Source of the DNA: Nannocystis sp.
GTDB lineage: Bacteria > Myxococcota_A > Polyangia > Nannocystales > Nannocystaceae
Length of the DNA stretch: 64,000 nucleotides
Assembly: GCF_016714285.1 (NCBI RefSeq)
Contig: NZ_JADJNN010000008.1
Coordinates: forward strand, 68,669-132,668
Direction: 5' to 3'
Shown here: positions 1 to 64,000 of the stretch, one piece after another
Position numbering within the stretch: the first letter of the stretch is position 1
How the letters are laid out: each line of letters opens with the position of its first letter
Translations under genes and position numbers: made by a program
Notes under the pieces: model-generated
Database searches by the model: none
Seen by the model: the letters and a program-made list of their open reading frames with translations, nothing else
What the model was told of the DNA's origin: nothing

Positions 1-26
1 TCGGCGAGCCGCGGACGGCGGAGGCC

Positions 27-1127
27 TTGCTGCGCCTGGCCCGGATCAACGAGCGGGTGCAGAACGTCGAGGACGCGCGCGACTACTACATCCGCTTCGT
101 GGCGCTGGCGCCGGGCGACGCGCGGGCGAACGAGGCGAGGCGGCGATCGATCGCGCTGGCGCTGGTGACCGGGACGGTCGACGCGGAGCAGGTGGCGGCG
201 CTGACCCGCGATCGTCGCAGCGGTGATCGGCGGCTGGCGGCGGCGATCCGGTTTCGTACGGAGGTGCGCCCCGGGAGCCCGCTCGAGCGGGTGGCGGCGT
301 ACCTGCAACAGTTCGGGCGCGACGGCGGGGAGGAGCGGCTGGCGATCGCCCACCTGCGGGCGGCGGAGGCGTTGATGCGCAGCTCGTGCCCGGTCGGGGC
401 GCTCGAGGGTCTGTGCGTCGAGGTGACGCGCGACCGGACGCTCGGGCGGGTGCTGCCGCGGGACCGCGGTCAGGTGACGCAGGCGCGGGCGCACCTGCAG
501 GCGGCCGCGGGTTTCCTCAACGCGAGGCCGGGGCCGGACGGGCTCGAGGCGCCGCTGGCGGTGGCGCCGGCCGAGCTGGCGGCGGCGCGGCGGGTGCTGA
601 GCCTGCTGCTCGGGGACCTCGGGGCCGAGGCGGCGCTGCTGACCCGGCCGCCCGACAGCCACGAGCCGACGCGATCGCGGCAGTGGTTCGAGCGGCGGGT
701 GAGCGAGGTGCAGCGGATGCAGGTGGTGTACGAGGGGGTCAACCCGGGGGCGGGGCGCGACGTGGCGCTGGCGAGGACGGCGGCGGAGACCAGCGCGAGC
801 GACCGCTTCGCGGCGGTGATCGAGGCCCGCAAGGCGCAGGTGTTCGAGGCGGACATCGGCCTGCTCGAGGAGGTGTCGCGGGCGATCGCGGGGCAGAGCG
901 CGGCGGGCTCGGACGGGGCCGCGCTGGCGGCGACGATGCAGCGCCTGGCCGACTTGCGGCGCGGCGAGGTGTTCGACGCGTATCACCGCTGCATCGAGCT
1001 GGTGGCGCTGTGGGGCGACGACCCGGACGGGCGCGCCGAGAGCTGCCGCGCGGGGCTCGGGCGGCTGGTGCAGCGGCACGAGGCGCGGCTCGAGTATGTG
1101 CCGGACCTGCGCGGGCGGGTGCGCTGA
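27..1127 (+). CDS. hypothetical protein (ORF open to window start; probably 5'-partial)
   Basis: Long ORF in frame from base 3 and a stop at 1125-1127. The codon usage is GC3-rich. The protein looks helical and repeat-like, and no family was recognised. Confidence 0.45.
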   Translation: MLRLARINERVQNVEDARDYYIRFVALAPGDARANEARRRSIALALVTGTVDAEQVAALTRDRRSGDRRLAAAIRFRTEVRPGSPLERVAAYLQQFGRDGGEERLAIAHLRAAEALMRSSCPVGALEGLCVEVTRDRTLGRVLPRDRGQVTQARAHLQAAAGFLNARPGPDGLEAPLAVAPAELAAARRVLSLLLGDLGAEAALLTRPPDSHEPTRSRQWFERRVSEVQRMQVVYEGVNPGAGRDVALARTAAETSASDRFAAVIEARKAQVFEADIGLLEEVSRAIAGQSAAGSDGAALAATMQRLADLRRGEVFDAYHRCIELVALWGDDPDGRAESCRAGLGRLVQRHEARLEYVPDLRGRVR

Positions 1128-1273
1128 GGGGTTGGGCAATACGGCGACGACGATCGGGTCAGGGCAATACGTCGACGATGATCGGGGGGTGGCCGACGGT
1201 CATGCTGACGATCGTGAGGTCGCGGGGCAGGGGGAGGACGAGCCGGCGCGAGGATATCGCGGATTGGGGGGCG

Positions 1274-1891
1274 TCAGTCGGTCACCCGGCAGTAGCAGTA
1301 CACGAACTCCTGGGCGCTGCCCCATGGCGTCACGTGGCGCTCCGTGGCGCTCCCAACCTTGACGAAGGCGGGGCCAAACTCGGCGTGCAGGGTGTCGTCG
1401 CTGTAGCGAACAACGTCGAGGCCGCTGCACTTCTCCGGGCCCTCGGGCCCGAACGTGGCGACGATGACGTGGCCGCCGGGCAGGACCGATCGCCGGACCT
1501 GCGCGACATAGCGCGCGCGCTGCTCGGGGTCCGTGAGGAAGTGGAAGACGGCGCGGTCGTGCCAGACGGCGTAGGTCGCGTCGGGCAGGTCGGCGCGGGT
1601 CACGTCGGCGACGCGCCAGTCGACCCTCGCGGCCCGGTCCCCGAGGCGCTCGCGGGCGACGTCGATGGCGTGCTGCGACAGGTCGAGCACGGTGACGCGG
1701 CGATGGCCACGGTCGAGGAGATCGTCGACCAGAGTCGACGCGCCGCCGCCGACGTCGATGATGGCGTCGTCGGGGCCGACCCCCGTGGCCTCGATCAGGG
1801 CGAGCGAGCGAGCGAGGTGCGGGGCGTACCAGCTCACCCCGTCCGGCGCTTTCGTGGCGTAGACCTTCTCCCAGTGATCGCGGCTGCTCAT
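1274..1891 (-). CDS. class I SAM-dependent methyltransferase
   Basis: The translation MSSRDHWEKVY...IIDVGGGAS...VTVLDLSQHAIDVARERL contains the DVGGG glycine-rich SAM-binding motif I and an acidic motif II. The internal ATG at 1891 was chosen; the upstream N-terminal extension of the ORF is Arg/Ala-rich junk. Confidence 0.8.
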   Translation of the reverse strand: MSSRDHWEKVYATKAPDGVSWYAPHLARSLALIEATGVGPDDAIIDVGGGASTLVDDLLDRGHRRVTVLDLSQHAIDVARERLGDRAARVDWRVADVTRADLPDATYAVWHDRAVFHFLTDPEQRARYVAQVRRSVLPGGHVIVATFGPEGPEKCSGLDVVRYSDDTLHAEFGPAFVKVGSATERHVTPWGSAQEFVYCYCRVTD

Positions 1892-1910
1892 GCTTGCTCC
1901 GTGCGAGCGC

Positions 1911-2738
1911 TCAGGCGCGGCGGCGGCGGGTGCGGAGGCCGAGCAGGCCGAGCATCGCCGCGAGCGGGGCGAGGCGGTTCGTGTTGTTGGTGCTGGCGCA
2001 GCCGCAGCCCTTGCTGTCGTCGCTCGCGCCGTCCGAGCTGCTCCCATCGCTGCCAGCGGCCGTGCCCTCATTGCCCCCGCCGGACGTCGGCTGCTCACCC
2101 GTGACGGAGGCGGCGCCCGAGCTGCTCTCGGCCTGCGAGCTCGTGCTGCCATCGCTGCTCGTCGACGTCTCGACCGCACCGCCCTCCACCGATACCGCCG
2201 CGCAGTGGTGATAGAAGCAGCCGCCGGGGTTGTTGAGGCCGTGGGCGGACATGAATTGGATGACCTGCAGGGTGCAGTTCGTGCAGCTGATGCCGTCGGG
2301 CACGGTGACGTCGATCGACTGCGGTCCGCCGAAGGGCGCGTCGTGCAGGAAGACGCCGTCGGCGAGCACCGGGAAGACCGGGGGATCCTGGATCAGCGTG
2401 GTGCCGCAGGCTTGCGCGCCCGCGGTGACCGGCGGCTCGGCGGGGATGTCGGCGAGGTCGCTGACGAGGGCGATGCGGTAGTGGCCGGGGTGAAAGATCG
2501 TCTCGTTGATCGTGACCGTGATGGTGTCGCCAGCCTGGTAGGCGGTGACCATGCCGGTGGCGACCTCGTTGCCGTCGGCGCCGCAGGGCGGGGCCTTCTG
2601 CGGGTCACCGAGCGGGCCCTGATCGTAGACGGCGGGCGGCGACTGCAGGACGAAGTGGGCCTGCGCGAGGGCCGGGGCGAGGCCTGCAGTGAGGGCGGCG
2701 ATGGCGAGGATGCGACGAGACGAGCTTGGGGGGAGCAC
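1911..2738 (-). CDS. secreted protein with His immediately after the predicted signal-peptidase site (possible histidine-brace, LPMO-like) and a C-terminal MYXO-CTERM sorting tail
   Basis: The signal peptide ...RRILAIAALTAGLAPALAQA is followed by HFVLQSP. The C-terminus GCGCASTNNTNRLAPLAAMLGLLGLRTRRRRA has a Cys motif, a hydrophobic helix and an Arg tail, which is the MYXO-CTERM architecture. A GTG start at 2738 is proposed; the ORF extends to 2834. Confidence 0.55.
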   Translation of the reverse strand: MLPPSSSRRILAIAALTAGLAPALAQAHFVLQSPPAVYDQGPLGDPQKAPPCGADGNEVATGMVTAYQAGDTITVTINETIFHPGHYRIALVSDLADIPAEPPVTAGAQACGTTLIQDPPVFPVLADGVFLHDAPFGGPQSIDVTVPDGISCTNCTLQVIQFMSAHGLNNPGGCFYHHCAAVSVEGGAVETSTSSDGSTSSQAESSSGAASVTGEQPTSGGGNEGTAAGSDGSSSDGASDDSKGCGCASTNNTNRLAPLAAMLGLLGLRTRRRRA

Positions 2739-2874
2739 GCGGGCGACGATACACGAAGGGCCGCAGGCGGCGACAGGAACACGCCGGCGCAGCGGCACCG
2801 GACCGTGCGGGTGGCGAATGTGTTGTGCCGTCACTCTGCGAGCTCGAGCAGGCGCTGGTTGCTGCGTTGCGCTC

Positions 2875-4071
2875 TCAGTCCGCGAGCTCGAGCAGCAGCT
2901 GACGGCAGCGGAGGCGGCGGAGCTCGTCGGCCTCGGGGCGCTCGACGTACGCCGTGAGCAGCGCGCGGGCCTCGGCGTGGCGGGCCTTGTCGCCGGGGCC
3001 GGCGAGGGCGCTGCCGAGGTTGAACTGCAGCTCGGGCGGGAGGCGCTCGGGCGGGTCGCCGCGGTGCCAGTCGCGGGCGGCGGCGGCGAGGCGGTAGGCC
3101 TGCTCGGCGCCGGCGGGGTCGTGCAGGCGGGTGCGGGCGACGCCGAGGCCGAGGCCGGCGAGGTAGCGGTCGACGGCGGCGGGGGCCTCGAGGGCGGGGG
3201 CGTAGAGCTCGGCGGCCTTGCGGTCGTTGCCGGCGGCCAGCTCGGCGGCGGCCCAGCTGAGGCGCGGGGCGGGCTCGTCGGGGTCGAGGGTGAGGGCGAG
3301 GGCGAAGCGGCGGCGGGCCTCGCCGGGCTCGTGGGCGGCGAGCGAGACGCGGGCGCAGCTGGCGACGAACAGGGCGGCGCCGCGGGGGTCGCCGCCGTCG
3401 GCCGCGGGGTTGTCGTCGACGATGCGTTCGCGGCAGATCTGGGCGGCGAGGGCGAGGCGTTCGGGCTCGCGGTCGGCGAGGGCGAGGTCGTGGCGCAGGG
3501 CGACGGCGAGGGCGTAGGGGTCGTCGGGGGCGAGGGCGAGGGCGGCCTGGAATTCGCTGCGCGCGGCGTCGCGGTCGGCGGGCTCGGCCCGGGCCTCGAA
3601 GGCGGCGACGTGGAGGAGGGCGAGGCCGACGCGGGCGCTCGGGCCCTGGAGGAGCTCGCGGGCCTCGGGGACCAGACCCTCGGCGAGGGCCAGGGCGGCG
3701 AGCTCGTGGGCCCAGCGCGGGCGCGGGTCGCGTTGCAGCAGCTCGGCGTAGATCGCCAGGACGGCCCGCGCGGCGCCGCAGCGGCGCAGGACGGCGGCGC
3801 GGGCGAGGGCCTCGTCGGTGGTGGGCGGGATCGAGGTGTCGGCGCAGGGGTCGGGGGCGGGCGCGGGGACGACGGTGTCGGGGTGCGCGGGGCGGACCGC
3901 GGCGCCGGGGGCCTCGCGCTTGCAGGCGAGCAGGAGGCAGAGCGCGACTGTCCCGAGGGACAGGTTGCGAGCGGCTGGCTGGGCTGTCCGGAGGGACATG
4001 GTGGAAGAGACAGCTGCGGCTGGCCGGAGGAACATGGCGGAAAGGGCAGCTTGGGCTGGCCGGAGGGACAT
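2875..4071 (-). CDS. TPR-like repeat lipoprotein
   Basis: The signal peptide plus lipobox is LGTVALCLLLAC, followed by a helical Ala/Leu/Arg-rich TPR-like body. Three in-frame ATGs (3999, 4035, 4071) lie in a 36-bp x3 tandem repeat. The long N-terminal ORF extension to 5106 is an artefact overlapping cobA. Confidence 0.6.
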   Translation of the reverse strand: MSLRPAQAALSAMFLRPAAAVSSTMSLRTAQPAARNLSLGTVALCLLLACKREAPGAAVRPAHPDTVVPAPAPDPCADTSIPPTTDEALARAAVLRRCGAARAVLAIYAELLQRDPRPRWAHELAALALAEGLVPEARELLQGPSARVGLALLHVAAFEARAEPADRDAARSEFQAALALAPDDPYALAVALRHDLALADREPERLALAAQICRERIVDDNPAADGGDPRGAALFVASCARVSLAAHEPGEARRRFALALTLDPDEPAPRLSWAAAELAAGNDRKAAELYAPALEAPAAVDRYLAGLGLGVARTRLHDPAGAEQAYRLAAAARDWHRGDPPERLPPELQFNLGSALAGPGDKARHAEARALLTAYVERPEADELRRLRCRQLLLELAD

Positions 4072-4090
4072 GGCGGGAGGGCCAGGTTGG
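3980..4090. repeat. 36-bp tandem repeat x3, each copy carrying an in-frame ATG (encodes MSLRPAQAALSA / MFLRPAAAVSST / MSLRTAQPAARN)
   Basis: Direct inspection shows ATG codons (cat on the plus strand) at 3997, 4033 and 4069, spaced 36 bp apart. Each unit contains GGAGGGACATGG. Confidence 0.8.
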
Positions 4091-4091
4091 T

Positions 4092-5660
4092 TCAGCGCTG
4101 GAGCGCGGCGAGCACGGTCGCGAGCATGGCGCGGTCGTCGGTGGACTCGGCGACGTGGTCGACGCGGACGCCGAGGGCGGTGATCGCCGCGGCGGTGACG
4201 GGGCCGAGGGCGAGGACCTGGGCCCTCGCCAGCAGCTCGCGCGCGGCGGCTTCGCCGTGGGCCTCGGCGACGGTGGCGAGGAAGTGGCGGGCGGTCTTGC
4301 CGCTGGCGAAGCAGATGGCGTCGCAGCCCTCGCCGCCGTGCTCGGGCGGGAGCAGCGAGCGGGTCAGCATGGCCGGGACGGGCGGGCGGACGACGCGGTA
4401 GCCGATGACGAGGTGGTAGCGGCCGCCGGCGGCGGTGATGGCCGCGGCGAGCAGGTCGCGGCCCTCGTCGGCGCGCACGTGCAGCCAGCGGCGGGCGAGC
4501 ATGTCGCGGGCGCGGAGCTCGTCGACCAGGCCCTCGGCGCGGGCCTGGTGGGGGACGATGTCGGGCTGGATGCCGCGCTCGATGCAGGCGGTGGCGGTGC
4601 CGGTGCCGATCGCGGCGACGCACTTGCCGTGGAGGATGCGGACGTCGACGCCGGTGCTGGCGAGGGCGTCGAACCAGGCGCGCACGCCGTTGGGGCTGGA
4701 GAGGATCACGCCGTCGACCTCGCCCAGGTCGCGGACGGCGCGGGTGAGGGCGTCGAGGTCGGCGGGCGGGGCGAGGTCGAGGCAGGGGAAGGCGACCGCG
4801 TCGGCGCCGTGGGCCGCGAGCATGTGCAGCAGCTCGCCGGCCTGCTGGGTGGCGCGGGTGACGACGACGCGGCGGCCGAACAGCGGGCGGCGCTCGAACC
4901 ACTCGATCTGGGCCCGGAGGTCGACGACGCTGCCGACGATCATCACGGCGGGCGGGCGGATGCCCTCGGCGTCGACGCGGTCGGCGAGCTGAGCGAGCGG
5001 GGCGACGACGGTGCGCTGGATCCCCCGCGTGCCCCAGCGGATCAGCGCGGCGGGGGTGGCGGGGTCGCGGCCGGCGGCGATCAGGCGCTCGGCGTTGTCG
5101 CGGCAATTCTTGACCGACATCATCAGCACGAGGGTGCCGGTGCCGCGGGCGAGGTGCTCCCAGTCGACGCCGCGGCCGCCCTTCTCGTAGGCCTCGTAGC
5201 CGGAGGCGATGGTGACGCTCGGGCTGTGGTCGCGGTGGGTGACCGGGATGCCTGCGGCCTCGGCGGCGGCGATCGAGGCGCTGACGCCGGGGACGAACTC
5301 GTAGTCGATGCCGGCGGCGCGCAGGACCTGGGCCTCCTCGGCGCCGCGGCCGAAGACCATGGGGTCGCCGCCCTTGAGGCGGACGACGTGGAGGCCGGCG
5401 CCGGCCTTGGCGAGCAGGAGGCGGTGGATCTCGTCCTGGTCGACGACGGGCTGGCCGTGGGCCTCGCTGGCGAAGGGGCCGTGCGGGCTCTGGGTGCGCT
5501 GGTAGAGCTGCACGTCGCGGCGGCAGTGCATGAAGAGCGCGGGGTTGACGAGGTAGTCGGCGACCACCACGTCGGCGCGGGCGAGGCGGTCGCGCCCGGC
5601 GAGGGTCAACAGCTCGGGGTCCCAGGGACCCGCTCCGACGATCGACACGAGGCCGGGCAC
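4092..5660 (-). CDS. cobA/hemD: uroporphyrinogen-III C-methyltransferase / uroporphyrinogen-III synthase fusion (CobA-HemD)
   Basis: The N-terminus MPGLVSIVGAGPWDPELLTLAGRDRLARADVVVADYLV is the SUMT signature. The C-terminal half shows the HemD fold (GVILSSPNGVRAW..., ...ICFASGKTARHF). Confidence 0.85.
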   Translation of the reverse strand: MPGLVSIVGAGPWDPELLTLAGRDRLARADVVVADYLVNPALFMHCRRDVQLYQRTQSPHGPFASEAHGQPVVDQDEIHRLLLAKAGAGLHVVRLKGGDPMVFGRGAEEAQVLRAAGIDYEFVPGVSASIAAAEAAGIPVTHRDHSPSVTIASGYEAYEKGGRGVDWEHLARGTGTLVLMMSVKNCRDNAERLIAAGRDPATPAALIRWGTRGIQRTVVAPLAQLADRVDAEGIRPPAVMIVGSVVDLRAQIEWFERRPLFGRRVVVTRATQQAGELLHMLAAHGADAVAFPCLDLAPPADLDALTRAVRDLGEVDGVILSSPNGVRAWFDALASTGVDVRILHGKCVAAIGTGTATACIERGIQPDIVPHQARAEGLVDELRARDMLARRWLHVRADEGRDLLAAAITAAGGRYHLVIGYRVVRPPVPAMLTRSLLPPEHGGEGCDAICFASGKTARHFLATVAEAHGEAAARELLARAQVLALGPVTAAAITALGVRVDHVAESTDDRAMLATVLAALQR

Positions 5661-5734
5661 GTCGGCGAGTGTATTACAAAGCCGGGGCCGCGCGGCGGCC
5701 CGCTGGGGCTCCCGCGCGGGGCCTGGGCGGTGTT

Positions 5735-7531
5735 ATGGTCCGCGGCGTCATGCGCGGTGCGGGGTCGGTCGTGGTCGTGGTGGGGGCGGGGCACGCGGGG
5801 CTCGAGGCCGCGTTCGCGGCGGCCCGCGTCGGCGTGCAGGTGGTCGTGGTGACGGGGAGCCTCGAGACGATCGGGCAGACGCCGTGTAACCCGAGCGTGG
5901 GCGGGGTGGCGAAGGGACACCTGGTCAAGGAGATCGAGTCGCTCGGGGGTTTCATGGGCCGGGCCGCCGACGCGTGTGCGATCCACGGGCGGATCTTGAA
6001 CCGCAGCAAGGGGCCGGCGGTGCGGGCGACCCGGGTGCAGGTCGACAAGCGGCGCTACGGGGAATTCGCGCGGGCGGCCCTGCTGGCGCAGCCGGCCCTG
6101 TTGGCGGGGCCGGGGATCACGGTGGTGGCGGGGCTGGTGGCGGGGGTGATCCTGGCCGAAGGGACAGGTCGTGTCGGCGGGGTGCGGCTGCAGGACGGCT
6201 CGCAGATCGCGGGCGACGCGGTGGTGCTGACGACCGGGACCTTCCTCGGCGGGGTGCTGCACACGGGGGCCGAGCGGACGCCGGGCGGGCGGGTCGGCGA
6301 GGCGCCGGCGCTGGCGCTGGCGGAGCACCTGCGCGGGCTGGGCTTCGCGCTCAAGCGGCTCAAGACGGGGACGCCGGCGCGGCTCGACGGGCGGACGATC
6401 GATCGCGGCGATCCGGCGATCGAGCTGCAGCCGCCCGAAGATCCGGCGCCGCGCTTCGTGGCGCCGGACGACGACCCGCCGCCGCTGCTGCGCCAGGTCG
6501 ACTGTCACCTGACCCACACCTGCGCCGCGACCCACGATCTGGTGCGGGCCCACCTGCACGCGTCGGCGATGTACTCGGGGGCGATCACGGGCCGGGGGCC
6601 GCGCTACTGCCCGTCGATCGAGGACAAGGTGGTGCGCTTCGCGGAGCGCGAGCGGCATCAGGTGTTCCTCGAGCCGGAGGGGCTGGACACCGACAGCGTG
6701 TACCCGAACGGGGTGTCGACGAGCCTGCCGGCGGCGGTGCAGGAGGCGTTCCTGCGCACGATCGCGGGGCTGTCGCGGGTGGTGCTGCTGCGGCCGGGCT
6801 ACGCGGTCGAGTACGACGCGGTCGACGCCCGGGCGCTGACCCACACGCTGGCGAGCAAGGACCTGCCGGGGCTGTACTTCGCGGGCCAGATCAACGGGAC
6901 CTCGGGCTACGAGGAGGCGGCGGCGCAGGGGCTGATCGCGGGGGCCAACGCGGCGCTGTGGCTGCGCGAGCGGCCGGCGCTGCAGGTCGGGCGCGACCAG
7001 GGCTACATCGGCGTGCTGGTCGACGACCTGGTGACGCAGGGCTGCGACGAGCCGTACCGGATGTTCACGGCGCGGGCCGAGTACCGCCTGCTGCTGCGCG
7101 AGGACAACGCCGACGCGCGCCTGTGCGACCTGGCCTTTGCGGCAGGTCTGATCGGACAGGCGCGGCACGAGCGGGCGCGGGCGCGGGCGGAGCAGGTGAA
7201 CGCGATGGCGGCGGCGATCGAGCGGCGCCGCGACCCGGGGCCGGGGCCGGCGTGGCTGCGCGAGCGGGCCGAGGCCCAGGCCTGCTACGCGGGTTATCTC
7301 GTGCGGCAGCAGCGGGAGGTCGATCGCCTGCGCGGCGACGCGGCCGACCTGCCGCTCGACCCGAACACCGACTACGGGCGGCTGGCGGGGCTGACGAGCG
7401 AGGCGGCGGAGCGCCTGGCTCGCGTGCGGCCGACCAGCACCGGGCAGGTCGGGCGGATCCCCGGCATCACGCCGGCGGCGCTGATGTGCGTGTGGGCCCA
7501 CGCGCGCGCGGCCCTGAGTAATCTGTCCTGA
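5735..7531 (+). CDS. mnmG: tRNA uridine 5-carboxymethylaminomethyl modification enzyme MnmG (GidA)
   Basis: Contains the FAD-binding motif VVVVGAGHAGLEAAFAAAR, then TPCNPSVGG, YCPSIEDK and GQINGTSGYEEAAAQG. It is divergent from cobA. The ATG at 5735 was chosen; the ORF starts at 5669. Confidence 0.9.
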   Translation: MVRGVMRGAGSVVVVVGAGHAGLEAAFAAARVGVQVVVVTGSLETIGQTPCNPSVGGVAKGHLVKEIESLGGFMGRAADACAIHGRILNRSKGPAVRATRVQVDKRRYGEFARAALLAQPALLAGPGITVVAGLVAGVILAEGTGRVGGVRLQDGSQIAGDAVVLTTGTFLGGVLHTGAERTPGGRVGEAPALALAEHLRGLGFALKRLKTGTPARLDGRTIDRGDPAIELQPPEDPAPRFVAPDDDPPPLLRQVDCHLTHTCAATHDLVRAHLHASAMYSGAITGRGPRYCPSIEDKVVRFAERERHQVFLEPEGLDTDSVYPNGVSTSLPAAVQEAFLRTIAGLSRVVLLRPGYAVEYDAVDARALTHTLASKDLPGLYFAGQINGTSGYEEAAAQGLIAGANAALWLRERPALQVGRDQGYIGVLVDDLVTQGCDEPYRMFTARAEYRLLLREDNADARLCDLAFAAGLIGQARHERARARAEQVNAMAAAIERRRDPGPGPAWLRERAEAQACYAGYLVRQQREVDRLRGDAADLPLDPNTDYGRLAGLTSEAAERLARVRPTSTGQVGRIPGITPAALMCVWAHARAALSNLS

Positions 7532-7561
7532 GAGCCATGTCATCAACCGGAGCTGGAACCG

Positions 7562-8422
7562 ATGAGCCACCCCGCTGACCTCGCCGCCGACACCGCCGTG
7601 GAGCCGCGCGGCGGGGGGCACTACGCGTGCACGCTGCCGCGGCACTGGGACTACCTGTTGCCGTCGGGCGGGGTCCTGGTGACGCTGGCGTTGCGGGCGA
7701 TCGCGGCCGAGCTGGGGCTGCGGCCGGGGCTGTTGGGCGAGGACACCGGGGTGCGGCCGCTGTCGGCGACGGCGGTGTTCTGCTCGCCGGTGCCGGCGGG
7801 GCCGGTGGTGATCGCGGTGACGGTGCTGCGGCGCGGGGCGCTGGCCAGCCAGGTTCGGGCGCAGCTGTCGGCGTTCGGCGGCGAGGTCGGGCTCGAGCTG
7901 ATCGCGACCTTCGGGCTCGAGCGGCCGGTGGTCGACGCGACGATGTGCGCGGCGCCGGTGGTGGCGGAGCCGGGGGAGCTGCCGGCGATCGACCCGGCCG
8001 ACCAGACCTTCATCCCGGCCTTCATCCGCAACTTCGATCACCGGCGGGCGATCGGGTCGGCGTGGTGGCGGGCCGACGAGTGGGTCCAGGGCGACCGCAG
8101 CGGCTACTGGTACCGCTACCTGCACGCGCAGCGGCTGCCCGACGGGCGCCTCGATCCGCTGGCCCTGCCGCCGCTGATCGACACGATGCCGCCGGCGATG
8201 TGCTCGCTTATCGGGCCGCCGGCGCGGGCCTTCACGGCGCCGAGCCTCGACCTGACGGTGCACTTCGTGCAGGACACGACGAGCGAGTGGCTGTTGACCC
8301 ACGCCCGCTGTCGTGCGGTGCGCGGCGGCTACGCGACGGCCGACATCGAGATCTGGGACGAGGCGCGGCAGTTGATCGCGTACGGGACGCAGGTGATGAT
8401 CCTGCGCCGACGCGCTAGTTGA
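7562..8422 (+). CDS. acyl-CoA thioesterase-like protein (double hot-dog, TesB-like)
   Basis: 286 aa. Residues such as ...HFVQDTTSEWLLTHARCRAVRGGYATADIEIWDE... match the thioesterase II-like C-terminal domain. The reading frame is clean and follows mnmG on the same strand. Confidence 0.55.
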   Translation: MSHPADLAADTAVEPRGGGHYACTLPRHWDYLLPSGGVLVTLALRAIAAELGLRPGLLGEDTGVRPLSATAVFCSPVPAGPVVIAVTVLRRGALASQVRAQLSAFGGEVGLELIATFGLERPVVDATMCAAPVVAEPGELPAIDPADQTFIPAFIRNFDHRRAIGSAWWRADEWVQGDRSGYWYRYLHAQRLPDGRLDPLALPPLIDTMPPAMCSLIGPPARAFTAPSLDLTVHFVQDTTSEWLLTHARCRAVRGGYATADIEIWDEARQLIAYGTQVMILRRRAS

Positions 8423-8527
8423 GCCAGTCGCGGGCTGAGCTCCAGCGCGGCGCCGGCGAGTTCGCCGATGGGCCGGGCAGGCTGACGCGGCGGGCGAGCT
8501 CGCGCCAGGAGGTGCCGCTGCGGCCTG

Positions 8528-10094
<1,567 letters not shown>

Positions 10095-10159
10095 TCGCGC
10101 GAGGGCCAAACGCGGGATGGCCAGCGCGAGGGCCAGACGCGGGATGGCCAGACGCGCGA

Positions 10160-10195
10160 GGGCCCGGTCCGACGCGCGTCGTGACCGGGCCCGGG
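10160..10195. terminator. GC-rich stem-loop (gcccggtc ... gaccgggc around the palindromic loop cgacgcgcgtcg) between convergent genes; candidate bidirectional terminator
   Basis: The inverted repeat was read directly. It lies between the stop of the transglutaminase-like gene (10094) and the stop of the minus-strand lipoprotein (10224). There is no clear U-tract. Confidence 0.3.
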
Positions 10196-10223
10196 GTTCC
10201 CATGAGGGGGTGGAGGGTGTGGT

Positions 10224-11981
10224 TCAGAGCTTCGGGTCGAACTTCACCTTGGTGACGGTGAGGCCGATGTAGTCGAGGGTGCCGAAGTCCTTGAGGTTGC
10301 TGTCGCCCACGCAGACCTTCCAGGCGCCGGCCGGCGCCTCGCCGAGGAAGTCGTTGAAGTCGACGCCCGGGCCCTTGAGGTGGGTCGGGTTGTACTCGCA
10401 GAGCGAGTCGTCCTTGCACACGATCTTGTCCGCGGCGATGGTGGTGCCCATCTTCGACCCGTTGGTGACGCCGCCGTTCTTGAAGGTGACGGGGAAGTCC
10501 TTGCTGAGGTCGGAGCTGTCGTTGCAGCAGCCGGTGCCGTCGTCCGGGAGGGCGCTGTTGCCGGGGCGCTGGAGGACGGTGAGGACGGTGCCTGCGGGGC
10601 TCTGCAGCTTGATCGTGACGTCGCCGATCCACGGGTGGTCGAGCCCGACGGTGAGCTGGACGTTACCGACGAAGGCGAGGTCGACGTTCTCGGCGATGGC
10701 GATGTCGGTGCAGAGCATCGTGTCGAGGTTGCCGTTGTACTTGTCGTCGAGGAGGGCGAGGGCGAGGTCGGGGGCCTCGGCCAGCTCGTCCTCGCTGTTG
10801 CCCATGCACTTGTTCTTCTCGGCGGCGCCGACGACGATCTGGTCGCAGAGCGGCCCGAGGGCGTCGAGGATCGCGGTCTGGTCGCCGGCGGCGACGCCGG
10901 CGGTGCCCATCGCGGTGACCAGGTCGCCGACGAGGGCGCCGAAGTCGTCGATGGTGATCGTCGTCATGTCGGCGTCCATGAGCATCTCGTGCGAGCTGGT
11001 CATGTCGCGGCACTCGTTGCCGACGCCGACGCCCTCGTCGATGCCGGCGCCGGGGGAGTCGACCTCCTGGCCGTACTTGGTCGGGCCGTCGATGCCGCCG
11101 ACCTGGCGGGTGAGGCAGGTGTTGAGGCGGGCGAAGTCGCTGGCGGCGAAGAAGGTGTTGATCGCGTCGTTGACCGCGACCACGCCGACGAAGGAGTCCG
11201 TGAGGTCCGGGGTGCCGATCAGGCCCTTGATCGCGGGCTTGCGACCGACGCGCTGGTAGACGGTGGCGTCGCTGGTGAGGTCCTCGACGATGTCGCCCTT
11301 GAGGCTGCCGAGGGTGTCGAGGATCGCGGTCTTGTCGGCGTCCGTGAGCTCCGGGTGCATGCCCTGGTGGGCGTCGAGGGCGGTGACGAAGTCGGCCGCG
11401 AAGTCGTTGAAGTCCTGGTCGGAGATGCCGAGGCCGGCGTGGGCTTCGAGCATGCTCAGGCCGCCGTAGGTGACCCCGGGGCACTCGGCGACCTCACCGA
11501 GCTGGTCGGTGACGAGGCCGATCAGGGCCCCGCCGTCGACGTCGTTGTTGAGGAAGTAGCCGTTGATCTTGTCGTCGAGGAGGACGCCGCCGACGAAGGC
11601 GGTGACGAGGTCCTTGATGCCGCCGTCACCGGCACCGCCGAGGCGCGTGCACAGGTTGTCCTGGGTGCCGGTGGTGGTGTCGGTGGTGGTGTCGGTGGTC
11701 GGATCGCCGGAGGTGCTCGGGTCCGTCGACGGGCCGCTGGTGCTGTTGTCCGTGGTCGCCGTGTCCGTGGTCGGCGTGTCCGTGTCGGTCGTCGGCGGCG
11801 TCGTGTTGGTCGTGGTCGGGTTGCTGGGGTCGTCCGTCGTCGTGCCGGCCTCGGTCTCCGTGCCCTCCGTGGTGGTGAGGGAGGGGTTGGCCGGACAGGC
11901 CGACAGGACCGGCGCGAGGCCGGCGAACAGAAGGCCGAGGCCGAGCTTCGACGAAAGGGGGTTCAGAGTTTTCTTGTGCAT
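10224..11981 (-). CDS. lipoprotein with two truncated-hemoglobin-like (trHb/2-on-2 globin) domains and a C-terminal proprotein-convertase P-domain
   Basis: The lipobox is LAPVLSAC, followed by a Thr-rich linker. There are two repeats containing trHb-like motifs (...CPGVTYGGLSMLEAHAGLGISDQDFNDFAADFVTALDAH and its duplicate). The C-terminus LTVGLDHPWIGDVTIKLQSPAGTVLTVLQRPG is P-domain-like. Confidence 0.6.
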   Translation of the reverse strand: MHKKTLNPLSSKLGLGLLFAGLAPVLSACPANPSLTTTEGTETEAGTTTDDPSNPTTTNTTPPTTDTDTPTTDTATTDNSTSGPSTDPSTSGDPTTDTTTDTTTGTQDNLCTRLGGAGDGGIKDLVTAFVGGVLLDDKINGYFLNNDVDGGALIGLVTDQLGEVAECPGVTYGGLSMLEAHAGLGISDQDFNDFAADFVTALDAHQGMHPELTDADKTAILDTLGSLKGDIVEDLTSDATVYQRVGRKPAIKGLIGTPDLTDSFVGVVAVNDAINTFFAASDFARLNTCLTRQVGGIDGPTKYGQEVDSPGAGIDEGVGVGNECRDMTSSHEMLMDADMTTITIDDFGALVGDLVTAMGTAGVAAGDQTAILDALGPLCDQIVVGAAEKNKCMGNSEDELAEAPDLALALLDDKYNGNLDTMLCTDIAIAENVDLAFVGNVQLTVGLDHPWIGDVTIKLQSPAGTVLTVLQRPGNSALPDDGTGCCNDSSDLSKDFPVTFKNGGVTNGSKMGTTIAADKIVCKDDSLCEYNPTHLKGPGVDFNDFLGEAPAGAWKVCVGDSNLKDFGTLDYIGLTVTKVKFDPKL

Positions 11982-12147
11982 ACAGCCAAAATCCTTGCCA
12001 GGGGCGAAAGGCGGCGATGATACAGAGTCGCGCCTGCGAGCGCGAGGGGGCCGTCGACCCCAAAACGTGGGGGATGGCGCCGCGATCGATCACACGACTG
12101 GACCGGCGGCGCTGGGTTGCCGTTCGGCCCGTGCGGCCGCGCAGCGA

Positions 12148-13002
12148 TCACACGTGGCGGGCCGGCGCGGCGAACAGGTGCAGCATCGGCTCGACGAACA
12201 GGGGCGAGGGCAGCACGATGCTGGCCAGCGTCCACGCGTGGGCGGCGACCGCAGGCCAACGGGCGACGCGCAGCGGCAGCTCGAGCGCCAGCAGGGCGCC
12301 CTGGATCACGAAGTAGAGGCCCATCGAGGCGGCCATCGCGGGGCCGAGGGCGACGCCGATGAACCACGCGTGGATCGTCGCGCTGGCGAGGAAGCTGAGC
12401 AGGAGGCCGCGACCAGGGCGGCGGCGGCGGGCCCAGGGCAGGAAGAAGTGCTCGCGCAGCCAGCGGTTGACGACCAGGTTCCAGCGCTCGCCCCAGAACT
12501 CGCGCAGCGAGCTCGCGGCGATCGGGGTGCGCTGGATCGGCGGGCCGTGGGCGCCGAGCAGCGCCAGCACGCCGCGGAACAGGGCCTCGCCGGTCTCGCC
12601 GAGGGCGTACATCGCGAGCATGCCGCAGCCCCAGCGCAGCGGGCCGGGGTCGTGGAGCAGGGCGGTGCACAGGGCCAGGAGCCCGAGCGGGACCCACAGC
12701 GCGACGCGGAGGAAGGCGCCGAGATCGACGCGGGCGGGGCCCCACTGCAGGCGGCGGGTGTCGATCAGGGCGACGACGAAGACCATGCGCGCGAGCGGGG
12801 TCATCGGTCGGCGGGCGACGGCGAGGTCGTAGCTGCGGGCGACGCCCCAGAGGGCCAGCAAGGCGACCACGGCGCGCAGCAGCGGGTCGCCCGGGAGGAC
12901 CAGGCTCCACGGCAAGAGCAGGGCCGCGAGGCCGAGGCCGAGGCCGCGTCGCCACGGGGCACCAGCGGTGACGAGGGCGGCGAGCAGGAGGAGTGCGAGC
13001 AC
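12148..13002 (-). CDS. MBOAT-family (AlgI/DltB-like) membrane O-acyltransferase-like protein, short form
   Basis: Polytopic membrane protein carrying SLREFWGERWNLVVNRWLREHFFLP, which resembles the MBOAT His/Asn motif region. It lies 12 bp downstream of the M23 peptidase gene on the same strand. Confidence 0.5.
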   Translation of the reverse strand: MLALLLLAALVTAGAPWRRGLGLGLAALLLPWSLVLPGDPLLRAVVALLALWGVARSYDLAVARRPMTPLARMVFVVALIDTRRLQWGPARVDLGAFLRVALWVPLGLLALCTALLHDPGPLRWGCGMLAMYALGETGEALFRGVLALLGAHGPPIQRTPIAASSLREFWGERWNLVVNRWLREHFFLPWARRRRPGRGLLLSFLASATIHAWFIGVALGPAMAASMGLYFVIQGALLALELPLRVARWPAVAAHAWTLASIVLPSPLFVEPMLHLFAAPARHV

Positions 13003-13014
13003 GAGGCCGGGGCT

Positions 13015-14430
13015 CTAAGGGCAGTAGCGGGAGGACGGGTTGACGGAGTCGCAGGTGTTGAGGACCGCGTTCTTGCCCTTGGCCACGGAGGCGGTCTCGA
13101 TGTGGATGTGCGGGCCGGAGGAGCAGCCGGAGTTGCCGCTGTGGGCGATGAGCTGGCCCTGATCGAGGTGGGTGCCGTTGCCGACGCCGGGCGCGAGGTC
13201 GTTGATGTGGAGGTAGTAGATGAAAAGGTCGTTGGCGCCGTTGTCGGGGTCGCCGCAGTCGGCCTTGAGCTTCACGAAGTTGAAGGCGTTCCAGCAGGCC
13301 TGGGTGCAGCCGTTGTTGTAACAGTTGGGGAATCCCAGGGCGGAGCTGACGACGGTGCCGGCCATGCCGGCGTAGATCGGTGTGCCGACGGCGGTGCCGT
13401 AGTCGATGCCGTAGTGGCTGCCGCCGCCGCCGCAGGCGCTGTAATTTTGGGTGACGACGCCGGGCGGGGTGTCGAGGCAGCAGTCGCCGCCGTTCTGGAC
13501 CTGCTTGCACTCGTCGGCGACGCCGGGCGGGTTCTGCTGGCAGCCCTCGGCGCAGGTCTCGCTGCTCTCGGTGGCCTTGCCGACGCACTGGTAGAGGACG
13601 TTGGGGTCGCCGCCGGGGAGGCCGCCGCCGCAGTAGGGGCCGTCGCCCGAGGCGGCGCCCTGGCAGGGATCGCCCTCGGGGTTGCACGCGTCGGCGATGC
13701 CGGGGGGGTTGACCTTGCAGCCGCTCTTGCAGGTCTGCTTGTTGGCGGTGCCGCCGTTTTGACAGTTGTAGAGCGCGCCGGGATCGCCGCCCATCAGGGT
13801 GCCGCCACAGTACTTGCCGTTGCCGCTCTGGGCCGAGGCGCAGGGGTCCTGGGCGATCTGCTTGCAGGCGTTGTTCTCACAGCCGGCCGGGCAGGGGGTG
13901 GCGCTGACGGTGTTGCCGCCGATGCACTGGTAGACGCTGTTGTGATCGGCGAGGCCGCCGAGCGCGGCGCCGCAGTACTCGCCGTCGCCGGCGCCCATGC
14001 ACGGGTCGCCGGGCTGCCCGGTGTCGTTGGTGTCGTTGGTCGTGCCGTTGTCCGTGGCGGTGCCGGGCTGGGTCGGGTCGCCCGTGCTGTCCGGCGAGGT
14101 GGTGGGATCCTGGGTGGTCGCGTCGGGGCAGAGGGTGAGCTCGGCGCAGGGCGGGCTGGTGTTCGCGGTGTCGCCGGTGGTCGGCGGGCCGGTGGTGCTG
14201 CCGACGTCGCTGTCGCCGCTGCTGGCGGTCGCGCCGGAGCTGCCGGTGGATTGACTGGCCCCGGTGATCCCGGTCGGGTTGCTGGACGAGAAGCCGTTGT
14301 TGCCAGCGTCGCCGCAGGCGGCGAGCAGCAGCGTCAGGCCGAGGTGTCGGGTCCAGACCGAGGTGGTTGTCGAGGTCGGGGGCGGCGTGCGGGCTGGCCT
14401 GCGCGGCACGAGGGCGGTGAGGGCCGACAT
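13015..14430 (-). CDS. M23 (LytM-like) metallopeptidase lipoprotein with three Cys-rich repeat modules
   Basis: The lipobox is LLLAAC. There are three repeats of roughly 55 aa with six Cys each. The C-terminal M23 core has HYGIDYG...D and QGQLIAHSGNSGCSSGPHIHIE (HxxxD and HxH motifs). Confidence 0.75.
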   Translation of the reverse strand: MSALTALVPRRPARTPPPTSTTTSVWTRHLGLTLLLAACGDAGNNGFSSSNPTGITGASQSTGSSGATASSGDSDVGSTTGPPTTGDTANTSPPCAELTLCPDATTQDPTTSPDSTGDPTQPGTATDNGTTNDTNDTGQPGDPCMGAGDGEYCGAALGGLADHNSVYQCIGGNTVSATPCPAGCENNACKQIAQDPCASAQSGNGKYCGGTLMGGDPGALYNCQNGGTANKQTCKSGCKVNPPGIADACNPEGDPCQGAASGDGPYCGGGLPGGDPNVLYQCVGKATESSETCAEGCQQNPPGVADECKQVQNGGDCCLDTPPGVVTQNYSACGGGGSHYGIDYGTAVGTPIYAGMAGTVVSSALGFPNCYNNGCTQACWNAFNFVKLKADCGDPDNGANDLFIYYLHINDLAPGVGNGTHLDQGQLIAHSGNSGCSSGPHIHIETASVAKGKNAVLNTCDSVNPSSRYCP

Positions 14431-14526
14431 GCTCGCAGGCTAACGCGATCGCCGCGTCCCCGGCAATGTCACGGCCGGTCAAACGCGCCCGCCAGCGACA
14501 CGTGCAGGCCGGCGCACGGCTCGGGT

Positions 14527-15876
14527 ATGGTAGCGGGCATGCGATCCTTATCCTCGGTGCAGTGGGCGGCGGCGTGGCTGGCGGTGGCGACCGCCTGCGG
14601 GTCTGGCACGGACGACACGGAGGTGAGCTTCGGTCCCGGGGTCGGCACGATGGAGGGCACGACGCAGGCGGTGATGTCGACCTCGACGAGCCCGACGACG
14701 CCGACGACCACCGAGACGCCGACGGGGAGCAGCGACGCGAGCGCGACGGGCAGCAGCGGCGAGGTTGGCAGCACCACATCGGGGACGACGGCCGGCAGCA
14801 CGGGCGCGGTGGACAGCAGCACGACGGACATCACCGGCGACATGACGACGGGGGAGGTCTGCGAGGCGCCGGGGATCTTGCTGGTGTGCGACGACCAGGA
14901 CGACGACCCCTTCCACGCGCTCGGGCTCGGCTGCGAGGGGGCGCTGGAGAACACGATCCCGATCCAAAAGATGCAGTTCAAGTCGAACAAGTACGGGTTC
15001 AAGGTGGCCCGCGGCTTCGGTGAGGCGGAGGACCCGGACATGCCGGGAAAGCTGCTGTTTCGTCCGCAAGAGGGCGAGAAGTTCCTCGTGATCAGCACCG
15101 GGCGGATCGCCGACCTGCAGCCCGACGGGGTGCTGATCGAGACCAAGCCGCAGTTCGACAACGACAACAACTTCAACCCGGACGATCCGAACGCCTTGCC
15201 GGCGCCGATGAGCCCGGTGGTCGGCAGCAACTCGGGCAAGGGCGGCACGCCGTCCCAGGACTGCGACGGCGTCCACGACTGCTCGGACAGCATCGACCCC
15301 AACTGGAAGCTCGGCAACGAGGACCCCAACGACCTGCTGTGGGCCAGCCTCGAGGTGGCGGTGCCGGCGGGCACCCACGGCTTCGGCTTCGATGTGGCCT
15401 ACTTCTCGTCGGAGTACCCGGAGTTCGTCGGCGAGAAGTTCAACGACATGTTCATCGGCTGGGCGACCAGCGAGGTGTACACGGGGAACGTCACCTTCAT
15501 CAACAAGCAGCCGTTCACTGTGACGGCGCTGGCGCCCGAGATGGAGTCGGCGGGCTTCATCGGCGACGCGCCGGAGCTGGCGGGGACCGGCTTCGAGGGC
15601 CACGGCTCGACCGGCTGGGCGACGATCAACGCCCAGGCGAGCCCGGGCGAGACCCTGGTGTTCGCGTTCGCGATCATGGACATGGGCGACAGCAGCAAGG
15701 CGACGCTGGCGCTGCTCGACAACTGGCGCTGGAGCTGCGTCGGCTGCGTGCCGATGGAACAGGACCCCAGCTGCGGCAAGCCGCAGCACCCGAAGTGCTG
15801 CGGTCTGTGCGTCGAGAAGCCCGATGACCCGAAGTGCGGCACGATGGGCCACCCGCCGTGCTGCGAGGGTAAGTGA
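14527..15876 (+). CDS. Ser/Thr-rich lipoprotein with a Cys-rich C-terminus; function unknown
   Basis: The signal plus lipobox is WLAVATAC, followed by an S/T-rich linker, a globular region and the tail CGKPQHPKCCGLCVEKPDDPKCGTMGHPPCCEGK. Only the 3' part of the 1437-aa artefact ORF is real. ATGs at 14527 and 14539 are both possible. Confidence 0.6.
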   Translation: MVAGMRSLSSVQWAAAWLAVATACGSGTDDTEVSFGPGVGTMEGTTQAVMSTSTSPTTPTTTETPTGSSDASATGSSGEVGSTTSGTTAGSTGAVDSSTTDITGDMTTGEVCEAPGILLVCDDQDDDPFHALGLGCEGALENTIPIQKMQFKSNKYGFKVARGFGEAEDPDMPGKLLFRPQEGEKFLVISTGRIADLQPDGVLIETKPQFDNDNNFNPDDPNALPAPMSPVVGSNSGKGGTPSQDCDGVHDCSDSIDPNWKLGNEDPNDLLWASLEVAVPAGTHGFGFDVAYFSSEYPEFVGEKFNDMFIGWATSEVYTGNVTFINKQPFTVTALAPEMESAGFIGDAPELAGTGFEGHGSTGWATINAQASPGETLVFAFAIMDMGDSSKATLALLDNWRWSCVGCVPMEQDPSCGKPQHPKCCGLCVEKPDDPKCGTMGHPPCCEGK

Positions 15877-15981
15877 GGGCGCGAGCTCGTCCGCGGGCCT
15901 GAGGTCTCCCCCTCCGCGCAGACAGACCGCTAACGCCGCGGCGCGAGATGCGATACCGTCGCGCCAGGAGTGGTTTGGACT

Positions 15982-17418
15982 ATGCGCAAGATCGTGATCG
16001 CGAATGTCGCCCTTTCTGTGGTCCTCGGTGGTGCGGTCGGCTGTTCGTCGGCGGACGTCGGCCTCACCGAGACCGTCACCATCACGGCCTCCGGGGACAC
16101 CGGCCAGCAGGGCACCACCAGCGGTGACCCGGGGACCGGCGCCGCGGCGACGACGGACGGCCCGACGACCGCGCCGCCGACCACGAGCGCGTCCGGGACC
16201 GGCGAGACCACAGACATCCTCACGGGGGGGATCAGCGCGACCGACAGCGCGACCGACACCGCGACCACGACCATGAATGACCCGAATCAGACGAGCACGG
16301 GCGGGGAGACCAGCGGCACCACGGGGGTGGAGGCCGCCGATGGCGACGGCGACAAGATCCCGGACGACCAGGACAACTGCGTCGAGGTCGCGAACGAGGA
16401 TCAGCTGGACACTGACGGCGACGGTGTCGGCGACGCCTGCGACGACGACGACGACGACGACACGATCCCCGACCCGGACGACAACTGCCCGCTGGTGCCG
16501 AACGACAAGCAAGAGGACCTCGACAAGGACAAAATCGGCGACTTCTGCGACGACGACAAGGACGGGGACGGGATCCTCAACGGCGTCGACAACTGCCCGA
16601 TCACCCCCAACGCCGACCAGAAGGACCTCGACAAGGATCTCATCGGCGATGTCTGCGACGACGACAAGGACGGCGACGCCATCCCCAACGACGCCGACGT
16701 GTTCCCCGACGACGGCGGTCAGCCTGGCATCGTCATCCCCAAGAAGATCTACGCCCACTCGTCGAGCGCGCTGTCGACGGTCGACGTGGTCGACTACAGC
16801 GTGGTCGCCATCGGGCCGTTCCAGTGGCCGCTCGGCAACGACTCGATGACCGACATCGCGATCGACCGCTACGGCGTGCTGTACGGGGTCAGCTTCGGCC
16901 GCGCGTACGTGTGCAACCCGACCACCGCCAAGTGCTTCGACCTCGGCACGCTCAACAACAGCTACAACGGCCTGACCTGGATCCCGGCGGGGATCATCGA
17001 TCCCGACAACGACTCGCTGATCGGCATCGGCAACGACGGCAGCTGGAACCACCTGACCTTCGTGAACAAGGTCGTGACGGCCAAGAAGCTCGGCAGCTAC
17101 GGGCCGGGCTACACCTCGGCGGGCGACGCCTTCTCGATCGAGAACGTCGGCACCTACGCGGCGGTCAACAAGAACGGCGCCGCGGGCACGGTGATCGTGA
17201 CGGTCGACGCGCTGACCGGGAAGGCGACGAACGAGCTGGCGGTCACCCAGGGCTTCTTCGGAATCTACGGGCTCGCCGGCTGGGAGGGGCTGATCCTCGC
17301 GTTCGACTCGTCGGGCACGGTGATCAAGATCGATCCGATGACGAAGGTGGTCACCAACCTCGGCAAGAAGGCCCAGAGCTGGTGGGGCGCCGGGGTCGGC
17401 ACGATCCTGCCGCAGTAA
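15982..17418 (+). CDS. lipoprotein with thrombospondin type-3 (Ca-binding) repeats
   Basis: The lipobox is GGAVGCSS. There are five or more DxDxDGxxDxxDNC TSP3 repeats ([26 protein letters not shown]...) and a C-terminal beta-rich domain. Confidence 0.65.
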
Positions 17419-17429
17419 TCGCGGGCGGC

Positions 17430-17688
17430 TCAGCTGGCGCTGCGGCGACGCAGCGCCAGGCGGCGTGGCGAGCGCCAGGCCGCCGAGCACGGCGACGGCC
17501 AATGCCCAGCCGCCGCCGAGCTGATCGCCGCGGCAGCCGCAGGCGTGGTACTCGGGCGGCATCGTCTCGGTGCCGGTGCTGGCGTCGGTGGCGGCGCCGG
17601 TGCTTGCGTCGGTCGTGGGCGGGCCAGCGTCGGCACGCGCGAGCGCTGGGAGCAGACAGAGCGCGGCGAACAGCAGGCGGGTGAGCAT
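17430..17688 (-). CDS. small secreted MYXO-CTERM-only protein (signal peptide + ST-rich + ACGC + hydrophobic helix); needs a 1-bp frame correction near 17470-17480 to reach an RRRSAS-stop tail
   Basis: Frame A reads MLTRLLFAALCLLPALARA...YHACGCRGDQLGGGWALAVAVLGGLALATP. Frame B (+1) reads ...RLALRRRSAS* and stops at 17430. Deleting one C in ccgcc yields a canonical MYXO-CTERM tail. Confidence 0.3.
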
Positions 17689-17789
17689 CGCGCGAGGATA
17701 CGAGGGCGTACCGGGGGGTGTCCACGTGGTAGCCGGCTGGCCCAGGCTCGCGCGCTCTACATCCTCGCGTGGTTCGCGGGCGGCTCGGG

Positions 17790-18608
17790 CTAGCCGGCGG
17801 CGGTGGGCGGTGGTGCTGGTGGTTGGCCGGGGATCTTGCTCAGGCGCGGTGAGCCGGCGGGGATCTCGGGTGCGTCGACGAGGTGCTCGAGGATCTCGCG
17901 GATGCCCTCGTCGCTGCAGGCGCCGGTCTGCCAGGTGAACTGGCGAACCACCGACCAGCCGGGGAGGAAGGCCCAGTGGAGGTCGTCCTGCTCGCTCCAG
18001 TAGGCGCCGGCGAGGCCGGGGATCGGCACGGAGCGGAAGTTTGGGTCGCTGGCGAGCCGGCGGGTGAAGAGGTCGTGCGCCTCGGCGGCCTCACGCGCGT
18101 CGGCGCCGCGGACGAGCGAGAGGCGAAACCAGGTCGGGGGGGCGCCCGAGGCCTCGGCGTCGGGCAGGAAGTAGTAGCCGCAGGTCGCGTGGAACGACTC
18201 GCCGAGGTAGAGCTTGAGGCCGCAGGCCCGCTTCACGACCTCGACGTCGAGGCCGAGCTGGCGCGTGCAACACTCGGGCTCGGACAGCTCCGGCGCGAAC
18301 AGGCGACAGTTGCCGTTGCTCTCGTCGGGCCGACCGGTGTTGGGGGTCGGGGGTTCTTTGGGCGGGTTCGGCACGCCGTTCTCGGCGACGTAATAGTCAG
18401 CAGTGTCGGCGACGATGCGCTTGTCGTTGGGGTTCGGCGGGGCGTCGTCGCGACGTGACTCCGGGGCGGGCTCGCTGGCCTGCGGACAGGCGGCGAGGCC
18501 CCCCACAAGGCCAGCCAGGAGGCCAATTCGGAGGCTGTCTGGGAGGCCAATGCGGAGGCTGTCTGGGAGGCCAATTCGGAGGCCACGAGCGAGGGTCCGG
18601 CGAGGCAT
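17790..18608 (-). CDS. lipoprotein, unknown function, with an N-terminal 8-aa tandem repeat (GLPDSLRI)
   Basis: The lipobox is LVGGLAAC. The body has a CxxC/CC-containing region. A 24-bp tandem repeat lies in the signal-peptide region. It is the last gene of a minus-strand run (speE, paralog B, paralog A, lipoprotein). Confidence 0.5.
   Translation of the reverse strand: MPRRTLARGLRIGLPDSLRIGLPDSLRIGLLAGLVGGLAACPQASEPAPESRRDDAPPNPNDKRIVADTADYYVAENGVPNPPKEPPTPNTGRPDESNGNCRLFAPELSEPECCTRQLGLDVEVVKRACGLKLYLGESFHATCGYYFLPDAEASGAPPTWFRLSLVRGADAREAAEAHDLFTRRLASDPNFRSVPIPGLAGAYWSEQDDLHWAFLPGWSVVRQFTWQTGACSDEGIREILEHLVDAPEIPAGSPRLSKIPGQPPAPPPTAAG
18511..18590. repeat. 24-bp tandem repeat x2.7 (aggccaat[tg]cggaggctgtctggg)
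   Basis: Read directly from the sequence. It is in frame and encodes GLRIGLPDSLRIGLPDSLRIGL. Confidence 0.75.
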
Positions 18609-18620
18609 GACGGGCCACTC

Positions 18621-19850
18621 TTAGCGCGGTCGGCGACGCCGCGCCAGCCAGGCGAGGGGCAACAGGACGGCCAGGCCGCGCCCGCGGGACGGGAGGTCCG
18701 ACGGCGTTCTGGCGACCCGGCAGCCGCCCGCGTTGGTGTCGTCGGCGGCGGTGTCGGTCTCGGAGTCGCCGGCGCCGCTGTCCGTGTCGGGATCTTCGCT
18801 GCCCTCGGGGAGGATCGTGAAGTGCACGGCGGCCTGACCGGCGTTGCCTCCGTCGTCGACGACGCGGACCTTGAGCTCGTACTCACCGGCGGGCGGGTTC
18901 TGCAGCGCGAGCGCCAGCTTGTAGCCCTCACCCTCGTAGAGGGTCTTGCCGGCGCTGGTGATGGTGATGTCGTAGTACTGCGGCGCGAGGTCGTCGCTCA
19001 TCTCGCCGAGCAGCGGGATCGTGACCGGCAGGACGTGGGTCGAGTGGTCGGGTGGGCTCGTGATCGTGAGCGTCGGGGGCGAGGTGTCGGGCACCGCGGG
19101 GCCAAACAGGTAGAGCAGCTCGCGGTAGCTGTTCTGGTAGCCGGCCTCGCAGAATTTCTCGTGCACGAGGTTGCACTGGCCGCCGACCTCGACGAGGTCG
19201 GTGTTGGCGACGATCTTGTTGCACTGGTCCTGGAACGACGGGGTGGCCTGGGCGACGAAGGGGTGGAGGTTGTCGAAGGGGGCGTTGACGTGCTCGAGGC
19301 CCCAGGTGTGTGCGGCCTCCTGCAGGATGATCGTCGAGCCGATGTTCGAGCCCTGGAAGGCGCCCGCGAAGCAGGTGTCGTTGTCCCACAGGTTGCCGCA
19401 GTCGATGTAGGGGGCGACGCCGGCGAAGGTCTGGGTGCCGAGGTCGCCGTAGAGGACCATCGTGTAGCCCTGCTCGGCGGGCGGGCGGGTGATGACGGTG
19501 CGGACGCCGAAGTCGGCGAGGTCCTTGCGCACGGCCTGGACGATCGAGACGCGGCGGTGCTCGGTGCCGACGAAGGGACCGACGTAGCCGTGGAAGAGGT
19601 CGGCGAGGCTGCTGCAGTCGTGGCGCGAGTCGTTGCCGCAGCCGCGACGCAGGACGGCGCCGTCGAAGTTGACGTAGAGGAGGTGCGGGCGGCCTGCGGA
19701 CTGCGGGAGCTGGTCGGGGCCAGCCAGCGGCAGCGGTGCGGTGGCGAGGTGGCGGCCCGGGACCTCGGCGAGCTCGGCCGGGACGCGAACGCCGGCGCGG
19801 GCGGTCGCGGGGACGGTGAGCGCGAGGAGGGCGAGCAGCGCAGGGCGCAT
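18621..19850 (-). CDS. secreted metzincin-like protein with the variant motif QEAAHTWGLEH (QExxHxxGxxH) and a MYXO-CTERM tail; paralog A
   Basis: The signal peptide is MRPALLALLALTVPATARA. The C-terminus is GGCRVARTPSDLPSRGRGLAVLLPLAWLARRRRPR. The ATG at 19850 is 11 bp from the upstream paralog stop. Confidence 0.65.
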   Translation of the reverse strand: MRPALLALLALTVPATARAGVRVPAELAEVPGRHLATAPLPLAGPDQLPQSAGRPHLLYVNFDGAVLRRGCGNDSRHDCSSLADLFHGYVGPFVGTEHRRVSIVQAVRKDLADFGVRTVITRPPAEQGYTMVLYGDLGTQTFAGVAPYIDCGNLWDNDTCFAGAFQGSNIGSTIILQEAAHTWGLEHVNAPFDNLHPFVAQATPSFQDQCNKIVANTDLVEVGGQCNLVHEKFCEAGYQNSYRELLYLFGPAVPDTSPPTLTITSPPDHSTHVLPVTIPLLGEMSDDLAPQYYDITITSAGKTLYEGEGYKLALALQNPPAGEYELKVRVVDDGGNAGQAAVHFTILPEGSEDPDTDSGAGDSETDTAADDTNAGGCRVARTPSDLPSRGRGLAVLLPLAWLARRRRPR

Positions 19851-19861
19851 GGCAGGCCAGG

Positions 19862-21313
19862 CTACCGCCCTTCGCGGCGCGGCGCACCCGGCAGCGTGCG
19901 TGTCATGCTCGCGACCGACGGCGCCGCAGGCCGAAGGTCCACGGCTGACCTTCGCCCGCCGCGAGTTCGGCGGCGACGCAGGCCGAGGGCGAGGGGCAGG
20001 AGGAGGGCGAGCGCGGACGGGCTGGCGTGGCGGCAGCTGCAGCCGTCGTCGCCGCTCTCCACCATCGGGTCGCCGCCGACTTCGCTGTCGACGGGGGTGG
20101 TGGTGACCGGCGGAGCTCCGGTGTCGTCGCTGGCGCTGGTGGTGGTGGGGACGCTGGTGTCGTCGTCGCCGCCGTCGCTCGAGCTGGTGTCGGCGGGGCC
20201 GGTGTCGTCGCCGGCGGTGGTGGGTGCGGGCGGGCCGACGACGGTGAAGGCGACCTGGGTCTGGCTCTGGTTGCCGACCTCGTCCTCGGCCGTGACGGTG
20301 ACCTTGTAGGCGCCCGCGGCGAGGCCCTTGAGCGGGAACTTGAGGTCGCTCGGGCTCGGGTAGTGGGCGGGGTCGAGGTTGAAGGCGCTCGGGCCCTCGC
20401 CGACGATGCCGAGGGCGAGCAGCTGCGGAGATTGTTCGTCGGCGGCCTGGATCCGGAGGTTGAAGGGGCCCTCGAGCTCGGCGTCCGCGGCGGGCTCGAC
20501 GATCTGCACGGTGGGTGGGGTGAGATCGGGGACGGAGGGGCCGAAGGTCTGGAGCAGCTCGCGGTAGCTGTTCTGCAGGTTGCCGGAGTTGCAGAACTGC
20601 AGGTGCTGCTGCTTGCACTGACCGGTGTCGGGCACGACCTGGTTGACCTGGTTGAGCTGGACGATCTGGAAGCACTCGTCCTGGTAGGTCGGGTCGGCGA
20701 CGCCTGCGGTGGTCGGGTAGAGGAGGTCGCCCGTGGAGTCGACGTGCTCGAGGCCCCAGGTGTGGGCGACCTCCTGCAGGATCGCCTTGGCGATGCTCCC
20801 GGCGCTCGGGCTGTAGTCGAGGGTGAAGCTGACCTCGCCGCCGTCGGCGTTGAAGCAGTCGATGCTGGGGGCGACGCCCGCGAAGCCACCGTCCGGCGCG
20901 GGGTCCCAGTCGCCGACCATCTCCATGTCGTAGTCGACGTTGTCGCCGGGGCGGATGTCCGTGACGCGGATGTTGAAGTCGCTGAAGTCCTTGCGGATGT
21001 ACTGGACGACCGCGGCGCGCATGGCGGCGTCGCCGGAGAAGGGCAGCACGGTGCCGTGGAAGATGACCGAGCAGTTGTTCTTGGGGTCGTTGTTACCCCA
21101 GCCGCAGCCGTTCATCTTGCCGCCGTCGTAGTTGACGTAGAGAAGGCCGGGCTGGGCTGCGAGAGGGGGCGGAGCGTCCGCGTTCAGGACCTGGGGGCGG
21201 TACCACGGCGCGGAGGTGGGGATCGCGGTGGTGAGCTCATCTGGCGCACCGAGGGCTGGGTTCGCTGCCAGACAGGTGAGGAGGAACGGCAGGACTGTGA
21301 GGCGCGGCAGCAT
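19862..21313 (-). CDS. secreted metzincin-like protein (QEVAHTWGLEH) with MYXO-CTERM; paralog B
   Basis: The signal peptide is MLPRLTVLPFLLTCLAANPALGA. It shares long blocks with paralog A (LLYVNYDG, AHTWGLEHV, NSYRELL). The C-terminus is GCSCRHASPSALALLLPLALGLRRRR. Confidence 0.65.
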   Translation of the reverse strand: MLPRLTVLPFLLTCLAANPALGAPDELTTAIPTSAPWYRPQVLNADAPPPLAAQPGLLYVNYDGGKMNGCGWGNNDPKNNCSVIFHGTVLPFSGDAAMRAAVVQYIRKDFSDFNIRVTDIRPGDNVDYDMEMVGDWDPAPDGGFAGVAPSIDCFNADGGEVSFTLDYSPSAGSIAKAILQEVAHTWGLEHVDSTGDLLYPTTAGVADPTYQDECFQIVQLNQVNQVVPDTGQCKQQHLQFCNSGNLQNSYRELLQTFGPSVPDLTPPTVQIVEPAADAELEGPFNLRIQAADEQSPQLLALGIVGEGPSAFNLDPAHYPSPSDLKFPLKGLAAGAYKVTVTAEDEVGNQSQTQVAFTVVGPPAPTTAGDDTGPADTSSSDGGDDDTSVPTTTSASDDTGAPPVTTTPVDSEVGGDPMVESGDDGCSCRHASPSALALLLPLALGLRRRRTRGGRRSAVDLRPAAPSVASMTRTLPGAPRREGR

Positions 21314-21382
21314 CGGGAGGCACCGTATCACGGCTGGCCGCCGGTTTCGCAACGTGCGCGATGTGACCTGGCCCGCGCCCGA

Positions 21383-22213
21383 TCAGGCGGGGTCGACGAG
21401 ACGGCGGGTGAACTCGGGGAGGGCAAAGGCGGCGCGGGCGATCGCAGGGTTGAAGTAGTTGCAGCGCAGGGCCTGGGCGCGGCGCTCGTCGAGGGTCGCG
21501 GGGCTGCGATCGTCGCTGGCGAGGGCGAAGGTCCAGCAACCACCGGGATAGGTGGGGATGTTGCCGATGTAGCCGTGGACCTCGCGGAACACGCCGCGCA
21601 GCTCGTTGAAGACGGCGCGGACGGTGGCAGCCGCGTAGAAGGGCGACTCGGTCTGGGCGCTGATCACCCCGCCAGGACGCAGGGCCTGGCGCAGGTCGGC
21701 GAAGAAGCTGCCCGCGAACAGGCCCGCGGCGAGACCGATCGGCTCCGAGGAGTCGACCAGGGCGGCGTCGAAGGTGCCGGCGTGGCTGCGGACGTAGTCG
21801 ACGGCGTCGCTGAAGACGAGCTCGACCCGCGGGTCGTCGAGGTGGCCGGCGACCGAGGGGATCCATCGCTGGCAGACGCGGGTGACTCGCTCGTCGATCT
21901 CGCAGAGGACCACGCGCTCGACCCCGGGGTGCTTGAGGACCTCGCGCACAGTGCCACCGTCGCCGCCGCCGACCACGAGCACCTGGCGTGGAGCCGCATG
22001 CACGCACAGCGGGATGTGCGTAATGAGGTCGTGGTACACGAACTCGTCGAGCTCGGTGAGCATGACCATGTCGTCGAGCAGGAGCAGACGACCGTGGCCG
22101 ACGGTGTCGTAGACCTTGATGTCCTGGAAGGCGCTCTGCTCGTGGTGCCGCAGCTCGGTGATGTGGATGCCGATCGCGGAGATGTCGTGGTAGGGCTCGT
22201 AGAACCAGGGCAT
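21383..22213 (-). CDS. speE: polyamine aminopropyltransferase (spermidine synthase)
   Basis: Matches the SpeE family: MPWFYE...VLVVGGGDGGTVREVLKH...VLCEIDERV...DSSEPIG. Confidence 0.85.
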   Translation of the reverse strand: MPWFYEPYHDISAIGIHITELRHHEQSAFQDIKVYDTVGHGRLLLLDDMVMLTELDEFVYHDLITHIPLCVHAAPRQVLVVGGGDGGTVREVLKHPGVERVVLCEIDERVTRVCQRWIPSVAGHLDDPRVELVFSDAVDYVRSHAGTFDAALVDSSEPIGLAAGLFAGSFFADLRQALRPGGVISAQTESPFYAAATVRAVFNELRGVFREVHGYIGNIPTYPGGCWTFALASDDRSPATLDERRAQALRCNYFNPAIARAAFALPEFTRRLVDPA

Positions 22214-22337
22214 GGGCGTTAACGGGGCCGGGCAGGCGGCGGGGTCTTACCCTGCCCCTGCCCGGGACTCAAGCGCGGCCGGCCGGAGGCCGGATCGACC
22301 GCCTCGGTCGACCCAGGCCCCGGACGGGGCCGTGAGG

Positions 22338-24689
22338 CTAATGCAGCCAGCGGCCGCGGCGATCGTTGGCCTCGCTGTCGTCCTCGCTGGTGGGCTCCTC
22401 GACCTCGGCAGCGGCGGCGGCCTGGGCCCGGTCACGCTCGCGGAGGAGGGCGGTCAGGATGAGGCCGAAGCCGGAGCCCCACACGAGGATCATCAGGGCG
22501 ACCCAGTAGGGGGAGGCATTCATGCCGTAGAGGAAGGGCAGGCCGGGGCTGTGGGTGATGGCGACGTGGTCGACCTCGAGGCGGTAGACCAGGACGGCGA
22601 AGGCGATCTGGACGACCAGCAGGGCGCCGGTGGCCATGCTGATGCCGAGCTTGCCGTCGCGGCGACGCGAGCTGAGGAGCAGGCCGGCGACGGCCGTCTC
22701 GGCGACCAGGATGACCTGGGCCAGCGTGGCCCACATGACCTCGGACTGCTCACCGTTGAGGCCCGAGCTGGCCATGACGTTGGTGTAGGCCATGCCGACG
22801 ACCAGCATGGTCAGGGCCAGTACGCCCTGGAAGCGGAGGAAGGCGCTGCGGGCCTCGATGTGGCTTGGTACGGCGTGAGCGCGGGCCGGGCGGCGCAGGC
22901 TGGCGACCAGCAGCCAGCCGAGCAACGGCAGGAGGAAGGCGCTGGCGAGGAAGGTGACGAGGTTCAGGCTGTCGAAGCTCTGGGTGTTGATGCGGGCCGA
23001 GAGGTCGACCATGGCGAGGGCGGAGCAGCCGATGCTGGCGATCGCGAGGGCGATGCCCTCGGCCGGACGGAACAACGGGGCCCAGGCCTGCTCGACGCGC
23101 CGGCGCCAGCTCATCAGGCAGATGCCGGCGATCATCAGCTGGGTGAGGAGCGCGTAGCCCAGCATGGTCGGGCCGAGCTCGGGGTCGGAGGCGATGGCGA
23201 GGTTCTCGCTGCCGGGCAGGCCGGACAGGCCGACGACGGCGCCGAGCGAGGCGGGCAGCGGCCCGAGCAGGAGGCCAGCGCTGGCCATGTTGGCGCCGAC
23301 CAGAGTGCCGCCGACGATGCCGGTGCCGGCGATGCCGAGCGCCATGAGGGCGCCGACCAGGAGGGCGTTGACGCGGTGGCCGAGGGCGTCACCGATGCCG
23401 ATCGCGGTGAGGTGGGTGGCCGCCGCGAGCACGCTGATGAGGGCGAGCGGCATGAGCAGCGCGGTCGGTCCGGCGGTGAGGCCGAGGATGACGGTGCTGA
23501 TGAGCAGGAGGATGCCGCCGCCGAGCATGGCGAAGACGTTGGGCCCGAGGGTCATGGCCAGAGCCAGGTCGCCAGCGGAGAGGCCGGTCATGCGCAGGAC
23601 CGGCAGGGTGCCGGCCTCACGCTCGCGGGCGGTGTGCGTGGCGGTGATGACCGGGCCGACGAGCAGGAGCATCAACGAGGCGAAGCCGAGGAGGACCGAG
23701 CCGAGCAGCTGCCAGCGCTGGCTGTCGTCGACCGGGGAACGGTAGCGGACGCTGGGCTTCTGGATGCTGGTGAATTCGGCGATCGGGTCGACCAGGCCGT
23801 TCTGCCAGATCTTGTCGTCCTTGCGGAAGACGGCCTCTGCGAGGGTCTTGGCGTTTGTTTGGGCGAGGCCGGCGAGGCTCTGCGAGACCGTGGGCAGGCC
23901 GCCGGAGCTGAGCACCCAGCTGGCCAACTCGCCACCGGCGCCATAAGGATCGCCGTTGAAGAGGTCGGCCCAGAGGGCCTGCCGGTCGGTGCCGCTGGTG
24001 TCGATGGCGAAGCCGGCGTCGCGGCGGGCGAGGCGGTCGAGGCGATCGGCGTGGCCAAGGAGCTGACGGCGCTGGGCCTCGATCTCGCGGAGCAGGACGA
24101 TGTTGGCGCCGTCGATCTTGCCGTCGTGCACCTCGAAGGTGGAGGCGGCGACTTGCAGCGCCGAGCTGCGCTGGAGGTCCTCGTCGCGGGTGGTCAGCGG
24201 GCGGAGGTCGATGGTGGTGAGGAGGAGGTCCGAGAGGTCCTTACGGCCGCCCAGGAGGTCGCCCTCGAGGTCGACGGTCTGGGTCTTGAGGATCGACTCG
24301 GCGGCGCTGAGGTTGGCGAGGCCCTGGTCGACGCGGGCGCGGAGCTCGTGGAGGATCGCCACGCGGACGCGCTGCTGGGCCTGGAACTCGCGGTCGACGT
24401 TGGTTTGATCGCGGTCGTCGTACGAGCAGATTGGCTGTCCAGGGCCATCGCAGACCGCGAAGCGGTGCTCCATGCCGAGGGCTACGCGCACGTCCTGGGC
24501 GGCGGGGCTGTCCATCCGCGTCAGGGCGGAGGTGCCGAGCCAGGTCAGCCCGCTGAGCAGGGTGGCGGCGACCACAGCCGAGAGGACGCGAGGTTTGAGG
24601 TCACGGCGCAGAAACGGCCGCAGACGCTGGAGGAGGGGGCGCGGCCCGTGTGCGGCGCGCGAAGGAGTAGTTTGATGATCGTCGTGCAC
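22338..24689 (-). CDS. large polytopic membrane protein (N-terminal TM, ~300-aa extracytoplasmic domain, then >=8 TM); ABC-2/YhgE-Pip-like topology, function unknown
   Basis: Read from its hydrophobicity pattern. No ATPase partner is adjacent. The start is uncertain: GTG at 24689 is proposed, because the ATG at 24878 would overlap the divergent phosphohexomutase gene. Confidence 0.45.
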   Translation of the reverse strand: MHDDHQTTPSRAAHGPRPLLQRLRPFLRRDLKPRVLSAVVAATLLSGLTWLGTSALTRMDSPAAQDVRVALGMEHRFAVCDGPGQPICSYDDRDQTNVDREFQAQQRVRVAILHELRARVDQGLANLSAAESILKTQTVDLEGDLLGGRKDLSDLLLTTIDLRPLTTRDEDLQRSSALQVAASTFEVHDGKIDGANIVLLREIEAQRRQLLGHADRLDRLARRDAGFAIDTSGTDRQALWADLFNGDPYGAGGELASWVLSSGGLPTVSQSLAGLAQTNAKTLAEAVFRKDDKIWQNGLVDPIAEFTSIQKPSVRYRSPVDDSQRWQLLGSVLLGFASLMLLLVGPVITATHTAREREAGTLPVLRMTGLSAGDLALAMTLGPNVFAMLGGGILLLISTVILGLTAGPTALLMPLALISVLAAATHLTAIGIGDALGHRVNALLVGALMALGIAGTGIVGGTLVGANMASAGLLLGPLPASLGAVVGLSGLPGSENLAIASDPELGPTMLGYALLTQLMIAGICLMSWRRRVEQAWAPLFRPAEGIALAIASIGCSALAMVDLSARINTQSFDSLNLVTFLASAFLLPLLGWLLVASLRRPARAHAVPSHIEARSAFLRFQGVLALTMLVVGMAYTNVMASSGLNGEQSEVMWATLAQVILVAETAVAGLLLSSRRRDGKLGISMATGALLVVQIAFAVLVYRLEVDHVAITHSPGLPFLYGMNASPYWVALMILVWGSGFGLILTALLRERDRAQAAAAAEVEEPTSEDDSEANDRRGRWLH

Positions 24690-24819
24690 GATGGACCCGC
24701 CTTGCTCAACTGGTCGACCAGACAACCGGAAGCACTTGAGTGTTCCATGGAACGACGCGCGCGAGGAGATGATTTCACCGCGCAGCAAGTTCTGTGCAGT
24801 TTGAGGTAGGATTTCGCCC

Positions 24820-26638
24820 GTGACCGACGCATCACACAGCCACCTCGACTCCCTCAACCTGGGGCTGCCCGCCGACACCGAGCGGGCGGTCCGCCGGTGG
24901 ATCGATGATCCTCATTATGCGAGCGAGCGACCGGCGCTCGATGCCCTGCTCGCGGAGGTCGCGGGGGGCTCGGACGCGGCTCGGGCCGAGCTCCTGGATG
25001 CGTTCTCGCAGGTGCTCCCGATCGGGACCGGGGGCCGGCGCGGTCGGGTCGGGCCAGGGCCCAATCGGATGAACTCGGTGGTGGTGCGCGAGACGGCCCA
25101 GGGGGTGGTCGACGCGTTGCGTGCGGCCGGGGACACACCCCAGGTGGCGATCGTCTACGACACGCGGATGCACTCGCGCCAGTTCGCCTATGCGGTTGCC
25201 GAGGAGTGTGCGGCCGGCGGGCTGACGGTGATCCTCCTGGATGCGCCGCGACCGACGCCCGAGCTGTCGTTCCTCGTGCGACGCATGGGATGTGGCGCGG
25301 GCGTCGTGGTGAGCGCCAGTCACAACCCGCCGGAGGACAACGGGATCAAGATCTACGGACCGGACGGGGCGCAAGTGCTTGGGGCGCGCGACACGGCGCT
25401 GATGCGGGCGATCCTCGCGGCGGGGGATGGGACATCGGGGCGGGTCGGCGTGGCGCGGGGGCTCATCCATGTGATCGCGCCAGAACAGGTGCTGGAGTGA
25501 GGCGGACCGGCCGTACCACGACTATGTGCTGGCGCAGGGCGTGGTCCCGGGGTCGCTCGAGGCGCGGGGCTTCTCGCTGGTGTTCACGCCGCTGCATGGG
25601 GTCGGGCACACCAGCGCGGGCGAGGTGCTCAAGGCCCGTGGTCTGACCGTGCACCTGGTCGCGGTCCAGTGTGATCCGGACGGCGGACGGTTCTCGACCG
25701 TGGCGTCGGCCAACCCGGAGCTGCCGGTGTCGATGGCGATGGGGGTGGCGCTGGCGGAGTCGGTGGGGGCGCAGCTGGTGCTGGCCACTGATCCGGACGC
25801 GGACCGGCTCGGGGCGACCGTTCGTGGCCGGGATGGCGGGATGGTGGCCATCGACGGCAATCGCCTCGGGGTGCTGATGCTCGACCATGTGCTCGACAAC
25901 ATGGCCGGGCGGCTGCCGCCGAACGGTTGGGTGCTGACGACGCTGGTGACCACGCCCCTGCTCGCGGCGATGGCACGGGCACACGGGGTCGAGGTGGTCG
26001 ACGATCTCCTGGTGGGGTTCAAGCATCACGCCGGGATGATGGCTGAACGTCCAGAGAAGACTCTGATTTTTGGCTGCGAAGAGAGTCACGGCTATGTCCG
26101 GGGGGACGACATCCGCGACAAGGATGGGGCGATCGCAGCGTTGTTGCTGGCGGAGTGCGCTGCGGTGGCCCATGCCGAGGGACGCACGCTGTTCGATAAC
26201 CTCGAGAGGATCTGGTGCCGTTACGGGTATCACCTCGAAAAGACAGCTAATTTGGTGGCGCCTGGCCTCGCTGGTCGGCGCGCCATTTCGCATGTGATGG
26301 AGACCTGGCGAGCGGCGCCTCCGGCAGGCTTCGCCGGGCTGGCGGTCGTTCGGGTCGATGACCGCTCGCAGCCGCGGAGCACCGGTTCGGTCACCCGCGA
26401 CCTGCCCGGCGACGTGCTCAGCTTTGAGCTCGAGGGGGACGGTCGTGGCTGTCGGGTGGTGCTGCGGCCGAGTGGGACGGAGCCCAAGTTGAAGGTCTAT
26501 GCGCTGGCCCGCAGCGCCGCCAACTTGCCGCTGGACCAGCTCGCGGCGGTGAGGTTGGACATCGACGGGCTGATTGAACGGGTGCTGCGCGAGGCAGAGG
26601 CGGCCGCGCGAGCGATCATGCAGCCGCTGTTGGCCTGA
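24820..26638 (+). CDS. alpha-D-phosphohexomutase (phosphomannomutase/phosphoglucomutase), interrupted: frame 1 (24820-25500) ends at a TGA, and the remainder is in frame 2 from 25526
   Basis: The N-terminal part has the active-site Ser loop VVVSASHNPPEDNGIK. The C-terminal part has FTPLHGVG, the metal-binding DPDADR, GCEESHGY and the phosphate loop RPSGTEPK. Removing the single t in ctggagTgaggcg gives ...IAPEQVLEEADRPYHDYVLAQ..., a smooth join. Confidence 0.75.
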
Positions 26639-26651
26639 GCTAGGGGGAGAT

Positions 26652-27962
26652 GTGAGGCGGTGGATCGCAGGGCTCTCGCTGGTGCTGGCGGCGCTGCTTC
26701 TGTGGTTGTGGTGGAGTGATGTGCCGGTGGGCAAGGCCGGTTCCGGCAAGCGCACCGGCCGGCGGTCGGCCGTGGCCGGCGGGTCGGCGAGCGGGTCGAT
26801 GGGGATCGGGAGCCGTGGTGAGGCGGATCGCAGCGGCGTTGGCCAGGTGCGGGGGCGGATCGTCGACAGCGACGGGATGCCGGTGACCGACGGGCGGGTG
26901 ATCCTTCATTGTCTGCCGAGGGGGGGGTCGCACAGCTTCCCGATCGACGCCGGGGTGGTCGAGGTCGGCGAGGAGGGGCAGTTCGTCGGGCCCGGTTGCC
27001 GGGGCCTGGTCTGCGCTGAATTCCGCCATACGCACCTGTTGCCGCGCGAGCCGTGGGTGTTCGAGCCGAATCAGAGCGAGCAGATGGTGACGGCGCGGCC
27101 GCTGGAGCGGATCGTCGGGACTGTGGTCGACGTGGAGGGACAGCCGGTGGCCGGGGCCCGCCTGATGGTCCGGCGCGGGAGCGACGACGACCCGACCGCG
27201 CTGCCGCCGTTTACGACCAGCACCACGACGAGCGACGCGGAGGGGGGCTTTGGCTTCGCCCGCGTCGAGCGGCCGCCCTGTGATCCCTGCGGGGAGGCCA
27301 GCGGGCGCTGTGAAGTCGGCGATGCGGCGGAGGTGCCGGCCTACAACGCGCTGGTGCTCGTGGCTCGCGCCCCCGGGTTTCGTAGCGTCGAGCGAGCCGT
27401 CGAGCTCGGGCAGGAGGACTGGCAGGTGACCCTGTTGCCGCCGTTGCCGGCGCTGCGGGGTACGGTACGGGATGCGGAGGGTCGGGCGTACCCGCGGGCG
27501 CGCGTGCTGGCGCGCTCGCATGTGCGCGGATACGAGGTGCACCAGGCGGTGGTGAAGGACGGGAGCTTCGCGCTGGCCGAGCTGGGGGAGGGGGGCTACG
27601 ACCTGCGGGTGCTCCAGGACGGGGTCACTCTGGCGACGGCGAACGAGGTGGACGCGGGGACCGAGGTGACGCTGGTCGGCGATCGTCCGGCAGAGGGACC
27701 GACCCTGGTAATTGAGGTTGTGCGGCGCGACGGCGGGGATGGGGTGGCCGGGGCGCTGGTCGATGGTGGGCCGTTTGCGGGCGCCCGCACGGACGCAGAC
27801 GGACGGGTGCAGGCGGAGGATGTGGCGCCGGGTCGCTATGCGCTGGTCATCCGGGCTCCTGGCTCGGGGACGCAGCGGCGCGAGATCGAGGTAGCGGCGG
27901 GAGCCGGCGAGGCGGGCGGAGCGATCGTCCACCGAGTCGACATCGTGTACGACGCGCCCTAG
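26652..27962 (+). CDS. membrane-anchored protein with carboxypeptidase-regulatory-like (CarbopepD_reg/Cna-B-like) beta-sandwich repeats
   Basis: A GTG start lies 14 nt after the phosphohexomutase stop. The protein has an N-terminal TM (IAGLSLVLAALLLWLWW) and repeats of the type GRIVDSDGMPVTDGRV, GTVVDVEGQPVAGARL, GTVRDAEGRAYPRARV and DADGRVQAEDVAPGRYALVI. Confidence 0.55.
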   Translation: MRRWIAGLSLVLAALLLWLWWSDVPVGKAGSGKRTGRRSAVAGGSASGSMGIGSRGEADRSGVGQVRGRIVDSDGMPVTDGRVILHCLPRGGSHSFPIDAGVVEVGEEGQFVGPGCRGLVCAEFRHTHLLPREPWVFEPNQSEQMVTARPLERIVGTVVDVEGQPVAGARLMVRRGSDDDPTALPPFTTSTTTSDAEGGFGFARVERPPCDPCGEASGRCEVGDAAEVPAYNALVLVARAPGFRSVERAVELGQEDWQVTLLPPLPALRGTVRDAEGRAYPRARVLARSHVRGYEVHQAVVKDGSFALAELGEGGYDLRVLQDGVTLATANEVDAGTEVTLVGDRPAEGPTLVIEVVRRDGGDGVAGALVDGGPFAGARTDADGRVQAEDVAPGRYALVIRAPGSGTQRREIEVAAGAGEAGGAIVHRVDIVYDAP

Positions 27963-28090
27963 GCGTGCGCGACGAGGACGATCGTCCGGGTCGACATCGT
28001 GTACGACGCGCCCTAGGCGTGCGCGACGAGGACGATCGTCCGGGTCGACATCGTGTACAACGCGCCCTAGGCGTGCGCGACGAGGCAGCG
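27936..28090. repeat. 54-bp tandem repeat x~2.8 spanning the stop of the CarbopepD-like gene and the start of the kinase gene; each copy contains ...GTGTACGACGCGCCCTAGGCGTGCGC (stop TAG, then 2 nt, then GTG)
   Basis: gtcgacatcgtgtac recurs with a 54-bp period (about 27936, 27990, 28044). The third copy diverges after cgacgagg. Confidence 0.8.
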
Positions 28091-31000
28091 ACCCATCATG
28101 ACGAGTTCCCGCGGGGCTTCGGGAAGTTCGTACTGCTCCGCGAGATGGCCCGCGGGGGGATGGGCGCGCTGTACCTCGCGGCGGCTGGCGAGCATGGCGG
28201 GCTCGAGAAGCTGTGCGTGGTCAAGACCTTGCTCGCCGACGCCGATGCTGATGAGGACGGCGCGCTCGGTCGCCGCTTCTTCGATGAGGCTCGTGTGGTC
28301 GTGCGCCTGAATCACGCCAACCTCGTACAGGTGTTCGATGTCGGGGCCGTGGAGGGTCAGCTCTACCTGGCGATGGAGCTGGTGGACGGGAAGGACCTGC
28401 GGGCGGTGTGGAACCGCTGCGCACAGCTGCAGCGGCGGATCCCGGTCGACATCGCGGTGTTCGTGGTCCGCGAGCTGCTCCGCGGGCTGGCGTATGTGCA
28501 CGACGCGATGGGGCTCGGCTTGGTCCATCGTGACATCTCACCGCCGAACATCCTGGTCGGCTACCGCGGCGAGGTGAAGCTGACGGACTTCGGTCTGGCG
28601 AAGAGCGTGCTGCGCTCGGAGATCACGAGCCCGGGGCGGGTGCTCGGCCGCTTCAACTACCTCTCGCCGGAGCAGGCCCGGGGTCAGGCGGTCGACCGGC
28701 GCACCGACATTTATGCGGCGGGGATCGTGCTCTGGGAATTACTCACGGGGCGGCAGTTGTTCTCCGCGAGCGTGGCGAGCCACGGCGCGACGCTCGCGGC
28801 CGCCCGTGACCCGTTCGTGCGGGCGCCCTCGGAGCTGGTCCCTGAGATACCGGATGGCCTCGACTCGATCGTGTTGCGGGCCCTCGGGACCGAGCGAGAG
28901 CAGCGCTATCAGACGGCGGACCGCTTCCGTGCGAGCCTTTCGGAGATCCTCGCGCGAAATTATCCGAGCTGTGATACGGACCGGATTGGCGGGTTTATGC
29001 GCGACATCTTCGCGCGAGACCACAAATTTGAGACTCACGACTACGCGAGCTACGTTCGCGAAGATTTCTCCAGGGTCCGGGAGCAAGGTCGGGGGCAGGA
29101 TGCCGTCAGCCTTTCGGACTCCATGGACATCCCACGCCGGGGCCGACGGGCAGCAAGCGAGAGCAGGATGGCGGATATCGAGGAAATGGGCCTTCTCAGC
29201 GGCCACACAGCGAAGCCCACGGCGTCGACCCGGGAGGAGGCAGAACAGCGCTGGGGTACCGTCGTCGCCGGTCGTTACCGGGTCGAGGACCTGCAGGTCT
29301 TCGACGGCATGGGCGCGCTGTATCGGGCCCGCGACACCGAGCGTGGGGTTCCGTGTGCGCTGCGCGTGCTGCCGGAGATCTATGCCCGCGAACCGGAGGT
29401 GATGGCCCGCTTCATGGCCGACGCCCAGGCGGCGCAGGAGCTCAAGCACCCGAACATCGCGCAGGTGTTCGACATCGGCAAGCTCGACGACGGGGCCGTG
29501 TACGCGGTGACCGAGCTGCTCGATGGCCAGAGCCTGGCGACGATCATCCAGGAGGAAGGTCGCATCTCGCCAGGGCGGGCCGTCCACGTGGCCAGCCAGG
29601 TGTGCCGCGCGCTGGGCACGGCGCACGAGTCGGGGATCATCCACCGCGACTTCAAGCCCAGCAACATCGTGCTGGTGGCGCAGGAGGGCGACCTCGACTT
29701 CGTGAAGGTCGTCGACTTCGGCATCTGCTCGCACGTCGACAGCGAGCCGTCGACGACCACCTCACAGCAGGAGTTGATCATCGGCTCGCCCGATTACATG
29801 GCCCCCGAGCAGGCCGCTGGCGCCGAGGCCAACCCGGCGTGTGACATCTACGCGCTCGGGGCGGTGCTGTTCGAGACGCTGAGCGGGCGTCTGCCGTACA
29901 AGGGGCGCAACGCGATCGACGTGCTGATCCAGAAGGGTGCACGCGACGCGCCCCGGGTCACGGATGTGGCGCCGGACGTGCCCGAGGGGCTCGCCGACGT
30001 GATCGCGGCCTGCCTGTCGCGGCGACCCGAGGAGCGGCCGTCGTCGATGCGGGTGCTCGAGGTTGAGCTGCTGCGGGCGCTCGACAGCAAGGCGCCGCGA
30101 CCGGTGAAGAGCGCCGTCGCGGCGGCGCTGGCTGGCGCCGGGGTGCCCCGTTTGGACACGTCGGAGCGATCGGCGAACCTGCCGTTACCGCCTCCGCCGG
30201 AGAGCGCGTCGAGCTCGTCGATGCGGGCGCCGGTCAGCAACGAGGCGTCGGCCTCGGGGCCACGCACGGGCCCGGCGAGCGGCCCCAGCGGGCTGACGCC
30301 GGTGACGGCGATGCGAGAGGAGCGTCGGGAGCCATCGTCAGTGCAGCGGCCGCCTGAGCCGCTGGTCGAGCGACCGACCCAGCAGGACGTCGTCGAGCCG
30401 GTGCAGCAGAGCTCGAACGGTTGGTTGTGGCTGGTGGCCGGCGGCACGCTGATCATCGCGGCGGTGCTGCTGTACCCGCAGCTGTTCGGCGGCGGTCCGG
30501 TGCCGCCAAAGCCCGACGCCAAGGGTGGCGAGGTCGTGGTGAAGACCAGCGCCGATGTGGCCGAGCCCGATGAGCCCGACACGGTCGAGCCGGAGCCGCC
30601 GGTCCCACCACCGGCACCGACGCACGACCCGATGGTGATCGTGACCCGCGCCGAGCTCGCGCTGGGGGAGGGCCGGCTGACTGCGCCGGCGGGCAACAAC
30701 CTCTCGGAGTACCTGCAGCAGCTGGCCACGCTCGACGCGGGCAACGAGGCGATCGCTCGCCTTCGCGGCAAGGCGGTCGAGGGCCTGCTGGCGAAGGGCA
30801 GCAAGGAGCTGGCCGACAAGCACGCGCACGAGGCCGCGGCCTTCCTGCGCGAGCTGTTCGTGCTGGCCCCGGACAACAAGGACGCGATCGCACCGTTCAC
30901 GGAGGCCGTGCTCACCGAGAGCAGGATCTTGCGCCACATGAAGGCGTGGGACGAGATCCTGCCGCTGATCGAGGAGGTCACGAAGGTTAACCCCAAGAGC

Positions 31001-31156
31001 TTCGACGCGCAGATGCTCCGCGGGCAGACGCTCGCGGGCCTCGGTCGCTGGACCGACGCCGTCGAGGCCTACAAGGCCGCGACCGCGCTGCGCAAGAAGG
31101 ACAAGCCCGCCAAGGCGGCGCTCGCCGAGGCGAAGAAGAAGGCGGCGGGAAAGTAG
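27965..31156 (+). CDS. membrane Ser/Thr protein kinase with two tandem kinase domains, one TM and a C-terminal extracytoplasmic TPR-like domain
   Basis: Domain 1 has GMGALYLA, VVKTL, HRDISPPN, DFGLAK and SPEQ. Domain 2 has GMGALYRA, ALRVL (Arg in place of the beta3 Lys), HRDFKPSN, DFGIC and APEQ. The TM is WLWLVAGGTLIIAAVLLY. The start could be the GTG in any of the three repeat copies (27965, 28019, 28073). Confidence 0.75.
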   Translation: MRDEDDRPGRHRVRRALGVRDEDDRPGRHRVQRALGVRDEAATHHDEFPRGFGKFVLLREMARGGMGALYLAAAGEHGGLEKLCVVKTLLADADADEDGALGRRFFDEARVVVRLNHANLVQVFDVGAVEGQLYLAMELVDGKDLRAVWNRCAQLQRRIPVDIAVFVVRELLRGLAYVHDAMGLGLVHRDISPPNILVGYRGEVKLTDFGLAKSVLRSEITSPGRVLGRFNYLSPEQARGQAVDRRTDIYAAGIVLWELLTGRQLFSASVASHGATLAAARDPFVRAPSELVPEIPDGLDSIVLRALGTEREQRYQTADRFRASLSEILARNYPSCDTDRIGGFMRDIFARDHKFETHDYASYVREDFSRVREQGRGQDAVSLSDSMDIPRRGRRAASESRMADIEEMGLLSGHTAKPTASTREEAEQRWGTVVAGRYRVEDLQVFDGMGALYRARDTERGVPCALRVLPEIYAREPEVMARFMADAQAAQELKHPNIAQVFDIGKLDDGAVYAVTELLDGQSLATIIQEEGRISPGRAVHVASQVCRALGTAHESGIIHRDFKPSNIVLVAQEGDLDFVKVVDFGICSHVDSEPSTTTSQQELIIGSPDYMAPEQAAGAEANPACDIYALGAVLFETLSGRLPYKGRNAIDVLIQKGARDAPRVTDVAPDVPEGLADVIAACLSRRPEERPSSMRVLEVELLRALDSKAPRPVKSAVAAALAGAGVPRLDTSERSANLPLPPPPESASSSSMRAPVSNEASASGPRTGPASGPSGLTPVTAMREERREPSSVQRPPEPLVERPTQQDVVEPVQQSSNGWLWLVAGGTLIIAAVLLYPQLFGGGPVPPKPDAKGGEVVVKTSADVAEPDEPDTVEPEPPVPPPAPTHDPMVIVTRAELALGEGRLTAPAGNNLSEYLQQLATLDAGNEAIARLRGKAVEGLLAKGSKELADKHAHEAAAFLRELFVLAPDNKDAIAPFTEAVLTESRILRHMKAWDEILPLIEEVTKVNPKSFDAQMLRGQTLAGLGRWTDAVEAYKAATALRKKDKPAKAALAEAKKKAAGK

Positions 31157-31167
31157 CCTGCAGCGCC

Positions 31168-31190
31168 GCGCGACGAGATGCTCGTCGCGG
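31168..31190. terminator. perfect 9-10-bp stem-loop (gcgcgacgag-atg-ctcgtcgcg) 12 nt after the kinase stop; more hairpins follow in the convergent intergenic region
   Basis: The inverted repeat was read directly. A second stem, gctgagc-tgcgctg-gctcagc, lies about 40 nt further on. Then comes the palindrome ctgtccc-gag-ggacag at about 31271-31293. Confidence 0.35.
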
Positions 31191-31294
31191 CGGCGTGGCT
31201 GCGCCGGAGCGAGCTCGGGTTGAGCTGGCTGAGCTGCGCTGGCTCAGCGGGCTCTTGCTGGCTGAGCTGGCTCGGGCTGTCCCGAGGGACAGGT

Positions 31295-31510
31295 CTACTC
31301 GTCGCGCTCCATCTTCTTGCGGAGGCTGAGCGGGCGCATGTCGGTCCAGACCTCCTTGATGTAATCGAGGCACTCGGCCTTCGGGCCCTGCTTGCCGGCC
31401 TCCTTCCAGCCGAGCGGCAGCTCGCGCTCGGAGGGCCAGATCGAGTACTGCTCCTCGTGGTTCACGACGACCTTGTAGATCGTGTCGTCTTCGCGGTCTT
31501 CGCTGGACAT
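31295..31510 (-). CDS. MbtH-like protein
   Basis: [53 protein letters not shown] matches the MbtH family hallmark (VLVNxExQxSLWP...P.GW...G...ECL.YI...WTD.RP.SL). It lies 16 nt downstream of the last antiporter-like gene. Confidence 0.8.
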
Positions 31511-31526
31511 GCTGCGCTCCGATCGT

Positions 31527-33320
31527 TCAGGGCACGAAGCCGAGGACGAGGTAGACGAAGAGGATGCCGGTGATGGTGATCATCGCGCCGCCGAGGCCCC
31601 ACTCGCGGAACCACGACTCCTCGGCGGGCGGGGAGTAGACGAGGCGCTTGAGGTCGTCGGGGAGGCCGCCGATGAAGCCGTCGCGGACCTCACCGAAGGC
31701 GCGCATCAGCGGCGAGAGCAGGTGCTTCCAGCTGGCGGGCGCGAGGGTGCGATAGAACCAGTCGCTGTCGAGGGTGATCGTCAGGGTGCGCTTGAGGACC
31801 GGGAGCAGCACGAAGAAGGCGAGGCCCGAGAACAGCAGGAGCTGCAGCTGGGAGAGGACGTGGGCGCCGGTGTAGGGGACGTAGAGCTCGACGTCGGCCG
31901 GGGCCGGGAAGGGGAGGATCGCGTAGAGCGGCTGGTACACGCCGGGGACGCCGAGCAGCACGCAGAGGGCGGCGAAGAAGATCATCGCGGCGCGCATGTT
32001 CCACGGCGGGTCGGGCGGGCGCAGGCCGGAGTCCTTCTGGAAGAAGACGAACCACGGGAACTTGATGCCGGCGTGCAGGAACACGCCGGCCGAGGCGGCG
32101 GTGAGCACGAACCAGGCCAGCGCGAGGTGCTGGTCGGCCGCGGCCTGGTTGATCATCGACTTGGTGACGAAGCCGGAGGTCAGCGGGAAGGAGGAGATGG
32201 CGAGGGCGCCGACGATGCCGCAGACCATGGTGATCGGCATCGAGTGGTAAAGGCCGCCGAGGTCGGTGCACTTGCGCTTGCCGGTCATGTACAGCACGCT
32301 GCCGGCCGACATCAGGAGGAGCGCCTTGTAGATGATGTGGGCGAAGGCGTGGGCGGCGGCGCCGTTCAGGGCCATGGCGGTGCCGATGCCGATGCCGCAG
32401 ACCATGAAGCCGACCTGGTTGACGATCGAGTAGGCGAGGATCCGCCGCATGTCGTTTTCCAGGATCGCGTACACGATGCCGTAGACGGCCATAGCGAGGC
32501 CGACGTAGATGAGCAGCTCGGTGCCGGCGAACAGCAGCATCAAGACGTAGACGGCGGTCTTGGTGGTGAAGGCGGACAGGAAGACGGTGCCGCTCTCGGA
32601 GGCCTCAGGGTAGGCGTCGGCCAGCCAGGCGCCGAGCGGCGGGGCGGCGGCGTTGACGAGGACGCCGAGCAGGATGAGCCAGGCGGCGACGTCACCTGGC
32701 CCACAGGACAGGGCGTCAAAGCCGGCGGGGCCGAAGGCGAAGTGGGAGAGGGCGAGCGGGTCGGGTACGCCCTGCGACTGGAGGGCGAAGACGTGGGCGA
32801 GGATGCCGGCCATCAGGACGACGCCGCCGACGAGGTGGACCAGGGCGTAGCGCATGCCGGCGCGGGCGGAGCCCTCGGTGCCGGCGCTCCAGACGACGGC
32901 GGTGGAGCCGACGGCCATCAGCTCCCAGAACATGAAGAGGGTGAGGATGTCGCCGGCGAAGGTGACGCAGATGGCGCTGCCGGCGTAGACGAAGGCGGCG
33001 GGCAGCTCGACGCGCCAGCGCTTGCCGCGTTCGCTGGCGAGGCCGGTGATCGGGTGGGCGAAGAGGGCCCCGCCGAAGGCCATCAGCGCGAAGATGGTGG
33101 CGAAGACGCGGGTCGCGGGCTGCCAGGAGAGGACCGTCAGCTGCTGGTCCATGAAGGGCAGGGTGACGCTGAGGTCGCCCGGGAGGGCCCAGATGTAGCC
33201 GAGGGTGAGCAGCGGCAGCAGCAGGGCGACGGCCGGCGCGGCGCGGCGAAGCAGCGGGAGCAGCAGGCCGCCGAGGATGAGGATGACGCCCGGGGGCGGG
33301 AGGCCGACGGATTCAGTCAT
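31527..33320 (-). CDS. proton-pumping antiporter-like subunit (NuoL/MrpA-MrpD family, PF00361), 597 aa
   Basis: About 16 TM, with the conserved core [27 protein letters not shown]...[10 protein letters not shown]. Confidence 0.8.
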
Positions 33321-33516
33321 CGTAGTAGGTGTCCCTTCGCTTGAGCAGGAGGCCGACGACGAACTTGGAGACGAGGACCATGCCGGCGCACACGGCGAAG
33401 CCGTACCAGGCGTGGAACGCGAAGCCGCCGTCGACGCCGAAGTGCGGGTGGTGCTCGACGGCCGCGTCGGCGGCGACGAGCACGGCGAGCACCACGAGCG
33501 ACACGACCCACAGCAT
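33313..33516 (-). CDS. small two-TM membrane protein (67 aa) inside the antiporter cluster
   Basis: [67 protein letters not shown]. It overlaps the downstream start by 8 nt. Confidence 0.4.
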   Translation of the reverse strand: MLWVVSLVVLAVLVAADAAVEHHPHFGVDGGFAFHAWYGFAVCAGMVLVSKFVVGLLLKRRDTYYDD

Positions 33517-33542
33517 GCGGATGGTGGCAGGATCTTCGAGCT

Positions 33543-35126
33543 TCACGGCAGCAGGCCTTTCCGGAGCTGAGTGGCGAGGTCGATGGCGAGGTCGGAGTAG
33601 AAGAAGAAGGCGATGGTCGCGGCGGCGGTGCAGCACAGCGCGAGGACCATCGGCCAGGGCGCCTCGCCGTGCTCACCGTGGTGGCCGTGGGCGTGGCTGT
33701 GGTCGTCCTCGTCGCCGAACAGGCCGTCGGTCGAGCTGGCGTGGCGGCCCGGGTTGGCGGCGCGGGGCGAGGGGCGGAAGAAGGCGCGGTAGATGATCGG
33801 GAGGAAGTAGCCGGCGTTGAGCAGGGTGCTGAGGATGATGACGCCGACGACGAAGGCGTACTCGGTCTCCCAGGCGGCGGTCAGCAGGTACCACTTGCTG
33901 ATGAAGCCGGCGGTCGGCGGGAGGCCGATCATCGACAGGGCGCCGATCGTGAAGGCGCCCATGGTGAAGGGCATGCGCCGGCCGATGCCGTCGAGCTGGC
34001 TGACCTCGGTCTTGTGGGCGGCGGTGTAGATCGAGCCGGCGGCGAAGAACAGGGTGATCTTGCCGAAGGCGTGGGCGGCGATGTGGAGGGCGGCCGCCAT
34101 GATCGAGATCGGCGACAGCAGGGCCGCGGCGATGATGACGTAGGACAGCTGGCTGACCGTCGAGTAGGCGAGGCGGCGCTTGAGGTTGTCCTGGAACAGG
34201 GCGATGAAGGAGGCGATCAGGATGGTCGCGCCGGCGACGTAGATGAGCCAGCTGCCCTGGTGGTACTTGATGAGCGTGAGCGGGCCGAAGGTGTAGACGA
34301 TCACCTTGACGACGGTGAAGACGCCGGCCTTGACGACGGCGACCGCGTGGAGCAGGGCGCTGACCGGCGTCGGCGCGACCATGGCGGCGGGCAGCCAGCG
34401 GTGCATCGGCATCAGCGCGGCCTTGCCGATGCCGTACATGTAGAGGAGGAACAGGGTGCCGAGGACGGGCGCCGAGAGCTCGCCGGAGGCCAGGGCCTTG
34501 GTGAACACGCCGCCTGGCTTGAAGGACAGGTCGTGGGTGTAGGCGTAGGTGGCGATGATGCCGGCGAGGAGGAAGCAGACGGAGGTGACGACGAGGATGC
34601 CGAGGTAGGTCCGGGCCGAGCGCAGCGCCTCCGCGGTGCCCTTGTGGGCGACCAGCGGGTAGGTAGTGAGGGTCAGCATCTCGTAGAAGACGAACAGGGT
34701 GAACAGGTTGCCGGCGAAGGCGAGGCCCATCACGCTGCTGATGGCGAGGGCGAAGCAGACGTAGAAGCGGGTCTGGTGCCGCTCCTGGTTGCCGCGCATG
34801 TAGCCGATCGAGTAGAGCGAGTTGAGGATCCACAGGGCGCTGGCGATGAGCGCGAAGATCATGCCGAGGGGCTCGACCTTGAGCTCGAGGAAGACGTTGG
34901 GGACGACCTCGATGAGGCGCAGCGGCGGGGCCTTGGCGTAGCCGGCCCAGAAGTCGGGGGCGAGCACGCGGGGGACGATGCCGATGACCGTGTAGAACAG
35001 GGCCGCGGCGGTGCCGAGGGTGATGCCCTCGCGGAGGTTCGCCCAGCGGCCGGCGAGGGCGATGAGGAGGGCGCCGATCAGCGGGATGTAGATGGCCAGC
35101 AGCGGCGGGGAGAGGTCGAAGGTCAC
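33543..35126 (-). CDS. antiporter-like subunit (PF00361; NuoL/MrpA-like) with a His-rich C-terminal segment
   Basis: The GTG start overlaps the upstream stop (GTGA). Conserved regions include WLPAAMVAPTPVSALLHAVAVVKAG and AYSTVSQLSYV. The C-terminal part is ...DEDDHSHAHGHHGEHGE.... Confidence 0.75.
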   Translation of the reverse strand: MTFDLSPPLLAIYIPLIGALLIALAGRWANLREGITLGTAAALFYTVIGIVPRVLAPDFWAGYAKAPPLRLIEVVPNVFLELKVEPLGMIFALIASALWILNSLYSIGYMRGNQERHQTRFYVCFALAISSVMGLAFAGNLFTLFVFYEMLTLTTYPLVAHKGTAEALRSARTYLGILVVTSVCFLLAGIIATYAYTHDLSFKPGGVFTKALASGELSAPVLGTLFLLYMYGIGKAALMPMHRWLPAAMVAPTPVSALLHAVAVVKAGVFTVVKVIVYTFGPLTLIKYHQGSWLIYVAGATILIASFIALFQDNLKRRLAYSTVSQLSYVIIAAALLSPISIMAAALHIAAHAFGKITLFFAAGSIYTAAHKTEVSQLDGIGRRMPFTMGAFTIGALSMIGLPPTAGFISKWYLLTAAWETEYAFVVGVIILSTLLNAGYFLPIIYRAFFRPSPRAANPGRHASSTDGLFGDEDDHSHAHGHHGEHGEAPWPMVLALCCTAAATIAFFFYSDLAIDLATQLRKGLLP

Positions 35127-35245
35127 GGGGCACCTCCGAGCAGCGAGCGGGCGGCGGTCAGGGGGATGTAGATCGCCAGCAGCGGCGGGGAGAGGTCGAA
35201 GGTCACGGGGCACCTCCGAGCAGCGAGCGGGCGGCGGTCAGGGCG
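35081..35245. repeat. 80-bp tandem duplication x2 spanning the mrpD-like stop and the downstream GTG start (each copy encodes ...LTAARSLLGGAP* overlapping VTFDLSPPLLAIYI)
   Basis: Near-identical 80-bp units at 35081-35160 and 35161-35240, with 3-4 mismatches. Confidence 0.8.
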
Positions 35246-36714
35246 ATGTGGCCGGTGAAGGTGGCGTTGATGCCGAAGTAGATGCTGGCGCCGATCAGGG
35301 TCCACATCGGGATGAGCATCATCAGCGGGGCCTCCTCGACCGGCGGGGTGCCGGGGTCGGGCTCCTGGAAGTAGGCGGCCTCGACGACGCGCCAGGTGTA
35401 GACGACGGCGAGCAGCGAGCCGATGAGGACGACGGCGGCGAGCGGCCAGCCGCCGGGGCGCTCGAGGCAGCCCTGGACCAGGTACCACTTGCTGATGAAG
35501 CCGGCGGTGAGCGGGAAGCCGATCAGGCCGAGGCCGCCGACGGTGAAGGCGGCGAGGGTCAGCGGCATCTGTTTGCCGAGGCCGCGCACGCTGCGGATGT
35601 CGCAGCGGCCGGTGCGGTAGACGACGGCGCCGAGGGCCATAAACATGCCGCCCTTCATGACGGCGTGGTTGAAGATGTGGGCGACCGAGCCGGCGATGCC
35701 GTGGAGGTTGGCGAGGGCGAAGCCGAGGACGATGTAGCCGAGCTGGCCGACGCTCGAGTAGGCCAGCATGCGCTTGAGGTTGGTCTGGCGGATCGCGGTG
35801 ACGCCGGTGACGAGGATGCCGGCCGAGGCGCACAGCAGCAGGACCAGGCCGCTCGGCATCATGCCGAAGCTGAAGCCGACGCCGAAGATGGTGAAGAGGA
35901 AGCGGAAGGCCATGTACACGCCGACCTTGGTGGCGGTGGCGGCGAGCAGCGCGGACACGGCCGAGGGGGCGTAGGTGTAGGCCCGCGGCAGCCACATGTG
36001 CAGCGGGAACATGGCCATCTTCATGCCGAGGCCGGCGAGCAGGAAGGCGAAGGCGACCAGGACGGTGCGGCTCTCGAGGATGCCCGGCACGCTCATGAGG
36101 CGGTCGTGCATGTCCTGCATGTTGAGCGTGCCGGTGATCATCATCAGGTAGCCGATGCCCAGCAGGATGAAGCTGGCGCCGACGCTGCCGAGGATGAGGT
36201 ACCGGAGGCTGGCCGTGAGCGCGCCGCGGTGCATGTCCTTGCCCATGGCGATCAGGGCGTAGACGGTGAGCGACGAGATCTCGAGGAGGACGTAGACGTT
36301 GAAGGCGTCGCCGGTGACGGTGATGCCGAGCAGGCCGGTGATGGCGAGGACCCAGACGGCGTAGAAGAAGTTGACGCGGTCGGCCGGTATCTCCTTCTCC
36401 ACGCTGAGCTTGGCGTAGATGGTGGTGATGAAGCCGACGCCGCCGACGATGAGGAGGATGAAGGCGTTGAGGGCGTCGACGCGGTACTCGATGCCCCACT
36501 GGCGCGGCCAGTTGCCGAGCTCGTAGCTGACCATGCCGGTCTTGCTGGCGAGCACCTGCATCATCAGGCGGATGGTGAAGTAGAAGACGGTGCCGGTGAG
36601 GAAGGTGGCCCAGGCCCAGGGCTTCCAGCCGCGGCCGGTGGCGATCGTCAGGATGCCGCCGATGAGCGGGACGGTGACGATGAGGACGGGGAGGTGGGCT
36701 TGCACGTCAACCAT
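35203..36714 (-). CDS. mrpD: MrpD/NuoN-like antiporter subunit (PF00361), 503 aa
   Basis: Contains WLPRAYTYAPSAVSALLAATATKVGVY and AYSSVGQLGYIV. It overlaps mrpC by 8 nt. Confidence 0.8.
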   Translation of the reverse strand: MVDVQAHLPVLIVTVPLIGGILTIATGRGWKPWAWATFLTGTVFYFTIRLMMQVLASKTGMVSYELGNWPRQWGIEYRVDALNAFILLIVGGVGFITTIYAKLSVEKEIPADRVNFFYAVWVLAITGLLGITVTGDAFNVYVLLEISSLTVYALIAMGKDMHRGALTASLRYLILGSVGASFILLGIGYLMMITGTLNMQDMHDRLMSVPGILESRTVLVAFAFLLAGLGMKMAMFPLHMWLPRAYTYAPSAVSALLAATATKVGVYMAFRFLFTIFGVGFSFGMMPSGLVLLLCASAGILVTGVTAIRQTNLKRMLAYSSVGQLGYIVLGFALANLHGIAGSVAHIFNHAVMKGGMFMALGAVVYRTGRCDIRSVRGLGKQMPLTLAAFTVGGLGLIGFPLTAGFISKWYLVQGCLERPGGWPLAAVVLIGSLLAVVYTWRVVEAAYFQEPDPGTPPVEEAPLMMLIPMWTLIGASIYFGINATFTGHIALTAARSLLGGAP

Positions 36715-37186
36715 GGTGGTGGCCCCCGTGAGCGTGTTCGAGGCCGTGGCCTTCGGCGGCGGCCTCGTCGACGGCGTCGGCGGCGGCGCCGGCGTGGAAC
36801 TCGGCGAGGCGGTCGGCGATGTCCATCGCCTCGATCTCGTCGGCCTCGATGGTGCCGTAGCGGCGCTTGATGTTGATGATGAGGGCGAGGGCGACGGCCA
36901 GCACCGACACCGAGACGACGATGGCCGTCAGGATGAGGACGTGCGGGAGCGGGTTGTCGTAGGGGCCCTGGAACTTCTGGGCGCCGTCCTGCACGGTGGT
37001 CCACACCGGGGCGGTGCCGCCGTCGATGACGGCCATCGAGATGTAGTAGAGGAAGATGCCGGTCTGGAACAGGCCGAGGGCGATGGCCTGCTTGATGAGG
37101 TTCGGCTTGGCGATGACGCCGTAGAGCCCGATCATCATCAAGATGACGTAGATCCAGTAGTTGTAGATGCCGAGGACGCCGGTCAT
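36707..37186 (-). CDS. mrpC: MrpC/NuoK-like small antiporter subunit with a His-rich C-terminal tail
   Basis: MTGVLGIYNYWIYVILMMIGLYGVIAKPNLIKQAIALGLFQTGIFLY has three TM. The tail is AEGHGLEHAHGGHHHG. The start ATG overlaps the mrpB stop (ATGA). Confidence 0.7.
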   Translation of the reverse strand: MTGVLGIYNYWIYVILMMIGLYGVIAKPNLIKQAIALGLFQTGIFLYYISMAVIDGGTAPVWTTVQDGAQKFQGPYDNPLPHVLILTAIVVSVSVLAVALALIINIKRRYGTIEADEIEAMDIADRLAEFHAGAAADAVDEAAAEGHGLEHAHGGHHHG

Positions 37187-38388
37187 CGTGACTCTTCCTC
37201 CGCGAGCTGGTTGAAGATGTTGAGCATGACCATGCTGACGGTGATGCCGACGCCGTACTCGACGAGGGTCATGCCGAGCGCCTCGCCCTCGCCGGGGCTG
37301 ACGGTGTCGAGCATCGAGTAGTCGAGGAACTTGCCGCCGAGCAGGAGGCAGGCGGCGCCGGTGCCGGAGTAGACGAGGACGCCGAGGCCGGTGAGCATGT
37401 CGATGACGGGCGGCGGGAGCACGCGGTAGAGGGCGGGGCGGCCGAAGATCAGGGCGTAGAGGATGAAGGCGCAGGCGATGACGACGCCGCCCTGGAAGCC
37501 GCCGCCGGGGCCGAGCTCGCCGTGGGTGATGACGTAGAGGCCGAACAGGAGGATGAAGGGGATCGACATCTTGCTGACGACGCGGAGGATCGTCTGGTCG
37601 AGCAGGGGGGCGGACTTCTGGGCCTGACCCTCGCGCCGCGGGCGACGCAGCAGCATGATCAGGGAGACGCCGGCGGTGAAGATGACGGTCGTCTCGAACA
37701 TGGTGTCGTAGCCGCGGTAGGCCGCGAGCAGCGAGGTGACCGAGTTGGGGACGTGGCCGTTGAAGTCGTCGGGCGGGTGGAGGTGGTGGCCGGCCTCGGC
37801 GTGCTGAGGATGGCTTCCGAGGACCTCGGGGACGATGATGCCGTGCTGGGCGAGGACGGAGGTCTCGCGCCAGGCGGTGTCCTTGGGGTCGTCGGGGACG
37901 CTGGTGACCGCGCCGTTGAAGCTGCGGTAGGCCCGGGCATCGAAGCCCTCGGGCGGGGCCTGCTTGCCCTTGGTGCCGTTCACGAAGCCGACGGTCTGGG
38001 CCATCATCTCGGGGACGCGGAAGTGGTGGATCGGGGCCTTGGGGTCGCCGAAGCGCGGCATGTCGAAGGTGCCGTAGATGAGGGCGGCGCCGGTGAGGGC
38101 GGTGACGACAGCGGCCTTCCAGTGGACGCGGACCTTGAGCGGCTTCTCCTCGCGGGCGGTGTGGACGAGGGTGCCGATCAGGAGGATCGTGGAGATGCCG
38201 CCGCCGACGGCCGCCTCGGTGAAGGCGACGTCCATCGAGTGCATGTTGACCCACACGAGGGCCATCAGCAGCGAGTAGACGGAGGTCAACATCGCCGAGG
38301 TGTAGAGGTTGCGGACCTCGATGATGGCGATCGCGGTGACGGTGACGAGGAGGAGGAGGACGGTGTCGATGAGGACGACGCTGGTCAC
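37183..38388 (-). CDS. mrpB: MrpB-like subunit: DUF4040 (MrpA C-terminal-like) N-domain fused to an MnhB domain
   Basis: The MnhB signature is FILLFGLYVITHGELGPGGGFQGGVVIA. The N-terminal TM bundle resembles the MrpA C-terminal module. Confidence 0.7.
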   Translation of the reverse strand: MTSVVLIDTVLLLLVTVTAIAIIEVRNLYTSAMLTSVYSLLMALVWVNMHSMDVAFTEAAVGGGISTILLIGTLVHTAREEKPLKVRVHWKAAVVTALTGAALIYGTFDMPRFGDPKAPIHHFRVPEMMAQTVGFVNGTKGKQAPPEGFDARAYRSFNGAVTSVPDDPKDTAWRETSVLAQHGIIVPEVLGSHPQHAEAGHHLHPPDDFNGHVPNSVTSLLAAYRGYDTMFETTVIFTAGVSLIMLLRRPRREGQAQKSAPLLDQTILRVVSKMSIPFILLFGLYVITHGELGPGGGFQGGVVIACAFILYALIFGRPALYRVLPPPVIDMLTGLGVLVYSGTGAACLLLGGKFLDYSMLDTVSPGEGEALGMTLVEYGVGITVSMVMLNIFNQLAEEESR

Positions 38389-38705
38389 GGCTCACCTCCC
38401 GGGTCGCTCCGGGTCCAGGGGCGCAGGTCGTGGAGGTGCGCGGCCTTGGTGATCGCGTGGGTGGCGGTCGGGGCGGCGATCATGAGGATCATGCCGACCG
38501 AGACGACCTTGATGCAGGTCAGGACGTCCGGGGTGACGAAGGCCAGGCCGATGAGGATCAGGAACTGACCGAGCGAGTCGGTTTTGCCGGAGGTGTGCAG
38601 CCGGGTGTAGAAGTCCGGCATGCGGAGGAGGCCCAGCGAGCCGGTCAGCGAGACCACGCAGCCGAGCGCGAGGAGGACGGTGGTGACGATCTCGTTCCAG
38701 TGCAT
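38385..38705 (-). CDS. mrpG: MrpG (MnhG)-like subunit
   Basis: LGLLRMPDFYTRLHTSGKTDSLGQFLILIGL matches the MnhG LRLPD.Y.R.HA..K motif. Confidence 0.7.
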   Translation of the reverse strand: MHWNEIVTTVLLALGCVVSLTGSLGLLRMPDFYTRLHTSGKTDSLGQFLILIGLAFVTPDVLTCIKVVSVGMILMIAAPTATHAITKAAHLHDLRPWTRSDPGGEP

Positions 38706-38708
38706 GGG

Positions 38709-38972
38709 CTAGTCCAGGCGGCCCTTTTCGGCGAATTTGAGGATCGCGACCGTGGTGATGAAGGTGATCAACGCGTAGATGATCGCCATGTCGATGAACT
38801 CGGGTCGGCCGCTGATGTAGCCGAGCAGGGTGACGAACACGATCGTCTTGGTGCCGATCGCGTTGGTGGCGAGGATGACGTCGTAGACGGTGGGACCGAC
38901 GACGGCGCGGATCAGGATGATGAAGAGGCCGATCAGCAGGGCGATGGCCGTGAAGAGGTAGACCCACTGCAC
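38709..38972 (-). CDS. mrpF: MrpF (MnhF)-like subunit
   Basis: VQWVYLFTAIALLIGLFIILIRAVVGPTVYDVILATNAIGTKTIVFV.... The GTG start is 4 nt after the mrpE stop; the ATG at 39029 would overlap mrpE by about 50 nt. Confidence 0.6.
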   Translation of the reverse strand: MQWVYLFTAIALLIGLFIILIRAVVGPTVYDVILATNAIGTKTIVFVTLLGYISGRPEFIDMAIIYALITFITTVAILKFAEKGRLD

Positions 38973-38976
38973 GCGG

Positions 38977-39456
38977 TTAGTCCTCCAGCGTCTTGACGTG
39001 ACGCTCCATGTCACCCTCTTTGAGGCCACTCTCGGCGTCGGGCGTGAGGCAGTGGATGAGCATGCGGCGCTCCTCCACGATCACGGTCACGGTGCCGGGG
39101 GTGAGGGTGATCGAATTGGCGTAGGTGGTGGTGACGAAGGGGTGGCGGGTGCTGTAGTCGACCCAGGCCATGCGCGGGTCGATCGGCAGCGAGGGCGACC
39201 AGATCCGCTTGAACACGTCCCAGTTGGAAAGGATCACCTGCCAGGTCAGGTAGGGCAGGTAGAGGAGGGTGCGCGGGTAGAAGCGCGCGGGCACGCCCTC
39301 GTCGTCGAGCACGCCCATGCGGCGGCTGATCCACACGATGAAGGTGATGCAAAGCACGCCTGCGACGATCAGGAAGTTGTTGTGAAACTGCCCTGAGAGC
39401 AGCGCCCAAAACACGCCCAGAAGCAGGAACAAGGACAAGGCGGGCATCATCGGCAA
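38977..39456 (-). CDS. mrpE: MrpE (MnhE)-like subunit
   Basis: ANSITLTPGTVTVIVE matches the MnhE ITLTPGT motif, and there are two N-terminal TM. Confidence 0.75.
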   Translation of the reverse strand: MPMMPALSLFLLLGVFWALLSGQFHNNFLIVAGVLCITFIVWISRRMGVLDDEGVPARFYPRTLLYLPYLTWQVILSNWDVFKRIWSPSLPIDPRMAWVDYSTRHPFVTTTYANSITLTPGTVTVIVEERRMLIHCLTPDAESGLKEGDMERHVKTLED

Positions 39457-39586
39457 GATGACGCTATCCGTTTGCGCCAGACGTGCCTATGGGAAAGATC
39501 GCGCTCGGCGGGTCGGTCGGGGCGCTTGATCGGCGGGCCGCGGACCTGGTCGGCACCCGGGGCATTGGTGGCATCATCCCCGGCCC

Positions 39587-42166
39587 ATGAGTCCCGACAT
39601 GCACGGATCGCTGCTGCACCTCGGCTGGCCGCTGCTGTGCGTGCGCCTCGCGGAGGGGCTGCGCTCGCCGATGGCGCTGGCCCGGCTCGAGGCGGAGCTC
39701 GAGGGCGCGAACGGGGGGCTGCTGTCCGCGGCTGAGTATGCGGGCAGTGTGGCGGGCCGCAGCGCCGACGCGGACGCTGTTTCGCTGCGGCTGCGGGAGC
39801 AGGACGGGCTCGCGGCGATGCTCGCCGTGCAGGCGACGGATGGGGGATCCCCGGGGCTCGGCGAGGCGTTGGCGCAGACGAGCGATCTCCTCGAGGTCGC
39901 GCCGAGGGCGACGCGTGGGCTGATGCTCGAGGTGAGCGAGCTGTACGCGGTGTTGCAGCAGCTGCGGGCGGCGGCGGTGTGCGTCGACCTTCACGCGGCG
40001 GCGCGTGAGGAGCGGGGCTACGCGAGCGAGCCGGGGGTCGCGGCGATCGGGCTGCGGGTCGCGGCGCTGCGGGTGCATCGCGAGTTGATGGCGACGCTCG
40101 GGCGATCGCTGGGGCCCGAGGGGCCGGACGGGGCGCCGGCGGTGGTCGACGGGGCCAGCCCGACGCTGGCGCGTGCGCGCGGGCGGGTGCGGGAGCTGCG
40201 GGTGCAGATCGCCAAGGTGGCGCAGCGGCTGATGAAGCAGCCGGGCATCGCGGAGGCGCTGCAGGACAGCTTCTACACCGAACGCGAGGGGCGGCTGGTG
40301 CTGCCGGTGCGGGCCGACGCGTTCTCGCGGCGCGGCGCGGTGGCGGGGATCATTCATGACTCGAGCGCGTCGGGGCAGACCTTGTATGTCGAACCGGCGG
40401 CGCTGATGGAGGAGAACAACGCGCTGCGCGAGGCCCAGCTGGCGGCGGCGGCCGAGGAGCGCAAGGTGCTGGAGCAGCTGAGCCGGCTGGTGCACGCGGC
40501 GGCGGGGTCGTTGCGGGACAATCAGGAGCAGCTGATCGCGATCGACGCGGTGCAGGCGCGGCTGCGGCTGGCGGAGCGCTACGCCGGGGTGGCGCCGCGG
40601 GTGGGCGAGGATGTCCCGGAGGACAGGCGAGGGGTGTTCTGGTTGCCGCAGGCGCGGCACCCCCTGATGTTGCTTGCGGGCGTGGAGGTGGTGGCCAACG
40701 AGCTGCTGCTCACGGTGGGGGCGGCGCTGGTGATCAGCGGGCCGAACGCGGGCGGGAAGACGGTGGCGCTGAAGACGTTGGGGATCTGTTGTCTGATGGC
40801 GCAGGCGGGCCTGCGGCTGCCGACGAAGGGGGCGGCCTGCGTGCCGCTGGTGCGGCGGATCGTGACGGATGTCGGGGATGACCAGTCGATCGCGGCGAAC
40901 CTGAGCACCTTCTCGGCGCACATGCGGCACGTGTGCGAGGCGCTGGACTCGGCGGCGAGCGACGGGGCGGGGACGCTGGTGCTGCTCGATGAGGTGGCGG
41001 TCGGGACGGAGCCGGAGCAGGGGGCGGCGCTGGCGGAGTCGATCTTGCTCGACCTGACGCAGCACGGGGCGACGGTGGTGACGACGACGCACTACGAGCG
41101 GCTGAAGCTGCTGGCGGTGGCGCACCCGGGGCGCTTCGTGAACGCGTCGGTGGGCTTCGACCTGGCGGCGATGCGGCCGACCTTTCGCCTGCTGCTCGGG
41201 GTGCCGGGGCCGTCGAGCGCGCTGACGGTGGCGCGCCGGCTGGGGCTGCCGGAGCGGGTGCTGGTGCACGCGGCGTCGCTGCTGGACGACGAGCGCCTGC
41301 AGGTGGACGCGCTGCTGCAACAGGTGGTGAGCGAGCGCGACGCGTTGATCACGGCGCGGGCGGACGTGGAGAAGGAGCGCAGGTCGCTGGCGGATCGCGG
41401 GCGCGAGGTGGCGCGCAGGGAGGCGGCGCTGCTCGAGCAGAGCAAGAGCCGCAAGCAAAAGGCGTACGAGCAGGCCGCGGGCGAGCTGCGGGCGCTGCAC
41501 GGGGAATTGACGGAGCAGCGCAAGGCGCTGCGCAAGGCGCAGAAGGGCGGCGAGCTGCCCGCGGTGGCGGCGACGGCGGAGCAGTTGACGGCGCGGGTGA
41601 GCGAGGCGCGGGCCCAGCTGGCGGAGCAGCGGGAGCCGGTGGCGCCGGTGCCGGGGCGACCGCCGAGGCAGCTGCAACCCGGCGACAGGGTGCGGCTGGC
41701 GACGCTGGGCAGCGAGGGCGAGGTGGTGTCGGTGAAGGGGGAGAAGGTGGTGGTGCAGCTCGGGACGGTGCGCACGACGGTGGCGCTGGCCGACCTGCGG
41801 GCGACGAAGGAGCCAGCGCGGGTGAAGGTGAAGTCGCAGGCGGCGGCGCCGATGAAGCAGTGGGACAGCTCGGAGGCGGCGAAGCACTTCGGGGCGGAGG
41901 CGCTGGCGGTGGTGCCGGGGATCGACAACAGCGTGGATGTCCGTGGAGAGCGGGCCGAGGACGCGCTGCGGATGATGGAGCTGATGCTCGACGAGGCGAT
42001 GCGTCGCGATCGTGAGGTCGTGGTGATCATCCACGGGCACGGATCGGGGGCGCTGAAGAAGGCGGTGCGCGAGCAGCTCGCGGCGCTGGCCTTCGTCCGC
42101 AAGTCGCGGCCAGGGCTGCCGGTGGAGGGCGGCGAGGGGGTGACGGTGGCGTGGCTCGGGCTGTGA
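39587..42166 (+). CDS. mutS2: endonuclease MutS2 (MutS2/Smr)
   Basis: The ATPase Walker A is ISGPNAGGKTVALKT, with ...LVLLDEVAVGTEPEQG.... The C-terminal Smr domain is VDVRGERAEDAL...VVIIHGHGSGALKKAVREQL. Confidence 0.9.
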   Translation: MSPDMHGSLLHLGWPLLCVRLAEGLRSPMALARLEAELEGANGGLLSAAEYAGSVAGRSADADAVSLRLREQDGLAAMLAVQATDGGSPGLGEALAQTSDLLEVAPRATRGLMLEVSELYAVLQQLRAAAVCVDLHAAAREERGYASEPGVAAIGLRVAALRVHRELMATLGRSLGPEGPDGAPAVVDGASPTLARARGRVRELRVQIAKVAQRLMKQPGIAEALQDSFYTEREGRLVLPVRADAFSRRGAVAGIIHDSSASGQTLYVEPAALMEENNALREAQLAAAAEERKVLEQLSRLVHAAAGSLRDNQEQLIAIDAVQARLRLAERYAGVAPRVGEDVPEDRRGVFWLPQARHPLMLLAGVEVVANELLLTVGAALVISGPNAGGKTVALKTLGICCLMAQAGLRLPTKGAACVPLVRRIVTDVGDDQSIAANLSTFSAHMRHVCEALDSAASDGAGTLVLLDEVAVGTEPEQGAALAESILLDLTQHGATVVTTTHYERLKLLAVAHPGRFVNASVGFDLAAMRPTFRLLLGVPGPSSALTVARRLGLPERVLVHAASLLDDERLQVDALLQQVVSERDALITARADVEKERRSLADRGREVARREAALLEQSKSRKQKAYEQAAGELRALHGELTEQRKALRKAQKGGELPAVAATAEQLTARVSEARAQLAEQREPVAPVPGRPPRQLQPGDRVRLATLGSEGEVVSVKGEKVVVQLGTVRTTVALADLRATKEPARVKVKSQAAAPMKQWDSSEAAKHFGAEALAVVPGIDNSVDVRGERAEDALRMMELMLDEAMRRDREVVVIIHGHGSGALKKAVREQLAALAFVRKSRPGLPVEGGEGVTVAWLGL

Positions 42167-42196
42167 CGGGGTGACGGTGGCGCGCGGGCGGAGGTA

Positions 42197-42210
42197 GGAT
42201 GGGACATGTC
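42197..42210. promoter_or_regulatory. perfect 12-bp palindrome GGGACATGTCCC containing the sppA1 start codon; member of a recurrent GGGACA/TGTCCC motif family
   Basis: Read directly; see the finding on the GGGACA motif. Confidence 0.3.
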
Positions 42211-44884
42211 CCGAGGTTCAGGATGGGCGGCGCTGGTGGTGCTGACGCTGGCGAGCCCGGTGGTGGCTGCTCCGCCGCTGCTGCCAGGGGACGCGACCGG
42301 GGAGGGTCGCTCGCTGCTGCGGGACGTCGATCGCACGCGCACCAACGTGGCCGGGGAGGCGGACGCGGCGGCGGTGGTGGCCAATCCCGCGAACATGGGC
42401 TTCTTGAAGGCGATCGGCGGGGTGATCGAGGGGTCGTGGACGCGGGCGACGGCGCAGCGGCGCGGCAGCGGGGTCGGGGCCTTCGTGGCGCTGCCGCTGT
42501 CGCTCAAGCTGTTCGGGCGCAGCGTGGCGGAGAGTTTCTTGGCGCTCGGGATCGGGTACCAGCACCTGCGGCCGACCAGCGTGTGGTTCCCGCAGGGGCA
42601 GGTCGCGGCCTACGAGCTCGGCGGGCGGACTGCGGCGGATCTGCCGTATCACAAGGTGTCGCTGTCGGCGGCGCTGCCGTTGATGCGCTGGGCGCCGGGG
42701 CTGGCGCTCGGGCTGTCGTACAGTCGCTTGTGGTCGGCGCGTAACCTGGCGGCGGACGACCTGAACCAGGTCGATCTGGCGATCGGGTATCGGCCGCATC
42801 GGGTGGTCGCGGTGGGGCTGGTGGCGCGGGCGATCAACATGCCGCGGGCGCACGGGGACGCGACGATCGTGCCGTCGCTGCCGGCGGTGGTCCAGCCCTT
42901 CGAGCTCGACCCGGAGCTGGCGCTGCGACCGATCCGCGGGACGCGGGCGCTCGAGCTGGCGGTGGGGGCGAGGATCGTGCCAGTGCAGCCGGTGCTGGAC
43001 CCGCGTTACGCGTTGCCGGTGCTCTCGCCGCGGGTGCGCGTGGAGGCGGGCGGGCGCGGGGTCCGGGTGTTCGCGGAGGGCGAGCGCTACGCGAGCGCGA
43101 CGGCGTCGGGGTCCGCCGCGGGGCTGCGCTTCATGACGGGGGTGGAGTTCGACCTGGCGAATGTCGGGCTGGCGGTGGCGCCTTCGTTCGGCAGCGGTGG
43201 TGGCGGGGCGGCGGGGGTGCAGGGCTTCGCGGGCAAGCTGCGGGTGTCGGCGGAGCGCTATGCGAGCCTGGCCGATCGGACAGGTGAGGCGCTGCGGGTG
43301 GACGTCGGCGCGTACGCGGGGGACCGCGGGATGTTCCGCCTGGTCGAGCTCATCGATCGCCTGGGCGAGCAGCACGGGGCGCTGCTGCTGCTCGAGGTCG
43401 AGACGCTGCGCCTGGGCTACGCGCAGATCGAGGAGGTGCGCGAGGCGCTGCTGCGGCTGCGGGCGCGCGGCGGGCGGGTCGCGGTGTATCTGCGCGGCGG
43501 GGGGATCCGCGAGTACTTCCTGGCGAGCGCGGCGGAGCGGATCTTCAGCCACCCGAACTCGCGGCTGTCGATCGTCGGGCTGCGGGTGGAGGTGTTCTTC
43601 TTCGCCGATCTGCTGGCGAAGCTGGGGGCGCGGGCGGAGTTCGTGCGGGTGGCGGAGTACAAGTCGCGGCCGGAGCAGTTCGAGCTGCGCAGCAGCAGCG
43701 AGCCGTCGGCGACGCAGCGGCAGCTGCTGGTGACGGACACGTGGAATCACCTCGTACGCCTGATCGGGCGCGGACGCGGGAAGACGGAGAAGCAGGTGGC
43801 GGACTGGGTCGACGCGGCGCCGCACGCCCCGGAGGGGGCGCTCGGGGTGGGGCTGGTCGACGAGCTGGCGTACGTCGACGAGCTCGAGGCGAGGCTCGGG
43901 AGCTGGCTCGGGCGGCGGGTGAAGCTGAAGGCGCCGGGCAAGCGACCGGCGCACGCGGAGGCGTACGGGCCGGGGCCGCAGGTGGCGGTGCTGCACATCG
44001 AGGGGACGATGAGCGACGGGGTGAGCCTCGAGATCCCGATCGTCGGCAGCAAGCTCGCGGGGAGCGAGACGCTGGTGAAGCAGATCGACGCGCTGCGGGA
44101 GGATCGCCGGGTGAAGGCGGTGGTCGTGCGCATCGACAGCCCGGGCGGGTCAGTGGCGGCGGCCGACGCGATGACGCGGGCGCTCGAGCGGACCGCGAAG
44201 GTGAAGCCGGTCGTGATCTCGATGGGCAACGTGGCGGCGTCGGGCGGCTACTACGTGGCGACGGCGGGGCAGTACATCTTCAGCGACGCGCTGACGCGGA
44301 CGGGGAGCATCGGGATCTTTCGGCCGAAGGTCGACCTGTCGGGCACGCTGAAGCTGTTCGGCGTCGGTGTCGATGAGATCAGCGTGGGGGCGAAGGCGGG
44401 GCTGTACTCGTGGTGGAAGCCGTACACGCCGGAGGAGCGCGCGGCGGCCCAGAGCGGCATCGAGGCGCAGTACCAGATCTTCGTGCAGCGGGTCGCGCGG
44501 GCGCGGGCGATGGCGCCGGCGGAGGTCGACCGTGTGGCGCGCGGGCGGATCTGGAGCGGGGTGCGGGCGCAGGAGATCGGCCTCGTCGACGCGTACGGCG
44601 GCCTGCGCGAGGCGGTTTTGCACGCGCGGGCGCTGGCCAAGCTGGGGCCGACGGACGGCGAGCTGCGGCACTATCCGCGGCCGCCGAATCTGGTGGAGCA
44701 GATCGACGCGCTGTTCGGGCTGCGCCTGCCGTCGCCCCTGGGGCTGCGTGGCGGGTCCGTGGCTGGGGCGGAGCTCGTCGACGGCGCGCTGCTCTGGGTG
44801 CTGCGGCGTTTACCCGCGACCGTGTGGTGGATGTCGGGACCGGAGCCGCTGGCGATGGCGGAGGAGGTCGTCACCCTGGAGTAA
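42206..44884 (+). CDS. sppA: signal peptide peptidase A-like serine protease (SppA 67K type, two S49 domains) with a ~350-aa N-terminal beta-rich domain of unknown function
   Basis: The signal peptide is ALVVLTLASPVVAAP. The S49 domains carry the catalytic Ser in GNVAASGGYY. It is paralogous to 51800-54442. Confidence 0.8.
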   Translation: MSRGSGWAALVVLTLASPVVAAPPLLPGDATGEGRSLLRDVDRTRTNVAGEADAAAVVANPANMGFLKAIGGVIEGSWTRATAQRRGSGVGAFVALPLSLKLFGRSVAESFLALGIGYQHLRPTSVWFPQGQVAAYELGGRTAADLPYHKVSLSAALPLMRWAPGLALGLSYSRLWSARNLAADDLNQVDLAIGYRPHRVVAVGLVARAINMPRAHGDATIVPSLPAVVQPFELDPELALRPIRGTRALELAVGARIVPVQPVLDPRYALPVLSPRVRVEAGGRGVRVFAEGERYASATASGSAAGLRFMTGVEFDLANVGLAVAPSFGSGGGGAAGVQGFAGKLRVSAERYASLADRTGEALRVDVGAYAGDRGMFRLVELIDRLGEQHGALLLLEVETLRLGYAQIEEVREALLRLRARGGRVAVYLRGGGIREYFLASAAERIFSHPNSRLSIVGLRVEVFFFADLLAKLGARAEFVRVAEYKSRPEQFELRSSSEPSATQRQLLVTDTWNHLVRLIGRGRGKTEKQVADWVDAAPHAPEGALGVGLVDELAYVDELEARLGSWLGRRVKLKAPGKRPAHAEAYGPGPQVAVLHIEGTMSDGVSLEIPIVGSKLAGSETLVKQIDALREDRRVKAVVVRIDSPGGSVAAADAMTRALERTAKVKPVVISMGNVAASGGYYVATAGQYIFSDALTRTGSIGIFRPKVDLSGTLKLFGVGVDEISVGAKAGLYSWWKPYTPEERAAAQSGIEAQYQIFVQRVARARAMAPAEVDRVARGRIWSGVRAQEIGLVDAYGGLREAVLHARALAKLGPTDGELRHYPRPPNLVEQIDALFGLRLPSPLGLRGGSVAGAELVDGALLWVLRRLPATVWWMSGPEPLAMAEEVVTLE

Positions 44885-44935
44885 GCGACCCCCGCGCCTC
44901 GTTTTTCGGTACCCTCCAGCCACGCGGAGGTTTTC

Positions 44936-45670
44936 ATGGCGCTCACGCCCGAACAGGAGTGGACCTTGGTGGGATGCGGGCTCGTGGCCCATGCCGATGA
45001 GATCCTCGATATCGGCGAGTGGGACGAGGTGCTCCGCTACGTCGGGTCGACCCTGAGCGAGGCGGACCAGCAGGTGTGGATGGAGATTCTCTCCGACCAG
45101 GATCAGCTGGAGCAGCGCTTCGGTGAGCTCAGGCCGCTGCCGGAGGGGAGCGGCGAGGAGTTGCTGCGGCGCTGCTGGCAGATGGCGCTGGCGGACGGGG
45201 TCGGGACGGACATCGAGGCGAGCGTGCACGACCGCATCGCCCGGCGAGTCGGCGTGGACCTCGATGTGGTGGCGCGCTGGCGTGAGACCTGGACCCGGCA
45301 GGCGCACGCGCGCGCGGAGCTCACCGTGAGCCTGGCGGCGATGTTCGTGAACCTCGACGGGCACCTCGATTTTCACGAGGCGATTCACTTCGACAACCTG
45401 CTCGAGCGGCTGCCGATCCCGGTCGGGCGGCGGGTCGAGCTGTCGGAGCTGCTGCACTCGCCGCCGACCTTCGAGGCGCTGGTCGAGCGGCTGATGACGC
45501 TCGACACGGCCGAGCGCGTGCGCGCGCTGCACTCGCTGGTGCCGCTGCTGCGGGCGAGCCGGCGCGGCGGCCGGGAGCGTGAGCTGTTCTTCTCGCTGTC
45601 GCGCAAGGTGCTGGGGAGCCAGCCCGGGGAGGTCGAGCGGCTGCTCGACCCCGACGCGGGCAACCAGTGA
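44936..45670 (+). CDS. hypothetical protein, possibly TerB-like (tellurite-resistance TerB fold), two helical domains
   Basis: LVGCGLVAHADEILDIGEWDEVLRYVG...LAAMFVNLDGHLDFHEAIHFDNLLE weakly resembles TerB. Confidence 0.4.
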   Translation: MALTPEQEWTLVGCGLVAHADEILDIGEWDEVLRYVGSTLSEADQQVWMEILSDQDQLEQRFGELRPLPEGSGEELLRRCWQMALADGVGTDIEASVHDRIARRVGVDLDVVARWRETWTRQAHARAELTVSLAAMFVNLDGHLDFHEAIHFDNLLERLPIPVGRRVELSELLHSPPTFEALVERLMTLDTAERVRALHSLVPLLRASRRGGRERELFFSLSRKVLGSQPGEVERLLDPDAGNQ

Positions 45671-45679
45671 TGTCGGCGA

Positions 45680-45734
<55 letters not shown>

Positions 45735-45735
<1 letters not shown>

Positions 45736-47015
45736 CAGGGACAGTCGGTGTCGACGTCGCGCTTGAAGGAGCGGCCGGTGGCGAACACCATGAGGCGCTG
45801 GTAGGCGGCGTAGGGGCCGTAGGCGTAGAGGTTGCCGCCGTTGATGAGGGTGGCGCCTGCTGGCTGCGGGCAGCCGTTGAGGCAGGTCCAGTTGCCGTTC
45901 TCGAAGATGGTGGGCCCGCCGATCGGGGGGTCGGCGGCCCAGAAGACCTGGTCGTGGACGACGATGCCGGTGCTCTCGGGGTTGATGCCGGGCTCGATGT
46001 CGAGGGTGCTGATGAAGCGGTCGCGGACGATGACCTTGGCGAACTGCTCGCCCATCGGGACGGCGGTCAGCTCGGCCTCGCCGCTCCACTTGCCGGCGAT
46101 GTAGATGCCCTGGCTCTGCTCCTGCAGCTGGGCGCGGCCGGTGTACAGATCGGTGGTGAGGTGGTCGGGGCCGGCGAGGCCGAGGTTGGGGCCGAGCAGG
46201 GCGTAGGTCATGCGCAGGCGGAAGGGCGCGGGGAACTCCTCGCCGAGCACGCCGAGGGTGTCCCACGGGAGCTGGCGCTCCCAGGTGTCGACGTGCATGA
46301 CGAGCTGGCCGGGCTCGACCCAGAGGAAGCCCGTGGCGAGGGTGTCGACGCTGCAGTCGGCGGAGGTCTCGCGCCAGGTGAAATTGCCGTTGTCGTCGAT
46401 GGTGAGGATCGAGTCGCCGGTGGTGTTGTCGGGGGCCCACTGGAGGCTCCAGGTGCCGATGAGGTCGACCTCCTGTACGCCGAAGATCTCGTCGCCAAAG
46501 GCGCCTGCCGGGGGGAAGGCGTCGACGTCGCCGGTGGTGCCGGTGCCGGTGTCGGTGTCGGTGCCCGTGCCCGTGTCCGTGCCCGTGCCGGTGTCGGTGC
46601 CGGTGCCGGTGCCGGTGCCGGTGCCGGTGTCGGTGTCGGTGCCCGTGGTGCTGGTGCTCAGCGTGGTGTCGGTGTCGATCGACGTGCTGCTGCTCGTGCT
46701 GGTGGTCGTGTCGGTGTAGCCGGTGGTCGGGTAGTAGCCCTCGTCGTAGCCGGTGTCATAGCCGGTGTCGGGGAAGGGGCCCTCGTCGGTGTAGCCGGTG
46801 GTCGGGTAGTAGCCCTCGTCCGTGTAGCAGTCGTAGTCGCTGCAATAGGGGCCCTCTTCGCTGTAGGGGCCGGTGTCGCTGTAGGTGTCCGTGCCGCAGA
46901 ACTCGGCGCAGCCGTCGTCGTCGGCGATCTCGCCGTCGATGCAGCCGCTGGTGGTGAAGCTGAGGCCGACGAAGCCGGCGGCGATGCTGCGGGCGCGAGT
47001 GATGCGATAAGCCAT
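45735..47015 (-). CDS. lipoprotein with a Tyr/Gly/Asp-rich region and a (Thr-Gly/Thr-Asp)n low-complexity linker; function unknown
   Basis: The lipobox is LSFTTSGC. A long TGTDTGTGTG... linker is encoded by a GTGCCG/GTGTCG hexamer tract at about 46530-46660. Confidence 0.55.
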
Positions 47016-47082
47016 GACGAGACCTCCAGACCAACACGGCGATACGCCGTCGGTCGATGATGTTCGCGGGCGGGCGGCCGCG

Positions 47083-50000
47083 TCAAGGTCCGGCGTCGCG
47101 CGCGGGGGTTGCGGTCTGCGGGGCCGCGTAGGGGAAGATGTCCGAAGCGCGCAGCTCGACCAGCTCGGCCTGCAGCAGCTGGCGCAGCGCGGCGAGGTCG
47201 ATGCGCCGACGATCGGCGAGCACGCTGACGATCGCGGGGGCGGTGAAGTGGTGCTGCAAAGCTTGCAGCTGCGGTGCGGCGAGCGACTGCAGGGTTGCGA
47301 GCTCCCAGGCACGCGGGTCGCCGGTCTCGCCGCGCTCGGCCCATACTTGGACCCAGTCGGGCACGCGTCGCGGGGGGATGCGGGTGGCGACCATCTCGCG
47401 GGTGAGGGCGACGCGGGCCGCGGCGATGCGATCGTCGCCGGGATCGGGGGCACGCAGGATCTCGAGCAGGAGCGTGAGGGCCTCGCGGCTCTTGTCGGCC
47501 TGGGTGCCGAGGCGGCCGAGCAGGGCGGCGCCGTCGATGTCGCGGGCGCCGGCGATGAGCAGGCCGGAGGCGCTGTAGGCGAGGCCGCGGGCCTCGCGGA
47601 TCTGCTGGAACACGAGGCCGCTCATGTCGCCGCCCAAGATCTGGTTGAGCAGGCGCGCCGCGGGGCGATCGCTGCGGGGCAGCGGCGGGCTGGCCAGGGC
47701 GACCTCGATCTGGGCCTGGGCCATGTCGCGGTGGAGGAAGAAAATTGTCGGGGTCGCGAGTGGACGCAGGGCTCGGGGCGGTCGCGGGGCGACGGGCTTG
47801 CCGGCGCTCGCGGGCAGGGCGGTCACCAACGCGTCGGCGATGCGGGGGCCGAAGTAGAGGTGATGACGCGAGCTGTCCGCGAGGACAGCCAGCTCGCGGG
47901 CGAGCTCGGGGCCGCGGGCCTGGCGGAGCTGGCGGTCGCCCGGGCGGGTGAGGATGTCGCTGGCGGGGCCGCGGCGGGCGTACTCGGCGAGGGCCTCGGC
48001 GAGCGCCTCGGGGTCGTCCTGCTCGTCGCGGCGGAGGCTGAGGGTGTTGGCGAGGAGGTCGCGGACGGTGTCGTCGTCGAAGCCGGGGCGGCGCAGCCAG
48101 GTGTCGAGGAGGGCGAGGCTCTGCTCGAGGTGCTCGTCGACGCCGGTGACGAAGATGCGGGTCTGGTCGGCGCCGCAGTCGGTGTCGATGGTGGTGCCGA
48201 GCTGGAACAGGCGGCGCTGGAGCGCCTCGGCGTCGAGGTCACCGGCGCCGGAGAGGGCGAGGAGGTCGAGGGCGTGGCCGAGGAGCGGGCGCTGGCGGGT
48301 GCCGAGCTCGAAGCGGAGGGTGAGGGAAAACAGGTCGCTGCGGCGGTTCTGGGCAGCGATCAGGGGGCCGGCGGGGGTGCTGCGGCGGGTGTAGTCGCGG
48401 CCTTCTTGCAGCCACACGGGGTCGGGGTCGGGGGCGGCCTCGGCGAGCAGCTCGGCGGCGAAGCGGCTGATGCGGGCGGGGTCGATCGGCACCGGGGTGA
48501 TGACCGGCTTGGGCATCTTCGGCGGGTCGTGGCGGCCGCGCTTGCGCACGATCGCTACGTGGTCGGCGCCGAGGTAGGTGGCGGCGACGCGGAGGATGTC
48601 GCCGTGGGTGACGCGGGCCATGGCGGCGACGAAGCGGACGTGCTCGGGCCAGCTGCGGCGCTCGAGGTAGGCGTCGGCGATCCAGCTGACGCGGCCGTTG
48701 TTGGACTCGCGGGCCATCTGCTCGCGGATCTGCTCGTGGAGGACGATCGCGTCGATGTCGGCCTGGGTGAAGGCGCCGGCCTTGAGGTCGGTGATGACGG
48801 AGCGCAGGAGGCGTTCGACCTCGGCGTGGCTCTGGTCGTCGCGGGCGACGCCGGTGAGCGCGAAGTAGCCGCCGTCGACCAGCTGCTCGCCGTGGCCGTC
48901 GGCGTCGGGCAGCTCGCCCGAGAGCAGGAGGCGGACGTTGAGCAGGCCGCTGACGTCGTTGTCGACGAGCTCGGCGAGCACGGCGAGCGCGGGCTCGTCG
49001 GGGTGGCCGGCGGGGACGGTGCGCCAGGCGAGGGTGACCGACTGCTCGCCCTCGGCGGTGATGATGCGCTCGATGCGACCGACGGGGCCGTCGAGGGCGC
49101 CGGGCGGGGGTGGTGGGAGCTGTCCCGGAGACCATGTCGCAAAGGCCAGCTCGAGGGCGGCGAGGGCGGCGGTGGGGTCGAGGTCGCCGGCGAGGATCAG
49201 GGCGGCGTTGTTGGGGAGGTACCAGCGTCGGTGGTAGGCGACCATCTCGGCGAGGGCGGGGTTACGCAGGTGCTCGGCGTCGCCGAGGATCGTCTGGGTG
49301 CCATAGGGGTGGCGCGGGAACAGGGCCAGGCGCAGGGCCTCGTCCATGCGGTCCTCGGGGGTGTCGAGGCTGATGTTCTTCTCCTCGTAGACGGCCTCGA
49401 GCTCGGGGAGGAACAGGCGGAAGGTGGGCGCGGCGAGGCGCTCGGCCTCGACGCGGGCCCACGCGGCGAGGCGCGCGGCCGGGAGGTCGGCCATGTAGAC
49501 GGTGGTGTCGTCGGTCGTGAAGGCGTTGACGTCGAGGATGCCGAGGCCGGCGTAGAGGCGGTCGAGCTCGTTGGGGATCGCGGTGACGGCCGCGGACTGC
49601 GTGGCGGCGTCGATGTCGGCGAGGATCGCGGCGCGCTCGCCGGGCGTGGAGCGCGGGAGCCGATCGTAGAGGGCGGCGGTGCGGGCGAGGTGCGGCCGCT
49701 CGGCGTCGGCGTCGAGGGTGCCGAGCCTGGCGGTGCCCTTGAACATCATGTGCTCGAGGTAGTGGGCGAGGCCGGTCGAGTGGGCGGGGTCGTGGCGGCT
49801 GCCGGCTCGAATCGCGATCCAGGCGGAGATCCGGGGCTGCTCGCGGTCGACGCTGAGGTAGACGGTGAGGCCGTTGGACAGGCGGTGGATCGTGACGGCG
49901 AGAGGGTCGTCGGGGAGCGGGGTGGGGAGGGGGCGGGGCGTCGGGGGCGTAGGCGATCGCGGTGGGGCCGCCGGTGCGGGGGCGACGGGGGGGCGAGGAG

Positions 50001-50090
50001 GGAGGTGGCGGTGCTTTCGGTCATGTCGCTGGGACGAGGGGCGCAGGCCAGGAGGGCCGCGAGGCAGAGCAGGAGGCGGGTGCGGCTCAC
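47083..50090 (-). CDS. M16-family (pitrilysin-like) zinc peptidase, two M16 units; apparent frame disruption between the signal-peptide/lipobox ORF (GTG 50090) and the catalytic ORF
   Basis: The inverted zinc motif is HYLEHMMFKG (HxxEH). The main ORF extends only with an Arg/Pro-rich, signal-less N-terminus. A separate frame starting at 50090 reads MSRTRLLLCLAALLACAP and merges with the main frame in a Pro-rich linker. Confidence 0.7.
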
Positions 50091-50525
50091 GCCGGCGGGG
50101 TTCCTGGGTCGGGGAGGTATTCGTAGGTGCGCTCGATTGCGCGGAGGAGGGCGTCGCAGGCGAGGAGCGTGTTGACGGCGGCTGCGAGCGACGTGTTTGC
50201 GGCGACGACATCAGCTGTCGGATAGCCCTCGAGGAGGGTGTCGTTGTGACGCTTGCCGAGGCAGAGAGCTGATCGGAGGGTGGGCCTCGTCGTCGAGCAG
50301 CGAACGGTCCGCACGCCAGGCTGCGAGCAGCTCGGGGCACCGACAGTCTGCAGTATGTCGGCATAACTGCAGAGCCCGGTCGGTGTTCTGGTAGAGCCAT
50401 GCCTCGAGTTCCCAGTAGGGGACAAGCGTGAAATAGCGGGTCATGAGGCCATCGATCTCCGCGTCAGGTACGCCCTTCAGGGCGAGGCGAACGCGGACGT
50501 GGTCGAGGATCTCGTCACTCACCAC
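50087..50525 (-). CDS. small (~146 aa) helical protein with a C-x-H-x4-C-x-C motif, partner of the upstream ATPase; apparent 1-bp frame disruption near 50270-50290
   Basis: The first frame reads MVSDEILDHVRVRLALKGVPDAEIDGLMTRYFTLVPYWELEAWLYQNTDRALQLCRHTADCRCPELLAAWRADRSLLDDEAHP. The second frame reads ...LGKRHNDTLLEGYPTADVVAANTSLAAAVNTLLACDALLRAIERTYEYLPDPGTPPA*. The GTG start overlaps the ATPase stop, and the stop overlaps the M16 GTG start (GTGA). Confidence 0.4.
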
Positions 50526-51796
50526 AGACCTCGGTTGATCAGGATGTCGCCGATGCTCTCGATGTCGGCCTCATAGCCGCGGTAGAACCTCTCGGCGTCG
50601 TCGCGGGGCATGTTCTGCCAGACGAGCTGCTCGGCGCCGTCGACGAGCTCGGACTTGCAGTTGATGAAGCAGGACTGGACCTGCTCGATCGAGTCGAACT
50701 CGACGTACTCGAAGAGGAGAGGATTCTGGCTGGTGAGGAAGGCTTGGCGGTCGCCGATCGCTTCCATGCAGGCGGCGATCCAGCGGTGGTGGAGGCCGTT
50801 GACGAGCTCGTCGGCGATGACGAAATGTTCGGCCGTGGCAAGATAGTAATAGAAGGCCAGGAGACGTTTTTGGCCGTAGCTGAGGAGATCCTGATCGATC
50901 GTATCGCCGTTGTGGCGCGTGAAGGTGAATGCGGAGCCTTGAACCTCGTAGCTCCGTGATCCCCCTGATGGCGGGACCTTGCTCTGCCGTATCAGGGGTG
51001 CCCAGGTCGCGCTTCGGAATCCGATAAGAGCTGCCACGTCGCCGAGAAACTTCAGACCAGGGCGGTTGACCGATGCATCTGGTTCGGGCGTGACCCAGAG
51101 TTCACCCGCGGGGCTCTTGTGTGCGAGTGGCACCAGCGGGGCGGTATCCAGGGGAAAGAACGTGCTCCGGCGAGGGGTGATGTGCTCACCCGTTTGCACG
51201 ATATCCACCTTGGCGATCGCCGGTGCGCCCGCATTCTGGGACACGGGAGCACGCCCGGTCATGGCCAGATAGGCGTCCAGCGATTCGTCAAAGCGCGACA
51301 GATCGGGGAGGAGCAGGCGCGGGGGAGCTGCGTGAAAGGGGGAGGCCCGGTCAACAAAATTGGGGAACAGAAAGCCGACGCGAAAAGGTGATGCCGACGG
51401 TAGCAAGTGAGACTTGCTGCCATCGAACACCGTCGTCTCGGATGGTGTGCCTGTAATCGTGCACTTGGCAGTCACGTCGTGGCGCGCGAGCCTAACGTCA
51501 TACTTGAACGCAGGTTCTTGGGGCCCGCGAGAGTCATCGCCGGCGGCTAAGTTGCTGATGCGGAAGGTCGCCAGGAACGGATCGGCGTCGAGCGTGTATT
51601 CAATGTCGAATACTTCGCTCTTGAGGGGTGAAAGGTCGTTGCTGGCGACGCAGCTGATCAGGCCAAGCAGCGTCGTCTTCCCCGACCCGTTCTGGCCGAG
51701 CACCAAATTAATCCCGTCGTCGAAGCGCAGCTCCGTGCCGGGGCGGACGTTCCTGTACTGGTGGATCTTGAGGTGTTTGAGCTTCACGCCGGGCAT
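50519..51796 (-). CDS. soluble ABC-type ATPase of the AAA_21/AAA_15-like class (defence/abortive-infection-type ATPase)
   Basis: Walker A is LVLGQNGSGKTTLLGLI. A ~250-aa insert precedes the signature-like LSYGQKRLLAFYYYLA, Walker B HFVIADELVNGL and an H-loop HH. There is no TMD. The lower-GC segment runs from about 50100 to 51800. The start ATG is 3 nt after the sppA2 stop. Confidence 0.7.
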   Translation of the reverse strand: MPGVKLKHLKIHQYRNVRPGTELRFDDGINLVLGQNGSGKTTLLGLISCVASNDLSPLKSEVFDIEYTLDADPFLATFRISNLAAGDDSRGPQEPAFKYDVRLARHDVTAKCTITGTPSETTVFDGSKSHLLPSASPFRVGFLFPNFVDRASPFHAAPPRLLLPDLSRFDESLDAYLAMTGRAPVSQNAGAPAIAKVDIVQTGEHITPRRSTFFPLDTAPLVPLAHKSPAGELWVTPEPDASVNRPGLKFLGDVAALIGFRSATWAPLIRQSKVPPSGGSRSYEVQGSAFTFTRHNGDTIDQDLLSYGQKRLLAFYYYLATAEHFVIADELVNGLHHRWIAACMEAIGDRQAFLTSQNPLLFEYVEFDSIEQVQSCFINCKSELVDGAEQLVWQNMPRDDAERFYRGYEADIESIGDILINRGLW

Positions 51797-51799
51797 GGG

Positions 51800-54438
51800 C
51801 TACTCCACCTCGACGAGGCCGGGGAGCAGGGCGAGGGCCTCGTCTTGCGGGAGGAACAGGAGGGCGAGCGGCAGGCGGGCGAGGGCGGCGGAGAGGGCGA
51901 GGGGGAGCTGTTGTTTGGCGTCGCGGCGCGACTGGAGGCGGGTGCGCAGGCCATCGTCGCCGGGCTGGGGGATGACTTGCTCGAGCAGGATGTCGACGAG
52001 GCGGCGCTGGCGGGGGAAGACGCGGAGGTCGAGCTCAATGCGGGCGGGGACGCCGGCCTTGCTGCGGACGGCGGCGACGGCCTCGCGCAGGCCGCCGAAT
52101 TCGTCGACCAGCTTGAGGTCCTTGGCGTCGGTGCCGGAGTAGACGTGGCCGCGGCCGAGCTCGTCGACGCGCTCGATCGTCAGCTTGCGGCCCTCGGCGA
52201 CGCGGCGGCGAAACAGGTCGTAGACGCGGCGGATGGAGGCGTCCATGCGGGCGCGCTGGTCCTCGCTGAAGGGCTTGTAGAGGCTGGCGATGTCGGCGTT
52301 CTTGCCGCGGCTGAAGGTGCTGGTGGAGATGCCGAGCTTGGCGAGCATGCCGGAGAGGTCGAAGTGCAGGCTGACGACGCCGATCGATCCGGTGATCGTG
52401 GTGGGCTGGGCGAAGATCTGGCGCGCGCCCATGGCGACGTAGTAGCCGCCGCTGGCGGCGACGTCGCCCATGGACACTACGATCGGAGGGCTCTTGCGCG
52501 GGGTCTTCTCGTGAGCCTCCTGTGTGCGCGAGACCTCGCGCCAGATCAGATCGGAGGCGAGGGCGGAGCCGCCGGGGCTGTTGACGCGCAGGACGATGCC
52601 CTTGCACATCGGGTCGGCGCGGAGGTTGCGGAGCTGCTGGACGAGGGTGTCGGCGCCGGCGAACTGGATGTTGAGGAAGGGGATCGTTCGACTCTCGCCG
52701 TCGATGATGGTGCCCTCGACGAGCACGACGGCGGTGTAGGGGGCGTTGGCCCAGGTGGGGAGCTCGGGGTCGGTCTCGCCGAAGCTGGCGAACTTGACGC
52801 GGGCGCCGACGGCGGTGGAGATCGACTCGATGACCTCGTCGCGGTGGACGACCTTGTCGACCAGCTTGTGGGCGAGCGCCTGCTCGGGGCCGTGGGGGGC
52901 CTCGTCGATGAGGCCGCGGACCTGGTTCTGGGCGAGGCCGCGGGCCTGGGCGATGTCCTTCAGGATCTGGGCGTAGGTGTCGTCGAGGATCGCCTCGCGC
53001 TGCTGGCGGTCGGGCTCGGAGGGGCCGCTGCGAGTGAAGCGCTCGTGGGCGCTCTTGTACTCGTTGATGTAGAGGCCCTCGACGTTGACGCCGAGCTTCT
53101 CGAGGGCGCCCTTGAAGTAGAGCGTGGTGGAGGAGAGGCCGAAGGTGGCGAGCTCGCCGGCGGGGTGGATGTAGACCTGCTCGGCGGCGCTGGCGAGGTA
53201 GTAGTCCTTGAGGTCGCCGCCCTCGAGGTAGGCGAAGACGTGGCCGCCGGCGTTGCGGACGCGGATGAGCGCGGCGCGGAGCTCCTGCAGGCTGGCCCAG
53301 CCGAGCTTGGCGGCGCGGGCGTCGAGCAGGAGGATCGATCGCGGGCCGGCTTGCTCGGCGCGCGCGAGGCGTTCGAGCAGGCGGATGAGGGCGCGCTCGC
53401 CTTTCACTGCGGAGAGGTCGATGCGTTCGGCGTCGACCAGGCGCGGCCAGAAGACGCGGCCCTGGCGGGCGCTGCTGAAGCGGGCGGCGAGGCCGAAGCC
53501 GTCGACGCCGCCGGACAGGCCGGCGTGCATGCCGGCGCGGACGGTCATGAGGTCCCACGAGACGGCGAGGGCGACCGAGCCGCGCACGGCCTTGGCGTCG
53601 GCGACGACGGCGTAGGTGTTGCGGTCGAGGATGTGGGCCCGGACCTGCTCGACCTCGCCGGCGAGCTCGATGCCCTGGTAGCGGAAGGCGACGCGGCCGC
53701 GCGGGAGGACGCCGAGGTACTCGCCGAACTGCGGGGTGACGATGTCCGGGTTGCCGCGCCAGCGCGTGCGCACGCCGCCGGCGAGCTCGAGCATGCGGGT
53801 GCCGAGCGGGCGCAGGGCGAGCTCGCCGGTGACGGCGAACTCCTGCGGGAGGCTGCCCTCGGGTTGGAGGTCGGCGGGGCCGAGGCGGGCGACGGCGCCG
53901 ACGGAGGCGTAGTTGCGGATGCGGACGAGGAGGCCGAGGTCGAGGTCGGGGCGGCGCAGGCTCTGGCCGCGGTCGAGCATCCAGTGCAGGCCGAGGCCGA
54001 GGGCGGCGACCTTGCCGTCGCCGGCGCTGAGGCCCCACGAGACCTTGGTGAAGTCGGGGTTCTGGGCGGCGCGGCTGTCGGTGTAGTTGCCGCCGAAGCT
54101 GGGGAGCACGCGCTGGACGCCGAGGCCGGTGGCGAAGCCGAGGCCGAGGTTGAGGCCGAGGAAGCCGCCGACGCCCGAGCCGCGGGTGAACGCGGAGGTC
54201 GATCGGTAGCCCATGATCACGGCGTCGAGGCCCTTCACGGCCGAGAGCAGGGCGGGGTTTAGCTCGAGGCTGCTGGCGTCGCCTTCGCCCGAGTAGTCGT
54301 GGATCGGGCGGTCGATGCCGTCGCTGGCGCCGCGGTCGACGGCGACCGGCTGCTGCGCGGCGGCGGGGGTGGTCAGCGTGGCGACGAGGGCGACGACGAC
54401 GAGCGGGCCCCGTGGACCTGGCTTTGGGGACAGGGTGC

Positions 54439-54442
<4 letters not shown>
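51800..54442 (-). CDS. SppA-like S49 serine protease paralog (two S49 domains) with the same N-terminal beta-rich domain as 42206-44884
   Basis: The signal peptide is LVVVALVATLTTPAAAQQ. It shares RGSGVGGF and S49 blocks with the other paralog, including the catalytic GDVAASGGYYVA. Its start ATG overlaps the GroES-like stop (ATGA). Confidence 0.8.
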
Positions 54443-54891
<449 letters not shown>

Positions 54892-55053
54892 CGGCCGCGA
54901 CTGTACCGCAAGTCGGGCGATCCGCGGGGGCCGGTGCGGCGGCGCAGCAGGGCAAGTCGGGCGATCCGCGGAGGCCGACGCGGCGCAGCATGGCAAGTCG
55001 GGCGCTCTGCGGAGGCCGACGCGGCGCAGCAGGGCCTCGCGCAAGTCAGGCGA

Positions 55054-57462
55054 TCAGCGGAGGCCGGCGCGGCGGCGCAGCAGGGCCTCGCCGCCGAGGC
55101 CGATCAGCGCGAGCAGGAGGGCCCAGGGGCCGTCCCACAGCGGCACGCTGCGGCGGCTGTCGATGCGCAGGCCGGGGCCCTCGTCGCCGAGCTCGGCGAG
55201 CGGCAAGGAGCTCGGCAGGGCGTCGCCGTCGCGGGCGCGGAGGAAGCGGCCGCCGGTGGCCTCGGCGAGGGCCTGGAGGCGCTGTTCGCCGGGGTCGGCG
55301 TCGACGCGGGCGAGCTCGTGGCCGGGCTCGTCGACCAGGAAGACGCGGCGGGCGCGGGCCGGCGGCGGGCCGTCGACCTGTCCCGAAGGACCTGTCCTCC
55401 AGGCCATGGCCTCGTAGGCGCCGACGGGGAGGCGGCCGGGCAAGGTGTCGCTGGCGCGGCCGAGGGCGTCGGTGGTCCATGTCCCTTCGGACAGGAGGAA
55501 GGTGGGCGGGCCGGGGCTGTTGTTGTTCGCCGGTGCGGGTTCGACGGCGCCGAGCGGGCGGACCTCCCAGGCGAGCGGGACGGCGGGCTCGGGGGCGTAG
55601 CTGGGGGTGAGGGCGGTGGCTCGCAGGGTGACTGGTTGGCCGCGGAGGTAGCTCGGGCGGTCGGTCTCGAGGCTGAGGCGCTCGGCGGCCGCGTCGCGCA
55701 GCAGCCAGCGGACGGCGCCGAGCCACAGGAGGTCGTAGGGGCGGGCGCCGTCGACGAGCGGGAGGTCGGCGGCGAAGCCGAGGCGCCAGGTGGCGCCGGT
55801 GGCGAGGACGAGGCTGCGGCCCTTGCCGGGCTCGGCGATCGCGAGCAGGGGGGCGCCGCCCTGGGCGGTGAGCAGCACGGCGCTGGCGATGCTGGCGGCG
55901 TGGGGCGCGAGCTGGACGGGGTTGTAGCTGTCGAAGGCGGGGAGGGTCGACCAGTCGGGCGGGAGGGCGGCGAGCCAGGCGGTGATCGGGTGGCGTCGGC
56001 CGGCGTCGCTGAGGGCGGGGCGGTAGCTGTCGGTGAGGGTGCCGGTGGGGCGGCGGGTGTCGACGGGGAGGGTCGTGGCGAGCACGCCGGGGTAGTCGCC
56101 GGTGGCGAGGCCCATGTCGCCGCCGATGACGACGAGGGCGCCGCCCTCCTGCACGTAGCTGGCGATGTCGCCGAGGTAGACGCCGACCTGATGGTTGATC
56201 GCGTCGAAGTTGTGGAGGATGACGAGGTCGAAGGAGCCGAGCTGCTCCTTGAAGAGCTCGTCGGTGGGGAAGGCGATCAGGCTGAGCTCGGCGGAGGGGT
56301 CGTCGCGGTCGGCGTCCTCGACGCTGCGCAGGATGTAGTAGCTGAGCAGCTCGACGTTGGGGTCGCGGCCGAGCAGGGTCCGGAGCGCGCGCACGTCCCA
56401 GTCGGGGCGGCCGGCGACGTGGAGCACGCGGACCTTGTCGCGCAGGACCTTGACGACGAAGGCGCGGCGGTTGTTGGCGAGGGTGGCCTCGCCGGGGAGC
56501 GGGCGGACGGCGATCTCGTGGACGAACTGGCCGACGCGGTCGGGGGCGACCTCGAAGCGCACGGGGACCGGGACGCCGTCGGCGGCGAGGGTGACGCGGG
56601 TGCTCGCGACGAGGGCGCCGTCGCGGCGCAGGTCGACGTCGACGGGCGTGTCGGCGAGGCCGTGGGCGATCAGGTCGGCGCTGAACTCGGTGACGTTCTC
56701 GACGAAGGCGAACTCGCCGGCGTGGAGCTCGGCGACGGCGACGTCGCGGATCGCGGGGGCGCCGGCGCTGACGGTGGTGATCGGGACGCCGAGGGCGCGG
56801 GCGGCCAGGAGCAGCGGGTCCTGGGCGGGCTGGCCGTAGGTACCTGTCCCTTCGAACAGGCCGTCGGAGAGCACGAGGACGGCGGCGAGCGGGCGGGGGT
56901 CGTCGGTGGCGAGGCCGGGCTCGCCGGCGTCCGGGGCCTGGGCGAGCTCGGCGAGGGCGCGGGCGAGGTCGGAGGCGGGGCCGTCGACGGGGACCTTGAG
57001 CTCGTCGGCGTCGGTCTCGGCGATCGGGCGGCTGCGATCGGCGAAGCTGCGCAGGCCGGGGGACAGGCCCTGCTCGCGCCAGGCGGCGCGGGCCGGGGCG
57101 CCGGCGGACCAGAAGCTGCGCAGGCGATCGATGCGCGGGGTGGTCTTGGCGCCGGGGCGCTCGGCGTCGGCGAGGGCCATGCTGGCGCTGGCGTCGACGA
57201 GCACGGCGACGCGCGGACCGACCGGACGCACGGTCTCCCGGGCGAGGGTGAGCTCGAGGCCGACGGTGAGCAGGGCCAGCAGGCCGAGCATGCGCAGGGT
57301 GAACAGGCCGAGGCGGGTGCGGCGGGGCAGCGCGGGCCGGCCGGGGCCGGCGCCGCGGAGCGCGAGCGCGGCCTCGACGACGGCAATGGCGAGGCACACG
57401 ACCAGGAGGGTCAGGGCCAGCGGGTCCGGCACGTGGCCCGCGACGAGGCGCCAGCGCTCCAT
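55054..57462 (-). CDS. BatA-like membrane protein: N-terminal double-TM anchor, vWA-like domain (DxSxS) and a large C-terminal region
   Basis: The TM pair is LALTLLVVCLAIAVV... / ...LGLLALLTVGL. The MIDAS-like motif is VAVLVDASASM. Such proteins are typically encoded with DUF4159 and MoxR-type genes, and a DUF4159 gene is indeed upstream. Confidence 0.6.
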   Translation of the reverse strand: MERWRLVAGHVPDPLALTLLVVCLAIAVVEAALALRGAGPGRPALPRRTRLGLFTLRMLGLLALLTVGLELTLARETVRPVGPRVAVLVDASASMALADAERPGAKTTPRIDRLRSFWSAGAPARAAWREQGLSPGLRSFADRSRPIAETDADELKVPVDGPASDLARALAELAQAPDAGEPGLATDDPRPLAAVLVLSDGLFEGTGTYGQPAQDPLLLAARALGVPITTVSAGAPAIRDVAVAELHAGEFAFVENVTEFSADLIAHGLADTPVDVDLRRDGALVASTRVTLAADGVPVPVRFEVAPDRVGQFVHEIAVRPLPGEATLANNRRAFVVKVLRDKVRVLHVAGRPDWDVRALRTLLGRDPNVELLSYYILRSVEDADRDDPSAELSLIAFPTDELFKEQLGSFDLVILHNFDAINHQVGVYLGDIASYVQEGGALVVIGGDMGLATGDYPGVLATTLPVDTRRPTGTLTDSYRPALSDAGRRHPITAWLAALPPDWSTLPAFDSYNPVQLAPHAASIASAVLLTAQGGAPLLAIAEPGKGRSLVLATGATWRLGFAADLPLVDGARPYDLLWLGAVRWLLRDAAAERLSLETDRPSYLRGQPVTLRATALTPSYAPEPAVPLAWEVRPLGAVEPAPANNNSPGPPTFLLSEGTWTTDALGRASDTLPGRLPVGAYEAMAWRTGPSGQVDGPPPARARRVFLVDEPGHELARVDADPGEQRLQALAEATGGRFLRARDGDALPSSLPLAELGDEGPGLRIDSRRSVPLWDGPWALLLALIGLGGEALLRRRAGLR

Positions 57463-57482
57463 GCTAGCGGCGCAGCTCCGGG

Positions 57483-57640
57483 GTGGGGCGGGGCAGGACC
57501 TGGCTCTCGAGGCAGGTTCGGCTGGCCTCTGGGACAGGGCGCGTGGGACAGGTGGGGCGGGGCAGGACCTGGCTCTCGAGGCAGGTTCGGCTGGCCTCTG
57601 GGACAGGGCGTGTGGGACAGGTGGGGCGGGGCATGGTCAG
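57483..57640. repeat. 69-bp tandem repeat x2.1 in an intergenic region, rich in GGGACAGG motifs
   Basis: ggggcggggcaggacctggctctcgaggcaggttcggctggcctctgggacagggcg[ct]gtgggacaggt occurs twice, followed by a partial third copy. Confidence 0.8.
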
Positions 57641-58472
57641 CGCCAGCGGCGGGTGCGGAGGAGGGTCTCGACGTGGGCGCGGTCGGCCTTGTAGTCGGTG
57701 CAGGTGGCGTAGAGCAGGATGTTGACGGCGAAGCGGGTGGCCCACTCGCGCTGCTGCGGGCCGCCGGGGGTGCAGGGGAAGCTGTGGAGGCCGTCGGGGC
57801 CGCGGGCGAGGGCGCCGCCGAGGTCGTTGCGGACCAGCAGGACCTTGAGGCGGCCCTCCTCCTGGACGCCGAGGGCGTGGTTGAAGGCGCGGGTGCGGCC
57901 GACTGGTTCGTCGAGGACGTAGAAGGAGCGGTAGAGGACGTGGTCGCGGGCGACGGGGGTGAGGGGCGAGCCGGGGAGGATGCGGGCGAGCAGGGCCTGC
58001 ACGTCGCGCTCGAAGCCCGGGTCGGCGCCGCCGTCGGCGGCGTCGAAGACGATCATGCCGCCTTGGTCGATGAAGCGGCCGAGCTGGGCCTCGCCGGCGT
58101 CGCCCAGCGGGGGGAGCTGCTGCTCGCCGGCGACGTAGAGGAACGGGGTGGCGAACAGCGCGGGCGAGCCGGCGGCGACGGTGCTGGGCTCGCGCAGGGG
58201 CTCGAGGCGGGTGCGCAGGCGCAGCTCGCTGGCGAGCTCGCGCATGGCACCGGGGCGCGGGTTCCAGCGGCCGGGGTATTGCAGCTGCGGGAGGTCGACG
58301 TGGAGGAGGGTCTCGGGCTCGCGCCAGTCGCTGCCCTGGGTGAAGGCGGCGAAGGGGTCGTCGTCGTCGACTTGCGGAGGCGCGGCGGCGCGGGCCGTGG
58401 CGCCGCCGGGACCAGGACTGCGCCGCCGAGAGCCCCGAGTGCGCCGCCGAGCCAGTGCCTGCGGGTGAACAT
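57637..58472 (-). CDS. DUF4159-like secreted protein with a Tat-type signal peptide; apparent 1-bp frame disruption near 58385-58400
   Basis: The N-terminal frame reads MFTRRHWLGGALGALGGAVLVPAAPRPA (twin-Arg). The body frame reads ...QVDDDDPFAAFTQGSDWREPETLLHVDLP...PFLYVAGEQQLPPLGDAGEAQLGRFIDQGGMIVFDAADGG.... Confidence 0.45.
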
Positions 58473-58566
58473 CGCGGCGGCAGGATAACGCAGTCGCGGG
58501 GCGGCGCGGGACAGCGCCAGGGGCGCGGATGCATCGGCTTGTGGGGGATCGCGGGCTGTCGCTATC

Positions 58567-59058
58567 GTGATCGGCGTGGTGGTGGGGTTGGGCAGGTGGC
58601 TCGTGGGGGCGGCGTGGGCTGTGGCGCTGGCGATCGGCGTGGTCGGGCCCTTGCTGGTGCGGGCGGCGTGGGAGGGCCGGGCCGAGCTGGTGGCGGCGGA
58701 CGAGGCGGCGGCGGCGGGGCGCGTCGACCTCGAGATCGTGCACCTCGGTCGGGCGGCGCGCTGGCGGGTGCCGATCGCGGGGCACGACGAGGCGGCGATC
58801 GCGAGGTTGCTGGCGATCGGGGCCGCGACGGAGGGCAGCGAGGCGGGCTCGCAGACGGCGCTGGCGGCCTACCGCGAGGCCCGGGCGGCGCTGCTGGTGA
58901 CGCGCGTGGGGGCGGTCGGCGACCGCGAGGCGCTCGGGCTGGCGAACCGGCGGATCGCGGCGTTGATGGCCGCGCAGGAGATGGCGTTCGGGACGGACCT
59001 GTCGGGGCGCGGGGCGGCGGAGGCGTATCACCTGGCGCTGCTCGAGCGGGCCGGGTGA
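58567..59058 (+). CDS. hypothetical membrane-anchored protein
   Basis: 163-aa ORF with an N-terminal TM and a helical Ala-rich body. No family was recognised. Confidence 0.35.
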   Translation: MIGVVVGLGRWLVGAAWAVALAIGVVGPLLVRAAWEGRAELVAADEAAAAGRVDLEIVHLGRAARWRVPIAGHDEAAIARLLAIGAATEGSEAGSQTALAAYREARAALLVTRVGAVGDREALGLANRRIAALMAAQEMAFGTDLSGRGAAEAYHLALLERAG

Positions 59059-59070
59059 TGCGGTACGGGC

Positions 59071-59187
59071 TTGAGGACAGGTGCTTCGGGACAGGTTACG
59101 GGGCTGTCCTGGAGGACAGGTGCTTCGGGACAGATTGCGAGGCTGGCCTGGAGGACAGGTGCTTCGGGACAGAGGCCCGCGCCCTCG
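59071..59187. repeat. 39-bp tandem repeat x3 (ctggaggacaggtgcttcgggacag...) in a convergent intergenic region
   Basis: gaggacaggtgcttcgggacag occurs at about 59073, 59112 and 59151. Confidence 0.8.
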
Positions 59188-59379
59188 GCCACGATTGTGA
59201 CACCAGGGCAACTTCCGCCGCGCGCCGCCCCTGACGGTGGTGTCGCTGGTGGCAGGATCGCTGCTGGTGCTGGTGGCAGATGCGCCGTGGTACTGTCACT
59301 TTCGCCGCTGCGGGGGGGGGCGGGGGGGGGCGGCGCGCTGGTTGGCGAAGGCGCGCCGGAGGCGACCGGATCGACGGCT

Positions 59380-60003
59380 TCACGGCGCGGTGAAGATCGC
59401 GGCCCAGTAGTAGCCGTGGACCGGCGCGAGCGCGTCCTTCGCGGTGAAGTCGCCGGCGAAGGCGCCGATGCCGATCTCCTCGAGCTCGCGGGCGCGGAGC
59501 TTCCAGCAGCTGCCGGGGTTGTCGGCCCAGCTCGCGGCGATGTCGGCGGCGGCGGCCAGGTCGCTGCGCTCGGGCTCGCCGTCGTCGAGGACGGTAAAGC
59601 CGTCGTTCTCGCCGTAGGTGCTGGCGGGGTGCTCGACGGCGTCGAGGCGGGTGCCGGTGCTGACGCCGTCGGGGTCGACCTGGCCGACGAACTGGCGGGT
59701 CTGCATGTCCTGGCTGTGGAGGCGGGCGGCGCAGCGCAGGGCCGGGGCGAAGCGGAGCGGCGCGGCGGGCAGGTAGGCCAGGTCGCCGCAGCGGCCGCCC
59801 TGGGCGCGCAGGGCGTTGATCTCGGCGAGGAGGGCGAGCTCGGCGGGGGCGGCCTCCCAGGTCGCCACGGGATCGCAGCGCTCGCTGCTGGGGACCGCGG
59901 GCGGCTCGTCGGCGGGCATGTCCGTCGGCGGGTCGCAGGCCGGGAGCAGCAGGAGGAGCGCGAGGCAGGGGCGCAGCACCGGGTGAGGGTACCAGGACCC
60001 CAC
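59380..60003 (-). CDS. CAP/SCP/PR-1-like domain lipoprotein
   Basis: The lipobox is LLLLPAC. The protein matches CAP-domain motifs (...NALRAQGG...HSQDM..., ...HGYYWAAIFT). Confidence 0.65.
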   Translation of the reverse strand: MGSWYPHPVLRPCLALLLLLPACDPPTDMPADEPPAVPSSERCDPVATWEAAPAELALLAEINALRAQGGRCGDLAYLPAAPLRFAPALRCAARLHSQDMQTRQFVGQVDPDGVSTGTRLDAVEHPASTYGENDGFTVLDDGEPERSDLAAAADIAASWADNPGSCWKLRARELEEIGIGAFAGDFTAKDALAPVHGYYWAAIFTAP

Positions 60004-60508
60004 GTTCCTGGGGCGCGTCGATCACACGCGAGGCGCTGGCTCGACACGTGGCGAGCCAGGACCTCGGGGTCGCGTCGATCACACGCGCGAGGCAGGGGCG
60101 CAGTACGAGGTGAGGCAGGACCTGGGGCGTCGATCACACGCGCGAGGCAGGACCCCGCGCGGGGCTTAAAAACATGTCGGGCCTGGGGGGGTCCCAGGCC
60201 CGACGGGGCAGCGGCAGTGTCTCAGGAGGCGTAAGGGTTAGGTCAAGGTAAGCGAGTGAGAAGCCAAGGTGTAAGCGGAGTAAGCCAAGTCGGGAGCGCG
60301 GGCAAATAAGCCAAGGAAAGTTGTGGAGGCGGGGTTCGTCGCATCCACGTCGACCGAGGTTGCACGCTGTGGTCCACGGGGCATAGCTTCGAGATCATGA
60401 GGGATTTTTCGCGGGTGCTCGGGACCGCGAGGGGGCGGCCGGACATCGCTGCCAGGGAGCATCGGGCGGCGGTCTGACGTCGCTGTCAGGGCCGCGATCG
60501 GCGAAGCT

Positions 60509-61087
60509 GTGGTGGTGGCTGGCGACCTGGTCCGCATCAGCAAGTTCCTCAGCAAGCACTTGCGCCACGACCCGGCGGGGCTGGGGCTGACGCTCGAGGC
60601 GGGGGGCTGGGTGCCGGTCGACGGGCTGCTGGCGGCGTGTGCCCGGCGGGGTGTGGTGATCTCGCGCGAGCTGCTGGCGGAGGTCGTGGCTGGCAGCGAC
60701 AAGCAGCGCTTCGCCTTCGATGCGGAGGGGCGGCGGATCCGGGCCAACCAGGGGCACAGCGTCGCGGTCGACCTGCAGCTGCGCCCGCAGACGCCGCCGG
60801 CGCGGCTGTTTCATGGCACGACGGCGGCGAGCCTGCCGGCGATCGAGCGCGAGGGGCTGCGCAAGATGCAGCGGCATCACGTGCACCTGTCGGCGGACGA
60901 GGCGACGGCGCGGCGGGTCGGCGGACGGCGCGGGCGGGCTGTGCTGCTGGTGATCGACGCGGCGGCGATGCACGCGGCGGGGAGCTTGTTTTATTGCAGC
61001 GACAACGGCGTGTGGCTGGTCGAGGCGGTGGCGCCGGCGTATCTGCGCGTGCACGCGGCGACGGGCGCGGCTACTCGCCCTCGATGA
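60509..61087 (+). CDS. kptA: RNA 2'-phosphotransferase (Tpt1/KptA family)
   Basis: SKFLSKHLRHDPAGLGLTLEAGGWVPVDGLL...RFAFDAEGRRIRANQGHS...LFHGT. It is preceded by a lower-GC leader. Confidence 0.8.
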   Translation: MVVAGDLVRISKFLSKHLRHDPAGLGLTLEAGGWVPVDGLLAACARRGVVISRELLAEVVAGSDKQRFAFDAEGRRIRANQGHSVAVDLQLRPQTPPARLFHGTTAASLPAIEREGLRKMQRHHVHLSADEATARRVGGRRGRAVLLVIDAAAMHAAGSLFYCSDNGVWLVEAVAPAYLRVHAATGAATRPR

Positions 61088-61559
61088 TCACCGGGCTGGC
61101 GAAGCGGGACTTCAGCGGGGTGCCGTCGGGATAGTAGAAGTAGAACTCGACGCGGCGGTTGAGCTTGCGGCCGTCCTCGTTCTCGTTGCTGGCGGTGGGC
61201 TCGGCCTGGCCGCGCGACCCGATGTGCACGCGGGTGTGGTCGACCTTGCCGGCGGCCTTGTTGAGCAGGGCCTGGCGGAACTCGTGGGCGCGCTGGAGGC
61301 CGAGCTGCATGTTGCCGTTGGCGTTGCCGGTGGAGTCGGTGCGGCCGATGAGGAGGACGTGCAGCTCGGGGTTGCGCTCGAGCTCGGCGGCCGCCTGGGC
61401 GACGGCTGGACGGTCGGCGAAGTCCAGCTTCTTCGAGCCGGACTCGTAGTAGACGGCGGCGAGCTCGGGGGGCGGCGGCTGGCTGCCGGTGCCGCCGGCC
61501 TTGTTTTGGCCGGCGCAGGCGGCGAGGAGCAGGAGGGCGAGGGCGGTGCGGCGGACCAT
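61071..61559 (-). CDS. OmpA-family (OmpA/MotB C-terminal domain) peptidoglycan-associated lipoprotein
   Basis: The lipobox is LLLLAAC. The OmpA_C core is LLIGRTDSTGNANGNMQLGLQRAHEFRQAL...NRRVEF. Confidence 0.75.
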   Translation of the reverse strand: MVRRTALALLLLAACAGQNKAGGTGSQPPPPELAAVYYESGSKKLDFADRPAVAQAAAELERNPELHVLLIGRTDSTGNANGNMQLGLQRAHEFRQALLNKAAGKVDHTRVHIGSRGQAEPTASNENEDGRKLNRRVEFYFYYPDGTPLKSRFASPVIIEGE

Positions 61560-61635
61560 GGCCGCACTTTATACCGGGGACCGCGGGGCGTGAACCGAGG
61601 GCGTGCGGCTGCCAGTCCGCGGACTCGTGGGCGGG

Positions 61636-62667
61636 CTACCAGTCGATGATGGCGGAGCCCCAGGTGAAGCCGGAGCCGAACGCGGCCAGCGCCACCTTCA
61701 TGCCGGGCTTCAGCTTGCCGTTGCGCTCGGACTCCGCCAGCAGGATCGGGATCGTGGCCGCGGTCGTGTTGCCGTAGCGCTGGATGTTGTGCGGGATCTT
61801 CTCGTCCGGCACGTGCAGCTGGTGGGCGATGAACTGGTTGATCCGCATGTTCGCCTGATGGAACAGGAACAGGTCGATGTCCTCGATGCCGATGTTGTTG
61901 TTGCCGCAGGCGCGCATGAGGGCGCCGAGCATGGTGCCGACGGCGTGCTTGAACACCAGCTTGCCGTCCATACTGGCCCACAGCATCTCGGGGGCGACGG
62001 TGCCGGAGCGGTCGGGGTTCTTGGGGATGAAGGGGCGCTTGCGGATGTCCCAGATCTTCTGGCAGAGGACCTCGGCGAAGCGGCCGTCGGCGCCGAGGTA
62101 GACGCCCCGCACGCCGCGGTCGGCGTCGGTGGCGGAGACGATGACGGCGCCGGCGCCGTCGCCGAACAGGGAGGAGACGGTGCGGCCGTCGGTGGAGAGG
62201 TCGAGGGCGGCGGAGTGGGTCTCGGCGCCGCACACGAGCACGTGCTTGGCCATGCCGGCGCGCACGTGGGCGACGGCGGTGGACAGCGCGTAGAGGAAGC
62301 CCGAGCACTGGTTGCGGACGTCGAGGGCCGGGACGAACTTGGCGTTGTCGCCGTCGCACAGGCCGAGCTTCTGTTGCAGGAAGACGCCGCTGCCGGGGAA
62401 GGCATGCTCGGGGGAGAGGGTGGCGACGATGATGAGGTCGAGGTCGTGGGGCTGGAGCGTGGCGGCGGCGAGGGCGTCGCGGGCGGCGAGGACGGCCATG
62501 TCGGAGGTGCCGACGCCCTCGTCGGCGAAGCGCCGGGCCTCGATGCCGGTGCGCTGGACGATCCACTCGCTCGTGGTGTCGACGCCGTAGTTGCGGATGA
62601 GGTCGTCGTTGGTGACGACCCGCGGGGGGACGTAGAAGCCGGTCCCCGAGATGTAGGCTTGAACCAC
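61636..62667 (-). CDS. fabH: 3-oxoacyl-[acyl-carrier-protein] synthase III
   Basis: SGTGFYVPPRVVTNDDL...NQCSGFLYAL (active-site Cys), ...FHQANMRIN..., GNTTAATIP. Confidence 0.9.
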   Translation of the reverse strand: MVQAYISGTGFYVPPRVVTNDDLIRNYGVDTTSEWIVQRTGIEARRFADEGVGTSDMAVLAARDALAAATLQPHDLDLIIVATLSPEHAFPGSGVFLQQKLGLCDGDNAKFVPALDVRNQCSGFLYALSTAVAHVRAGMAKHVLVCGAETHSAALDLSTDGRTVSSLFGDGAGAVIVSATDADRGVRGVYLGADGRFAEVLCQKIWDIRKRPFIPKNPDRSGTVAPEMLWASMDGKLVFKHAVGTMLGALMRACGNNNIGIEDIDLFLFHQANMRINQFIAHQLHVPDEKIPHNIQRYGNTTAATIPILLAESERNGKLKPGMKVALAAFGSGFTWGSAIIDW

Positions 62668-62787
62668 GGCGTTGCTCCGGCGAAAGTGCGGCGGAGTCTA
62701 ACACGCGGGCGCGGGCGCCACAGTGGTCCGTGGGTCGGCCGGGCGTGAGACCTCGATGCCCGCGAGCGTCACGAGCTCGCCGACGCG

Positions 62788-64000
62788 TCAGTGGGTCCGC
62801 GGGGGTCCGCCGAGCGTGAGGCCGGGGGCCTTGGGGCCTGGCGGGTCGAACTTGTGAGGGTCGACGATCTTGGTGCCGAACAGCTTGATCTTGAGGGCGT
62901 CGCAATTGCTGCAGGCGGCCTTGGTCAGGAAGTCCTCGAGGACCTGCTTGCGGTGGGGCAGGAAGATCTGGTCGAGCTGCTCGGAGAGCGGGAAGCGGAG
63001 GCCGAACTCGCCGTCTTCGGTGAACTCCTCGGTGGTCTGGACGAAGCCGAGGGTGGGGGCCCACTGCAGGCCGCCGCCGAGGTCGCCGTTCTCCGGGGTG
63101 TTGGCGTGCTCGTGGCAGCCGGCGCAGGACAGCGTGAGGGTGCGGTTCAGGATCTGGTCGGTGGTGACGCCGGGCTTGGTGATCGCGGCCTGGATCGCGT
63201 CGCGGAAGGGGGTGCCGTCGCCGGACTGCAGGCGGTAGATGTCGAACACACCCTCGGAGCTGCTCTGGCCGGCGTTGAAGGTGCCGACGTCGGTGAGGAA
63301 GAAGCGGTTGACGTCGGTGACCTCGAGGTTCGGGACCTGCTTGAGGAACCACTTCTTGAAGGCCTCGCCGCCCTTGCCGGGGGAGGGGTCGGCGAACAGC
63401 TGGGGGAAGGGGTTGCTCTTGACGAGGGTGGGCTTGATGCAGGGGCCGAAGCCGCATTCGTGGGAGAACACGAACTCGCGGAGCTGCCACAGGTTCGGGT
63501 CCGGCATGAAGCTGTTGGTGCGGATCTGGCCGCCCTTCGGCCCGTAGTTGTCGGCGTGGACGACCGGGCCAGCGCCGGCGCCGTCGCCGAAGTAGAAGTC
63601 CTCGAGGGCCTTGGCGCGCAGGGCCTCGGAGTCGATGTCGCTGAGCTTGGCCCAGGCCTGGGCGATCGGGCGGCAGCCCTCGACGCCGCAGGCGGGGAAG
63701 GGGTTCGGGAGGCTGGCCTCGAAGATGATGAGGTTGCGGTTCTGGGAGTCGAAGGTGCCGGAGCGCTTGGCGAAGACGATGCGGTACTCGCCGCAGTTGC
63801 TGCCGTCGGTGCGGGCGAGGTCGAAGCGGTTAAACAGGCCGATCGGGATGTAGCTGTCGGGGTTGTTGTCCGGGTCGCTGAAGGGGTCCGTGAAGGCGAG
63901 CGCGCCCTCGGGGCGCGGGCACTGGATCGGGAAGGCGCCGAGCGAGTTCTTGCCCTTGATGACGGTGTCGTCGCAGTGGAGGGCCTCGGGGAAGGCGGCG
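62788..64000 (-). CDS. secreted protein with a c-type heme-binding CxxCH motif (3' end within the window; 5' end beyond 64000)
   Basis: A continuous minus-strand ORF runs from the window edge (...EALHCDDTVIKGKNSLGAFPIQCPRPEG...) through LTLSCAGCHEHANTPENGD to the stop at 62788. Confidence 0.5.
   Translation of the reverse strand, partial: AAFPEALHCDDTVIKGKNSLGAFPIQCPRPEGALAFTDPFSDPDNNPDSYIPIGLFNRFDLARTDGSNCGEYRIVFAKRSGTFDSQNRNLIIFEASLPNPFPACGVEGCRPIAQAWAKLSDIDSEALRAKALEDFYFGDGAGAGPVVHADNYGPKGGQIRTNSFMPDPNLWQLREFVFSHECGFGPCIKPTLVKSNPFPQLFADPSPGKGGEAFKKWFLKQVPNLEVTDVNRFFLTDVGTFNAGQSSSEGVFDIYRLQSGDGTPFRDAIQAAITKPGVTTDQILNRTLTLSCAGCHEHANTPENGDLGGGLQWAPTLGFVQTTEEFTEDGEFGLRFPLSEQLDQIFLPHRKQVLEDFLTKAACSNCDALKIKLFGTKIVDPHKFDPPGPKAPGLTLGGPPRTH

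Follow-up and report, generated by a model that had tools for sequence, protein, structure and literature searches.

The 5' end of a gene for a TPR-like lipoprotein in Nannocystis carries a tandem array of 36-bp units, which is probably a variable-number tandem repeat (VNTR) lying in translated sequence: translation would start at the first ATG of the array (ATG1, 4071), the signal peptide that the array encodes would be removed, and copy number would be nearly neutral. Judged from sequence, the repeat most likely lengthens only the cleaved part of the signal peptide and would thus be an evolutionary curiosity, not a genetic switch. The array lies in a window of 64 kb, by which we mean the whole stretch of DNA that was analyzed; coordinates are counted from its first nucleotide.

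Layout of the array and its host gene

Tandem Repeats Finder detected the repeat at 3978-4076 (period 36, 2.8 copies, 84% matches) with a score of 138; across 30 second-order Markov shuffles of the window, arrays with a period of at least 24 reached 79 at most. By this measure the array, like MIRU-like VNTRs or minisatellites, consists of head-to-tail units (tens of base pairs each) in excess of chance. A repeat search of the window stretched the register to 3944-4085, and the complete array covers approximately 3940-4091 on the minus strand once a partial unit and a CTG-headed fourth unit are counted. It follows directly on the stop codon of a cobA/hemD fusion gene and reaches into the lipoprotein's hydrophobic core and lipobox, and the locus is organized as follows.

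4092..5660, minus strand: cobA/hemD fusion (uroporphyrin-III C-methyltransferase / uroporphyrinogen-III synthase), upstream cistron, stop codon TGA at 4094-4092 (Pfam TP_methylase E 1.3e-44, HEM4 E 2.3e-46)
4072..4091, minus strand: intercistronic spacer of 20 nt, a partial repeat unit with tail CCTGGCCCTCCCGCC (unit alignment, sequence)
4036..4071, minus strand: unit 1, ATGTCCCTCCGGCCAGCCCAAGCTGCCCTTTCCGCC, with ATG1 at 4071-4069, the probable true start (ATG at the same position in all orthologs)
4000..4035, minus strand: unit 2, with ATG2 at 4035-4033 and a degenerate core, ATGTTCCTCCGGCCAGCC (sequence)
3964..3999, minus strand: unit 3, with ATG3 at 3999-3997, where NCBI records place the start (as in P0001 and P0091)
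3940..3963, minus strand: head of unit 4, in which CTG replaces ATG; encodes LSLGT and enters the h-region (sequence, folding)
3922..3939, minus strand: end of the h-region and lipobox L-L-A-C, Cys codon at 3924-3922 (translation, lipobox alignment)
2875..3921, minus strand: mature TPR-like lipoprotein, 348 aa plus stop codon (34 homologs, family profile against the PDB)

The initial annotation had described three in-frame, ATG-bearing units of 12 codons at this 5' end, and the sequence and its translation bear this out: an ATG heads each of the three 36-bp units (4071, 4035, and 3999, minus strand), which encode MSLRPAQAALSA (4071-4036), MFLRPAAAVSST (4035-4000), and MSLRTAQPAARN (3999-3964). 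Overlooked at that stage were the partial unit at 4091-4072, which fills the entire spacer after the upstream TGA, and the fourth unit, starting at 3963, whose CTG-headed CTGTCCCTCGGGACAG (LSLGT) is followed by the signal-peptide h-region. Pairwise identity among units is 24-29/36. Their GC content by codon position is flat (0.67/0.67/0.69 for units 1-3), while the gene body gives 0.88/0.57/0.98 and the lipoprotein gene has a GC3 of 0.98. On the plus strand, an ORF at 3818-4183 was rejected for lack of coding periodicity (GC 0.70/0.80/0.75), as were GGAGGnACATG motifs, in which the ATG is merely 2 nt past the GGAGG.

The predicted precursor displays the features of a lipoprotein signal peptide, i.e., an Arg in every unit, the h-region LSLGTVALCLLL, and the lipobox LLAC (LLLAC context), in which 24 aligned homologs all have Ala25 and Cys26 and nearly all have the Leu before them. 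All 34 homologs found are Nannocystis-like, and the cobA/hemD neighbor is also present at most orthologous loci. The TPR identity proposed initially fared less clearly. TPR Pfam families matched the protein at E 0.1-0.3, below curated cut-offs, but a 24-sequence family profile matched consensus TPR proteins in the PDB over ~80 residues (E 1.5e-4 to 3e-4), which weakly suggests that the assignment holds.

Start codon and copy number among Nannocystis lineages

In all nine orthologous loci, an ATG is located between 4 nt before (overlapping) and 23 nt after the upstream stop codon, and it is the sole ATG in five of them (L009, L010, L012, L013, and L134), three of which (L010, L012, and L013) have a GGAG preceding it. 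This pattern points to ATG1, not the annotated ATG3, as the probable start codon and to the array as probably encoding a variable n-region; on sequence comparison, ATG2 and ATG3 are lineage-specific internal copies. The earlier suggestion that a change in copy number would move the start is thus not upheld, given that the stop-adjacent ATG is conserved.

The array could instead be an untranslated intercistronic leader, with translation starting at ATG3 (3999), a canonical 26-residue signal peptide, and incidental upstream ATGs, a reading that we consider unlikely. Units 0-2 would then be non-coding repeat DNA, similar to two arrays at 57482-57633 and 59073-59173 that have the same core and occupy clearly non-coding spacers. 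The flat codon-position GC of units 1-3 and the choice of the third ATG by both NCBI (PGAP) and JGI agree with such a leader, and, by an estimate from base composition, DNA of 72% GC would by chance contain no stop in 37 successive codons in about half of cases. However, L134, a relative with 93% identity, has CTG at the ATG3 position and the ATG1 equivalent as its only ATG, and four more orthologs have a single ATG upstream of the entire array. Unit lengths are all multiples of three, and folding predictions place part of AUG3 in a 5-bp stem and leave AUG1 and AUG2 free. Some features nonetheless sit uneasily with a start at ATG1. The codon-position GC of units 1-3 resembles that of untranslated DNA, the resulting n-region of 36 residues is unusually long, and database gene calls start at the third ATG. 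In addition, sequence inspection revealed no Shine-Dalgarno-like sequence in the 20-nt spacer or in any unit.

Between the first ATG and the lipobox, the reading frame is uninterrupted in 9/9 orthologous loci, with every unit length a multiple of three, although this argument is biased since the longest ORF is what gene callers report. L011 is no exception, even though its ATG shares bases with the preceding stop codon (ATGA) and its motif falls in a different frame. This count comes from the nine loci inspected at the DNA level; some homologs (P0010 and P0021) have truncated N-termini, and a scan of genome contigs returned one relative, L001, that is cut off before the N-terminus.

At the same site, the orthologs of other Nannocystis lineages have arrays of other kinds, with units of 24 to 75 bp: 36/27 bp in L003, L004, and L134, 24 bp in L010, 27 bp in L012, 75 bp in L013, and 69 bp in L011, with L009 in a minimal two-unit state. 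As in VNTRs, copy number also differs between close strains, as seen in clusters at 90% identity and in strain pairs. One such cluster contains proteins of 433, 410, and 387 aa, corresponding to 3, 2, and 1 units of 23 aa; others contain proteins of 409 versus 427 aa and of 418 versus 459 aa. Near-identical strains with proteins of 408 and 388 aa show a whole-unit difference, and P0002 and P0004, which are ~96% identical outside the array, differ in length by exactly 24 aa. These differences agree with the initial expectation that copy-number change alters the length of the n-region, and the strain comparison proposed at the time revealed whole-unit changes, but none between the window and a sister MAG. 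L134 has a set of units unlike that of the window. Units are more alike within a genome (33/36 and 29/36) than between genomes (25-27/36), which indicates turnover or concerted evolution.

The sister MAG, which was assembled independently (GCA_016717175.1, 99.0% nucleotide identity), has the same three units, in the same number, with one substitution in unit 2 (TTC in the window, TCC in the sister MAG). Repeats may be collapsed or expanded in MAG assemblies, but the presence of the same array in this second MAG argues against an artefact, and the copies have diverged, so mis-assembly of reads cannot have made them. A phase-variation (contingency) locus was likewise rejected; we regard it, together with an assembly artefact, as next to negligible among the explanations considered. 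In lic1 of Haemophilus influenzae, slippage among near-identical 4-bp CAAT units shifts the frame and switches expression. The Nannocystis array is similarly placed, at the very start of an envelope-related gene and with several in-frame ATGs, but its units are 36 bp long, diverged, and frame-neutral. Since the units are multiples of three, both here and in the orthologs (24, 27, 36, 69, and 75 bp), the frame cannot shift and on/off switching is impossible. Moreover, the copies are only 84% alike, hence not hypermutable, while the units of simple-sequence contingency loci are near-identical.

The palindromic core and the proposed origin of the array

Every unit contains the core (A/C)TGTCC-N4-GG(A/C)CAGCC. 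The window comprises ten minisatellite loci, mostly at gene boundaries. The core is common to the array at 3940-4091 and to two others, the rest of the unit being locus-specific, and it is absent from four other arrays. It was found at these additional sites.

57464..57636, minus strand: second array, 69 bp x 2.2, CCTGTCCCAGAGGCCAGCC, in the spacer between a DUF4159 gene and the gene for an 802-aa membrane protein (repeat and motif search)
59073..59173, minus strand: third array, 39 bp x 2.6, CTGTCCTCCAGGACAGCC, in a convergent 3' spacer (repeat and motif search)
31277..31292, minus strand: single perfect palindrome, CTGTCCCTCGGGACAG, 2 nt past the stop codon of an MbtH-like gene (motif search, folding)

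The main point that the initial annotation overlooked is this palindrome, on which the units rest and which is dispersed across the genus and forms two other arrays. It had instead seen the same theme in arrays with units of 24, 54, and 80 bp, which holds loosely but with different details at each array. The 24-bp array is indeed within the signal peptide of another lipoprotein, but it lacks a start codon and represents a recent lineage-specific insertion. The 54-bp array, on the plus strand, duplicates a stop/start junction (TAG GC GTG). In the 80-bp array, the duplicated element is a stop/start overlap, GTGA, and the unit length is not a multiple of three.

The window has 8 copies of the strict palindrome TGTCC-N4-GGACA (0.04-0.06 expected), and related loci totaling 49 kb have 17 (0.02 expected); no other palindrome of the 5-N4-5 type exceeds a 100-fold excess. 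TGTCC-N4-GGACA is enriched even within CDSs, as determined with codon-order shuffles. Sites are found in spacers, in gene interiors, and in the two further arrays, at a density of approximately one per 8 kb, and genes contain half of the window's perfect copies. The motif is found in three readings as well as in non-coding spacers, including LSxRTA in signal-peptide n-regions and PVPxDS in Pro-rich linkers. Codons at the motif position are always ACA (19 cases) or CCA (36 cases), which represent 3.5% of Thr codons and 5.1% of Pro codons, respectively. The retention of such rare codons in a genome with a GC3 of 93-98% argues for conservation of the motif at the nucleotide level. Matches in high-GC metagenomes agree at consensus positions beyond the searched pattern, with conserved, asymmetric flanks (A at -1 and CC on the 3' side), and 32% of them are the GGCCAG variant. 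They lie ~51 sense to 21 antisense, a bias that was not counted for RNA-level function because the C-rich flanks of the motif would favor the C-rich coding strand anyway.

Hairpins are predicted for units 3 and 4 and for the copies at 31277 and 59105 (-5.8 to -13.2 kcal/mol), and not for units 1 and 2 or for GGCCAG variants. Unit 3 holds the perfect palindrome TGTCC-CTCC-GGACA (3998-3985; -5.8 kcal/mol), in which the UG of AUG3 forms part of the 5-bp stem, and the unit 4 palindrome at 3963-3948 folds at -13.2 kcal/mol (z -3.05). The core of unit 1, ATGTCCCTCCGGCCAGCC, is a GGCCAG variant without a stable hairpin. Any role of a hairpin in slippage or function is therefore weak for units 1 and 2.

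Given this distribution, the palindrome might be a cis element, either an mRNA hairpin or a site bound by an abundant dimeric protein that recognizes DNA or RNA, and the array would adjust transcription, mRNA stability, or translational coupling of the lipoprotein gene to cobA/hemD by dosage. The motif-specific enrichment of more than 100-fold, the rare codons, the conserved asymmetric flanks, the sense bias, and the copies directly past stop codons and at cistron junctions would all be compatible with such a function. We nevertheless find it rather improbable. The GGCCAG variant breaks the stem in units 1 and 2 and in many other array units, the distance between units lies anywhere between 21 and 75 bp, a normal regulon has far fewer sites than one per ~8 kb, and the sense bias may merely mirror the C-rich coding strand. 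The array had no Rfam match at E<=1, its fold as a whole was no better than that of shuffles (z -1.15), and no promoter or terminator was found within it. A role of the motif as a marker of the 5' ends of secreted-protein genes was not supported, as signal-peptide genes accounted for 6/70 high-GC metagenome loci (9%) versus 5.7% of controls. A LexA box was also considered, since CTGT-N8-ACAG has the E. coli-type spacing, and was dismissed as a coincidence given the site density and the tandem arrays.

A transposase-mobilized miniature element of the REP/REPIN or RPE type, with an array built by repeated insertion instead of slippage, would have precedents among REPs and RPEs (PMC3337134; PMC1458961). 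It would fit a short dispersed palindrome present in spacers and in frame inside genes, as well as the 0, 1, or 2 motif copies in the 3' spacer of the lipoprotein gene at orthologous loci. We hold this to be highly improbable, however, since whole units, including their spacer sequence, repeat in register within the array, which is the signature of tandem duplication and not of independent insertions. Furthermore, the core is just 16-20 nt, neither target-site duplications nor a transposase was identified at the loci examined, and strict copies in the window are direct repeats in one orientation, unlike the inverted doublets that define REPINs.

We therefore return to a translated VNTR, for which the following course is proposed. 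Units would be based on the motif aCCTGTCC-CNNN-GG(A/C)CAGCC, highly over-represented across Nannocystis genomes. Two adjacent copies seem ancestral, one ATG-headed at the start codon and one CTG-headed immediately ahead of the hydrophobic core. The 24-75 bp between such direct copies would be duplicated or deleted by slipped-strand mispairing or unequal recombination, yielding the lineage-specific unit types and whole-unit copy differences observed among close strains. The window has three in-frame ATGs because the segment duplicated in its lineage includes the start codon. Translation would begin at ATG1, just past the cobA/hemD stop codon, and proceed through the array, giving a predicted 50-residue lipoprotein signal peptide whose n-region gains one Arg per unit. 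Signal peptidase II would remove the whole signal peptide, so the mature protein would be unchanged and copy-number change nearly neutral; the array would persist through tolerance, not through a switching function. Slippage is read here from the pattern of units, and the sister MAG has the same copy number as the window.

Relation to known repeats and significance

Our literature search on Nannocystis tandem repeats or myxobacterial REP elements found nothing relevant. By analogy, the closest counterparts are MIRU-type VNTRs and REP/RPE-like palindromic repeats. MIRUs are also head-to-tail units of tens of bases with related sequence at several dispersed loci of a GC-rich genome; they are sited at co-directional gene junctions and differ in copy number among close strains. 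They reportedly maintain reading-frame continuity with flanking start and stop codons, as is seen in Nannocystis at 4071-4094 and 57464-57639. Unlike MIRUs, to which they have no sequence relationship, the Nannocystis loci share only the 16-20 nt palindromic core, unit length and spacer vary by locus and lineage (24-75 bp), and the array lies within a coding region, the signal-peptide n-region. RPEs are ~100-150 bp long and are not known to form tandem arrays, whereas the Nannocystis motif is ~20 nt, occurs in two or more frames (LSxRTA and PVPxDS), and is found in tandem. Both are nonetheless palindromic repeats tolerated in frame at permissive coding positions and in non-coding DNA, 53 of the 526 copies in Rickettsia being in protein-coding genes (PMC1458961). 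REPs and REPINs (PMC3337134, PMC3116915) are likewise short, over-represented, dispersed palindromes with stem-loop potential, often located just past stop codons or between convergent genes. However, REPINs are inverted doublets, whereas the Nannocystis motif is single or in direct tandem, its stem is merely 5-7 bp, and half of its perfect copies in the window are intragenic.

Nothing in these results indicates a new regulatory mechanism. Ten minisatellite loci and a >100-fold enriched palindrome in 64 kb suggest a high rate of tandem duplication and an uncharacterized dispersed repeat family. It is conceivable, although doubtful, that aCCTGTCC-CNNN-GGACAGCC constitutes an undescribed "nano-element" across Nannocystis, either the target of an abundant nucleic-acid-binding protein or a REP/RPE-like selfish sequence, whose small size would let it enter permissive coding sequence in two frames. 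On either reading, VNTRs would arise where two copies are close, and the ATG-bearing unit would be a modular re-initiation cassette at cistron junctions that retains a start codon beside the upstream stop at any copy number. For annotation, the start of the lipoprotein family is probably mis-called, the same may apply to other array-adjacent genes, and length differences of whole repeat units between proteins of Nannocystis MAGs have trivial causes. Strain typing of these large-genome, natural-product-rich myxobacteria could use the arrays as VNTR markers, and the arrays also offer a natural experiment on how far a lipoprotein n-region can grow, from 12 to about 70 residues.

The 36-bp array and its copy-number variation

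The window has a GC content of about 72%, and the best array with a period of at least 24 in 30 second-order Markov shuffles of it scored no higher than 79. Tandem Repeats Finder gave a score of 138 to an array at 3978-4076 (period 36, 2.8 copies, 84% matches), which bears out the threefold 36-bp repeat with three in-frame ATGs described in the initial annotation. It is laid out as follows, in the order of transcription.

4094-4092, minus strand: stop codon TGA of the upstream gene, a cobA/hemD fusion, from the sequence
next 20 nt, minus strand: spacer, a partial repeat unit by unit alignment
4071, 4035 and 3999, minus strand: in-frame ATGs (ATG1, ATG2 and ATG3) heading three 36-bp units
3963, minus strand: CTG head of a fourth unit, whose core CTGTCCCTCGGGACAG encodes LSLGT, followed by the hydrophobic core
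3924-3922, minus strand: Cys codon of the lipobox LLLAC, by translation

Since the spacer is itself a partial unit, the repeat fills the whole interval between the upstream stop codon and the signal-peptide h-region (about 3940-4091). All 34 homologs of the lipoprotein are Nannocystis-like, and the Ala-Cys of the lipobox does not vary across the 24 family members aligned. The product had been called a TPR lipoprotein; its Pfam TPR matches are sub-threshold, but the family profile matched consensus TPR proteins in the PDB (E 1.5e-4), making "TPR-like lipoprotein" a reasonable label.

An assembly artefact was rejected because an independently assembled sister MAG (GCA_016717175.1), which is 99.0% identical in nucleotide sequence across 7 kb, carries all three units and differs in them by a single substitution (TCC in place of TTC, unit 2). 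The 36-bp array is a real and reproducible feature. More distant orthologs carry other arrays at the equivalent position, mostly also downstream of cobA/hemD, as seen in these loci from relatives.

L003: seven units, three with ATG heads (36 bp) and four with CTG heads (36 or 27 bp)
L004, a close relative of L003: five units
L010: 24-bp units
L012: 27-bp units, 4-5 repeats
L013: 75-bp units
L011: 69-bp units
L009: minimal state, one ATG unit and one CTG unit

Copy-number comparison among strains, proposed in the initial annotation, revealed that near-identical strains vary by whole units. The homologous proteins P0002 and P0004 are exactly two 12-residue units apart, with about 96% identity outside the array, and a single 90%-identity cluster spans three protein lengths, 433, 410 and 387 aa, which correspond to three, two and one 23-residue units, respectively. 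Further clusters combine 409 with 427 aa and 418 with 459 aa. L134, with a mature protein 93% identical to that of the window, has a single ATG unit and a pair of CTG units. Judged from these sequences, the array behaves as a VNTR, and units are more similar within than between genomes, which points to turnover or concerted evolution.

Start codon and probable translation of the array

Translation probably starts at ATG1 (4071), as suggested by the conservation of the stop-proximal ATG, the unit lengths, the open frame and the predicted fold. At nine of nine orthologous loci, an ATG lies between a 4-nt overlap (ATGA) and 23 nt past the upstream stop. This ATG is the only one before the h-region in L009, L010, L012, L013 and L134, and it is preceded by GGAG in L010, L012 and L013; L134 has CTG where ATG3 would be. 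The observed unit lengths (24, 27, 36, 69 and 75 bp) are all multiples of three, and no stop codon interrupts the reading frame between the first ATG and the lipobox at any orthologous locus, an in-frame argument that is biased by the longest-ORF choice of gene callers. Even in L011, where the repeated motif is read in another frame (TCPSGQ), the ORF is kept from an ATG overlapping the upstream stop (ATGA). In the predicted fold, AUG3 is partly within a 5-bp stem and AUG1 and AUG2 are free.

Against a start at ATG1, GC by codon position is flat in units 1-3 (0.67/0.67/0.69; gene body, 0.88/0.57/0.98), no Shine-Dalgarno sequence was found for it, and the third ATG (3997-3999) is the one called in NCBI MBK7826573.1 and MBK9754196.1 and in JGI P0002. 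The ATG3-initiated protein is identical to MBK7826573.1 (P0091). With ATG1 as the probable start, the array would be translated as a long n-region with four Arg, predicted to be removed by signal peptidase II. This suggests that 24 residues would be added relative to public annotations of this gene family.

A palindromic motif shared by the array units

Each array unit contains (A/C)TGTCC-N4-GG(A/C)CAGCC. The window holds 8 copies of the perfect palindrome TGTCC-N4-GGACA, where dinucleotide shuffles predict 0.04, and related loci totalling 49 kb hold 17 (0.02 expected); this is the only 5-N4-5 palindrome in more than 100-fold excess. Four sites lie inside confident CDSs, versus 0.02 predicted by codon-order shuffles. 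A metagenome scan matched the motif at at least 120 loci. In 81 high-GC instances (loci with GC of at least 0.68) among the matches listed, the preceding base, which was free in the search, was A in 68%, and the ambiguous motif position was likewise A in 68%, completing the palindrome; neither bias appeared in the low-GC (chance) matches among the loci listed. The metagenome sample gave no association of the motif with signal-peptide genes. Motif orientation favored sense over antisense by about 51:21, which may simply reflect the C-rich coding strand.

At the motif position, the arrays have 19 ACA and 36 CCA codons, which are kept although they are rare (3.5% of Thr and 5.1% of Pro codons, respectively); GC3 is 0.70-0.83 in N-terminal regions versus 0.93-1.00 in gene bodies. 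Translation of the motif gives LSx(R/G)(T/P)A in n-regions and PVPx(D/A)S in the Pro-rich linkers that follow signal peptides (loci L086 and L053), and its copies in spacers are untranslated. Together, the rare codons, the several readings and the untranslated copies argue that the conserved entity is the nucleotide sequence, not the peptide. Hairpin folding was limited to units 3 and 4, and Rfam had no match for the palindrome. The palindrome also recurs about 90 codons into orthologous lipoprotein genes (L010 2764, L013 2806 and L136 10123), read as PVP(E/G)DS in the conserved segment DPCADAPVPEDS with the rare Pro codon CCT.

Two further arrays in the window share the core.

57464-57639, minus strand: 69-bp x 2.2 array, copies 98% identical, filling the spacer that separates a DUF4159 gene from the gene of an 802-aa membrane protein
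59073-59173, minus strand: 39-bp x 2.6 array (93%), core CTGTCC...GGACAGCC, in the spacer where a plus-strand ORF (end at 59058) and a CAP-domain lipoprotein gene (end at 59380) converge

A single palindrome copy lies 2 nt past the stop codon of an MbtH-like gene, and the number of copies in the convergent spacer downstream of the lipoprotein gene varies among species (0, 1 or 2). A 56-codon ORF exactly spans the 69-bp array (flanks TGAccATG and TAGcATG), with the motif read as RPVPEAS. Next to it, at 57640-58472 (minus strand), a Tat-like N-terminus (MFTRRHWLGG..., ATG 58472) is out of frame with the DUF4159 domain expected after it, reflecting either a frameshift or a MAG assembly error.

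Other tandem arrays and known kinds of repeat

Ten loci (eleven TRF rows) in the window have a period of at least 24 and a score of at least 100, versus none in shuffles, and most tandem-array loci are at gene boundaries.

10097-10156: 27-bp x 2.2 array (93%), directly past a plus-strand gene stop in a convergent spacer
18518-18583, minus strand: 24-bp x 2.8 array within another lipoprotein's signal peptide (MPRRTLARGLRIGLPDSLRIGLPDSLRIGLLAGLVGGLAAC)
27932-28085, plus strand: 54-bp x 2.9 array (98%), duplicated junction "...VDIVYDAP* TAG GC GTG"
35069-35249, minus strand: 80-bp x 2.3 array (95%), duplicated GTGA stop/start overlap
54908-55091, minus strand: 41-48-bp array of four copies, 3′ end of the 802-aa gene (...ALLRRRAGLR*) duplicated into the spacer before the next gene

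The same theme had been said to recur at 24, 54 and 80 bp. All three arrays exist, but only the 24-bp one is in a signal peptide; the others copy stop/start junctions. Neither a homolog of 95% identity (256 versus 272 aa) nor any of the 56 homologs found has the 24-bp array, indicating a recent lineage-specific expansion. The 54-bp array, at the boundary of the genes for a CarboxypepD_reg-domain protein and for a 1063-aa Ser/Thr kinase, gives the kinase three in-frame GTG starts. The 80-bp array separates two Proton_antipo_M (Mrp/Nuo-like) genes, leaves a 27-codon ORF between them and has microhomology at the duplication ends (CTGACCGCCGCC versus CTGATCGGCGCC).

The 27-bp unit (TTGGCCCTCGCGC...) is like the tail part of the 36-bp units. 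At 16427-16698 (plus strand), 108-bp x 2.5 repeats code for Asp-rich motifs (DxDxDG...NCP) that, by eye, look like thrombospondin type-3 calcium-binding repeats. Sister MAG locus L002 has a run of about 60 C (5840-5911) in place of a short unique sequence of the window (about 1173-1176); the run is probably an assembly artefact of that MAG.

Most simply, the common denominator of the arrays is survivorship: tandem duplications appear to arise often in this Nannocystis genome and to persist only where harmless, namely, in spacers, at cistron junctions with both genes intact and in cleaved signal peptides.

The 36-bp array belongs to known kinds of bacterial repeat, four of which offer the nearest parallels. 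As with the MIRU-type VNTRs of M. tuberculosis (tandem repeats of 46-101 bp, 41 loci; PMC3914561), the Nannocystis repeats have a core dispersed over several loci, lie at junctions and vary in copy number. Like REP/REPIN elements (PMC3337134), they contain a short dispersed palindrome, but they lack the inverted-doublet organisation that defines REPINs. Like Rickettsia palindromic elements, of which 53 of 526 copies are inside genes (PMC1458961), they are tolerated in frame within coding sequence, although those elements are much larger. With lic1-type contingency loci, the 5′-end position is the only shared trait, and frame switching of that type was ruled out for the array by unit length and unit identity. 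A literature search found no description of such repeats in Nannocystis or other myxobacteria.

Overall, the array is probably a VNTR in a predicted cleaved signal-peptide n-region, built on a palindromic repeat that is over-represented across the genus and apparently undescribed. In practice, the array matters chiefly for annotating start codons and typing strains.

Follow-up and report, generated by a model that had tools for sequence, protein, structure and literature searches.

A fixed-spacing palindrome dispersed through Nannocystis genomes and its possible recognition by a dimeric protein

The motif GGGACA(G/T)G recurs, often as a palindrome, at gene starts and inside intergenic tandem repeats of a 64,000-nucleotide stretch of DNA (the window), the source of which is a Nannocystis MAG. 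The question raised by this locus is whether the motif is the operator of a global regulator, a small dispersed repeat family, or a by-product of base and codon composition.

Definition and enrichment of the palindrome

All of the motif copies listed in a first-pass annotation were found, within a few bases of where it had placed them. The 8-mer GGGACAKG occurs 18 times on the two strands of the window, against 6.1 ± 2.5 in dinucleotide shuffles, none of 100 of which reached 18; extra tandem copies and double counting of the palindrome at 42201 make up five of the 18, which leaves about 13 independent hits. For the 6-mer GGGACA by itself the window shows no enrichment (39 vs 31.8), and in an unbiased intergenic-versus-coding k-mer test it ranks only 7th, with the 8-mer outside the top 15. 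The motif as annotated is real but too narrowly defined, being the right half of a 16-bp palindrome, [C/A]TG[T/G]CC-N4-GG[A/C]CA[G/T], with the core form CTGTCC-N4-GGACAG and often extended to RC-CTGTCC-N4-GGACAG-GY. Positions 2, 3, 5, and 6 of the arm are nearly invariant, and positions 1 and 4 are degenerate.

At ≤1 mismatch to CTGTCC-N4-GGACAG, the window contains 15 sites at spacing 4, compared with 0 to 1 at each of the other spacings from 0 to 14. Five syntenic related loci contain 6, 7, 8, 6, and 9 sites per 22 kb at spacing 4 and 0 to 2 at other spacings. In the pooled sequence (~430 kb), 62 perfect, 84 one-mismatch, and 122 two-mismatch sites were found, compared with 0.2, 0.8, and 21 per control spacing. 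Outside palindromes the half-site is at background, with 182 copies vs a median of 233 in composition-matched permutations. The real signal is therefore the palindromic arrangement rather than the 8-mer, and the earlier description of a frequency far above chance is upheld by the spacing control and by both the codon and the dinucleotide shuffles.

The palindrome is genus-wide and hyper-abundant in Nannocystis, and the suggested small dispersed repeat family is borne out in that form, as a genus-wide dispersed short palindrome. Its density in Nannocystis is ~2.3 to 2.9 sites per 10 kb (≤1 mismatch), which extrapolates to roughly at least 3,000 copies per 12-Mb genome. In a scan of 185,579 species, 32 of the 118 hits sampled (as 8-kb tiles) were from Nannocystis or Nannocystaceae (11 genomes), and these tiles held 57 further, non-ascertained sites in 253 kb, compared with 6 in 630 kb from other taxa. 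Composition-matched high-GC tiles from other taxa held 1 extra site in 128 kb, and the Enhygromyxa and Paraliomyxa loci examined contained no sites.

Sites in the window and the origin of coding copies

The individual sites of the window are as follows; gene positions here and below are those of our own codon-bias caller.

3948..3963: perfect site CTGTCCCGAGGGACAG, in the signal-peptide coding part of the lipoprotein gene 2875-3999 (minus strand), read as L-S-L-G-T, in which T has the rare codon ACA; the same 17-mer is found again at 31277
3984-3999: one mismatch; the minus-strand ATGTCC arm is the ATG start of gene 2875-3999 (minus strand)
6152..6167: CTGGCCGAAGGGACAG, one mismatch, within mnmG/gidA, where the frame reads L-A-E-G-T
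9123..9138: perfect site CTGTCCCTGAGGACAG, in the 5' part of a transglutaminase-like gene (start uncertain) or upstream of it, with a (CGACGC)n tract after it at 9141-9210
31277..31292: perfect site CTGTCCCGAGGGACAG, in a convergent spacer, 2 nt past the MbtH stop (tabulated gap, 3) and 120 nt after a kinase gene
32696..32711: CTGGCCCACAGGACAG, one mismatch, within the Mrp antiporter subunit gene 31527-33320 (minus strand)
40611..40626: ATGTCCCGGAGGACAG, one mismatch, within the MutS2-like gene 39587-42166 (plus strand)
42201..42221: GGGACATGTCCC, two abutting half-sites with a common AT, at what may be the ATG start (42206) of an S49 peptidase gene, or else in the spacer; its right-hand palindrome, ATGTCC-CGAG-GTTCAG, has three mismatches, and the element is a weak family member
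43268..43283: CTGGCCGATCGGACAG, one mismatch, within the S49 peptidase gene 42236-44884 (plus strand)
47873..47888: perfect site CTGTCCGCGAGGACAG, within the M16 peptidase gene 47083-49749 (minus strand), retained at the orthologous position in the related loci L006 and L008
54418..54433: CTGGCTTTGGGGACAG, degenerate, two mismatches, at codons 4-8 of the gene for an SppA-type S49 peptidase, 51800-54442 (minus strand), previously listed as the sppA2 start
55378..55407 (minus strand): 29-nt element TGGCCTGGAGGACAGGTCCTTCGGGACAG, two overlapping degenerate sites within an 802-aa gene, read as AMAWRTGPSGQ with five rare codons; it shares 97% identity with the 39-bp array unit (59144-59172), though in a differing reading frame, and is conserved in L006, L008, and L009
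55479..55494: one mismatch, within the 802-aa gene, encoding LSEGTW as CTG TCC GAA GGG ACA TGG
56844..56859: one mismatch, within the 802-aa gene, encoding LFEGTG; retained in L006 and L008 with a changed spacer

Most sites lie in genes: 90 of the 146 sites with ≤1 mismatch in ~430 kb (62%) are within coding sequence, and they occur in housekeeping genes of unrelated kinds (mnmG, mutS2, mrp, and those for M16 and S49 peptidases). Synonymous-codon shuffles yielded 5.4 ± 2.1 coding sites, and 0.18 perfect ones, vs the 90 and 38 observed. GC and codon composition, named by the first-pass annotation as what might undo its own claim, therefore fails to explain the frequency. In unascertained sequence, 21 of 79 ACA codons (27%) are in sites, though sites span 0.28% of codons. 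The reading frames of coding sites are used 52:29:9, and copies turn up where the protein permits L-S-x-G-T, at the cost of rare codons. The codons of the site at 55479 are identical in L008, L010, and L011, and L006 encodes the same peptide as CTC TCC GAA GGC ACC TGG; four genomes thus use GGG-ACA for LSEGTW and one uses GGC-ACC, without an indel. Several coding sites retain the disfavored ACA across genomes with 62 to 87% protein identity, and one DNA element is found in differing reading frames as well as in noncoding DNA. The palindrome is a DNA-level feature, the coding copies of which were made in situ via rare codons, without insertion.

Gene ends and tandem arrays

Site density is highest in convergent spacers (2.64 per kb), followed by tandem spacers (1.08), divergent spacers (0.40), and coding sequence (0.24). 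Among 48 intergenic sites flanked on one side by a gene end, half (24) start ≤20 nt past that gene's stop codon, with a tight cluster at 1 to 10 nt. The positional bias is therefore toward gene ends rather than gene starts. Three gene starts do read as first described (3999, 42206, and 54442, on their own strands), but these cases are anecdotal beside the bias measured over 429 kb. A mild enrichment is seen in the first decile of genes (17 sites vs ~8 per decile), and sites at the FecCD N terminus are conserved in the relatives L006, L008, and L011.

Palindrome sites seed tandem arrays, some of them in frame within proteins. The annotated tandem repeats were recovered by TRF (3978-4076, 36 bp × 2.8; 57482-57633, 69 bp × 2.2; 59073-59173, 39 bp × 2.6) and have the following features.

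3978..4076 (minus strand): 36-bp (12-codon) array, 2.8 copies, across the start of gene 2875-3999 (minus strand), holding the site at 3984-3999, a degenerate copy at 4020-4035, and a two-mismatch site at 4056-4071
57482..57633: 69-bp array, 2.2 copies, filling the spacer that separates the 802-aa gene from a DUF4159 gene, with CTGGCC-TCTG-GGACAG and, 14 bp on, a second GGACAG in every unit
59070..59186: 39-bp array, 3 copies, in the convergent spacer between gene 58567-59058 (plus strand) and the CAP-domain gene 59380-60003 (minus strand), with a perfect site at 59104, a one-mismatch site at 59143, and GGACAG direct repeats 14 bp apart

In L009 the spacer orthologous to 57482..57633 is occupied by a 48-bp array and in L006 by a short version; in L008 it contains a run of N, and in L010 and L011 it measures just 6 to 9 nt. 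An in-frame DLSPGTA array was found in the MoeA of Nannocystis sp. RBIL2. Array sites overlap by 2 bp at the 14-bp register, so adjacent dimers would probably clash.

Candidate explanations and known systems

The best explanation, to which we assign a probability of about 0.45, is that the palindrome is a selection-kept recognition site of a putative dimeric DNA-binding protein that acts at transcription-unit ends or on chromosome structure. A sequence-specific, two-fold symmetric protein would bind the double-stranded palindrome, and selection would keep its sites chromosome-wide; the protein might serve as a boundary, a roadblock, or a determinant of topology, away from promoters, and the arrays would be secondary, the palindrome seeding local slippage or duplication. 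In half-site and spacing the palindrome equals LuxR/GerE-type lux boxes, the CviR operator among them. The palindrome has arms and spacing identical to those of the CviR/CsuR operator CTGNCCNNNNGGNCAG (the csuI operator is CTGTCCGATAGGACAG), its degenerate position 4 is N in the CviR consensus, and its extended flanks, ACCTGT..ACAGGT, match the Vibrio fischeri lux box ACCTGTAGGATCGTACAGGT. Arms, spacing, degenerate position, and flanks shared in this way imply that an HTH dimer with two-fold symmetry recognizes the palindrome. A genome has from a handful to tens of lux boxes, each upstream of a regulated promoter. In contrast, the palindrome extrapolates to thousands of copies, mostly intragenic or just past stops, and promoter spacers are its poorest intergenic class. 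To our knowledge, thousands of mostly intragenic sites are far beyond anything described for LuxR-type regulators.

A less probable explanation is a REP-like hairpin, in which an RNA or single-stranded DNA stem-loop (6- to 8-bp stem, 4-nt loop) at gene 3' ends acts as a terminator, a 3'-exonuclease barrier, or a gyrase/REP-type site and owes its spread or homogenization to an enzyme of its own, for example a RAYT-type transposase, with coding copies as by-products. The convergent > tandem > divergent order of density and the clustering 1 to 20 nt past stops agree with it, the spacer arrays resemble BIME clusters, and the predicted RNA hairpins reach -8.6 to -13.6 kcal/mol. Full pairability is more common among intergenic (65 to 72%) than coding (40%) sites (p = 0.0003 to 0.002), and one site (L110) is flanked on both sides by T5/A5, like a bidirectional terminator; on these two grounds a hairpin role at gene ends may hold. 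However, a T tract accompanies just 1 of 28 stop-proximal sites, overlapping array sites are unable to fold simultaneously, and the intragenic 62% arose through point or codon changes rather than insertion. The central pair is disrupted in 34 of the 84 one-mismatch sites, commonly by a one-sided T>G that weakens the fold to -3.8 kcal/mol, and the compensatory form CTGGCC..GGCCAG is at background in the pooled ~430 kb. Pairing of flanks and spacer equals the independence expectation, with no covariation found, and no longer conserved element or GTAG-type guide was seen around the 16- to 20-bp core. The half-sites behave independently.

Neutral molecular drive, which would make palindromes from near-cognates by biased repair, methylation-linked or short-patch conversion, or biased DNA uptake without any site-level function, is unlikely. 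Purifying selection would then clear promoters and constrained codons and leave the density gradient, which does run opposite to functional constraint. Copies wherever the protein allows L-S-x-G-T, frame use that tracks codon cost, and partial site turnover among relatives fit such a process, and the nearest analogues, HIP1 and USS/DUS, have been discussed likewise. Against it, twelve specified bases at a fixed spacing far exceed any known repair or methylation context, the lone half-site lacks the enrichment of an uptake sequence, the disfavored ACA is retained at several coding sites despite protein divergence, and relaxed constraint alone fails to explain the clustering 1 to 10 nt past stops. 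Orthologous sites are retained in part, and a crude test gave an arm identity (0.90) scarcely above that of the flanks (0.87), so selection and a continuing neutral drive are not cleanly split.

The annotated reading, an operator of a global regulator at promoters or gene starts, with the regulon of a LuxR-type activator or repressor, is improbable. Its operator-like architecture stands, given the dyad symmetry and the exact match to CviR-type arms and spacing, and a few sites do lie at starts or 5' regions (3984, 42201, and the FecCD N terminus), as does the mild first-decile excess. The proposed role at gene starts lacks support, with 90 of 146 sites coding, divergent spacers the poorest intergenic class (0.40 vs 2.64 per kb in convergent ones), extrapolated copies in the thousands, and sites in unrelated housekeeping genes. 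An origin by chance, or as a side effect of GC content, of codon usage, or of a peptide that recurs (Gly-Thr-Gly or L-S-x-G-T), is refuted by the spacing control, the codon shuffles, and the composition-matched tiles, and the recurrence of one element across reading frames and noncoding DNA also speaks against it, even though the hexamer alone is unenriched and both it and the 8-mer rank low in the intergenic-versus-coding test.

Among known repeats, REPs are extragenic imperfect hairpins of 20 to 40 nt with a conserved guide tetranucleotide, copied by RAYT transposases. The Nannocystis palindrome resembles REP/BIME/REPINs in being dispersed, rich at gene 3' ends and in convergent spacers, clustered in arrays, and species or genus specific, but it has a 16- to 20-bp core without a conserved flank, is 62% coding via codon choice, and gives no evidence of pairing selection. 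Rickettsia palindromic elements (RPE) are mobile elements of 100 to 150 bp that insert as units and may sit in frame, adding peptide segments. The DLSPGTA array of MoeA is similar in this respect, whereas most Nannocystis coding copies are 16-bp sites from substitutions, and the insertions look like local tandem expansion of a resident site.

The uptake sequences USS/DUS of Pasteurellaceae and Neisseria also number at least 1,000 copies on either strand, in coding and noncoding DNA, and their inverted pairs are part of hairpins that closely follow genes (Kingsford et al. 2007, PMC1852404). Unlike the Nannocystis half-site, which is at background and enriched only as a fixed-spacing palindrome, they are asymmetric 9- to 12-mers over-represented singly.

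The palindrome may best be viewed as a myxobacterial analogue of the cyanobacterial HIP1 (Highly Iterated Palindrome 1) repeat GCGATCGC, a lineage-wide short palindrome that is 15- to 300-fold over-represented. No regulatory role at the level of genes was found for HIP1, which has been proposed to help structure the chromosome or nucleoid (Xu, Lawrence and Durand 2018, PMC5861425). Both are lineage-wide and hyper-abundant, occur inside and between genes, are built into coding sequence at the DNA level, and are partially conserved between genomes. The Nannocystis motif differs in sequence and phylum, is bipartite (6-N4-6, 12 specified bases) rather than a contiguous 8-mer, is roughly ten-fold sparser, is strongly biased to convergent spacers and the first 20 nt past stops, and makes tandem arrays and in-frame protein insertions.

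The palindromic unit and its abundance in Nannocystis

The octamer GGGACAKG, reported as over-represented by the first-pass annotation, was found to be one half of a longer element. Every listed occurrence exists, at coordinates right to within a few bases, and the excess is real (18 copies in the window versus 6.1 ± 2.5 in shuffles); 5 of the 18 matches are extra tandem copies or a double-counted palindrome, which leaves about 13 independent ones. GGGACA by itself is not enriched in the window, and an unbiased intergenic-versus-coding k-mer comparison of the window did not single out the octamer; the definition as an octamer is therefore not that of the real unit. Words that outrank it in intergenic enrichment include CGCGCGAG (8 intergenic, 10 coding), CGATCACACG-like words (ATCACACG, 4 intergenic versus 1 coding), and C7-8 runs.

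Once extended, the hits reveal a 16-bp inverted repeat with the consensus [C/A]TG[T/G]CC-N4-GG[A/C]CA[G/T] and a strict spacing of 4. With CTGTCC-Nx-GGACAG and at most one mismatch, the window contains 15 sites at x = 4 and 0 to 1 at every other x from 0 to 14. The half-site hexamer outside palindromes is at background (182 versus a median of 233 in 60 composition-matched permutations), and 87 of 110 GGGACAGG octamers fall within palindromic sites; the flagged octamer therefore amounts to the right arm and a single base of its flank. The logo of 51 sites reads RC-CTGTCC-N4-GGACAG-GY, with about 20 informative bp (20-mer duplex form, ACCTGTCCCGAGGGACAGGT) and no information past about 2 nt on either flank; these uninformative outer flanks rule out a longer MITE-like element. 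Within arrays, the direct repeats at 14-bp intervals correspond to palindromes overlapping by 2 bp (GGACAGGTCC and GGACATGTCC), and one such overlap junction accounts for the "perfect palindrome" GGGACATGTCCC at 42201.

Syntenic 22-kb loci were obtained from five relatives, including N. pusilla (CP185339), via homologs of the 802-aa protein encoded beside the DUF4159 gene of the window (62 to 87% protein identity). Each of the five loci contains 6 to 9 spacing-4 sites and essentially none at other spacings. The orthologous locus of a deeper-branching MAG contains two sites, and those of Enhygromyxa salina and Paraliomyxa miuraensis contain none. A 185,579-species genome collection was scanned with CTGTCCNNNNGGACAGGT, and 118 8-kb tiles were sampled among the matches listed. 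Among these, 32 tiles are from Nannocystis or Nannocystaceae and represent at least 11 genomes (N. exedens, N. pusilla, N. punicea, N. radixulma, N. bainbridge, strain RBIL2, and MAGs). Beyond the matches that ascertained them, the listed Nannocystis tiles contain 57 sites in 253 kb (2.25 per 10 kb), as against 6 in 630 kb for the other-taxon tiles among the matches listed and 1 in 128 kb for the high-GC ones of these. The apparent sites of one tile labelled Myxococcaceae look, by eye from their repeated flanks, like a Cys-rich coding repeat rather than copies of the motif.

In 430 kb of pooled Nannocystis DNA, 62 perfect, 84 one-mismatch, and 122 two-mismatch sites were counted versus 0.2, 0.8, and 21 per control spacing, that is, 146 sites with at most one mismatch versus about 1. 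The overall density is about 2.3 to 2.9 sites per 10 kb, which by extrapolation would amount to some 3,000 or more sites in a genome of 12 Mb. The 38 pooled sites ascertained by the scan pattern were left out of the tile densities and of the analyses of intergenic-versus-coding pairability and of flank and spacer pairing; they are included in the location densities, stop-distance counts, codon-shuffle comparison, and pooled site counts.

Placement relative to genes and origin in coding sequence

At the 71 to 72% G+C of the window, raw ORF lists were uninformative, and a codon log-likelihood gene caller trained on the clearest ORFs was therefore used. Gene starts derive from this codon-bias caller, made for this analysis, and stop positions are robust. 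The resulting map has a coding fraction of about 91%.

Genes of the window identified by Pfam and by the annotation of syntenic contigs
HemD/tetrapyrrole methylase fusion
5735-7531, MnmG (mnmG/gidA)
Mrp antiporter operon
31295-31510, minus strand, MbtH
Ser/Thr kinase
MutS2
Two S49 (SppA-type) peptidases
M16 peptidase
DUF4159 protein
CAP-domain protein
FabH

GC skew is positive all along the window (1-64000), at about +0.08 to +0.28 and mostly near +0.2, irrespective of gene strand, an unusually large skew of the replication type.

Site density by location (own gene calls, 429 kb)
Convergent spacers, 2.64 sites per kb
Tandem spacers, 1.08 sites per kb
Divergent spacers, 0.40 sites per kb
Coding sequence, 0.24 sites per kb

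The 146 sites comprise 90 coding and 56 intergenic ones, and 62% lie within genes with Pfam support. Half of the 48 intergenic sites flanked by a gene end on one side (24) start within 20 nt past its stop codon, several further sites overlap a stop codon (GGACAGGTGA), and in some convergent spacers each gene end has its own palindrome and the palindromes take up the whole spacer (sampled sequences L126, L012, and L027). The first-pass annotation had placed the motif at gene starts. The first gene decile is mildly enriched (17 sites versus about 8 per decile), and the sites have no general association with starts or promoters, divergent spacers holding just 0.40 per kb; the gene-start reading is therefore unsupported.

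A 22-kb stretch of the window, 9139-31276, lacks any site with at most one mismatch (P ~ 0.006 per interval at the window mean rate). Its G+C is slightly lower (0.704 versus 0.720), and Thr/Pro-rich lipoproteins, thrombospondin-type repeats, and spermidine synthase are among its products; the gap may point to acquired DNA or merely reflect uneven site density. The perfect site at 9123 is immediately followed by a (CGACGC)n hexamer tract (x 11, 9141-9210), which lies upstream of, or within the 5' end of, a transglutaminase-like gene whose start position is uncertain.

Within genes, the palindrome originates at the DNA level. Synonymous-codon shuffles of 346 genes gave 5.4 ± 2.1 coding sites (maximum, 13) versus 90 observed, and 0.18 perfect coding sites versus 38 observed. 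These shuffles, together with the same element in other frames and in noncoding DNA, reject a codon or peptide artefact, so that codon composition, named in the first-pass annotation as what might account for the motif, does not explain its frequency, and chance or such an artefact has a negligible probability. Coding sites are distributed over the reading frames as 52:29:9, tracking codon cost. ACA is rare for Thr (23 of 1,139 Thr codons in the window), and the motif distorts codon usage: a quarter of the ACA codons in 176 kb of unascertained sequence (21 of 79) belong to sites, which cover 0.28% of codons.

When six orthologs of the 802-aa protein were aligned by codon, coding sites showed substitutions and no indels, which rules out mobile-element insertion into genes for ordinary coding sites, array expansions such as that in MoeA (see below) being the exception. 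The peptide LSEGTW is encoded by CTG TCC GAA GGG ACA TGG in four genomes and by CTC TCC GAA GGC ACC TGG in a fifth. Likewise, five rare codons of AMAWRTGPSGQ are kept in four genomes, and the 29-nt element that encodes this peptide recurs in another reading frame within the noncoding 39-bp array of the window. Several coding sites, rare codons included, are kept in 3 to 4 of the 6 genomes. Orthologous identity is 0.90 in the arms versus 0.87 in the flanks by a crude blastn-based test, which is noisy because alignments anchor on the motif.

Tandem arrays and in-frame insertions

The tandem arrays described in the first-pass annotation were recovered by TRF, and further arrays were found in the syntenic loci of relatives.

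Arrays containing the palindrome, with period
Window, 3978-4076, 36 bp (TRF, x 2.8)
Window, 57482-57633, 69 bp (TRF, x 2.2)
Window, 59070-59186, 39 bp (TRF, x 2.6 at 59073-59173)
L009, 9766-9949, 48 bp
L010, 13535-13628, 48/45 bp
L011 (N. pusilla), 12965-13181, 69 bp

The larger periods (36, 39, 45, 48, and 69 bp) are all multiples of three, even in arrays called intergenic; a short 16- to 17-bp array in L027 is an exception. The long convergent spacer that holds the 39-bp array also holds two G9-type homopolymer runs (GCGGGGGGGGGCGGGGGGGGGCGG, 59310-59333).

The spacer separating the DUF4159 and 802-aa genes differs among genomes: in the window it is occupied by the 69-bp array and in L009 by a 48-bp one, L006 has a short version, L008 shows a run of N, and in L010 and L011 just 6 to 9 nt separate the genes. 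The arrays therefore are lineage-specific expansions. The N run of L008 (9859-9957) lies exactly where the array of the window would be orthologously, which suggests that the arrays break short-read assemblies. An ORF fills this spacer in three genomes (window, 57464-57634, minus strand, 56 aa; L006, 9905-9997; L009, 9727-9999), spanning the variable arrays. It begins directly past the upstream stop with MP(R/A)(P/A)(P)T, followed by TCP in the window and L006, and ends 1 to 2 nt ahead of the next start; in L009 it uses another frame relative to the motif. It may be open merely because the motif is without a stop in any frame.

Arrays also occur inside proteins. The SppA-type S49 peptidase of N. 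pusilla has three tandem 23-aa (69-bp) N-terminal repeats before the signal peptide (L011, 12950-13200), each holding one palindrome, which is translated as DLSSGTA. In Nannocystis sp. RBIL2 (L050, 2330-2521), four or five palindrome copies make up an in-frame MoeA insertion of about 60 aa at a point where E. coli MoeA (1fc5) has two residues; its four motif-encoded heptads are DLSPGTA, DMSPGTV, DLSSGTA, and DLSPRTA.

Tandem duplications without the palindrome were likewise observed at gene junctions of the window, at 27932-28085, 35069-35249, and 54908-55086. One (54 bp x 2.9) extends across the stop of one gene and the start of the following gene, another (80 bp x 2.3) copies an Mrp subunit junction, yielding a 27-aa chimeric ORF (35123-35206), and a third (41 to 48 bp x 4) occupies the 3' end of the 802-aa gene. 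Gene-junction duplication looks like a general habit of this genome.

Hairpin or duplex site, and comparison with known systems

Predicted RNA hairpins of the sites range from -8.6 to -13.6 kcal/mol, and full pairability is found in 65 to 72% of intergenic versus 40% of coding sites, as might be expected of a REP-like hairpin element. Against selection for a hairpin, the compensatory double change CTGGCC..GGCCAG occurs only at background, flank and spacer pairing equals the independence expectation with no covariation, and spacer orientation is unbiased relative to transcription. The central pair is broken in 34 of the 84 one-mismatch sites, by which the fold drops to -3.8 kcal/mol. A GC-rich hairpin is possible for a canonical Rho-independent terminator, but a T-tract (at least 5 T in the next 12 nt) follows just 1 of 28 stop-proximal sites (mean, 1.9 T versus 1.7 expected), and this candidate was rejected. 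Rfam gave no match within the window. In strain RBIL2 (L110, 7300-7345), two sites face each other across TTTTTAAAAA, 2 nt past a stop codon, and one site there has T5/A5 tracts on both sides; this is the sole example seen that resembles a canonical bidirectional intrinsic terminator.

Half-site positions 2, 3, 5, and 6 are almost invariant, and the changes at positions 1 (C>A) and 4 (T>G) are confined to one side. Such one-sided variation without a pairing signal fits two independently recognised half-sites, that is, a candidate two-fold symmetric double-stranded-DNA-binding protein. The palindrome is genus-wide, hyper-abundant, specified at the DNA level, biased to gene ends, and prone to expand into arrays. 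The reading that we favor, at a probability of roughly 45%, is that it is a selection-maintained recognition site of a dimeric DNA-binding protein that would act on transcription-unit ends or chromosome structure. It is conceivable, if rather doubtful, that Nannocystis has a dedicated genome-punctuation system in which a lineage-specific dimeric protein would read several thousand lux-box-like palindromes, after stops and at intervals within genes, stopping or insulating transcription units or organising supercoiling domains of the 12-Mb chromosome, the same sites being hotspots from which tandem arrays and in-frame peptide insertions would arise. The motif yields arrays that seem to break assemblies (compare the N run of L008) and in-frame protein insertions, and it might help to tell native from acquired DNA in Nannocystis genomes, where natural-product gene clusters abound. 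No earlier description of the palindrome in Nannocystis or other myxobacteria was found in the literature, of which coverage was incomplete.

To our knowledge, very few lineages have hyper-abundant short palindromes kept by selection inside genes. HIP1 of cyanobacteria is the classic case, its function unresolved despite decades. A second, unrelated HIP1-like example would offer an independent and more tractable handle on the role of such motifs, because the site is longer, bipartite, and equal in arms and spacing to a protein operator, the gene-end signature is sharp, and hosts (N. exedens and N. pusilla) are culturable.

REP/BIME elements and the USS/DUS of terminator hairpins (PMC1852404) are partial analogues. 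The Nannocystis sites share with REP/BIME both the clustering and the preference for gene 3' ends and convergent spacers. REP/BIME elements, however, are extragenic, with a 20- to 40-nt imperfect hairpin, a guide sequence, and maintained pairing, whereas 62% of the Nannocystis sites lie inside genes and the element is about 20 bp long and lacks compensatory changes and covariation; a REP-like hairpin element is somewhat unlikely. USS/DUS have an asymmetric core enriched as single copies, and an uptake-sequence model was rejected because the Nannocystis half-site alone is not enriched.

The closest known phenomenon is HIP1 (PMC5861425). As with HIP1, the palindrome is over-represented by one to two orders of magnitude lineage-wide, in coding and noncoding copies that neither peptide nor codon usage explains. 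HIP1, which is linked with GATC/CGATCG methyltransferases, differs in sequence (GCGATCGC) and in its cyanobacterial host. Neutral drive in the manner of HIP1 is less probable than a REP-like hairpin as an explanation of the Nannocystis sites.

The first-pass annotation had also suggested an operator for a global regulator. The CviR/CsuR quorum-sensing operator of Chromobacterium is CTGNCCNNNNGGNCAG, and the csuI promoter has CTGTCCGATAGGACAG (PMC12114271). Its arms and spacing are identical to those of the Nannocystis palindrome, which conforms to the CviR-class dyad CTGNCC-N4-GGNCAG, and the consensus N is the position that is degenerate in Nannocystis; the extended flanks match the V. fischeri lux box ACCTGTAGGATCGTACAGGT. 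Copy number and placement do not resemble a quorum-sensing regulon: lux boxes lie upstream of regulated promoters, few to tens per genome, whereas 90 of 146 Nannocystis sites are coding and divergent spacers are the poorest intergenic class. A promoter operator of a global regulator is accordingly improbable. The matches to the CviR operator and the lux box nevertheless make a LuxR/GerE-type HTH dimer a concrete candidate for the protein that would recognise the palindrome; the reader of a punctuation system might be such a protein, recruited from quorum-sensing-like ancestry.

Follow-up and report, generated by a model that had tools for sequence, protein, structure and literature searches.

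Tandem triplication of a native stop/start junction ahead of a Ser/Thr kinase gene in a Nannocystis lineage

The window analysed here, a 64,000-nucleotide stretch of Nannocystis sp. DNA, contains a short tandem array at the junction of two co-directional genes. The upstream gene (26682-27962, forward strand) encodes a carboxypeptidase-regulatory-like domain protein, 426 aa long as annotated, within an ORF that is open from 26574. Its product matches CarboxypepD_reg (PF13620, E 3.8e-27) and is identical in the two Nannocystis MAGs compared below. The downstream gene (28073-31156, forward strand) lies in an ORF that is open from 27965 and specifies a Ser/Thr kinase in which two Pkinase stretches are followed by a C-terminal TPR region; a hydrophobic stretch, WLWLVAGGTLIIAAVLLYPQLF, was read by eye as a putative transmembrane segment. 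The kinase is 100% identical to WP_293272321.1/MBK7826593.1 from a Nannocystis sp. MAG, a protein of 1027 aa that starts MRDEAATHH. The first TAG of the array (27960) closes the upstream gene and the third GTG (28073) opens the annotated kinase.

Tandem Repeats Finder describes the array as 2.9 copies of a 54-bp period at 27932-28085, scoring 294, with 98% matches and without indels. The homology reaches beyond this call to 27921 on the left (GCGATCGTCC), with a 3-nt indel. When 54-mers with up to three mismatches were sought, the unit turned up nowhere in the 64 kb but at the array, and 100 shuffles of the window gave an expectation of 0.00. Read directly, each copy contains TAG, GC and GTG. 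Copy 1 (27921-27977, forward strand, 57 nt) holds the working C-terminus of the upstream gene (...AIVHRVDIVYDAP), the stop at 27960-27962, the GC dinucleotide and the GTG at 27965. Copy 2 (27978-28031, forward strand, 54 nt) is a hybrid that carries an unused TAG at 28014 and a second in-frame GTG at 28019, while copy 3 (28032-28085, forward strand, 54 nt) carries a TAG at 28068 and the GTG at 28073, which is the annotated and homology-backed kinase start. All three GTGs lie in the same open frame; the preceding in-frame stop is at 27713, and no start codon lies between it and 27965. Initiation at 27965 or 28019 lengthens the kinase by 36 or 18 residues, respectively, and 28073 adds none. The second 18-residue unit reads ...RVQRALGV as against RVRRALGV, the result of a G to A change at 28059. 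A period that is a multiple of three, together with an open frame, is also expected under selection for an in-frame product, although a multiple of three by itself has a chance of about 1/3. In these respects the initial annotation was largely right: the repeat with a stop and a start inside its unit is real, although it had been placed at 27936-28090, a few bases off; the three in-frame GTGs, with their additions of 0, 18 or 36 residues, are confirmed by the reading frame; and the labels given to the two genes, CarbopepD-like and dual kinase, hold by Pfam domain matches.

The age and reality of the array were assessed from related loci. Over 8,085 bp the window matches a second Nannocystis MAG, GCA_016717175.1 (contig JADKFZ010000004.1), at 99.62% identity. 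The two sequences differ at 32 alignment columns, none of which lies between 27723 and 28555, and the sister MAG has the identical three-copy array, including the same differences between copies. The join that is specific to the duplication occurs, among 105 fetched loci, in the sister MAG locus only. The gene pair with a TAG-2nt-GTG junction was found in 22 contigs from relatives, which are 82-96% identical to the window at the nucleotide level overall, or 76-88% across aligned segments in four of them. They comprise four assemblies at 93.5-96% nucleotide identity, one at about 92%, thirteen at 83-88%, and four JGI/ENA metagenome contigs at 76-88% that came from a scan with the conserved junction pattern. 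Their junction reads ...GACATCGTGTACAACGCGCCnTAGGnGTGC..., with the kinase GTG two bases past the TAG in every case. The initial annotation had taken single-copy orthologs as grounds for rejecting its reading; a single copy is indeed what all 22 contigs carry, but an independent assembly has the array as well. As relatives at 94-96% identity have one copy and both MAGs have three, the expansion came after the separation from those relatives and before the two MAG strains parted. These data point to a genuine, lineage-specific expansion that is apparently fixed, as judged from two strains. The sequence identity of the array between the strains says little in itself, because at that divergence 154 bp should carry only ∼0.55 substitutions, and the equal copy number in two genomes is weak evidence of stability.

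The sequence that was multiplied is itself conserved. Across ten relatives no other 30-nt window in 1 kb is as well conserved as the 30 nt before the kinase GTG, which have a mean identity of 0.963 and 25 of 30 positions invariant. Each repeat unit holds this block complete, and the contexts of the three GTGs are alike except for one base, at -14. No clear Shine-Dalgarno sequence is present at the kinase junction. In distant orthologues (about 50% amino-acid identity) the gene pair is kept, with a spacer of 80-130 nt, and a common TAT[G/C]AT-N9-GTG motif lies ahead of the kinase start. In the NCBI annotation and in all of the relatives the kinase starts at the site that corresponds to the third GTG, and the longest-ORF start at 27965 is probably wrong.

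The three copies are not identical: an indel and a single base set them apart. Copy 1 reads GCGATCGTCCACCGAGTCGAC where copies 2 and 3 read ACGATCGTCC---GGGTCGAC; thus copy 1 alone retains a CAC codon and copies 2 and 3 have a 3-nt deletion in common. At the TAC[G/A]AC site copies 1 and 2 have G (27951 and 28005, respectively), and copy 3 has A (28059, TACAAC), which is the ancestral state, being present in all of the single-copy relatives. Compared with these relatives, two bases of copy 1 are derived, the G at 27951 and the A at 27935. The middle copy is a mosaic, its 5' part resembling copy 3 and its 3' part copy 1. This mosaic arrangement of the differences requires at least two expansion steps, and the divergence that it records makes the array older than the separation of the two strains. 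In the simplest history a first duplication would have been followed by divergence of the two copies, and an unequal exchange between them would then have generated the hybrid middle copy. The two flanks of the ancestral 54-bp unit have only GAG or AGCGA in common, and further changes of 1-3 nt are required to explain the join, so that the boundaries sit poorly with a clean microhomology-mediated event. A single event of that kind was considered, but no one event reproduces the join.

The DNA that separates the first and third GTGs does not resemble coding sequence in the frame of the kinase. Codon statistics were referred to five genes of the window, four of them supported by Pfam, that total 2,964 codons with an overall GC3 of 0.94. 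The 35 codons added in the kinase frame have a GC3 of 0.49 and a CAI of 0.24, and both values are below those of all 560 35-codon windows of the reference genes (minimum GC3 0.66, minimum CAI 0.35). The extension uses CTA, a codon that occurs 0 times in the 2,964 reference codons, as well as GTA, CGA and CAT. Read in the frame of the upstream gene, the same DNA has a GC3 of 1.0. These figures show the extension to be an out-of-frame image of the 3' end of the upstream gene. In a search of 5.8 billion proteins, 0 of the 120 listed matches covered the extension. Judged by its sequence, the extension has the non-coding-like codon usage of a young by-product, which is compatible with its being translated, and N-terminally extended isoforms of the kinase are plausible.

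The joins between copies created sequence that is in none of the single-copy relatives. A perfect 12-nt palindrome, GGACGATCGTCC, lies at 27976-27987, where copy 1 meets copy 2, and a second instance lies at 28030-28041, where copy 2 meets copy 3. Each is the centre of a 24-nt imperfect palindrome (27970-27993 and 28024-28047) that as RNA has a computed hairpin energy of -10.8 kcal/mol. The palindrome, or hairpin, sits just after GTG 1 and GTG 2 and is absent after GTG 3. Two palindromes at the joins are not predicted by a purely neutral account; given the pre-existing CGATCG core, we estimate the odds at about 1 in 64. Predicted folding of the RNA from 27900 to 28130 is not unusual (z-score -1.04). 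The energies needed to open positions -12 to +15 around the three GTGs are 15-25 kcal/mol, depending on flank length, and overlap with those of five relatives (14-23 kcal/mol); therefore, accessibility favours none of the three starts. A scan of 27300-28400 for sigma-70 promoters and intrinsic terminators found nothing, and an Rfam search of 27000-29000 at E<=1 returned only a chance miRNA match (E 0.43).

A further junction duplication lies 7 kb from the 54-bp array. On the reverse strand, an 80-bp unit is repeated 2.3 times at 35069-35249, with 95% matches, across the GTGA stop/start overlap of two genes, both Mrp/Mnh subunit-D-like (Proton_antipo_M). Its layout matches that of the 54-bp array: the first copy gives the upstream TGA (35205-35203), and the last, copy 2, gives the native GTG (35126), which has a GGAGGTG Shine-Dalgarno sequence ahead of it. 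Between them lies a chimeric mini-ORF of 27 codons, VTFDLSPPLLAIYIPLTAARSLLGGAP, whose start overlaps the upstream TGA and whose own TGA overlaps the native GTG. It is because 80 is not a multiple of three that the first GTG of this repeat opens a mini-ORF. The sister MAG (99.6% identical) and one 94% relative have this junction once only, and the single-copy state has a 16/19 direct repeat, ATCsCCCTGAyCGsCGCCC, 80 nt apart, at the ends of the unit. A direct repeat so placed is a classical substrate for slippage. The 80-bp duplication must have arisen very recently, if it is not an error in the one assembly that shows it. As far as these sequences go, junction duplications appear to recur in the Nannocystis lineage, the 54-bp one being shared and diverged and the 80-bp one strain-specific. 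The initial annotation had suggested that the 54-bp array may mark a slippage-prone coupling site, and the 80-bp repeat, absent from the sister MAG, lends that part of the proposal indirect support.

The array is, in our judgement, likely to be a fixed, lineage-specific tandem triplication of the native junction that arose by slippage or unequal crossing-over and has no function, or nearly none. The sequences themselves establish the repeat, its descent from a single copy, its occurrence in two strains, the mosaic differences, the open frame and the unusual codon usage; how the mutation came about, how close to neutral it is and whether the upstream GTGs serve as starts at all are our inferences. 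Slipped-strand mispairing or unequal crossing-over would have taken place at the native junction of the co-directional genes. The first copy would then still end the upstream gene at its normal C-terminus, the last would provide the native kinase start with the full conserved block, and the array would persist because neither gene is damaged. A tandem duplication within a gene would insert into it or shift its frame, while one that straddles a junction would spare both neighbours. In a gene-dense genome, junction-straddling duplications may thus be among the few that are likely to survive.

What the array does to initiation at the kinase would depend on how that start is recognized. The native start at 28073 now lies 110 nt beyond the stop at which translation of the upstream gene ends. 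After termination, ribosomes can reinitiate only at an overlap or across a very short spacer, and a gap of ∼20 nt all but prevents it (PMC10666635). If TAG-GC-GTG is a coupled junction, ribosomes that end at 27960 would restart only at 27965 and would make a kinase with 36 additional, charged residues; the annotated start, 110 nt off, would then need independent initiation. If the kinase start is instead recognized on its own, all three GTGs would be used to some degree.

The initial annotation had also raised a phase- or length-variable N-terminus, in which frequent slippage would vary the N-terminus of the kinase or the coupling of the kinase to the gene before it. The three in-frame GTGs, which have the same sequence context ahead of them, would provide for such variation, and the 80-bp repeat, which differs between MAGs that are 99.6% identical, indicates that sites of this kind can change quickly. 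The 54-bp array itself, however, has the same copy number and the same internal differences in both strains, and the divergence and mosaicism of its copies show that it predates the strain split. Furthermore, a 54-nt in-frame unit is unable to turn a gene on or off, codon usage in the extension is that of out-of-frame, non-coding-like sequence, and just three copies of a long unit are unlike known contingency loci. This part of the original proposal is therefore improbable. An origin in the assembly or polishing of a MAG is more improbable still. The source is indeed a MAG, and the 80-bp repeat is present in one assembly only, but the 54-bp array is identical in two independent assemblies that differ from each other at 32 columns and at the 80-bp repeat, and site-specific differences between copies are not made by collapse or stutter. 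We give equally little credence to the idea that a MIRU-like repeat, mobile and dispersed, inserted itself at the start codon of the kinase. Such elements have a similar placement between co-directional genes, with stop and start at the ends of units of 50-80 bp (PMC12548453). The whole 54-bp unit, however, is the native junction of the single-copy relatives; the 64-kb window has no other copies, and among the 105 fetched loci the sister MAG alone has it.

The main alternative to a near-neutral triplication is adaptive remodelling of the junction, through uncoupling of the kinase from the upstream gene, through a palindromic element that acts as an RNA hairpin or a protein site, or through a new property of the kinase tail. 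The creation at the joins of a 12-nt palindrome and a -10.8 kcal/mol hairpin after GTG 1 and GTG 2, and not after GTG 3, would fit such a role, as would the in-frame period. Copy 3 alone retains the A that is invariant in the relatives at -14 and copy 1 alone retains the codon deleted elsewhere, a pattern that weakly hints at a division of labour in which copy 1 would serve the C-terminus of the upstream protein and copy 3 the kinase start. This pattern, however, amounts to one site and one indel. The opening energies overlap among the starts and with the relatives, the promoter, terminator and Rfam scans are without matches, and the out-of-frame unit of the 80-bp repeat argues against a consistent design. 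Adaptive remodelling is thus unlikely, if less so than the readings weighed above. A broader proposal would see junction-spanning duplication as a recurrent route of gene-boundary evolution in high-GC myxobacteria, one that would multiply the entire initiation region of a gene and leave both neighbours unharmed, yielding in-frame extensions, as in the 54-bp array, or self-derived mini-ORFs that would relay ribosomes between genes, as in the 80-bp repeat, a home-grown analogue of MIRUs, with the kinase made mostly with its 36-residue charged tail and copies 1 and 3 dividing the labour between them. We regard this too as a speculative reading with a low chance of being correct.

Set beside known systems, the near-neutral triplication would be a fresh instance of an event of an already known kind, a tandem duplication. 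Like ordinary tandem duplications, the 54-bp array is head-to-tail, is single copy in relatives, is confined to one lineage and has a mosaic middle copy, and the 80-bp case adds the 16/19 direct repeat at the ends of the ancestral unit. It differs from them in that the unit straddles a stop and a start, such that start codons and the block before them are multiplied while the genes stay intact. In contingency loci, units of 1-9 nt are strung together in long runs; such loci act by frameshift or by altering promoter spacing, and are highly variable between close strains. The array resembles them in lying at the 5' end of a gene and in a copy number that could change, but its unit is 54 nt (18 codons) and in frame, and there are three copies, identical in both strains. 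The array is probably not a contingency locus.

Nor, on the sequences compared, is it a member of the MIRU family. Mycobacterial MIRU-VNTRs, such as that of senX3-regX3, are intergenic tandem units of tens of bp whose frames abut the flanking stop and start (PMC12548453). These frames are coupled to the gene whose start codon they occupy, and a translation relay is possible (PMC12548453). Both repeats described here likewise lie between co-directional genes, with frames that abut the flanking stops and starts, and the 80-bp repeat mimics a MIRU closely through its 27-codon mini-ORF, which overlaps both neighbours. MIRUs, however, are dispersed, apparently mobile and found at many loci, whereas the Nannocystis units are local self-copies within the 64-kb window searched. 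The 54-bp unit, in addition, has no separate mini-ORF and lengthens the downstream protein in frame. In contrast to MIRU-VNTRs, the 54-bp array is present at three copies in each of the two strains compared; the 80-bp array does differ between them. Beyond MIRUs, we found no described class of junction-spanning duplications in the literature. As in translationally coupled gene pairs, the TAG-GC-GTG junction of the 22 contigs has a geometry that permits efficient coupling (PMC10666635), although the orthologues at ∼50% amino-acid identity are spaced by 80-130 nt and the native start in the window is 110 nt from the stop in use.

For annotation, the lesson is that the array should not be taken for a regulatory switch. 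As a dated natural example, the locus illustrates a duplication across a stop and a start that harmed neither gene, and it shows that such events can make N-terminal extensions or relay mini-ORFs out of pre-existing sequence. The 64 kb contain two junction duplications, of which one is fixed and the other differs between near-identical strains. The kinase locus is also a natural test of termination-reinitiation at a +2-nt junction that lacks a Shine-Dalgarno sequence; if such reinitiation does take place here, the first GTG would be the one used.

The 30 nt directly 5' of the kinase GTG (window 28043-28072), which are also the final 30 nt of the upstream gene, together with the equivalent positions −30 to −1 in the relatives L081-L102, form the most conserved 30-nt stretch within 1 kb across ten relatives. 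In these ten relatives 25 of the 30 positions of the block are invariant, third codon positions included. Such conservation suggests a constraint beyond that imposed by the C-terminal peptide DIVYNAP.

In the distant orthologous loci (L002, L003 and L004; about 50% amino acid identity), the kinase gene is preceded by a spacer of 80-130 nt and a conserved GGTAT[G/C]AT-N9-GTG motif (L002 3925-3946, L003 1814-1835 and L004 3922-3943). The motif looks like a −10 box positioned to give a leaderless or near-leaderless transcript. The junction of the Nannocystis clade, GTGTACAACGCGCCCTAGGCGTG, can be aligned with this motif by eye, and from this alignment the upstream ORF seems to have been lengthened across a former promoter or spacer in the clade.

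Where copies of the 54-bp repeat join, a perfect 12-nt palindrome, GGACGATCGTCC, is formed (window 27976-27987 and 28030-28041). The ancestral flank, GGAGCGATCGTCC or GGGGCGATCGTCC, is a quasi-palindrome that is one base off, and the duplication may have been accompanied by template-switch correction.

The window contains further tandem repeats. Two near-perfect examples, of 69 bp x2.2 (57482-57633; 98% matches) and 39 bp x2.6 (59073-59173; 93% matches), share GGGACAG/GGACAGG motifs and appear to be intergenic, judged from their position against the listed ORFs; the former lies between two co-directional minus-strand ORFs, clear of their stop and start. With at most one mismatch allowed, 32 occurrences of TGGGACAGG were counted in the window against an expectation of 18.8, and no shuffle gave as many as 32. 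The GAC/AAC codon-rich repeat at 16427-16698 (108 bp x2.5; 77% matches) looks like an in-frame array encoding aspartate-rich protein repeats of the calcium-binding type, rather than a recent duplication. Medium-period repeats are found at 54908-55091 (41 bp x4.0; 76% matches) and 3978-4076 (36 bp x2.8; 84% matches).

A second gene junction is also duplicated. The tandem duplication at window 35069-35249 (80 bp x2.3, minus strand) lies across the GTGA overlap at which one Mrp/Mnh subunit-D-like gene stops and another starts. It produces a chimeric mini-ORF of 27 codons, which overlaps the upstream stop at its start and the native downstream GTG at its stop. Both the 99.6%-identical sister MAG (L101) and the relative L100 lack the duplication. 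Where the unit is present only once, a 16/19 direct repeat flanks it.

The antiporter subunit of the sister MAG (L101 3001-4827) is called as 608 aa in GenBank, with a 247-nt overlap with the upstream gene, and as 527 aa in RefSeq; in the 608-aa call the start codon is misplaced, an error of the longest-ORF type. The 1063-aa ORF that begins at window 27965 is open to the same risk.

Follow-up and report, generated by a model that had tools for sequence, protein, structure and literature searches.

Does an MbtH-like protein (MLP) gene at the 3' end of an Mrp-type antiporter cluster signal a link between the antiporter and NRPSs, and is the cluster itself as unusual as its layout suggests? Both questions are raised by ten co-oriented minus-strand genes (mrpE, mrpF, mrpG, a fused B gene, mrpC, D1, D2, x, D3 and the MLP gene) at positions 31295-39456 of a 64,000-nucleotide stretch of Nannocystis sp. 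DNA (contig NZ_JADJNN010000008.1), which we call the window. The locus is very probably a conserved stand-alone group 3 Mrp operon that has recently gained an orphan MLP with no role in the antiporter.

Pfam matches confirm every described gene in this region except the small ORF x and, with the ORF positions, bear out the gene content and order (E-F-G-B-C, three PF00361 subunits, a 2-TM ORF) given in the initial annotation. The mrpE-like gene (MNHE; 38977..39456, minus strand as for all features below; PF01899, E = 7e-30), whose place at the head of the cluster is conserved in 60 of 80 loci from other genomes, has an uncertain start, either the TTG at 39456 (159 aa) or the TTG at 39432 (151 aa, the start chosen in contig L082). 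It is followed by an mrpF-like gene (38709..38972, 87 aa, with a GTG start codon that was checked; PF04066, E = 3e-14) and an mrpG-like gene (38385..38705, 106 aa; PF03334, MnhG, E = 4e-24; 84 bits against TIGR01300, cut-off 63.1), the latter overlapping the B gene by 4 nt. The fused B subunit (37183..38388, 401 aa) combines MbhD/DUF4040 (PF13244, 1e-14), a weak MbhE-like match (PF20501) and MnhB (PF04039, 4.5e-28), and scores 301.6 bits against the NCBIfam equivalog NF009161 (cut-off 272). Its MbhD and MbhE-like part is the C-terminal domain of MrpA, as had been proposed from the DUF4040 domain. The mrpC/NuoK-like gene comes next (36707..37186, 159 aa; PF00420, Oxidored_q2, E = 5e-21).

The three antiporter-like subunits, all with PF00361 (Proton_antipo_M), have different relatives among solved structures. 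D1 (35203..36714, 503 aa; E = 6e-63) is of the MrpD/MbhH type, with MbsH (6u8y_H), MbhH (6cfw_H) and MrpD (7qru_D) as its best matches; D2 (33543..35126, 527 aa; E = 1e-54, plus weak PF00662) is NuoL/NdhF-like and closest to NuoL (8e9g_L) and NdhF (6hum_F). D3 (31527..33320, 597 aa; E = 5.5e-40), of the MrpA-N/NuoL type, scores 635.2 bits against the equivalog NF009310 (cut-off 564) and has a C-terminal extension made up of TM15, a helix of ~30 residues (519-548) and a terminal TM. Its top sequence match among solved structures is MbsH' (6u8y_X), and the top Foldseek matches of its AF2 model (pTM 0.78) are MrpA 6z16_A and 7qru_A. The canonical TM5 Glu, TM7 Lys, TM8 His/His/Lys and TM12 Lys are present in all three subunits: within the motifs LLEISS, TKVGVY, HIFNHAVMK and GFISKW of D1 and FYEMLT, VKAGVF, HIAAHAFGK and GFISKW of D2 (read from the translations), and as E133, K254, H324/H328/K332 and K387 of D3, which are invariant in the D3 alignment (A1). 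An 80-nt tandem duplication (35082..35241; two copies, 78/80 identical) spans the D1 stop and the D2 start and generates a 27-codon chimeric mini-ORF (35123-35206), so that ORF calling at this junction is misled; the true D2 start is the GTG at 35126. The duplication is missing from contig L082, which is 99.3-99.6% identical to the window; like a PGM frameshift at about 25500, it may be an assembly error.

The initial annotation considered the cluster atypical. A scan for the cluster matched at least 581 species genomes, spanning Alpha-, Beta- and Gammaproteobacteria, Gemmatimonadota and Myxococcota, and 80 loci were fetched. The nine-gene order E-F-G-B-C-D1-D2-x-D3 is intact and identical in 60 of them; of the remaining 20, 15 are truncated where the contig ends, which leaves just the 3' part, in a consistent order. 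Homologues of MrpB, C, D, E, F and G occur together with both parts of MrpA, which places the cluster in Mrp/CPA3 by content. Group 3 Mrp systems are defined by the lack of an intact mrpA, one or more mrpD genes and an irregular order (Swartz 2005; Ito 2017; Haja 2021); here, no protein joins PF00361 to MbhD/MnhB, and PF00361 is found in three separate genes. Layouts of this kind have been described as ‘MrpEFGBBCDD’ for the Solemya velum symbiont (PMC4287430) and as ‘Mnh/MrpEFGBCD1D2D3’ for Verruconatronum (PMC13274419). Because the order recurs across these loci, the subtype has NCBIfam equivalog models (for D3 and the fused B) and the arrangement has been named in papers, the description as atypical fails, and the cluster is an ordinary member of a widespread, already annotated group 3 Mrp (CPA3) subtype.

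The closest described counterparts in organization are these group 3 systems, among them the stand-alone mrpEFGBB'CD of Pyrococcus furiosus, a group 3 antiporter that uses Na+ (PMC8415708). Like group 3 stand-alone systems, the Nannocystis cluster has no intact mrpA and runs through E-F-G, a B-type gene and C to the D copies, with the MrpA C-terminal (MbhD/E) domain associated with B, several mrpD genes and no attached redox module. It differs from the P. furiosus system in that B' and B are fused into the one 401-aa protein and in having three D-type subunits rather than one. Every subunit of the canonical group 1/2 Mrp complexes (mrpABCDEFG of Bacillus, Anoxybacillus and Dietzia; 6z16, 7qru, 7d3u) has a homologue here, D3 folds like the N-terminal module of MrpA, complete with a C-terminal helix and anchor, and the proton path retains its charged residues. 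In contrast to the canonical systems, the genes stand in a permuted order, and what is a single MrpA there is divided here between D3 (or D2), which corresponds to the antiporter module, and B, to which the C-terminal domain is fused; one antiporter-like subunit and subunit x are additional.

The gene for x (33313..33546) encodes a 77-aa, 2-TM protein between D2 and D3 and shares 4 and 8 nt with the genes on either side; the papers on group 3 systems (PMC8415708, PMC4287430, PMC13274419) make no mention of it. It occupies the same position in 77 of the 80 loci, the other three ending inside D3, and is also present in loci of the Nannocystis group. Its sequences align across phyla, with the motifs ...HPHFG(I/V)DG.FGF.AWYGF..C... 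and, at the C-terminus, KR.DTYYD, and its homologues form 526 clusters at 50% identity (E ≤ 1e-3). Searches of Pfam (with single sequences and with 24 members), NCBIfam and PDB profiles gave no match to any family. A best match to TM6SF1 (E = 0.02) reflects hydrophobic similarity and was not considered credible. Subunit x is a family-specific 2-TM subunit and the only mildly new item at the locus.

The presence of x and a third antiporter-like subunit allows a more ambitious reading, in which the E-F-G-B-C-D1-D2-x-D3 family would be a distinct ‘three-pump’ Mrp, a free-standing analogue of the L-M-N arm of complex I. In such a system, x and the D2 loop beside the near-universal HGEAP motif (a loop that is often His-rich) could alter stoichiometry, ion specificity or pH/metal sensing relative to the characterized two-pump Mrp antiporters. 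We consider this unlikely.

A related proposal, that the His-rich segments let this subtype transport or sense divalent metal cations or protons and that it is not a Na+/H+ antiporter, appears quite improbable. Two subunits had been credited with His-rich tails, which were taken as a hint of metal binding. One of these segments, AEGHGLEHAHGGHHHG, is indeed a C-terminal tail, that of the small MrpC/NuoK-like subunit and not of a large antiporter subunit, whereas the other, DEDDHSHAHGHHGEHGE, is an internal loop of D2, located ahead of both the family motif HGEAP and the final TM helix. There are at least three His in this D2 loop in 31 of 71 family members, and some Myxococcota D2 proteins have up to 15 His in their C-terminal 130 residues; moreover, an Mrp reported as a Ca2+/H+ antiporter exists in Thermomicrobium roseum (PMC5703873). 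However, 30 of the 71 members have only 0-1 His in the loop, its His content and length are highly variable, and the one His that most members share is that of HGEAP. As for the tail of MrpC, it is rich in His within the Nannocystis group but acidic and His-free elsewhere. The metal-binding hint therefore loses its footing, since the segments are not conserved across the family; judged from these sequences, they look like a variable low-complexity expansion in high-GC lineages.

The gene at the 3' end of the cluster (31295..31510, 71 aa) matches PF03621 over model positions 1-53 of 53 (E = 2.7e-24, 84.8 bits), contains the conserved Trp/Pro core (LPLGW...VWTDMRPLS) and is 80-88% identical to named or annotated MLPs; by sequence it is a canonical, bona fide MbtH-like protein. 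Its ATG lies 16 nt behind the D3 stop, the distance given in the initial annotation, with a GGAG Shine-Dalgarno sequence 8 nt upstream. Directly after its stop is a GC-rich hairpin (CTGTCCC-TCGG-GGACAG, 31272..31294), and the 151-nt hairpin region folds with z = -6.8. A near-identical hairpin with the same consensus directly follows the D3 stop in the MLP-less relative L092 and the MLP stop in L093, and it likely marks the end of the transcription unit. A consensus scan of 30900-40000 returned no sigma-70-like site and no T-rich terminator, a result that is uninformative at the 70% GC of this myxobacterium. With the MLP gene placed between the D3 stop and the terminal hairpin, and given the 16-nt gap and the Shine-Dalgarno sequence, read-through co-transcription with the mrp genes is plausible.

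The distribution of the MLP is far narrower than that of the antiporter. It is found at this site only in loci whose D3 DNA is at least 92% identical to that of the window, and is absent from the syntenic site in five closer relatives (L092, L089, L087/88, L091 and N. exedens L081), in which the D3 gene is 83-90% identical in DNA and the D3 protein 82-92% identical. None of the 80 distant loci (L001-L080) has it, and tblastn of the 86 MLP-less loci at E ≤ 10 yielded only noise where MLP remnants were sought. The MLP joined the 3' end of the operon recently, in one species-level lineage only, and for this reason its pairing with mrp most likely came about by chance, through where the gene happened to land. 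The weight initially placed on the adjacency is not warranted, as it holds for a single species-level clade and for neither the five syntenic Nannocystis relatives nor the distant loci. This narrow adjacency and the existence of a known Mrp subtype with the same order are the two outcomes that the initial annotation had itself named as counting against its reading.

No NRPS, AMP-binding, condensation or PCP gene was detected in the 64-kb window (Pfam, ~40 ORFs), and a six-frame regex search of it recovered no A-, C- or PCP-domain core motif. Nannocystis is generally known for NRPS genes, and we assume that this genome has them. As a small, canonical myxobacterial MLP with no NRPS gene cluster around it in the window, the protein resembles the orphan MXAN_3118 of Myxococcus xanthus, which lies outside any BGC and yet interacts with seven NRPSs (PMC7593251); unlike MXAN_3118, it is encoded within a transporter operon, as the gene at the 3' end.

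Could the MLP instead have been recruited as an antiporter accessory, for instance a regulator or a chaperone that aids folding or assembly, with its operon position reflecting a functional link? The tight 16-nt junction inside the terminal hairpin would fit, as would its retention on the 3' side of D3 in about 20 metagenomic contigs and a within-clade pN/pS of 0.05, which indicates strong purifying selection. Such retention and selection are compatible with a benefit from expression with mrp, but do not require it. To our knowledge, MLPs bind adenylation domains only. The protein has a standard MLP sequence with no lineage-specific changes in its core, no other member of an antiporter family found in at least 581 species has it, syntenic relatives included, and there is documented precedent for orphan MLPs among myxobacteria (PMC7593251). 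Recruitment is therefore very unlikely, and co-option of the MLP by a ‘three-pump’ Mrp in this Nannocystis clade is likewise the less likely course.

That the cluster is the membrane arm of a redox pump similar to Mbh/Mbx/Mbs or complex I, with a peripheral arm encoded elsewhere, is extremely unlikely: the order does match mbhA-H of the Mbh/Mbs membrane arms (6cfw, 6u8y), D1 and D3 are nearest in sequence to MbsH/MbhH and MbsH', respectively, and three antiporter-like subunits recall NuoL, NuoM and NuoN, but the cluster has no NuoH/MbhM-like connecting subunit, the window has no peripheral-arm gene, genes like MbhJ-N (NuoB/C/D/H/I) are missing from the cluster and its surroundings at 60 loci of several phyla, with no other gene conserved beside it, and the stand-alone Mrp of P. 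furiosus, with the same order, acts as an antiporter (PMC8415708). When the ORFs flanking the 60 loci were clustered, the commonest family occurred at only 12, and this lack of a conserved flanking family favours a self-contained antiporter over a respiratory-enzyme module.

As a stand-alone group 3 Mrp, the complex would consist of MrpE, F and G, B carrying the MrpA C-terminal domain, MrpC, D1, D2, D3 and x; D3 resembles the N-terminal part of MrpA and has a short lateral helix and an anchor at its C-terminus. If it works as the solved Mrp complexes do, the complex would draw on the proton-motive force to export Na+ (or K+), with protons crossing the three antiporter-like modules and the cation passing near the end formed by the MrpA C-terminal domain, B, C, E, F and G. 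Our literature search found no paper that characterizes the three-D subtype biochemically, and Na+/H+ specificity is therefore assigned by analogy only. The MLP gene was gained between the D3 stop and the terminal hairpin in a recent ancestor of one Nannocystis species-level clade, and read-through from the mrp promoter probably accounts for its transcription. Its product is most likely an orphan that would chaperone or activate adenylation domains in NRPSs whose genes lie elsewhere in the genome.

The locus is thus a routine member of a known Mrp subtype with the MLP as a recent, lineage-restricted passenger; it indicates no functional link between the two and provides no basis for proposing one between antiporters and NRPSs. 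The widespread three-D group 3 Mrp, with its strongly conserved and unannotated subunit x, appears to have escaped biochemical and structural study, and it lends itself well to the question of how H+/cation stoichiometry is set by the number of antiporter-like modules. The locus also shows cleanly how an orphan MLP can come under the transcription of a housekeeping operon, an arrangement that may bear on the constitutive supply of MLPs in NRPS-rich myxobacteria.

The window has a GC content of ~70%, and the proteins nearest to those it encodes come from Nannocystis and the Nannocystaceae; contig JADKFZ010000004.1, from a Nannocystis sp. MAG, matches it at 99.3-99.6% identity. From 39456 to 31295, the minus strand carries ten genes in one orientation, with very high GC3. 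Based on Pfam, E, F and G encode MNHE, MrpF and MnhG proteins, B (401 aa) combines MbhD/DUF4040, MbhE (weak) and MnhB domains, C is an Oxidored_q2 (NuoK/MrpC) protein, and D1, D2 and D3 each contain Proton_antipo_M. A 77-aa ORF (x, 33313-33546) with no Pfam assignment precedes D3, and the MbtH-like protein (MLP, 71 aa) matches the whole MbtH model (E = 2.7e-24). Junctions are 4-8 nt overlaps or gaps of ≤4 nt, save for the D1/D2 junction and the 16-nt gap before MLP, which has a GGAG 8 nt 5' of its ATG. Domains and coordinates thus bear out the initial annotation of a ten-gene cluster with a DUF4040-containing B, three large antiporter-like subunits and a terminal MbtH-like gene 16 nt behind the last of them, with two corrections concerning His-rich strings.

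At the D1/D2 junction there is an 80-nt tandem duplication (78/80 identical; 35082-35241, minus strand) that takes in the D1 stop codon and the beginning of D2. The stop of D1 falls in copy 1 and the actual start of D2, a GTG at 35126, in copy 2, leaving both genes intact; the two are bridged by a 27-codon chimeric mini-ORF (35123-35206) that has a GTGA stop/start overlap at each end. The duplication is missing from the 99.3-99.6% identical contig (L082) and may reflect strain variation or an error of assembly.

The gene order had been considered atypical; it proved to be widespread. When one genome per GTDB species was searched with a D3 alignment as query, at least 581 genomes matched, and 60 of the 80 distant loci fetched have exactly the order E-F-G-B-C-D1-D2-x-D3. 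These 60 span Alpha-, Beta- and Gammaproteobacteria, Gemmatimonadota and Myxococcota (genera include Bradyrhizobium, Hydrogenophaga, Pseudoalteromonas, Colwellia, Magnetovibrio and Accumulibacter). Among the remaining 20, 15 are cut by a contig end, the part left being consistent with this order; four (L031, L064, L076, L077) have C-D1-D2-x-D3 without E-F-G-B upstream, and one (L015) has x-D3 alone on a complete chromosome. Three of the four (L031, L076 and L077, Gammaproteobacteria/Legionellales MAGs) have other, distantly related PF00361-like genes in place of E-F-G-B within the fetched region. D3 identity is 56-65% across most of these phyla, with a low of 52% at the most distant locus; at E ≤1e-10, D3 matches 8000 proteins in the database. 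NCBIfam equivalogs exist for both D3 (NF009310, score 635 vs. cut-off 564) and the fused B (NF009161, 301.6 vs. 272).

That the genes might form the membrane arm of an Mbh/Mbx-type enzyme was rejected: no flanking gene is conserved, the most widespread family occurring in only 12 of the 60 complete loci, and the unit is therefore self-contained. Group 3 Mrp antiporters are defined by the lack of mrpA and the presence of one or more mrpD, and the stand-alone mrpEFGBB'CD of P. furiosus was described as a Na+-coupled antiporter (PMC8415708, PMC5703873). Genome papers have already named ‘MrpEFGBBCDD’ (PMC4287430) and ‘Mnh/MrpEFGBCD1D2D3’ (PMC13274419), and the order is thus a recognized one; the locus is one more member of an already known Mrp subtype.

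D1 is closest to MbsH, MbhH and MrpD, D2 to NuoL and NdhF (with a weak Proton_antipo_N match), and D3 is closest in sequence to MbsH' and MrpA. An AF2 model of D3 (pTM 0.78) has a 14-TM core followed by TM15 (485-505), a ~30-residue helix of low confidence (519-548) and a terminal TM (576-595); MrpA chains rank first in a Foldseek search with this model. The proton-path Glu/Lys/His/Lys residues are kept in D1, D2 and D3, and are invariant in the D3 alignment. Compared with canonical MrpA, the protein is functionally split here, with the antiporter module and a short lateral helix in D3 and the C-terminal domain fused to MrpB. By analogy, the complex would be a three-module Mrp operating as solved Mrp complexes do, with Na+ (or K+) as the putative cation.

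Two subunits were originally assigned His-rich tails. Both strings are present, but only the first is a tail, at the C-terminus of the small MrpC-like subunit; the other lies inside D2, in a loop (~33650-33720) before the last TM helix. The MrpC tail is His-rich only in the Nannocystis group; at other loci it is short, acidic and His-poor. In D2, an HGEAP motif before the last TM helix is near-universal (53/71 members), and the loop preceding it varies in length, with ≥3 His in 31/71 and 0-1 His in 30/71. In some Myxococcota (e.g., L004, L035), the last 130 residues of D2 include as many as 15 His. The His-rich segments look like variable low-complexity sequence, and this sequence comparison speaks neither for nor against metal binding.

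MLP is canonical (80-88% identical to MLPs of Tistrella, Cystobacter, Longimicrobium and others). Its adjacency to the antiporter genes is limited to a narrow Nannocystis clade, which, like the recognized gene order, counts against the initial reading. MLP lies directly behind D3 in the window and in L082-L086, where the protein is identical. Fifteen contigs carry a 97%-identical MLP; in all five shown it follows a D3-type gene, again after 16 nt, and, where the contig is long enough, a convergent gene lies downstream (the kinase in L094). In L093 the gap is 24 nt and the downstream genes differ. The D3 genes of the MLP-bearing loci compared (L093, L096, L097) are ≥92.1% identical in DNA to that of the window. 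Five closer relatives have no MLP at the corresponding site (D3 DNA identities: L092, 89.6%; L089, 88.3%; L087/88, 88.5%; L091, 85.4%; N. exedens L081, 83.2%); all of them have MutS2 or Mrp genes upstream, and all but L081 have the convergent kinase directly downstream. Nor was MLP found in the 80 distant loci, even by tblastn at E ≤10. The gene is under purifying selection (pN/pS 0.05 vs. L096 and L097).

In L092 (5800-5820), which lacks MLP, a GC-rich hairpin, CTGTCC-N4-GGACAG, comes immediately after the D3 stop codon; in the window (31272-31294) and L093 (6052-6072), it comes immediately after that of MLP. This places MLP inside the 3' boundary of the operon, making read-through transcription from the mrp genes plausible. 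The D3-downstream spacers of L081 and L089 hold similar GTCC...GGAC hairpins, and the hairpin may therefore be a repeated element of Nannocystis genomes. No NRPS gene or motif occurs anywhere in the 64-kb window, and an 86% homologue of MLP in another organism likewise has no adjoining NRPS. The orphan MLP MXAN_3118 of Myxococcus xanthus is not part of any BGC and works with seven NRPSs (PMC7593251). The most economical explanation is that an orphan MLP was gained once, and recently, at a site favourable for its transcription, and that it has no mechanistic connection with the antiporter.

Convergent to the operon is a gene (28073-31156, plus strand) for a 1027-aa protein with two tandem Ser/Thr kinase domains and TPR repeats. 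Most close relatives in the Nannocystis group keep the kinase here; L092 has a shorter single-kinase protein, and in N. exedens a PAS/HisKA hybrid kinase and a VIT/VWA gene displace it. L089 has an 836-bp non-coding insert (7794-8631) between D3 and the kinase; its ends carry inverted copies of the repeat GACGACGTCGCACGTGCCGGCGC..., which suggests a MITE-like element in the same intergenic hotspot that holds MLP in the window. Further along, the phosphoglucomutase gene (24820-26638, plus strand) consists of two ORFs, 24820-25500 and 25526-26638, that differ in frame, and is a single intact 605-aa gene in L082; the split reflects a frameshift or a pseudogene, or else an error in sequencing.

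The small ORF x sits between D2 and D3 wherever the contig extends that far (L001-L093, several phyla). It encodes two TM helices with strongly conserved motifs, HPHFG(I/V)DG, FGF.AWYGF..C and KR.DTYYD, and has 526 relatives at the 50%-identity cluster level, with no match in Pfam, NCBIfam or PDB. The ORF appears to be a real, unannotated subunit of the E-F-G-B-C-D1-D2-x-D3 Mrp subtype, and is the sole mildly new element of the locus.
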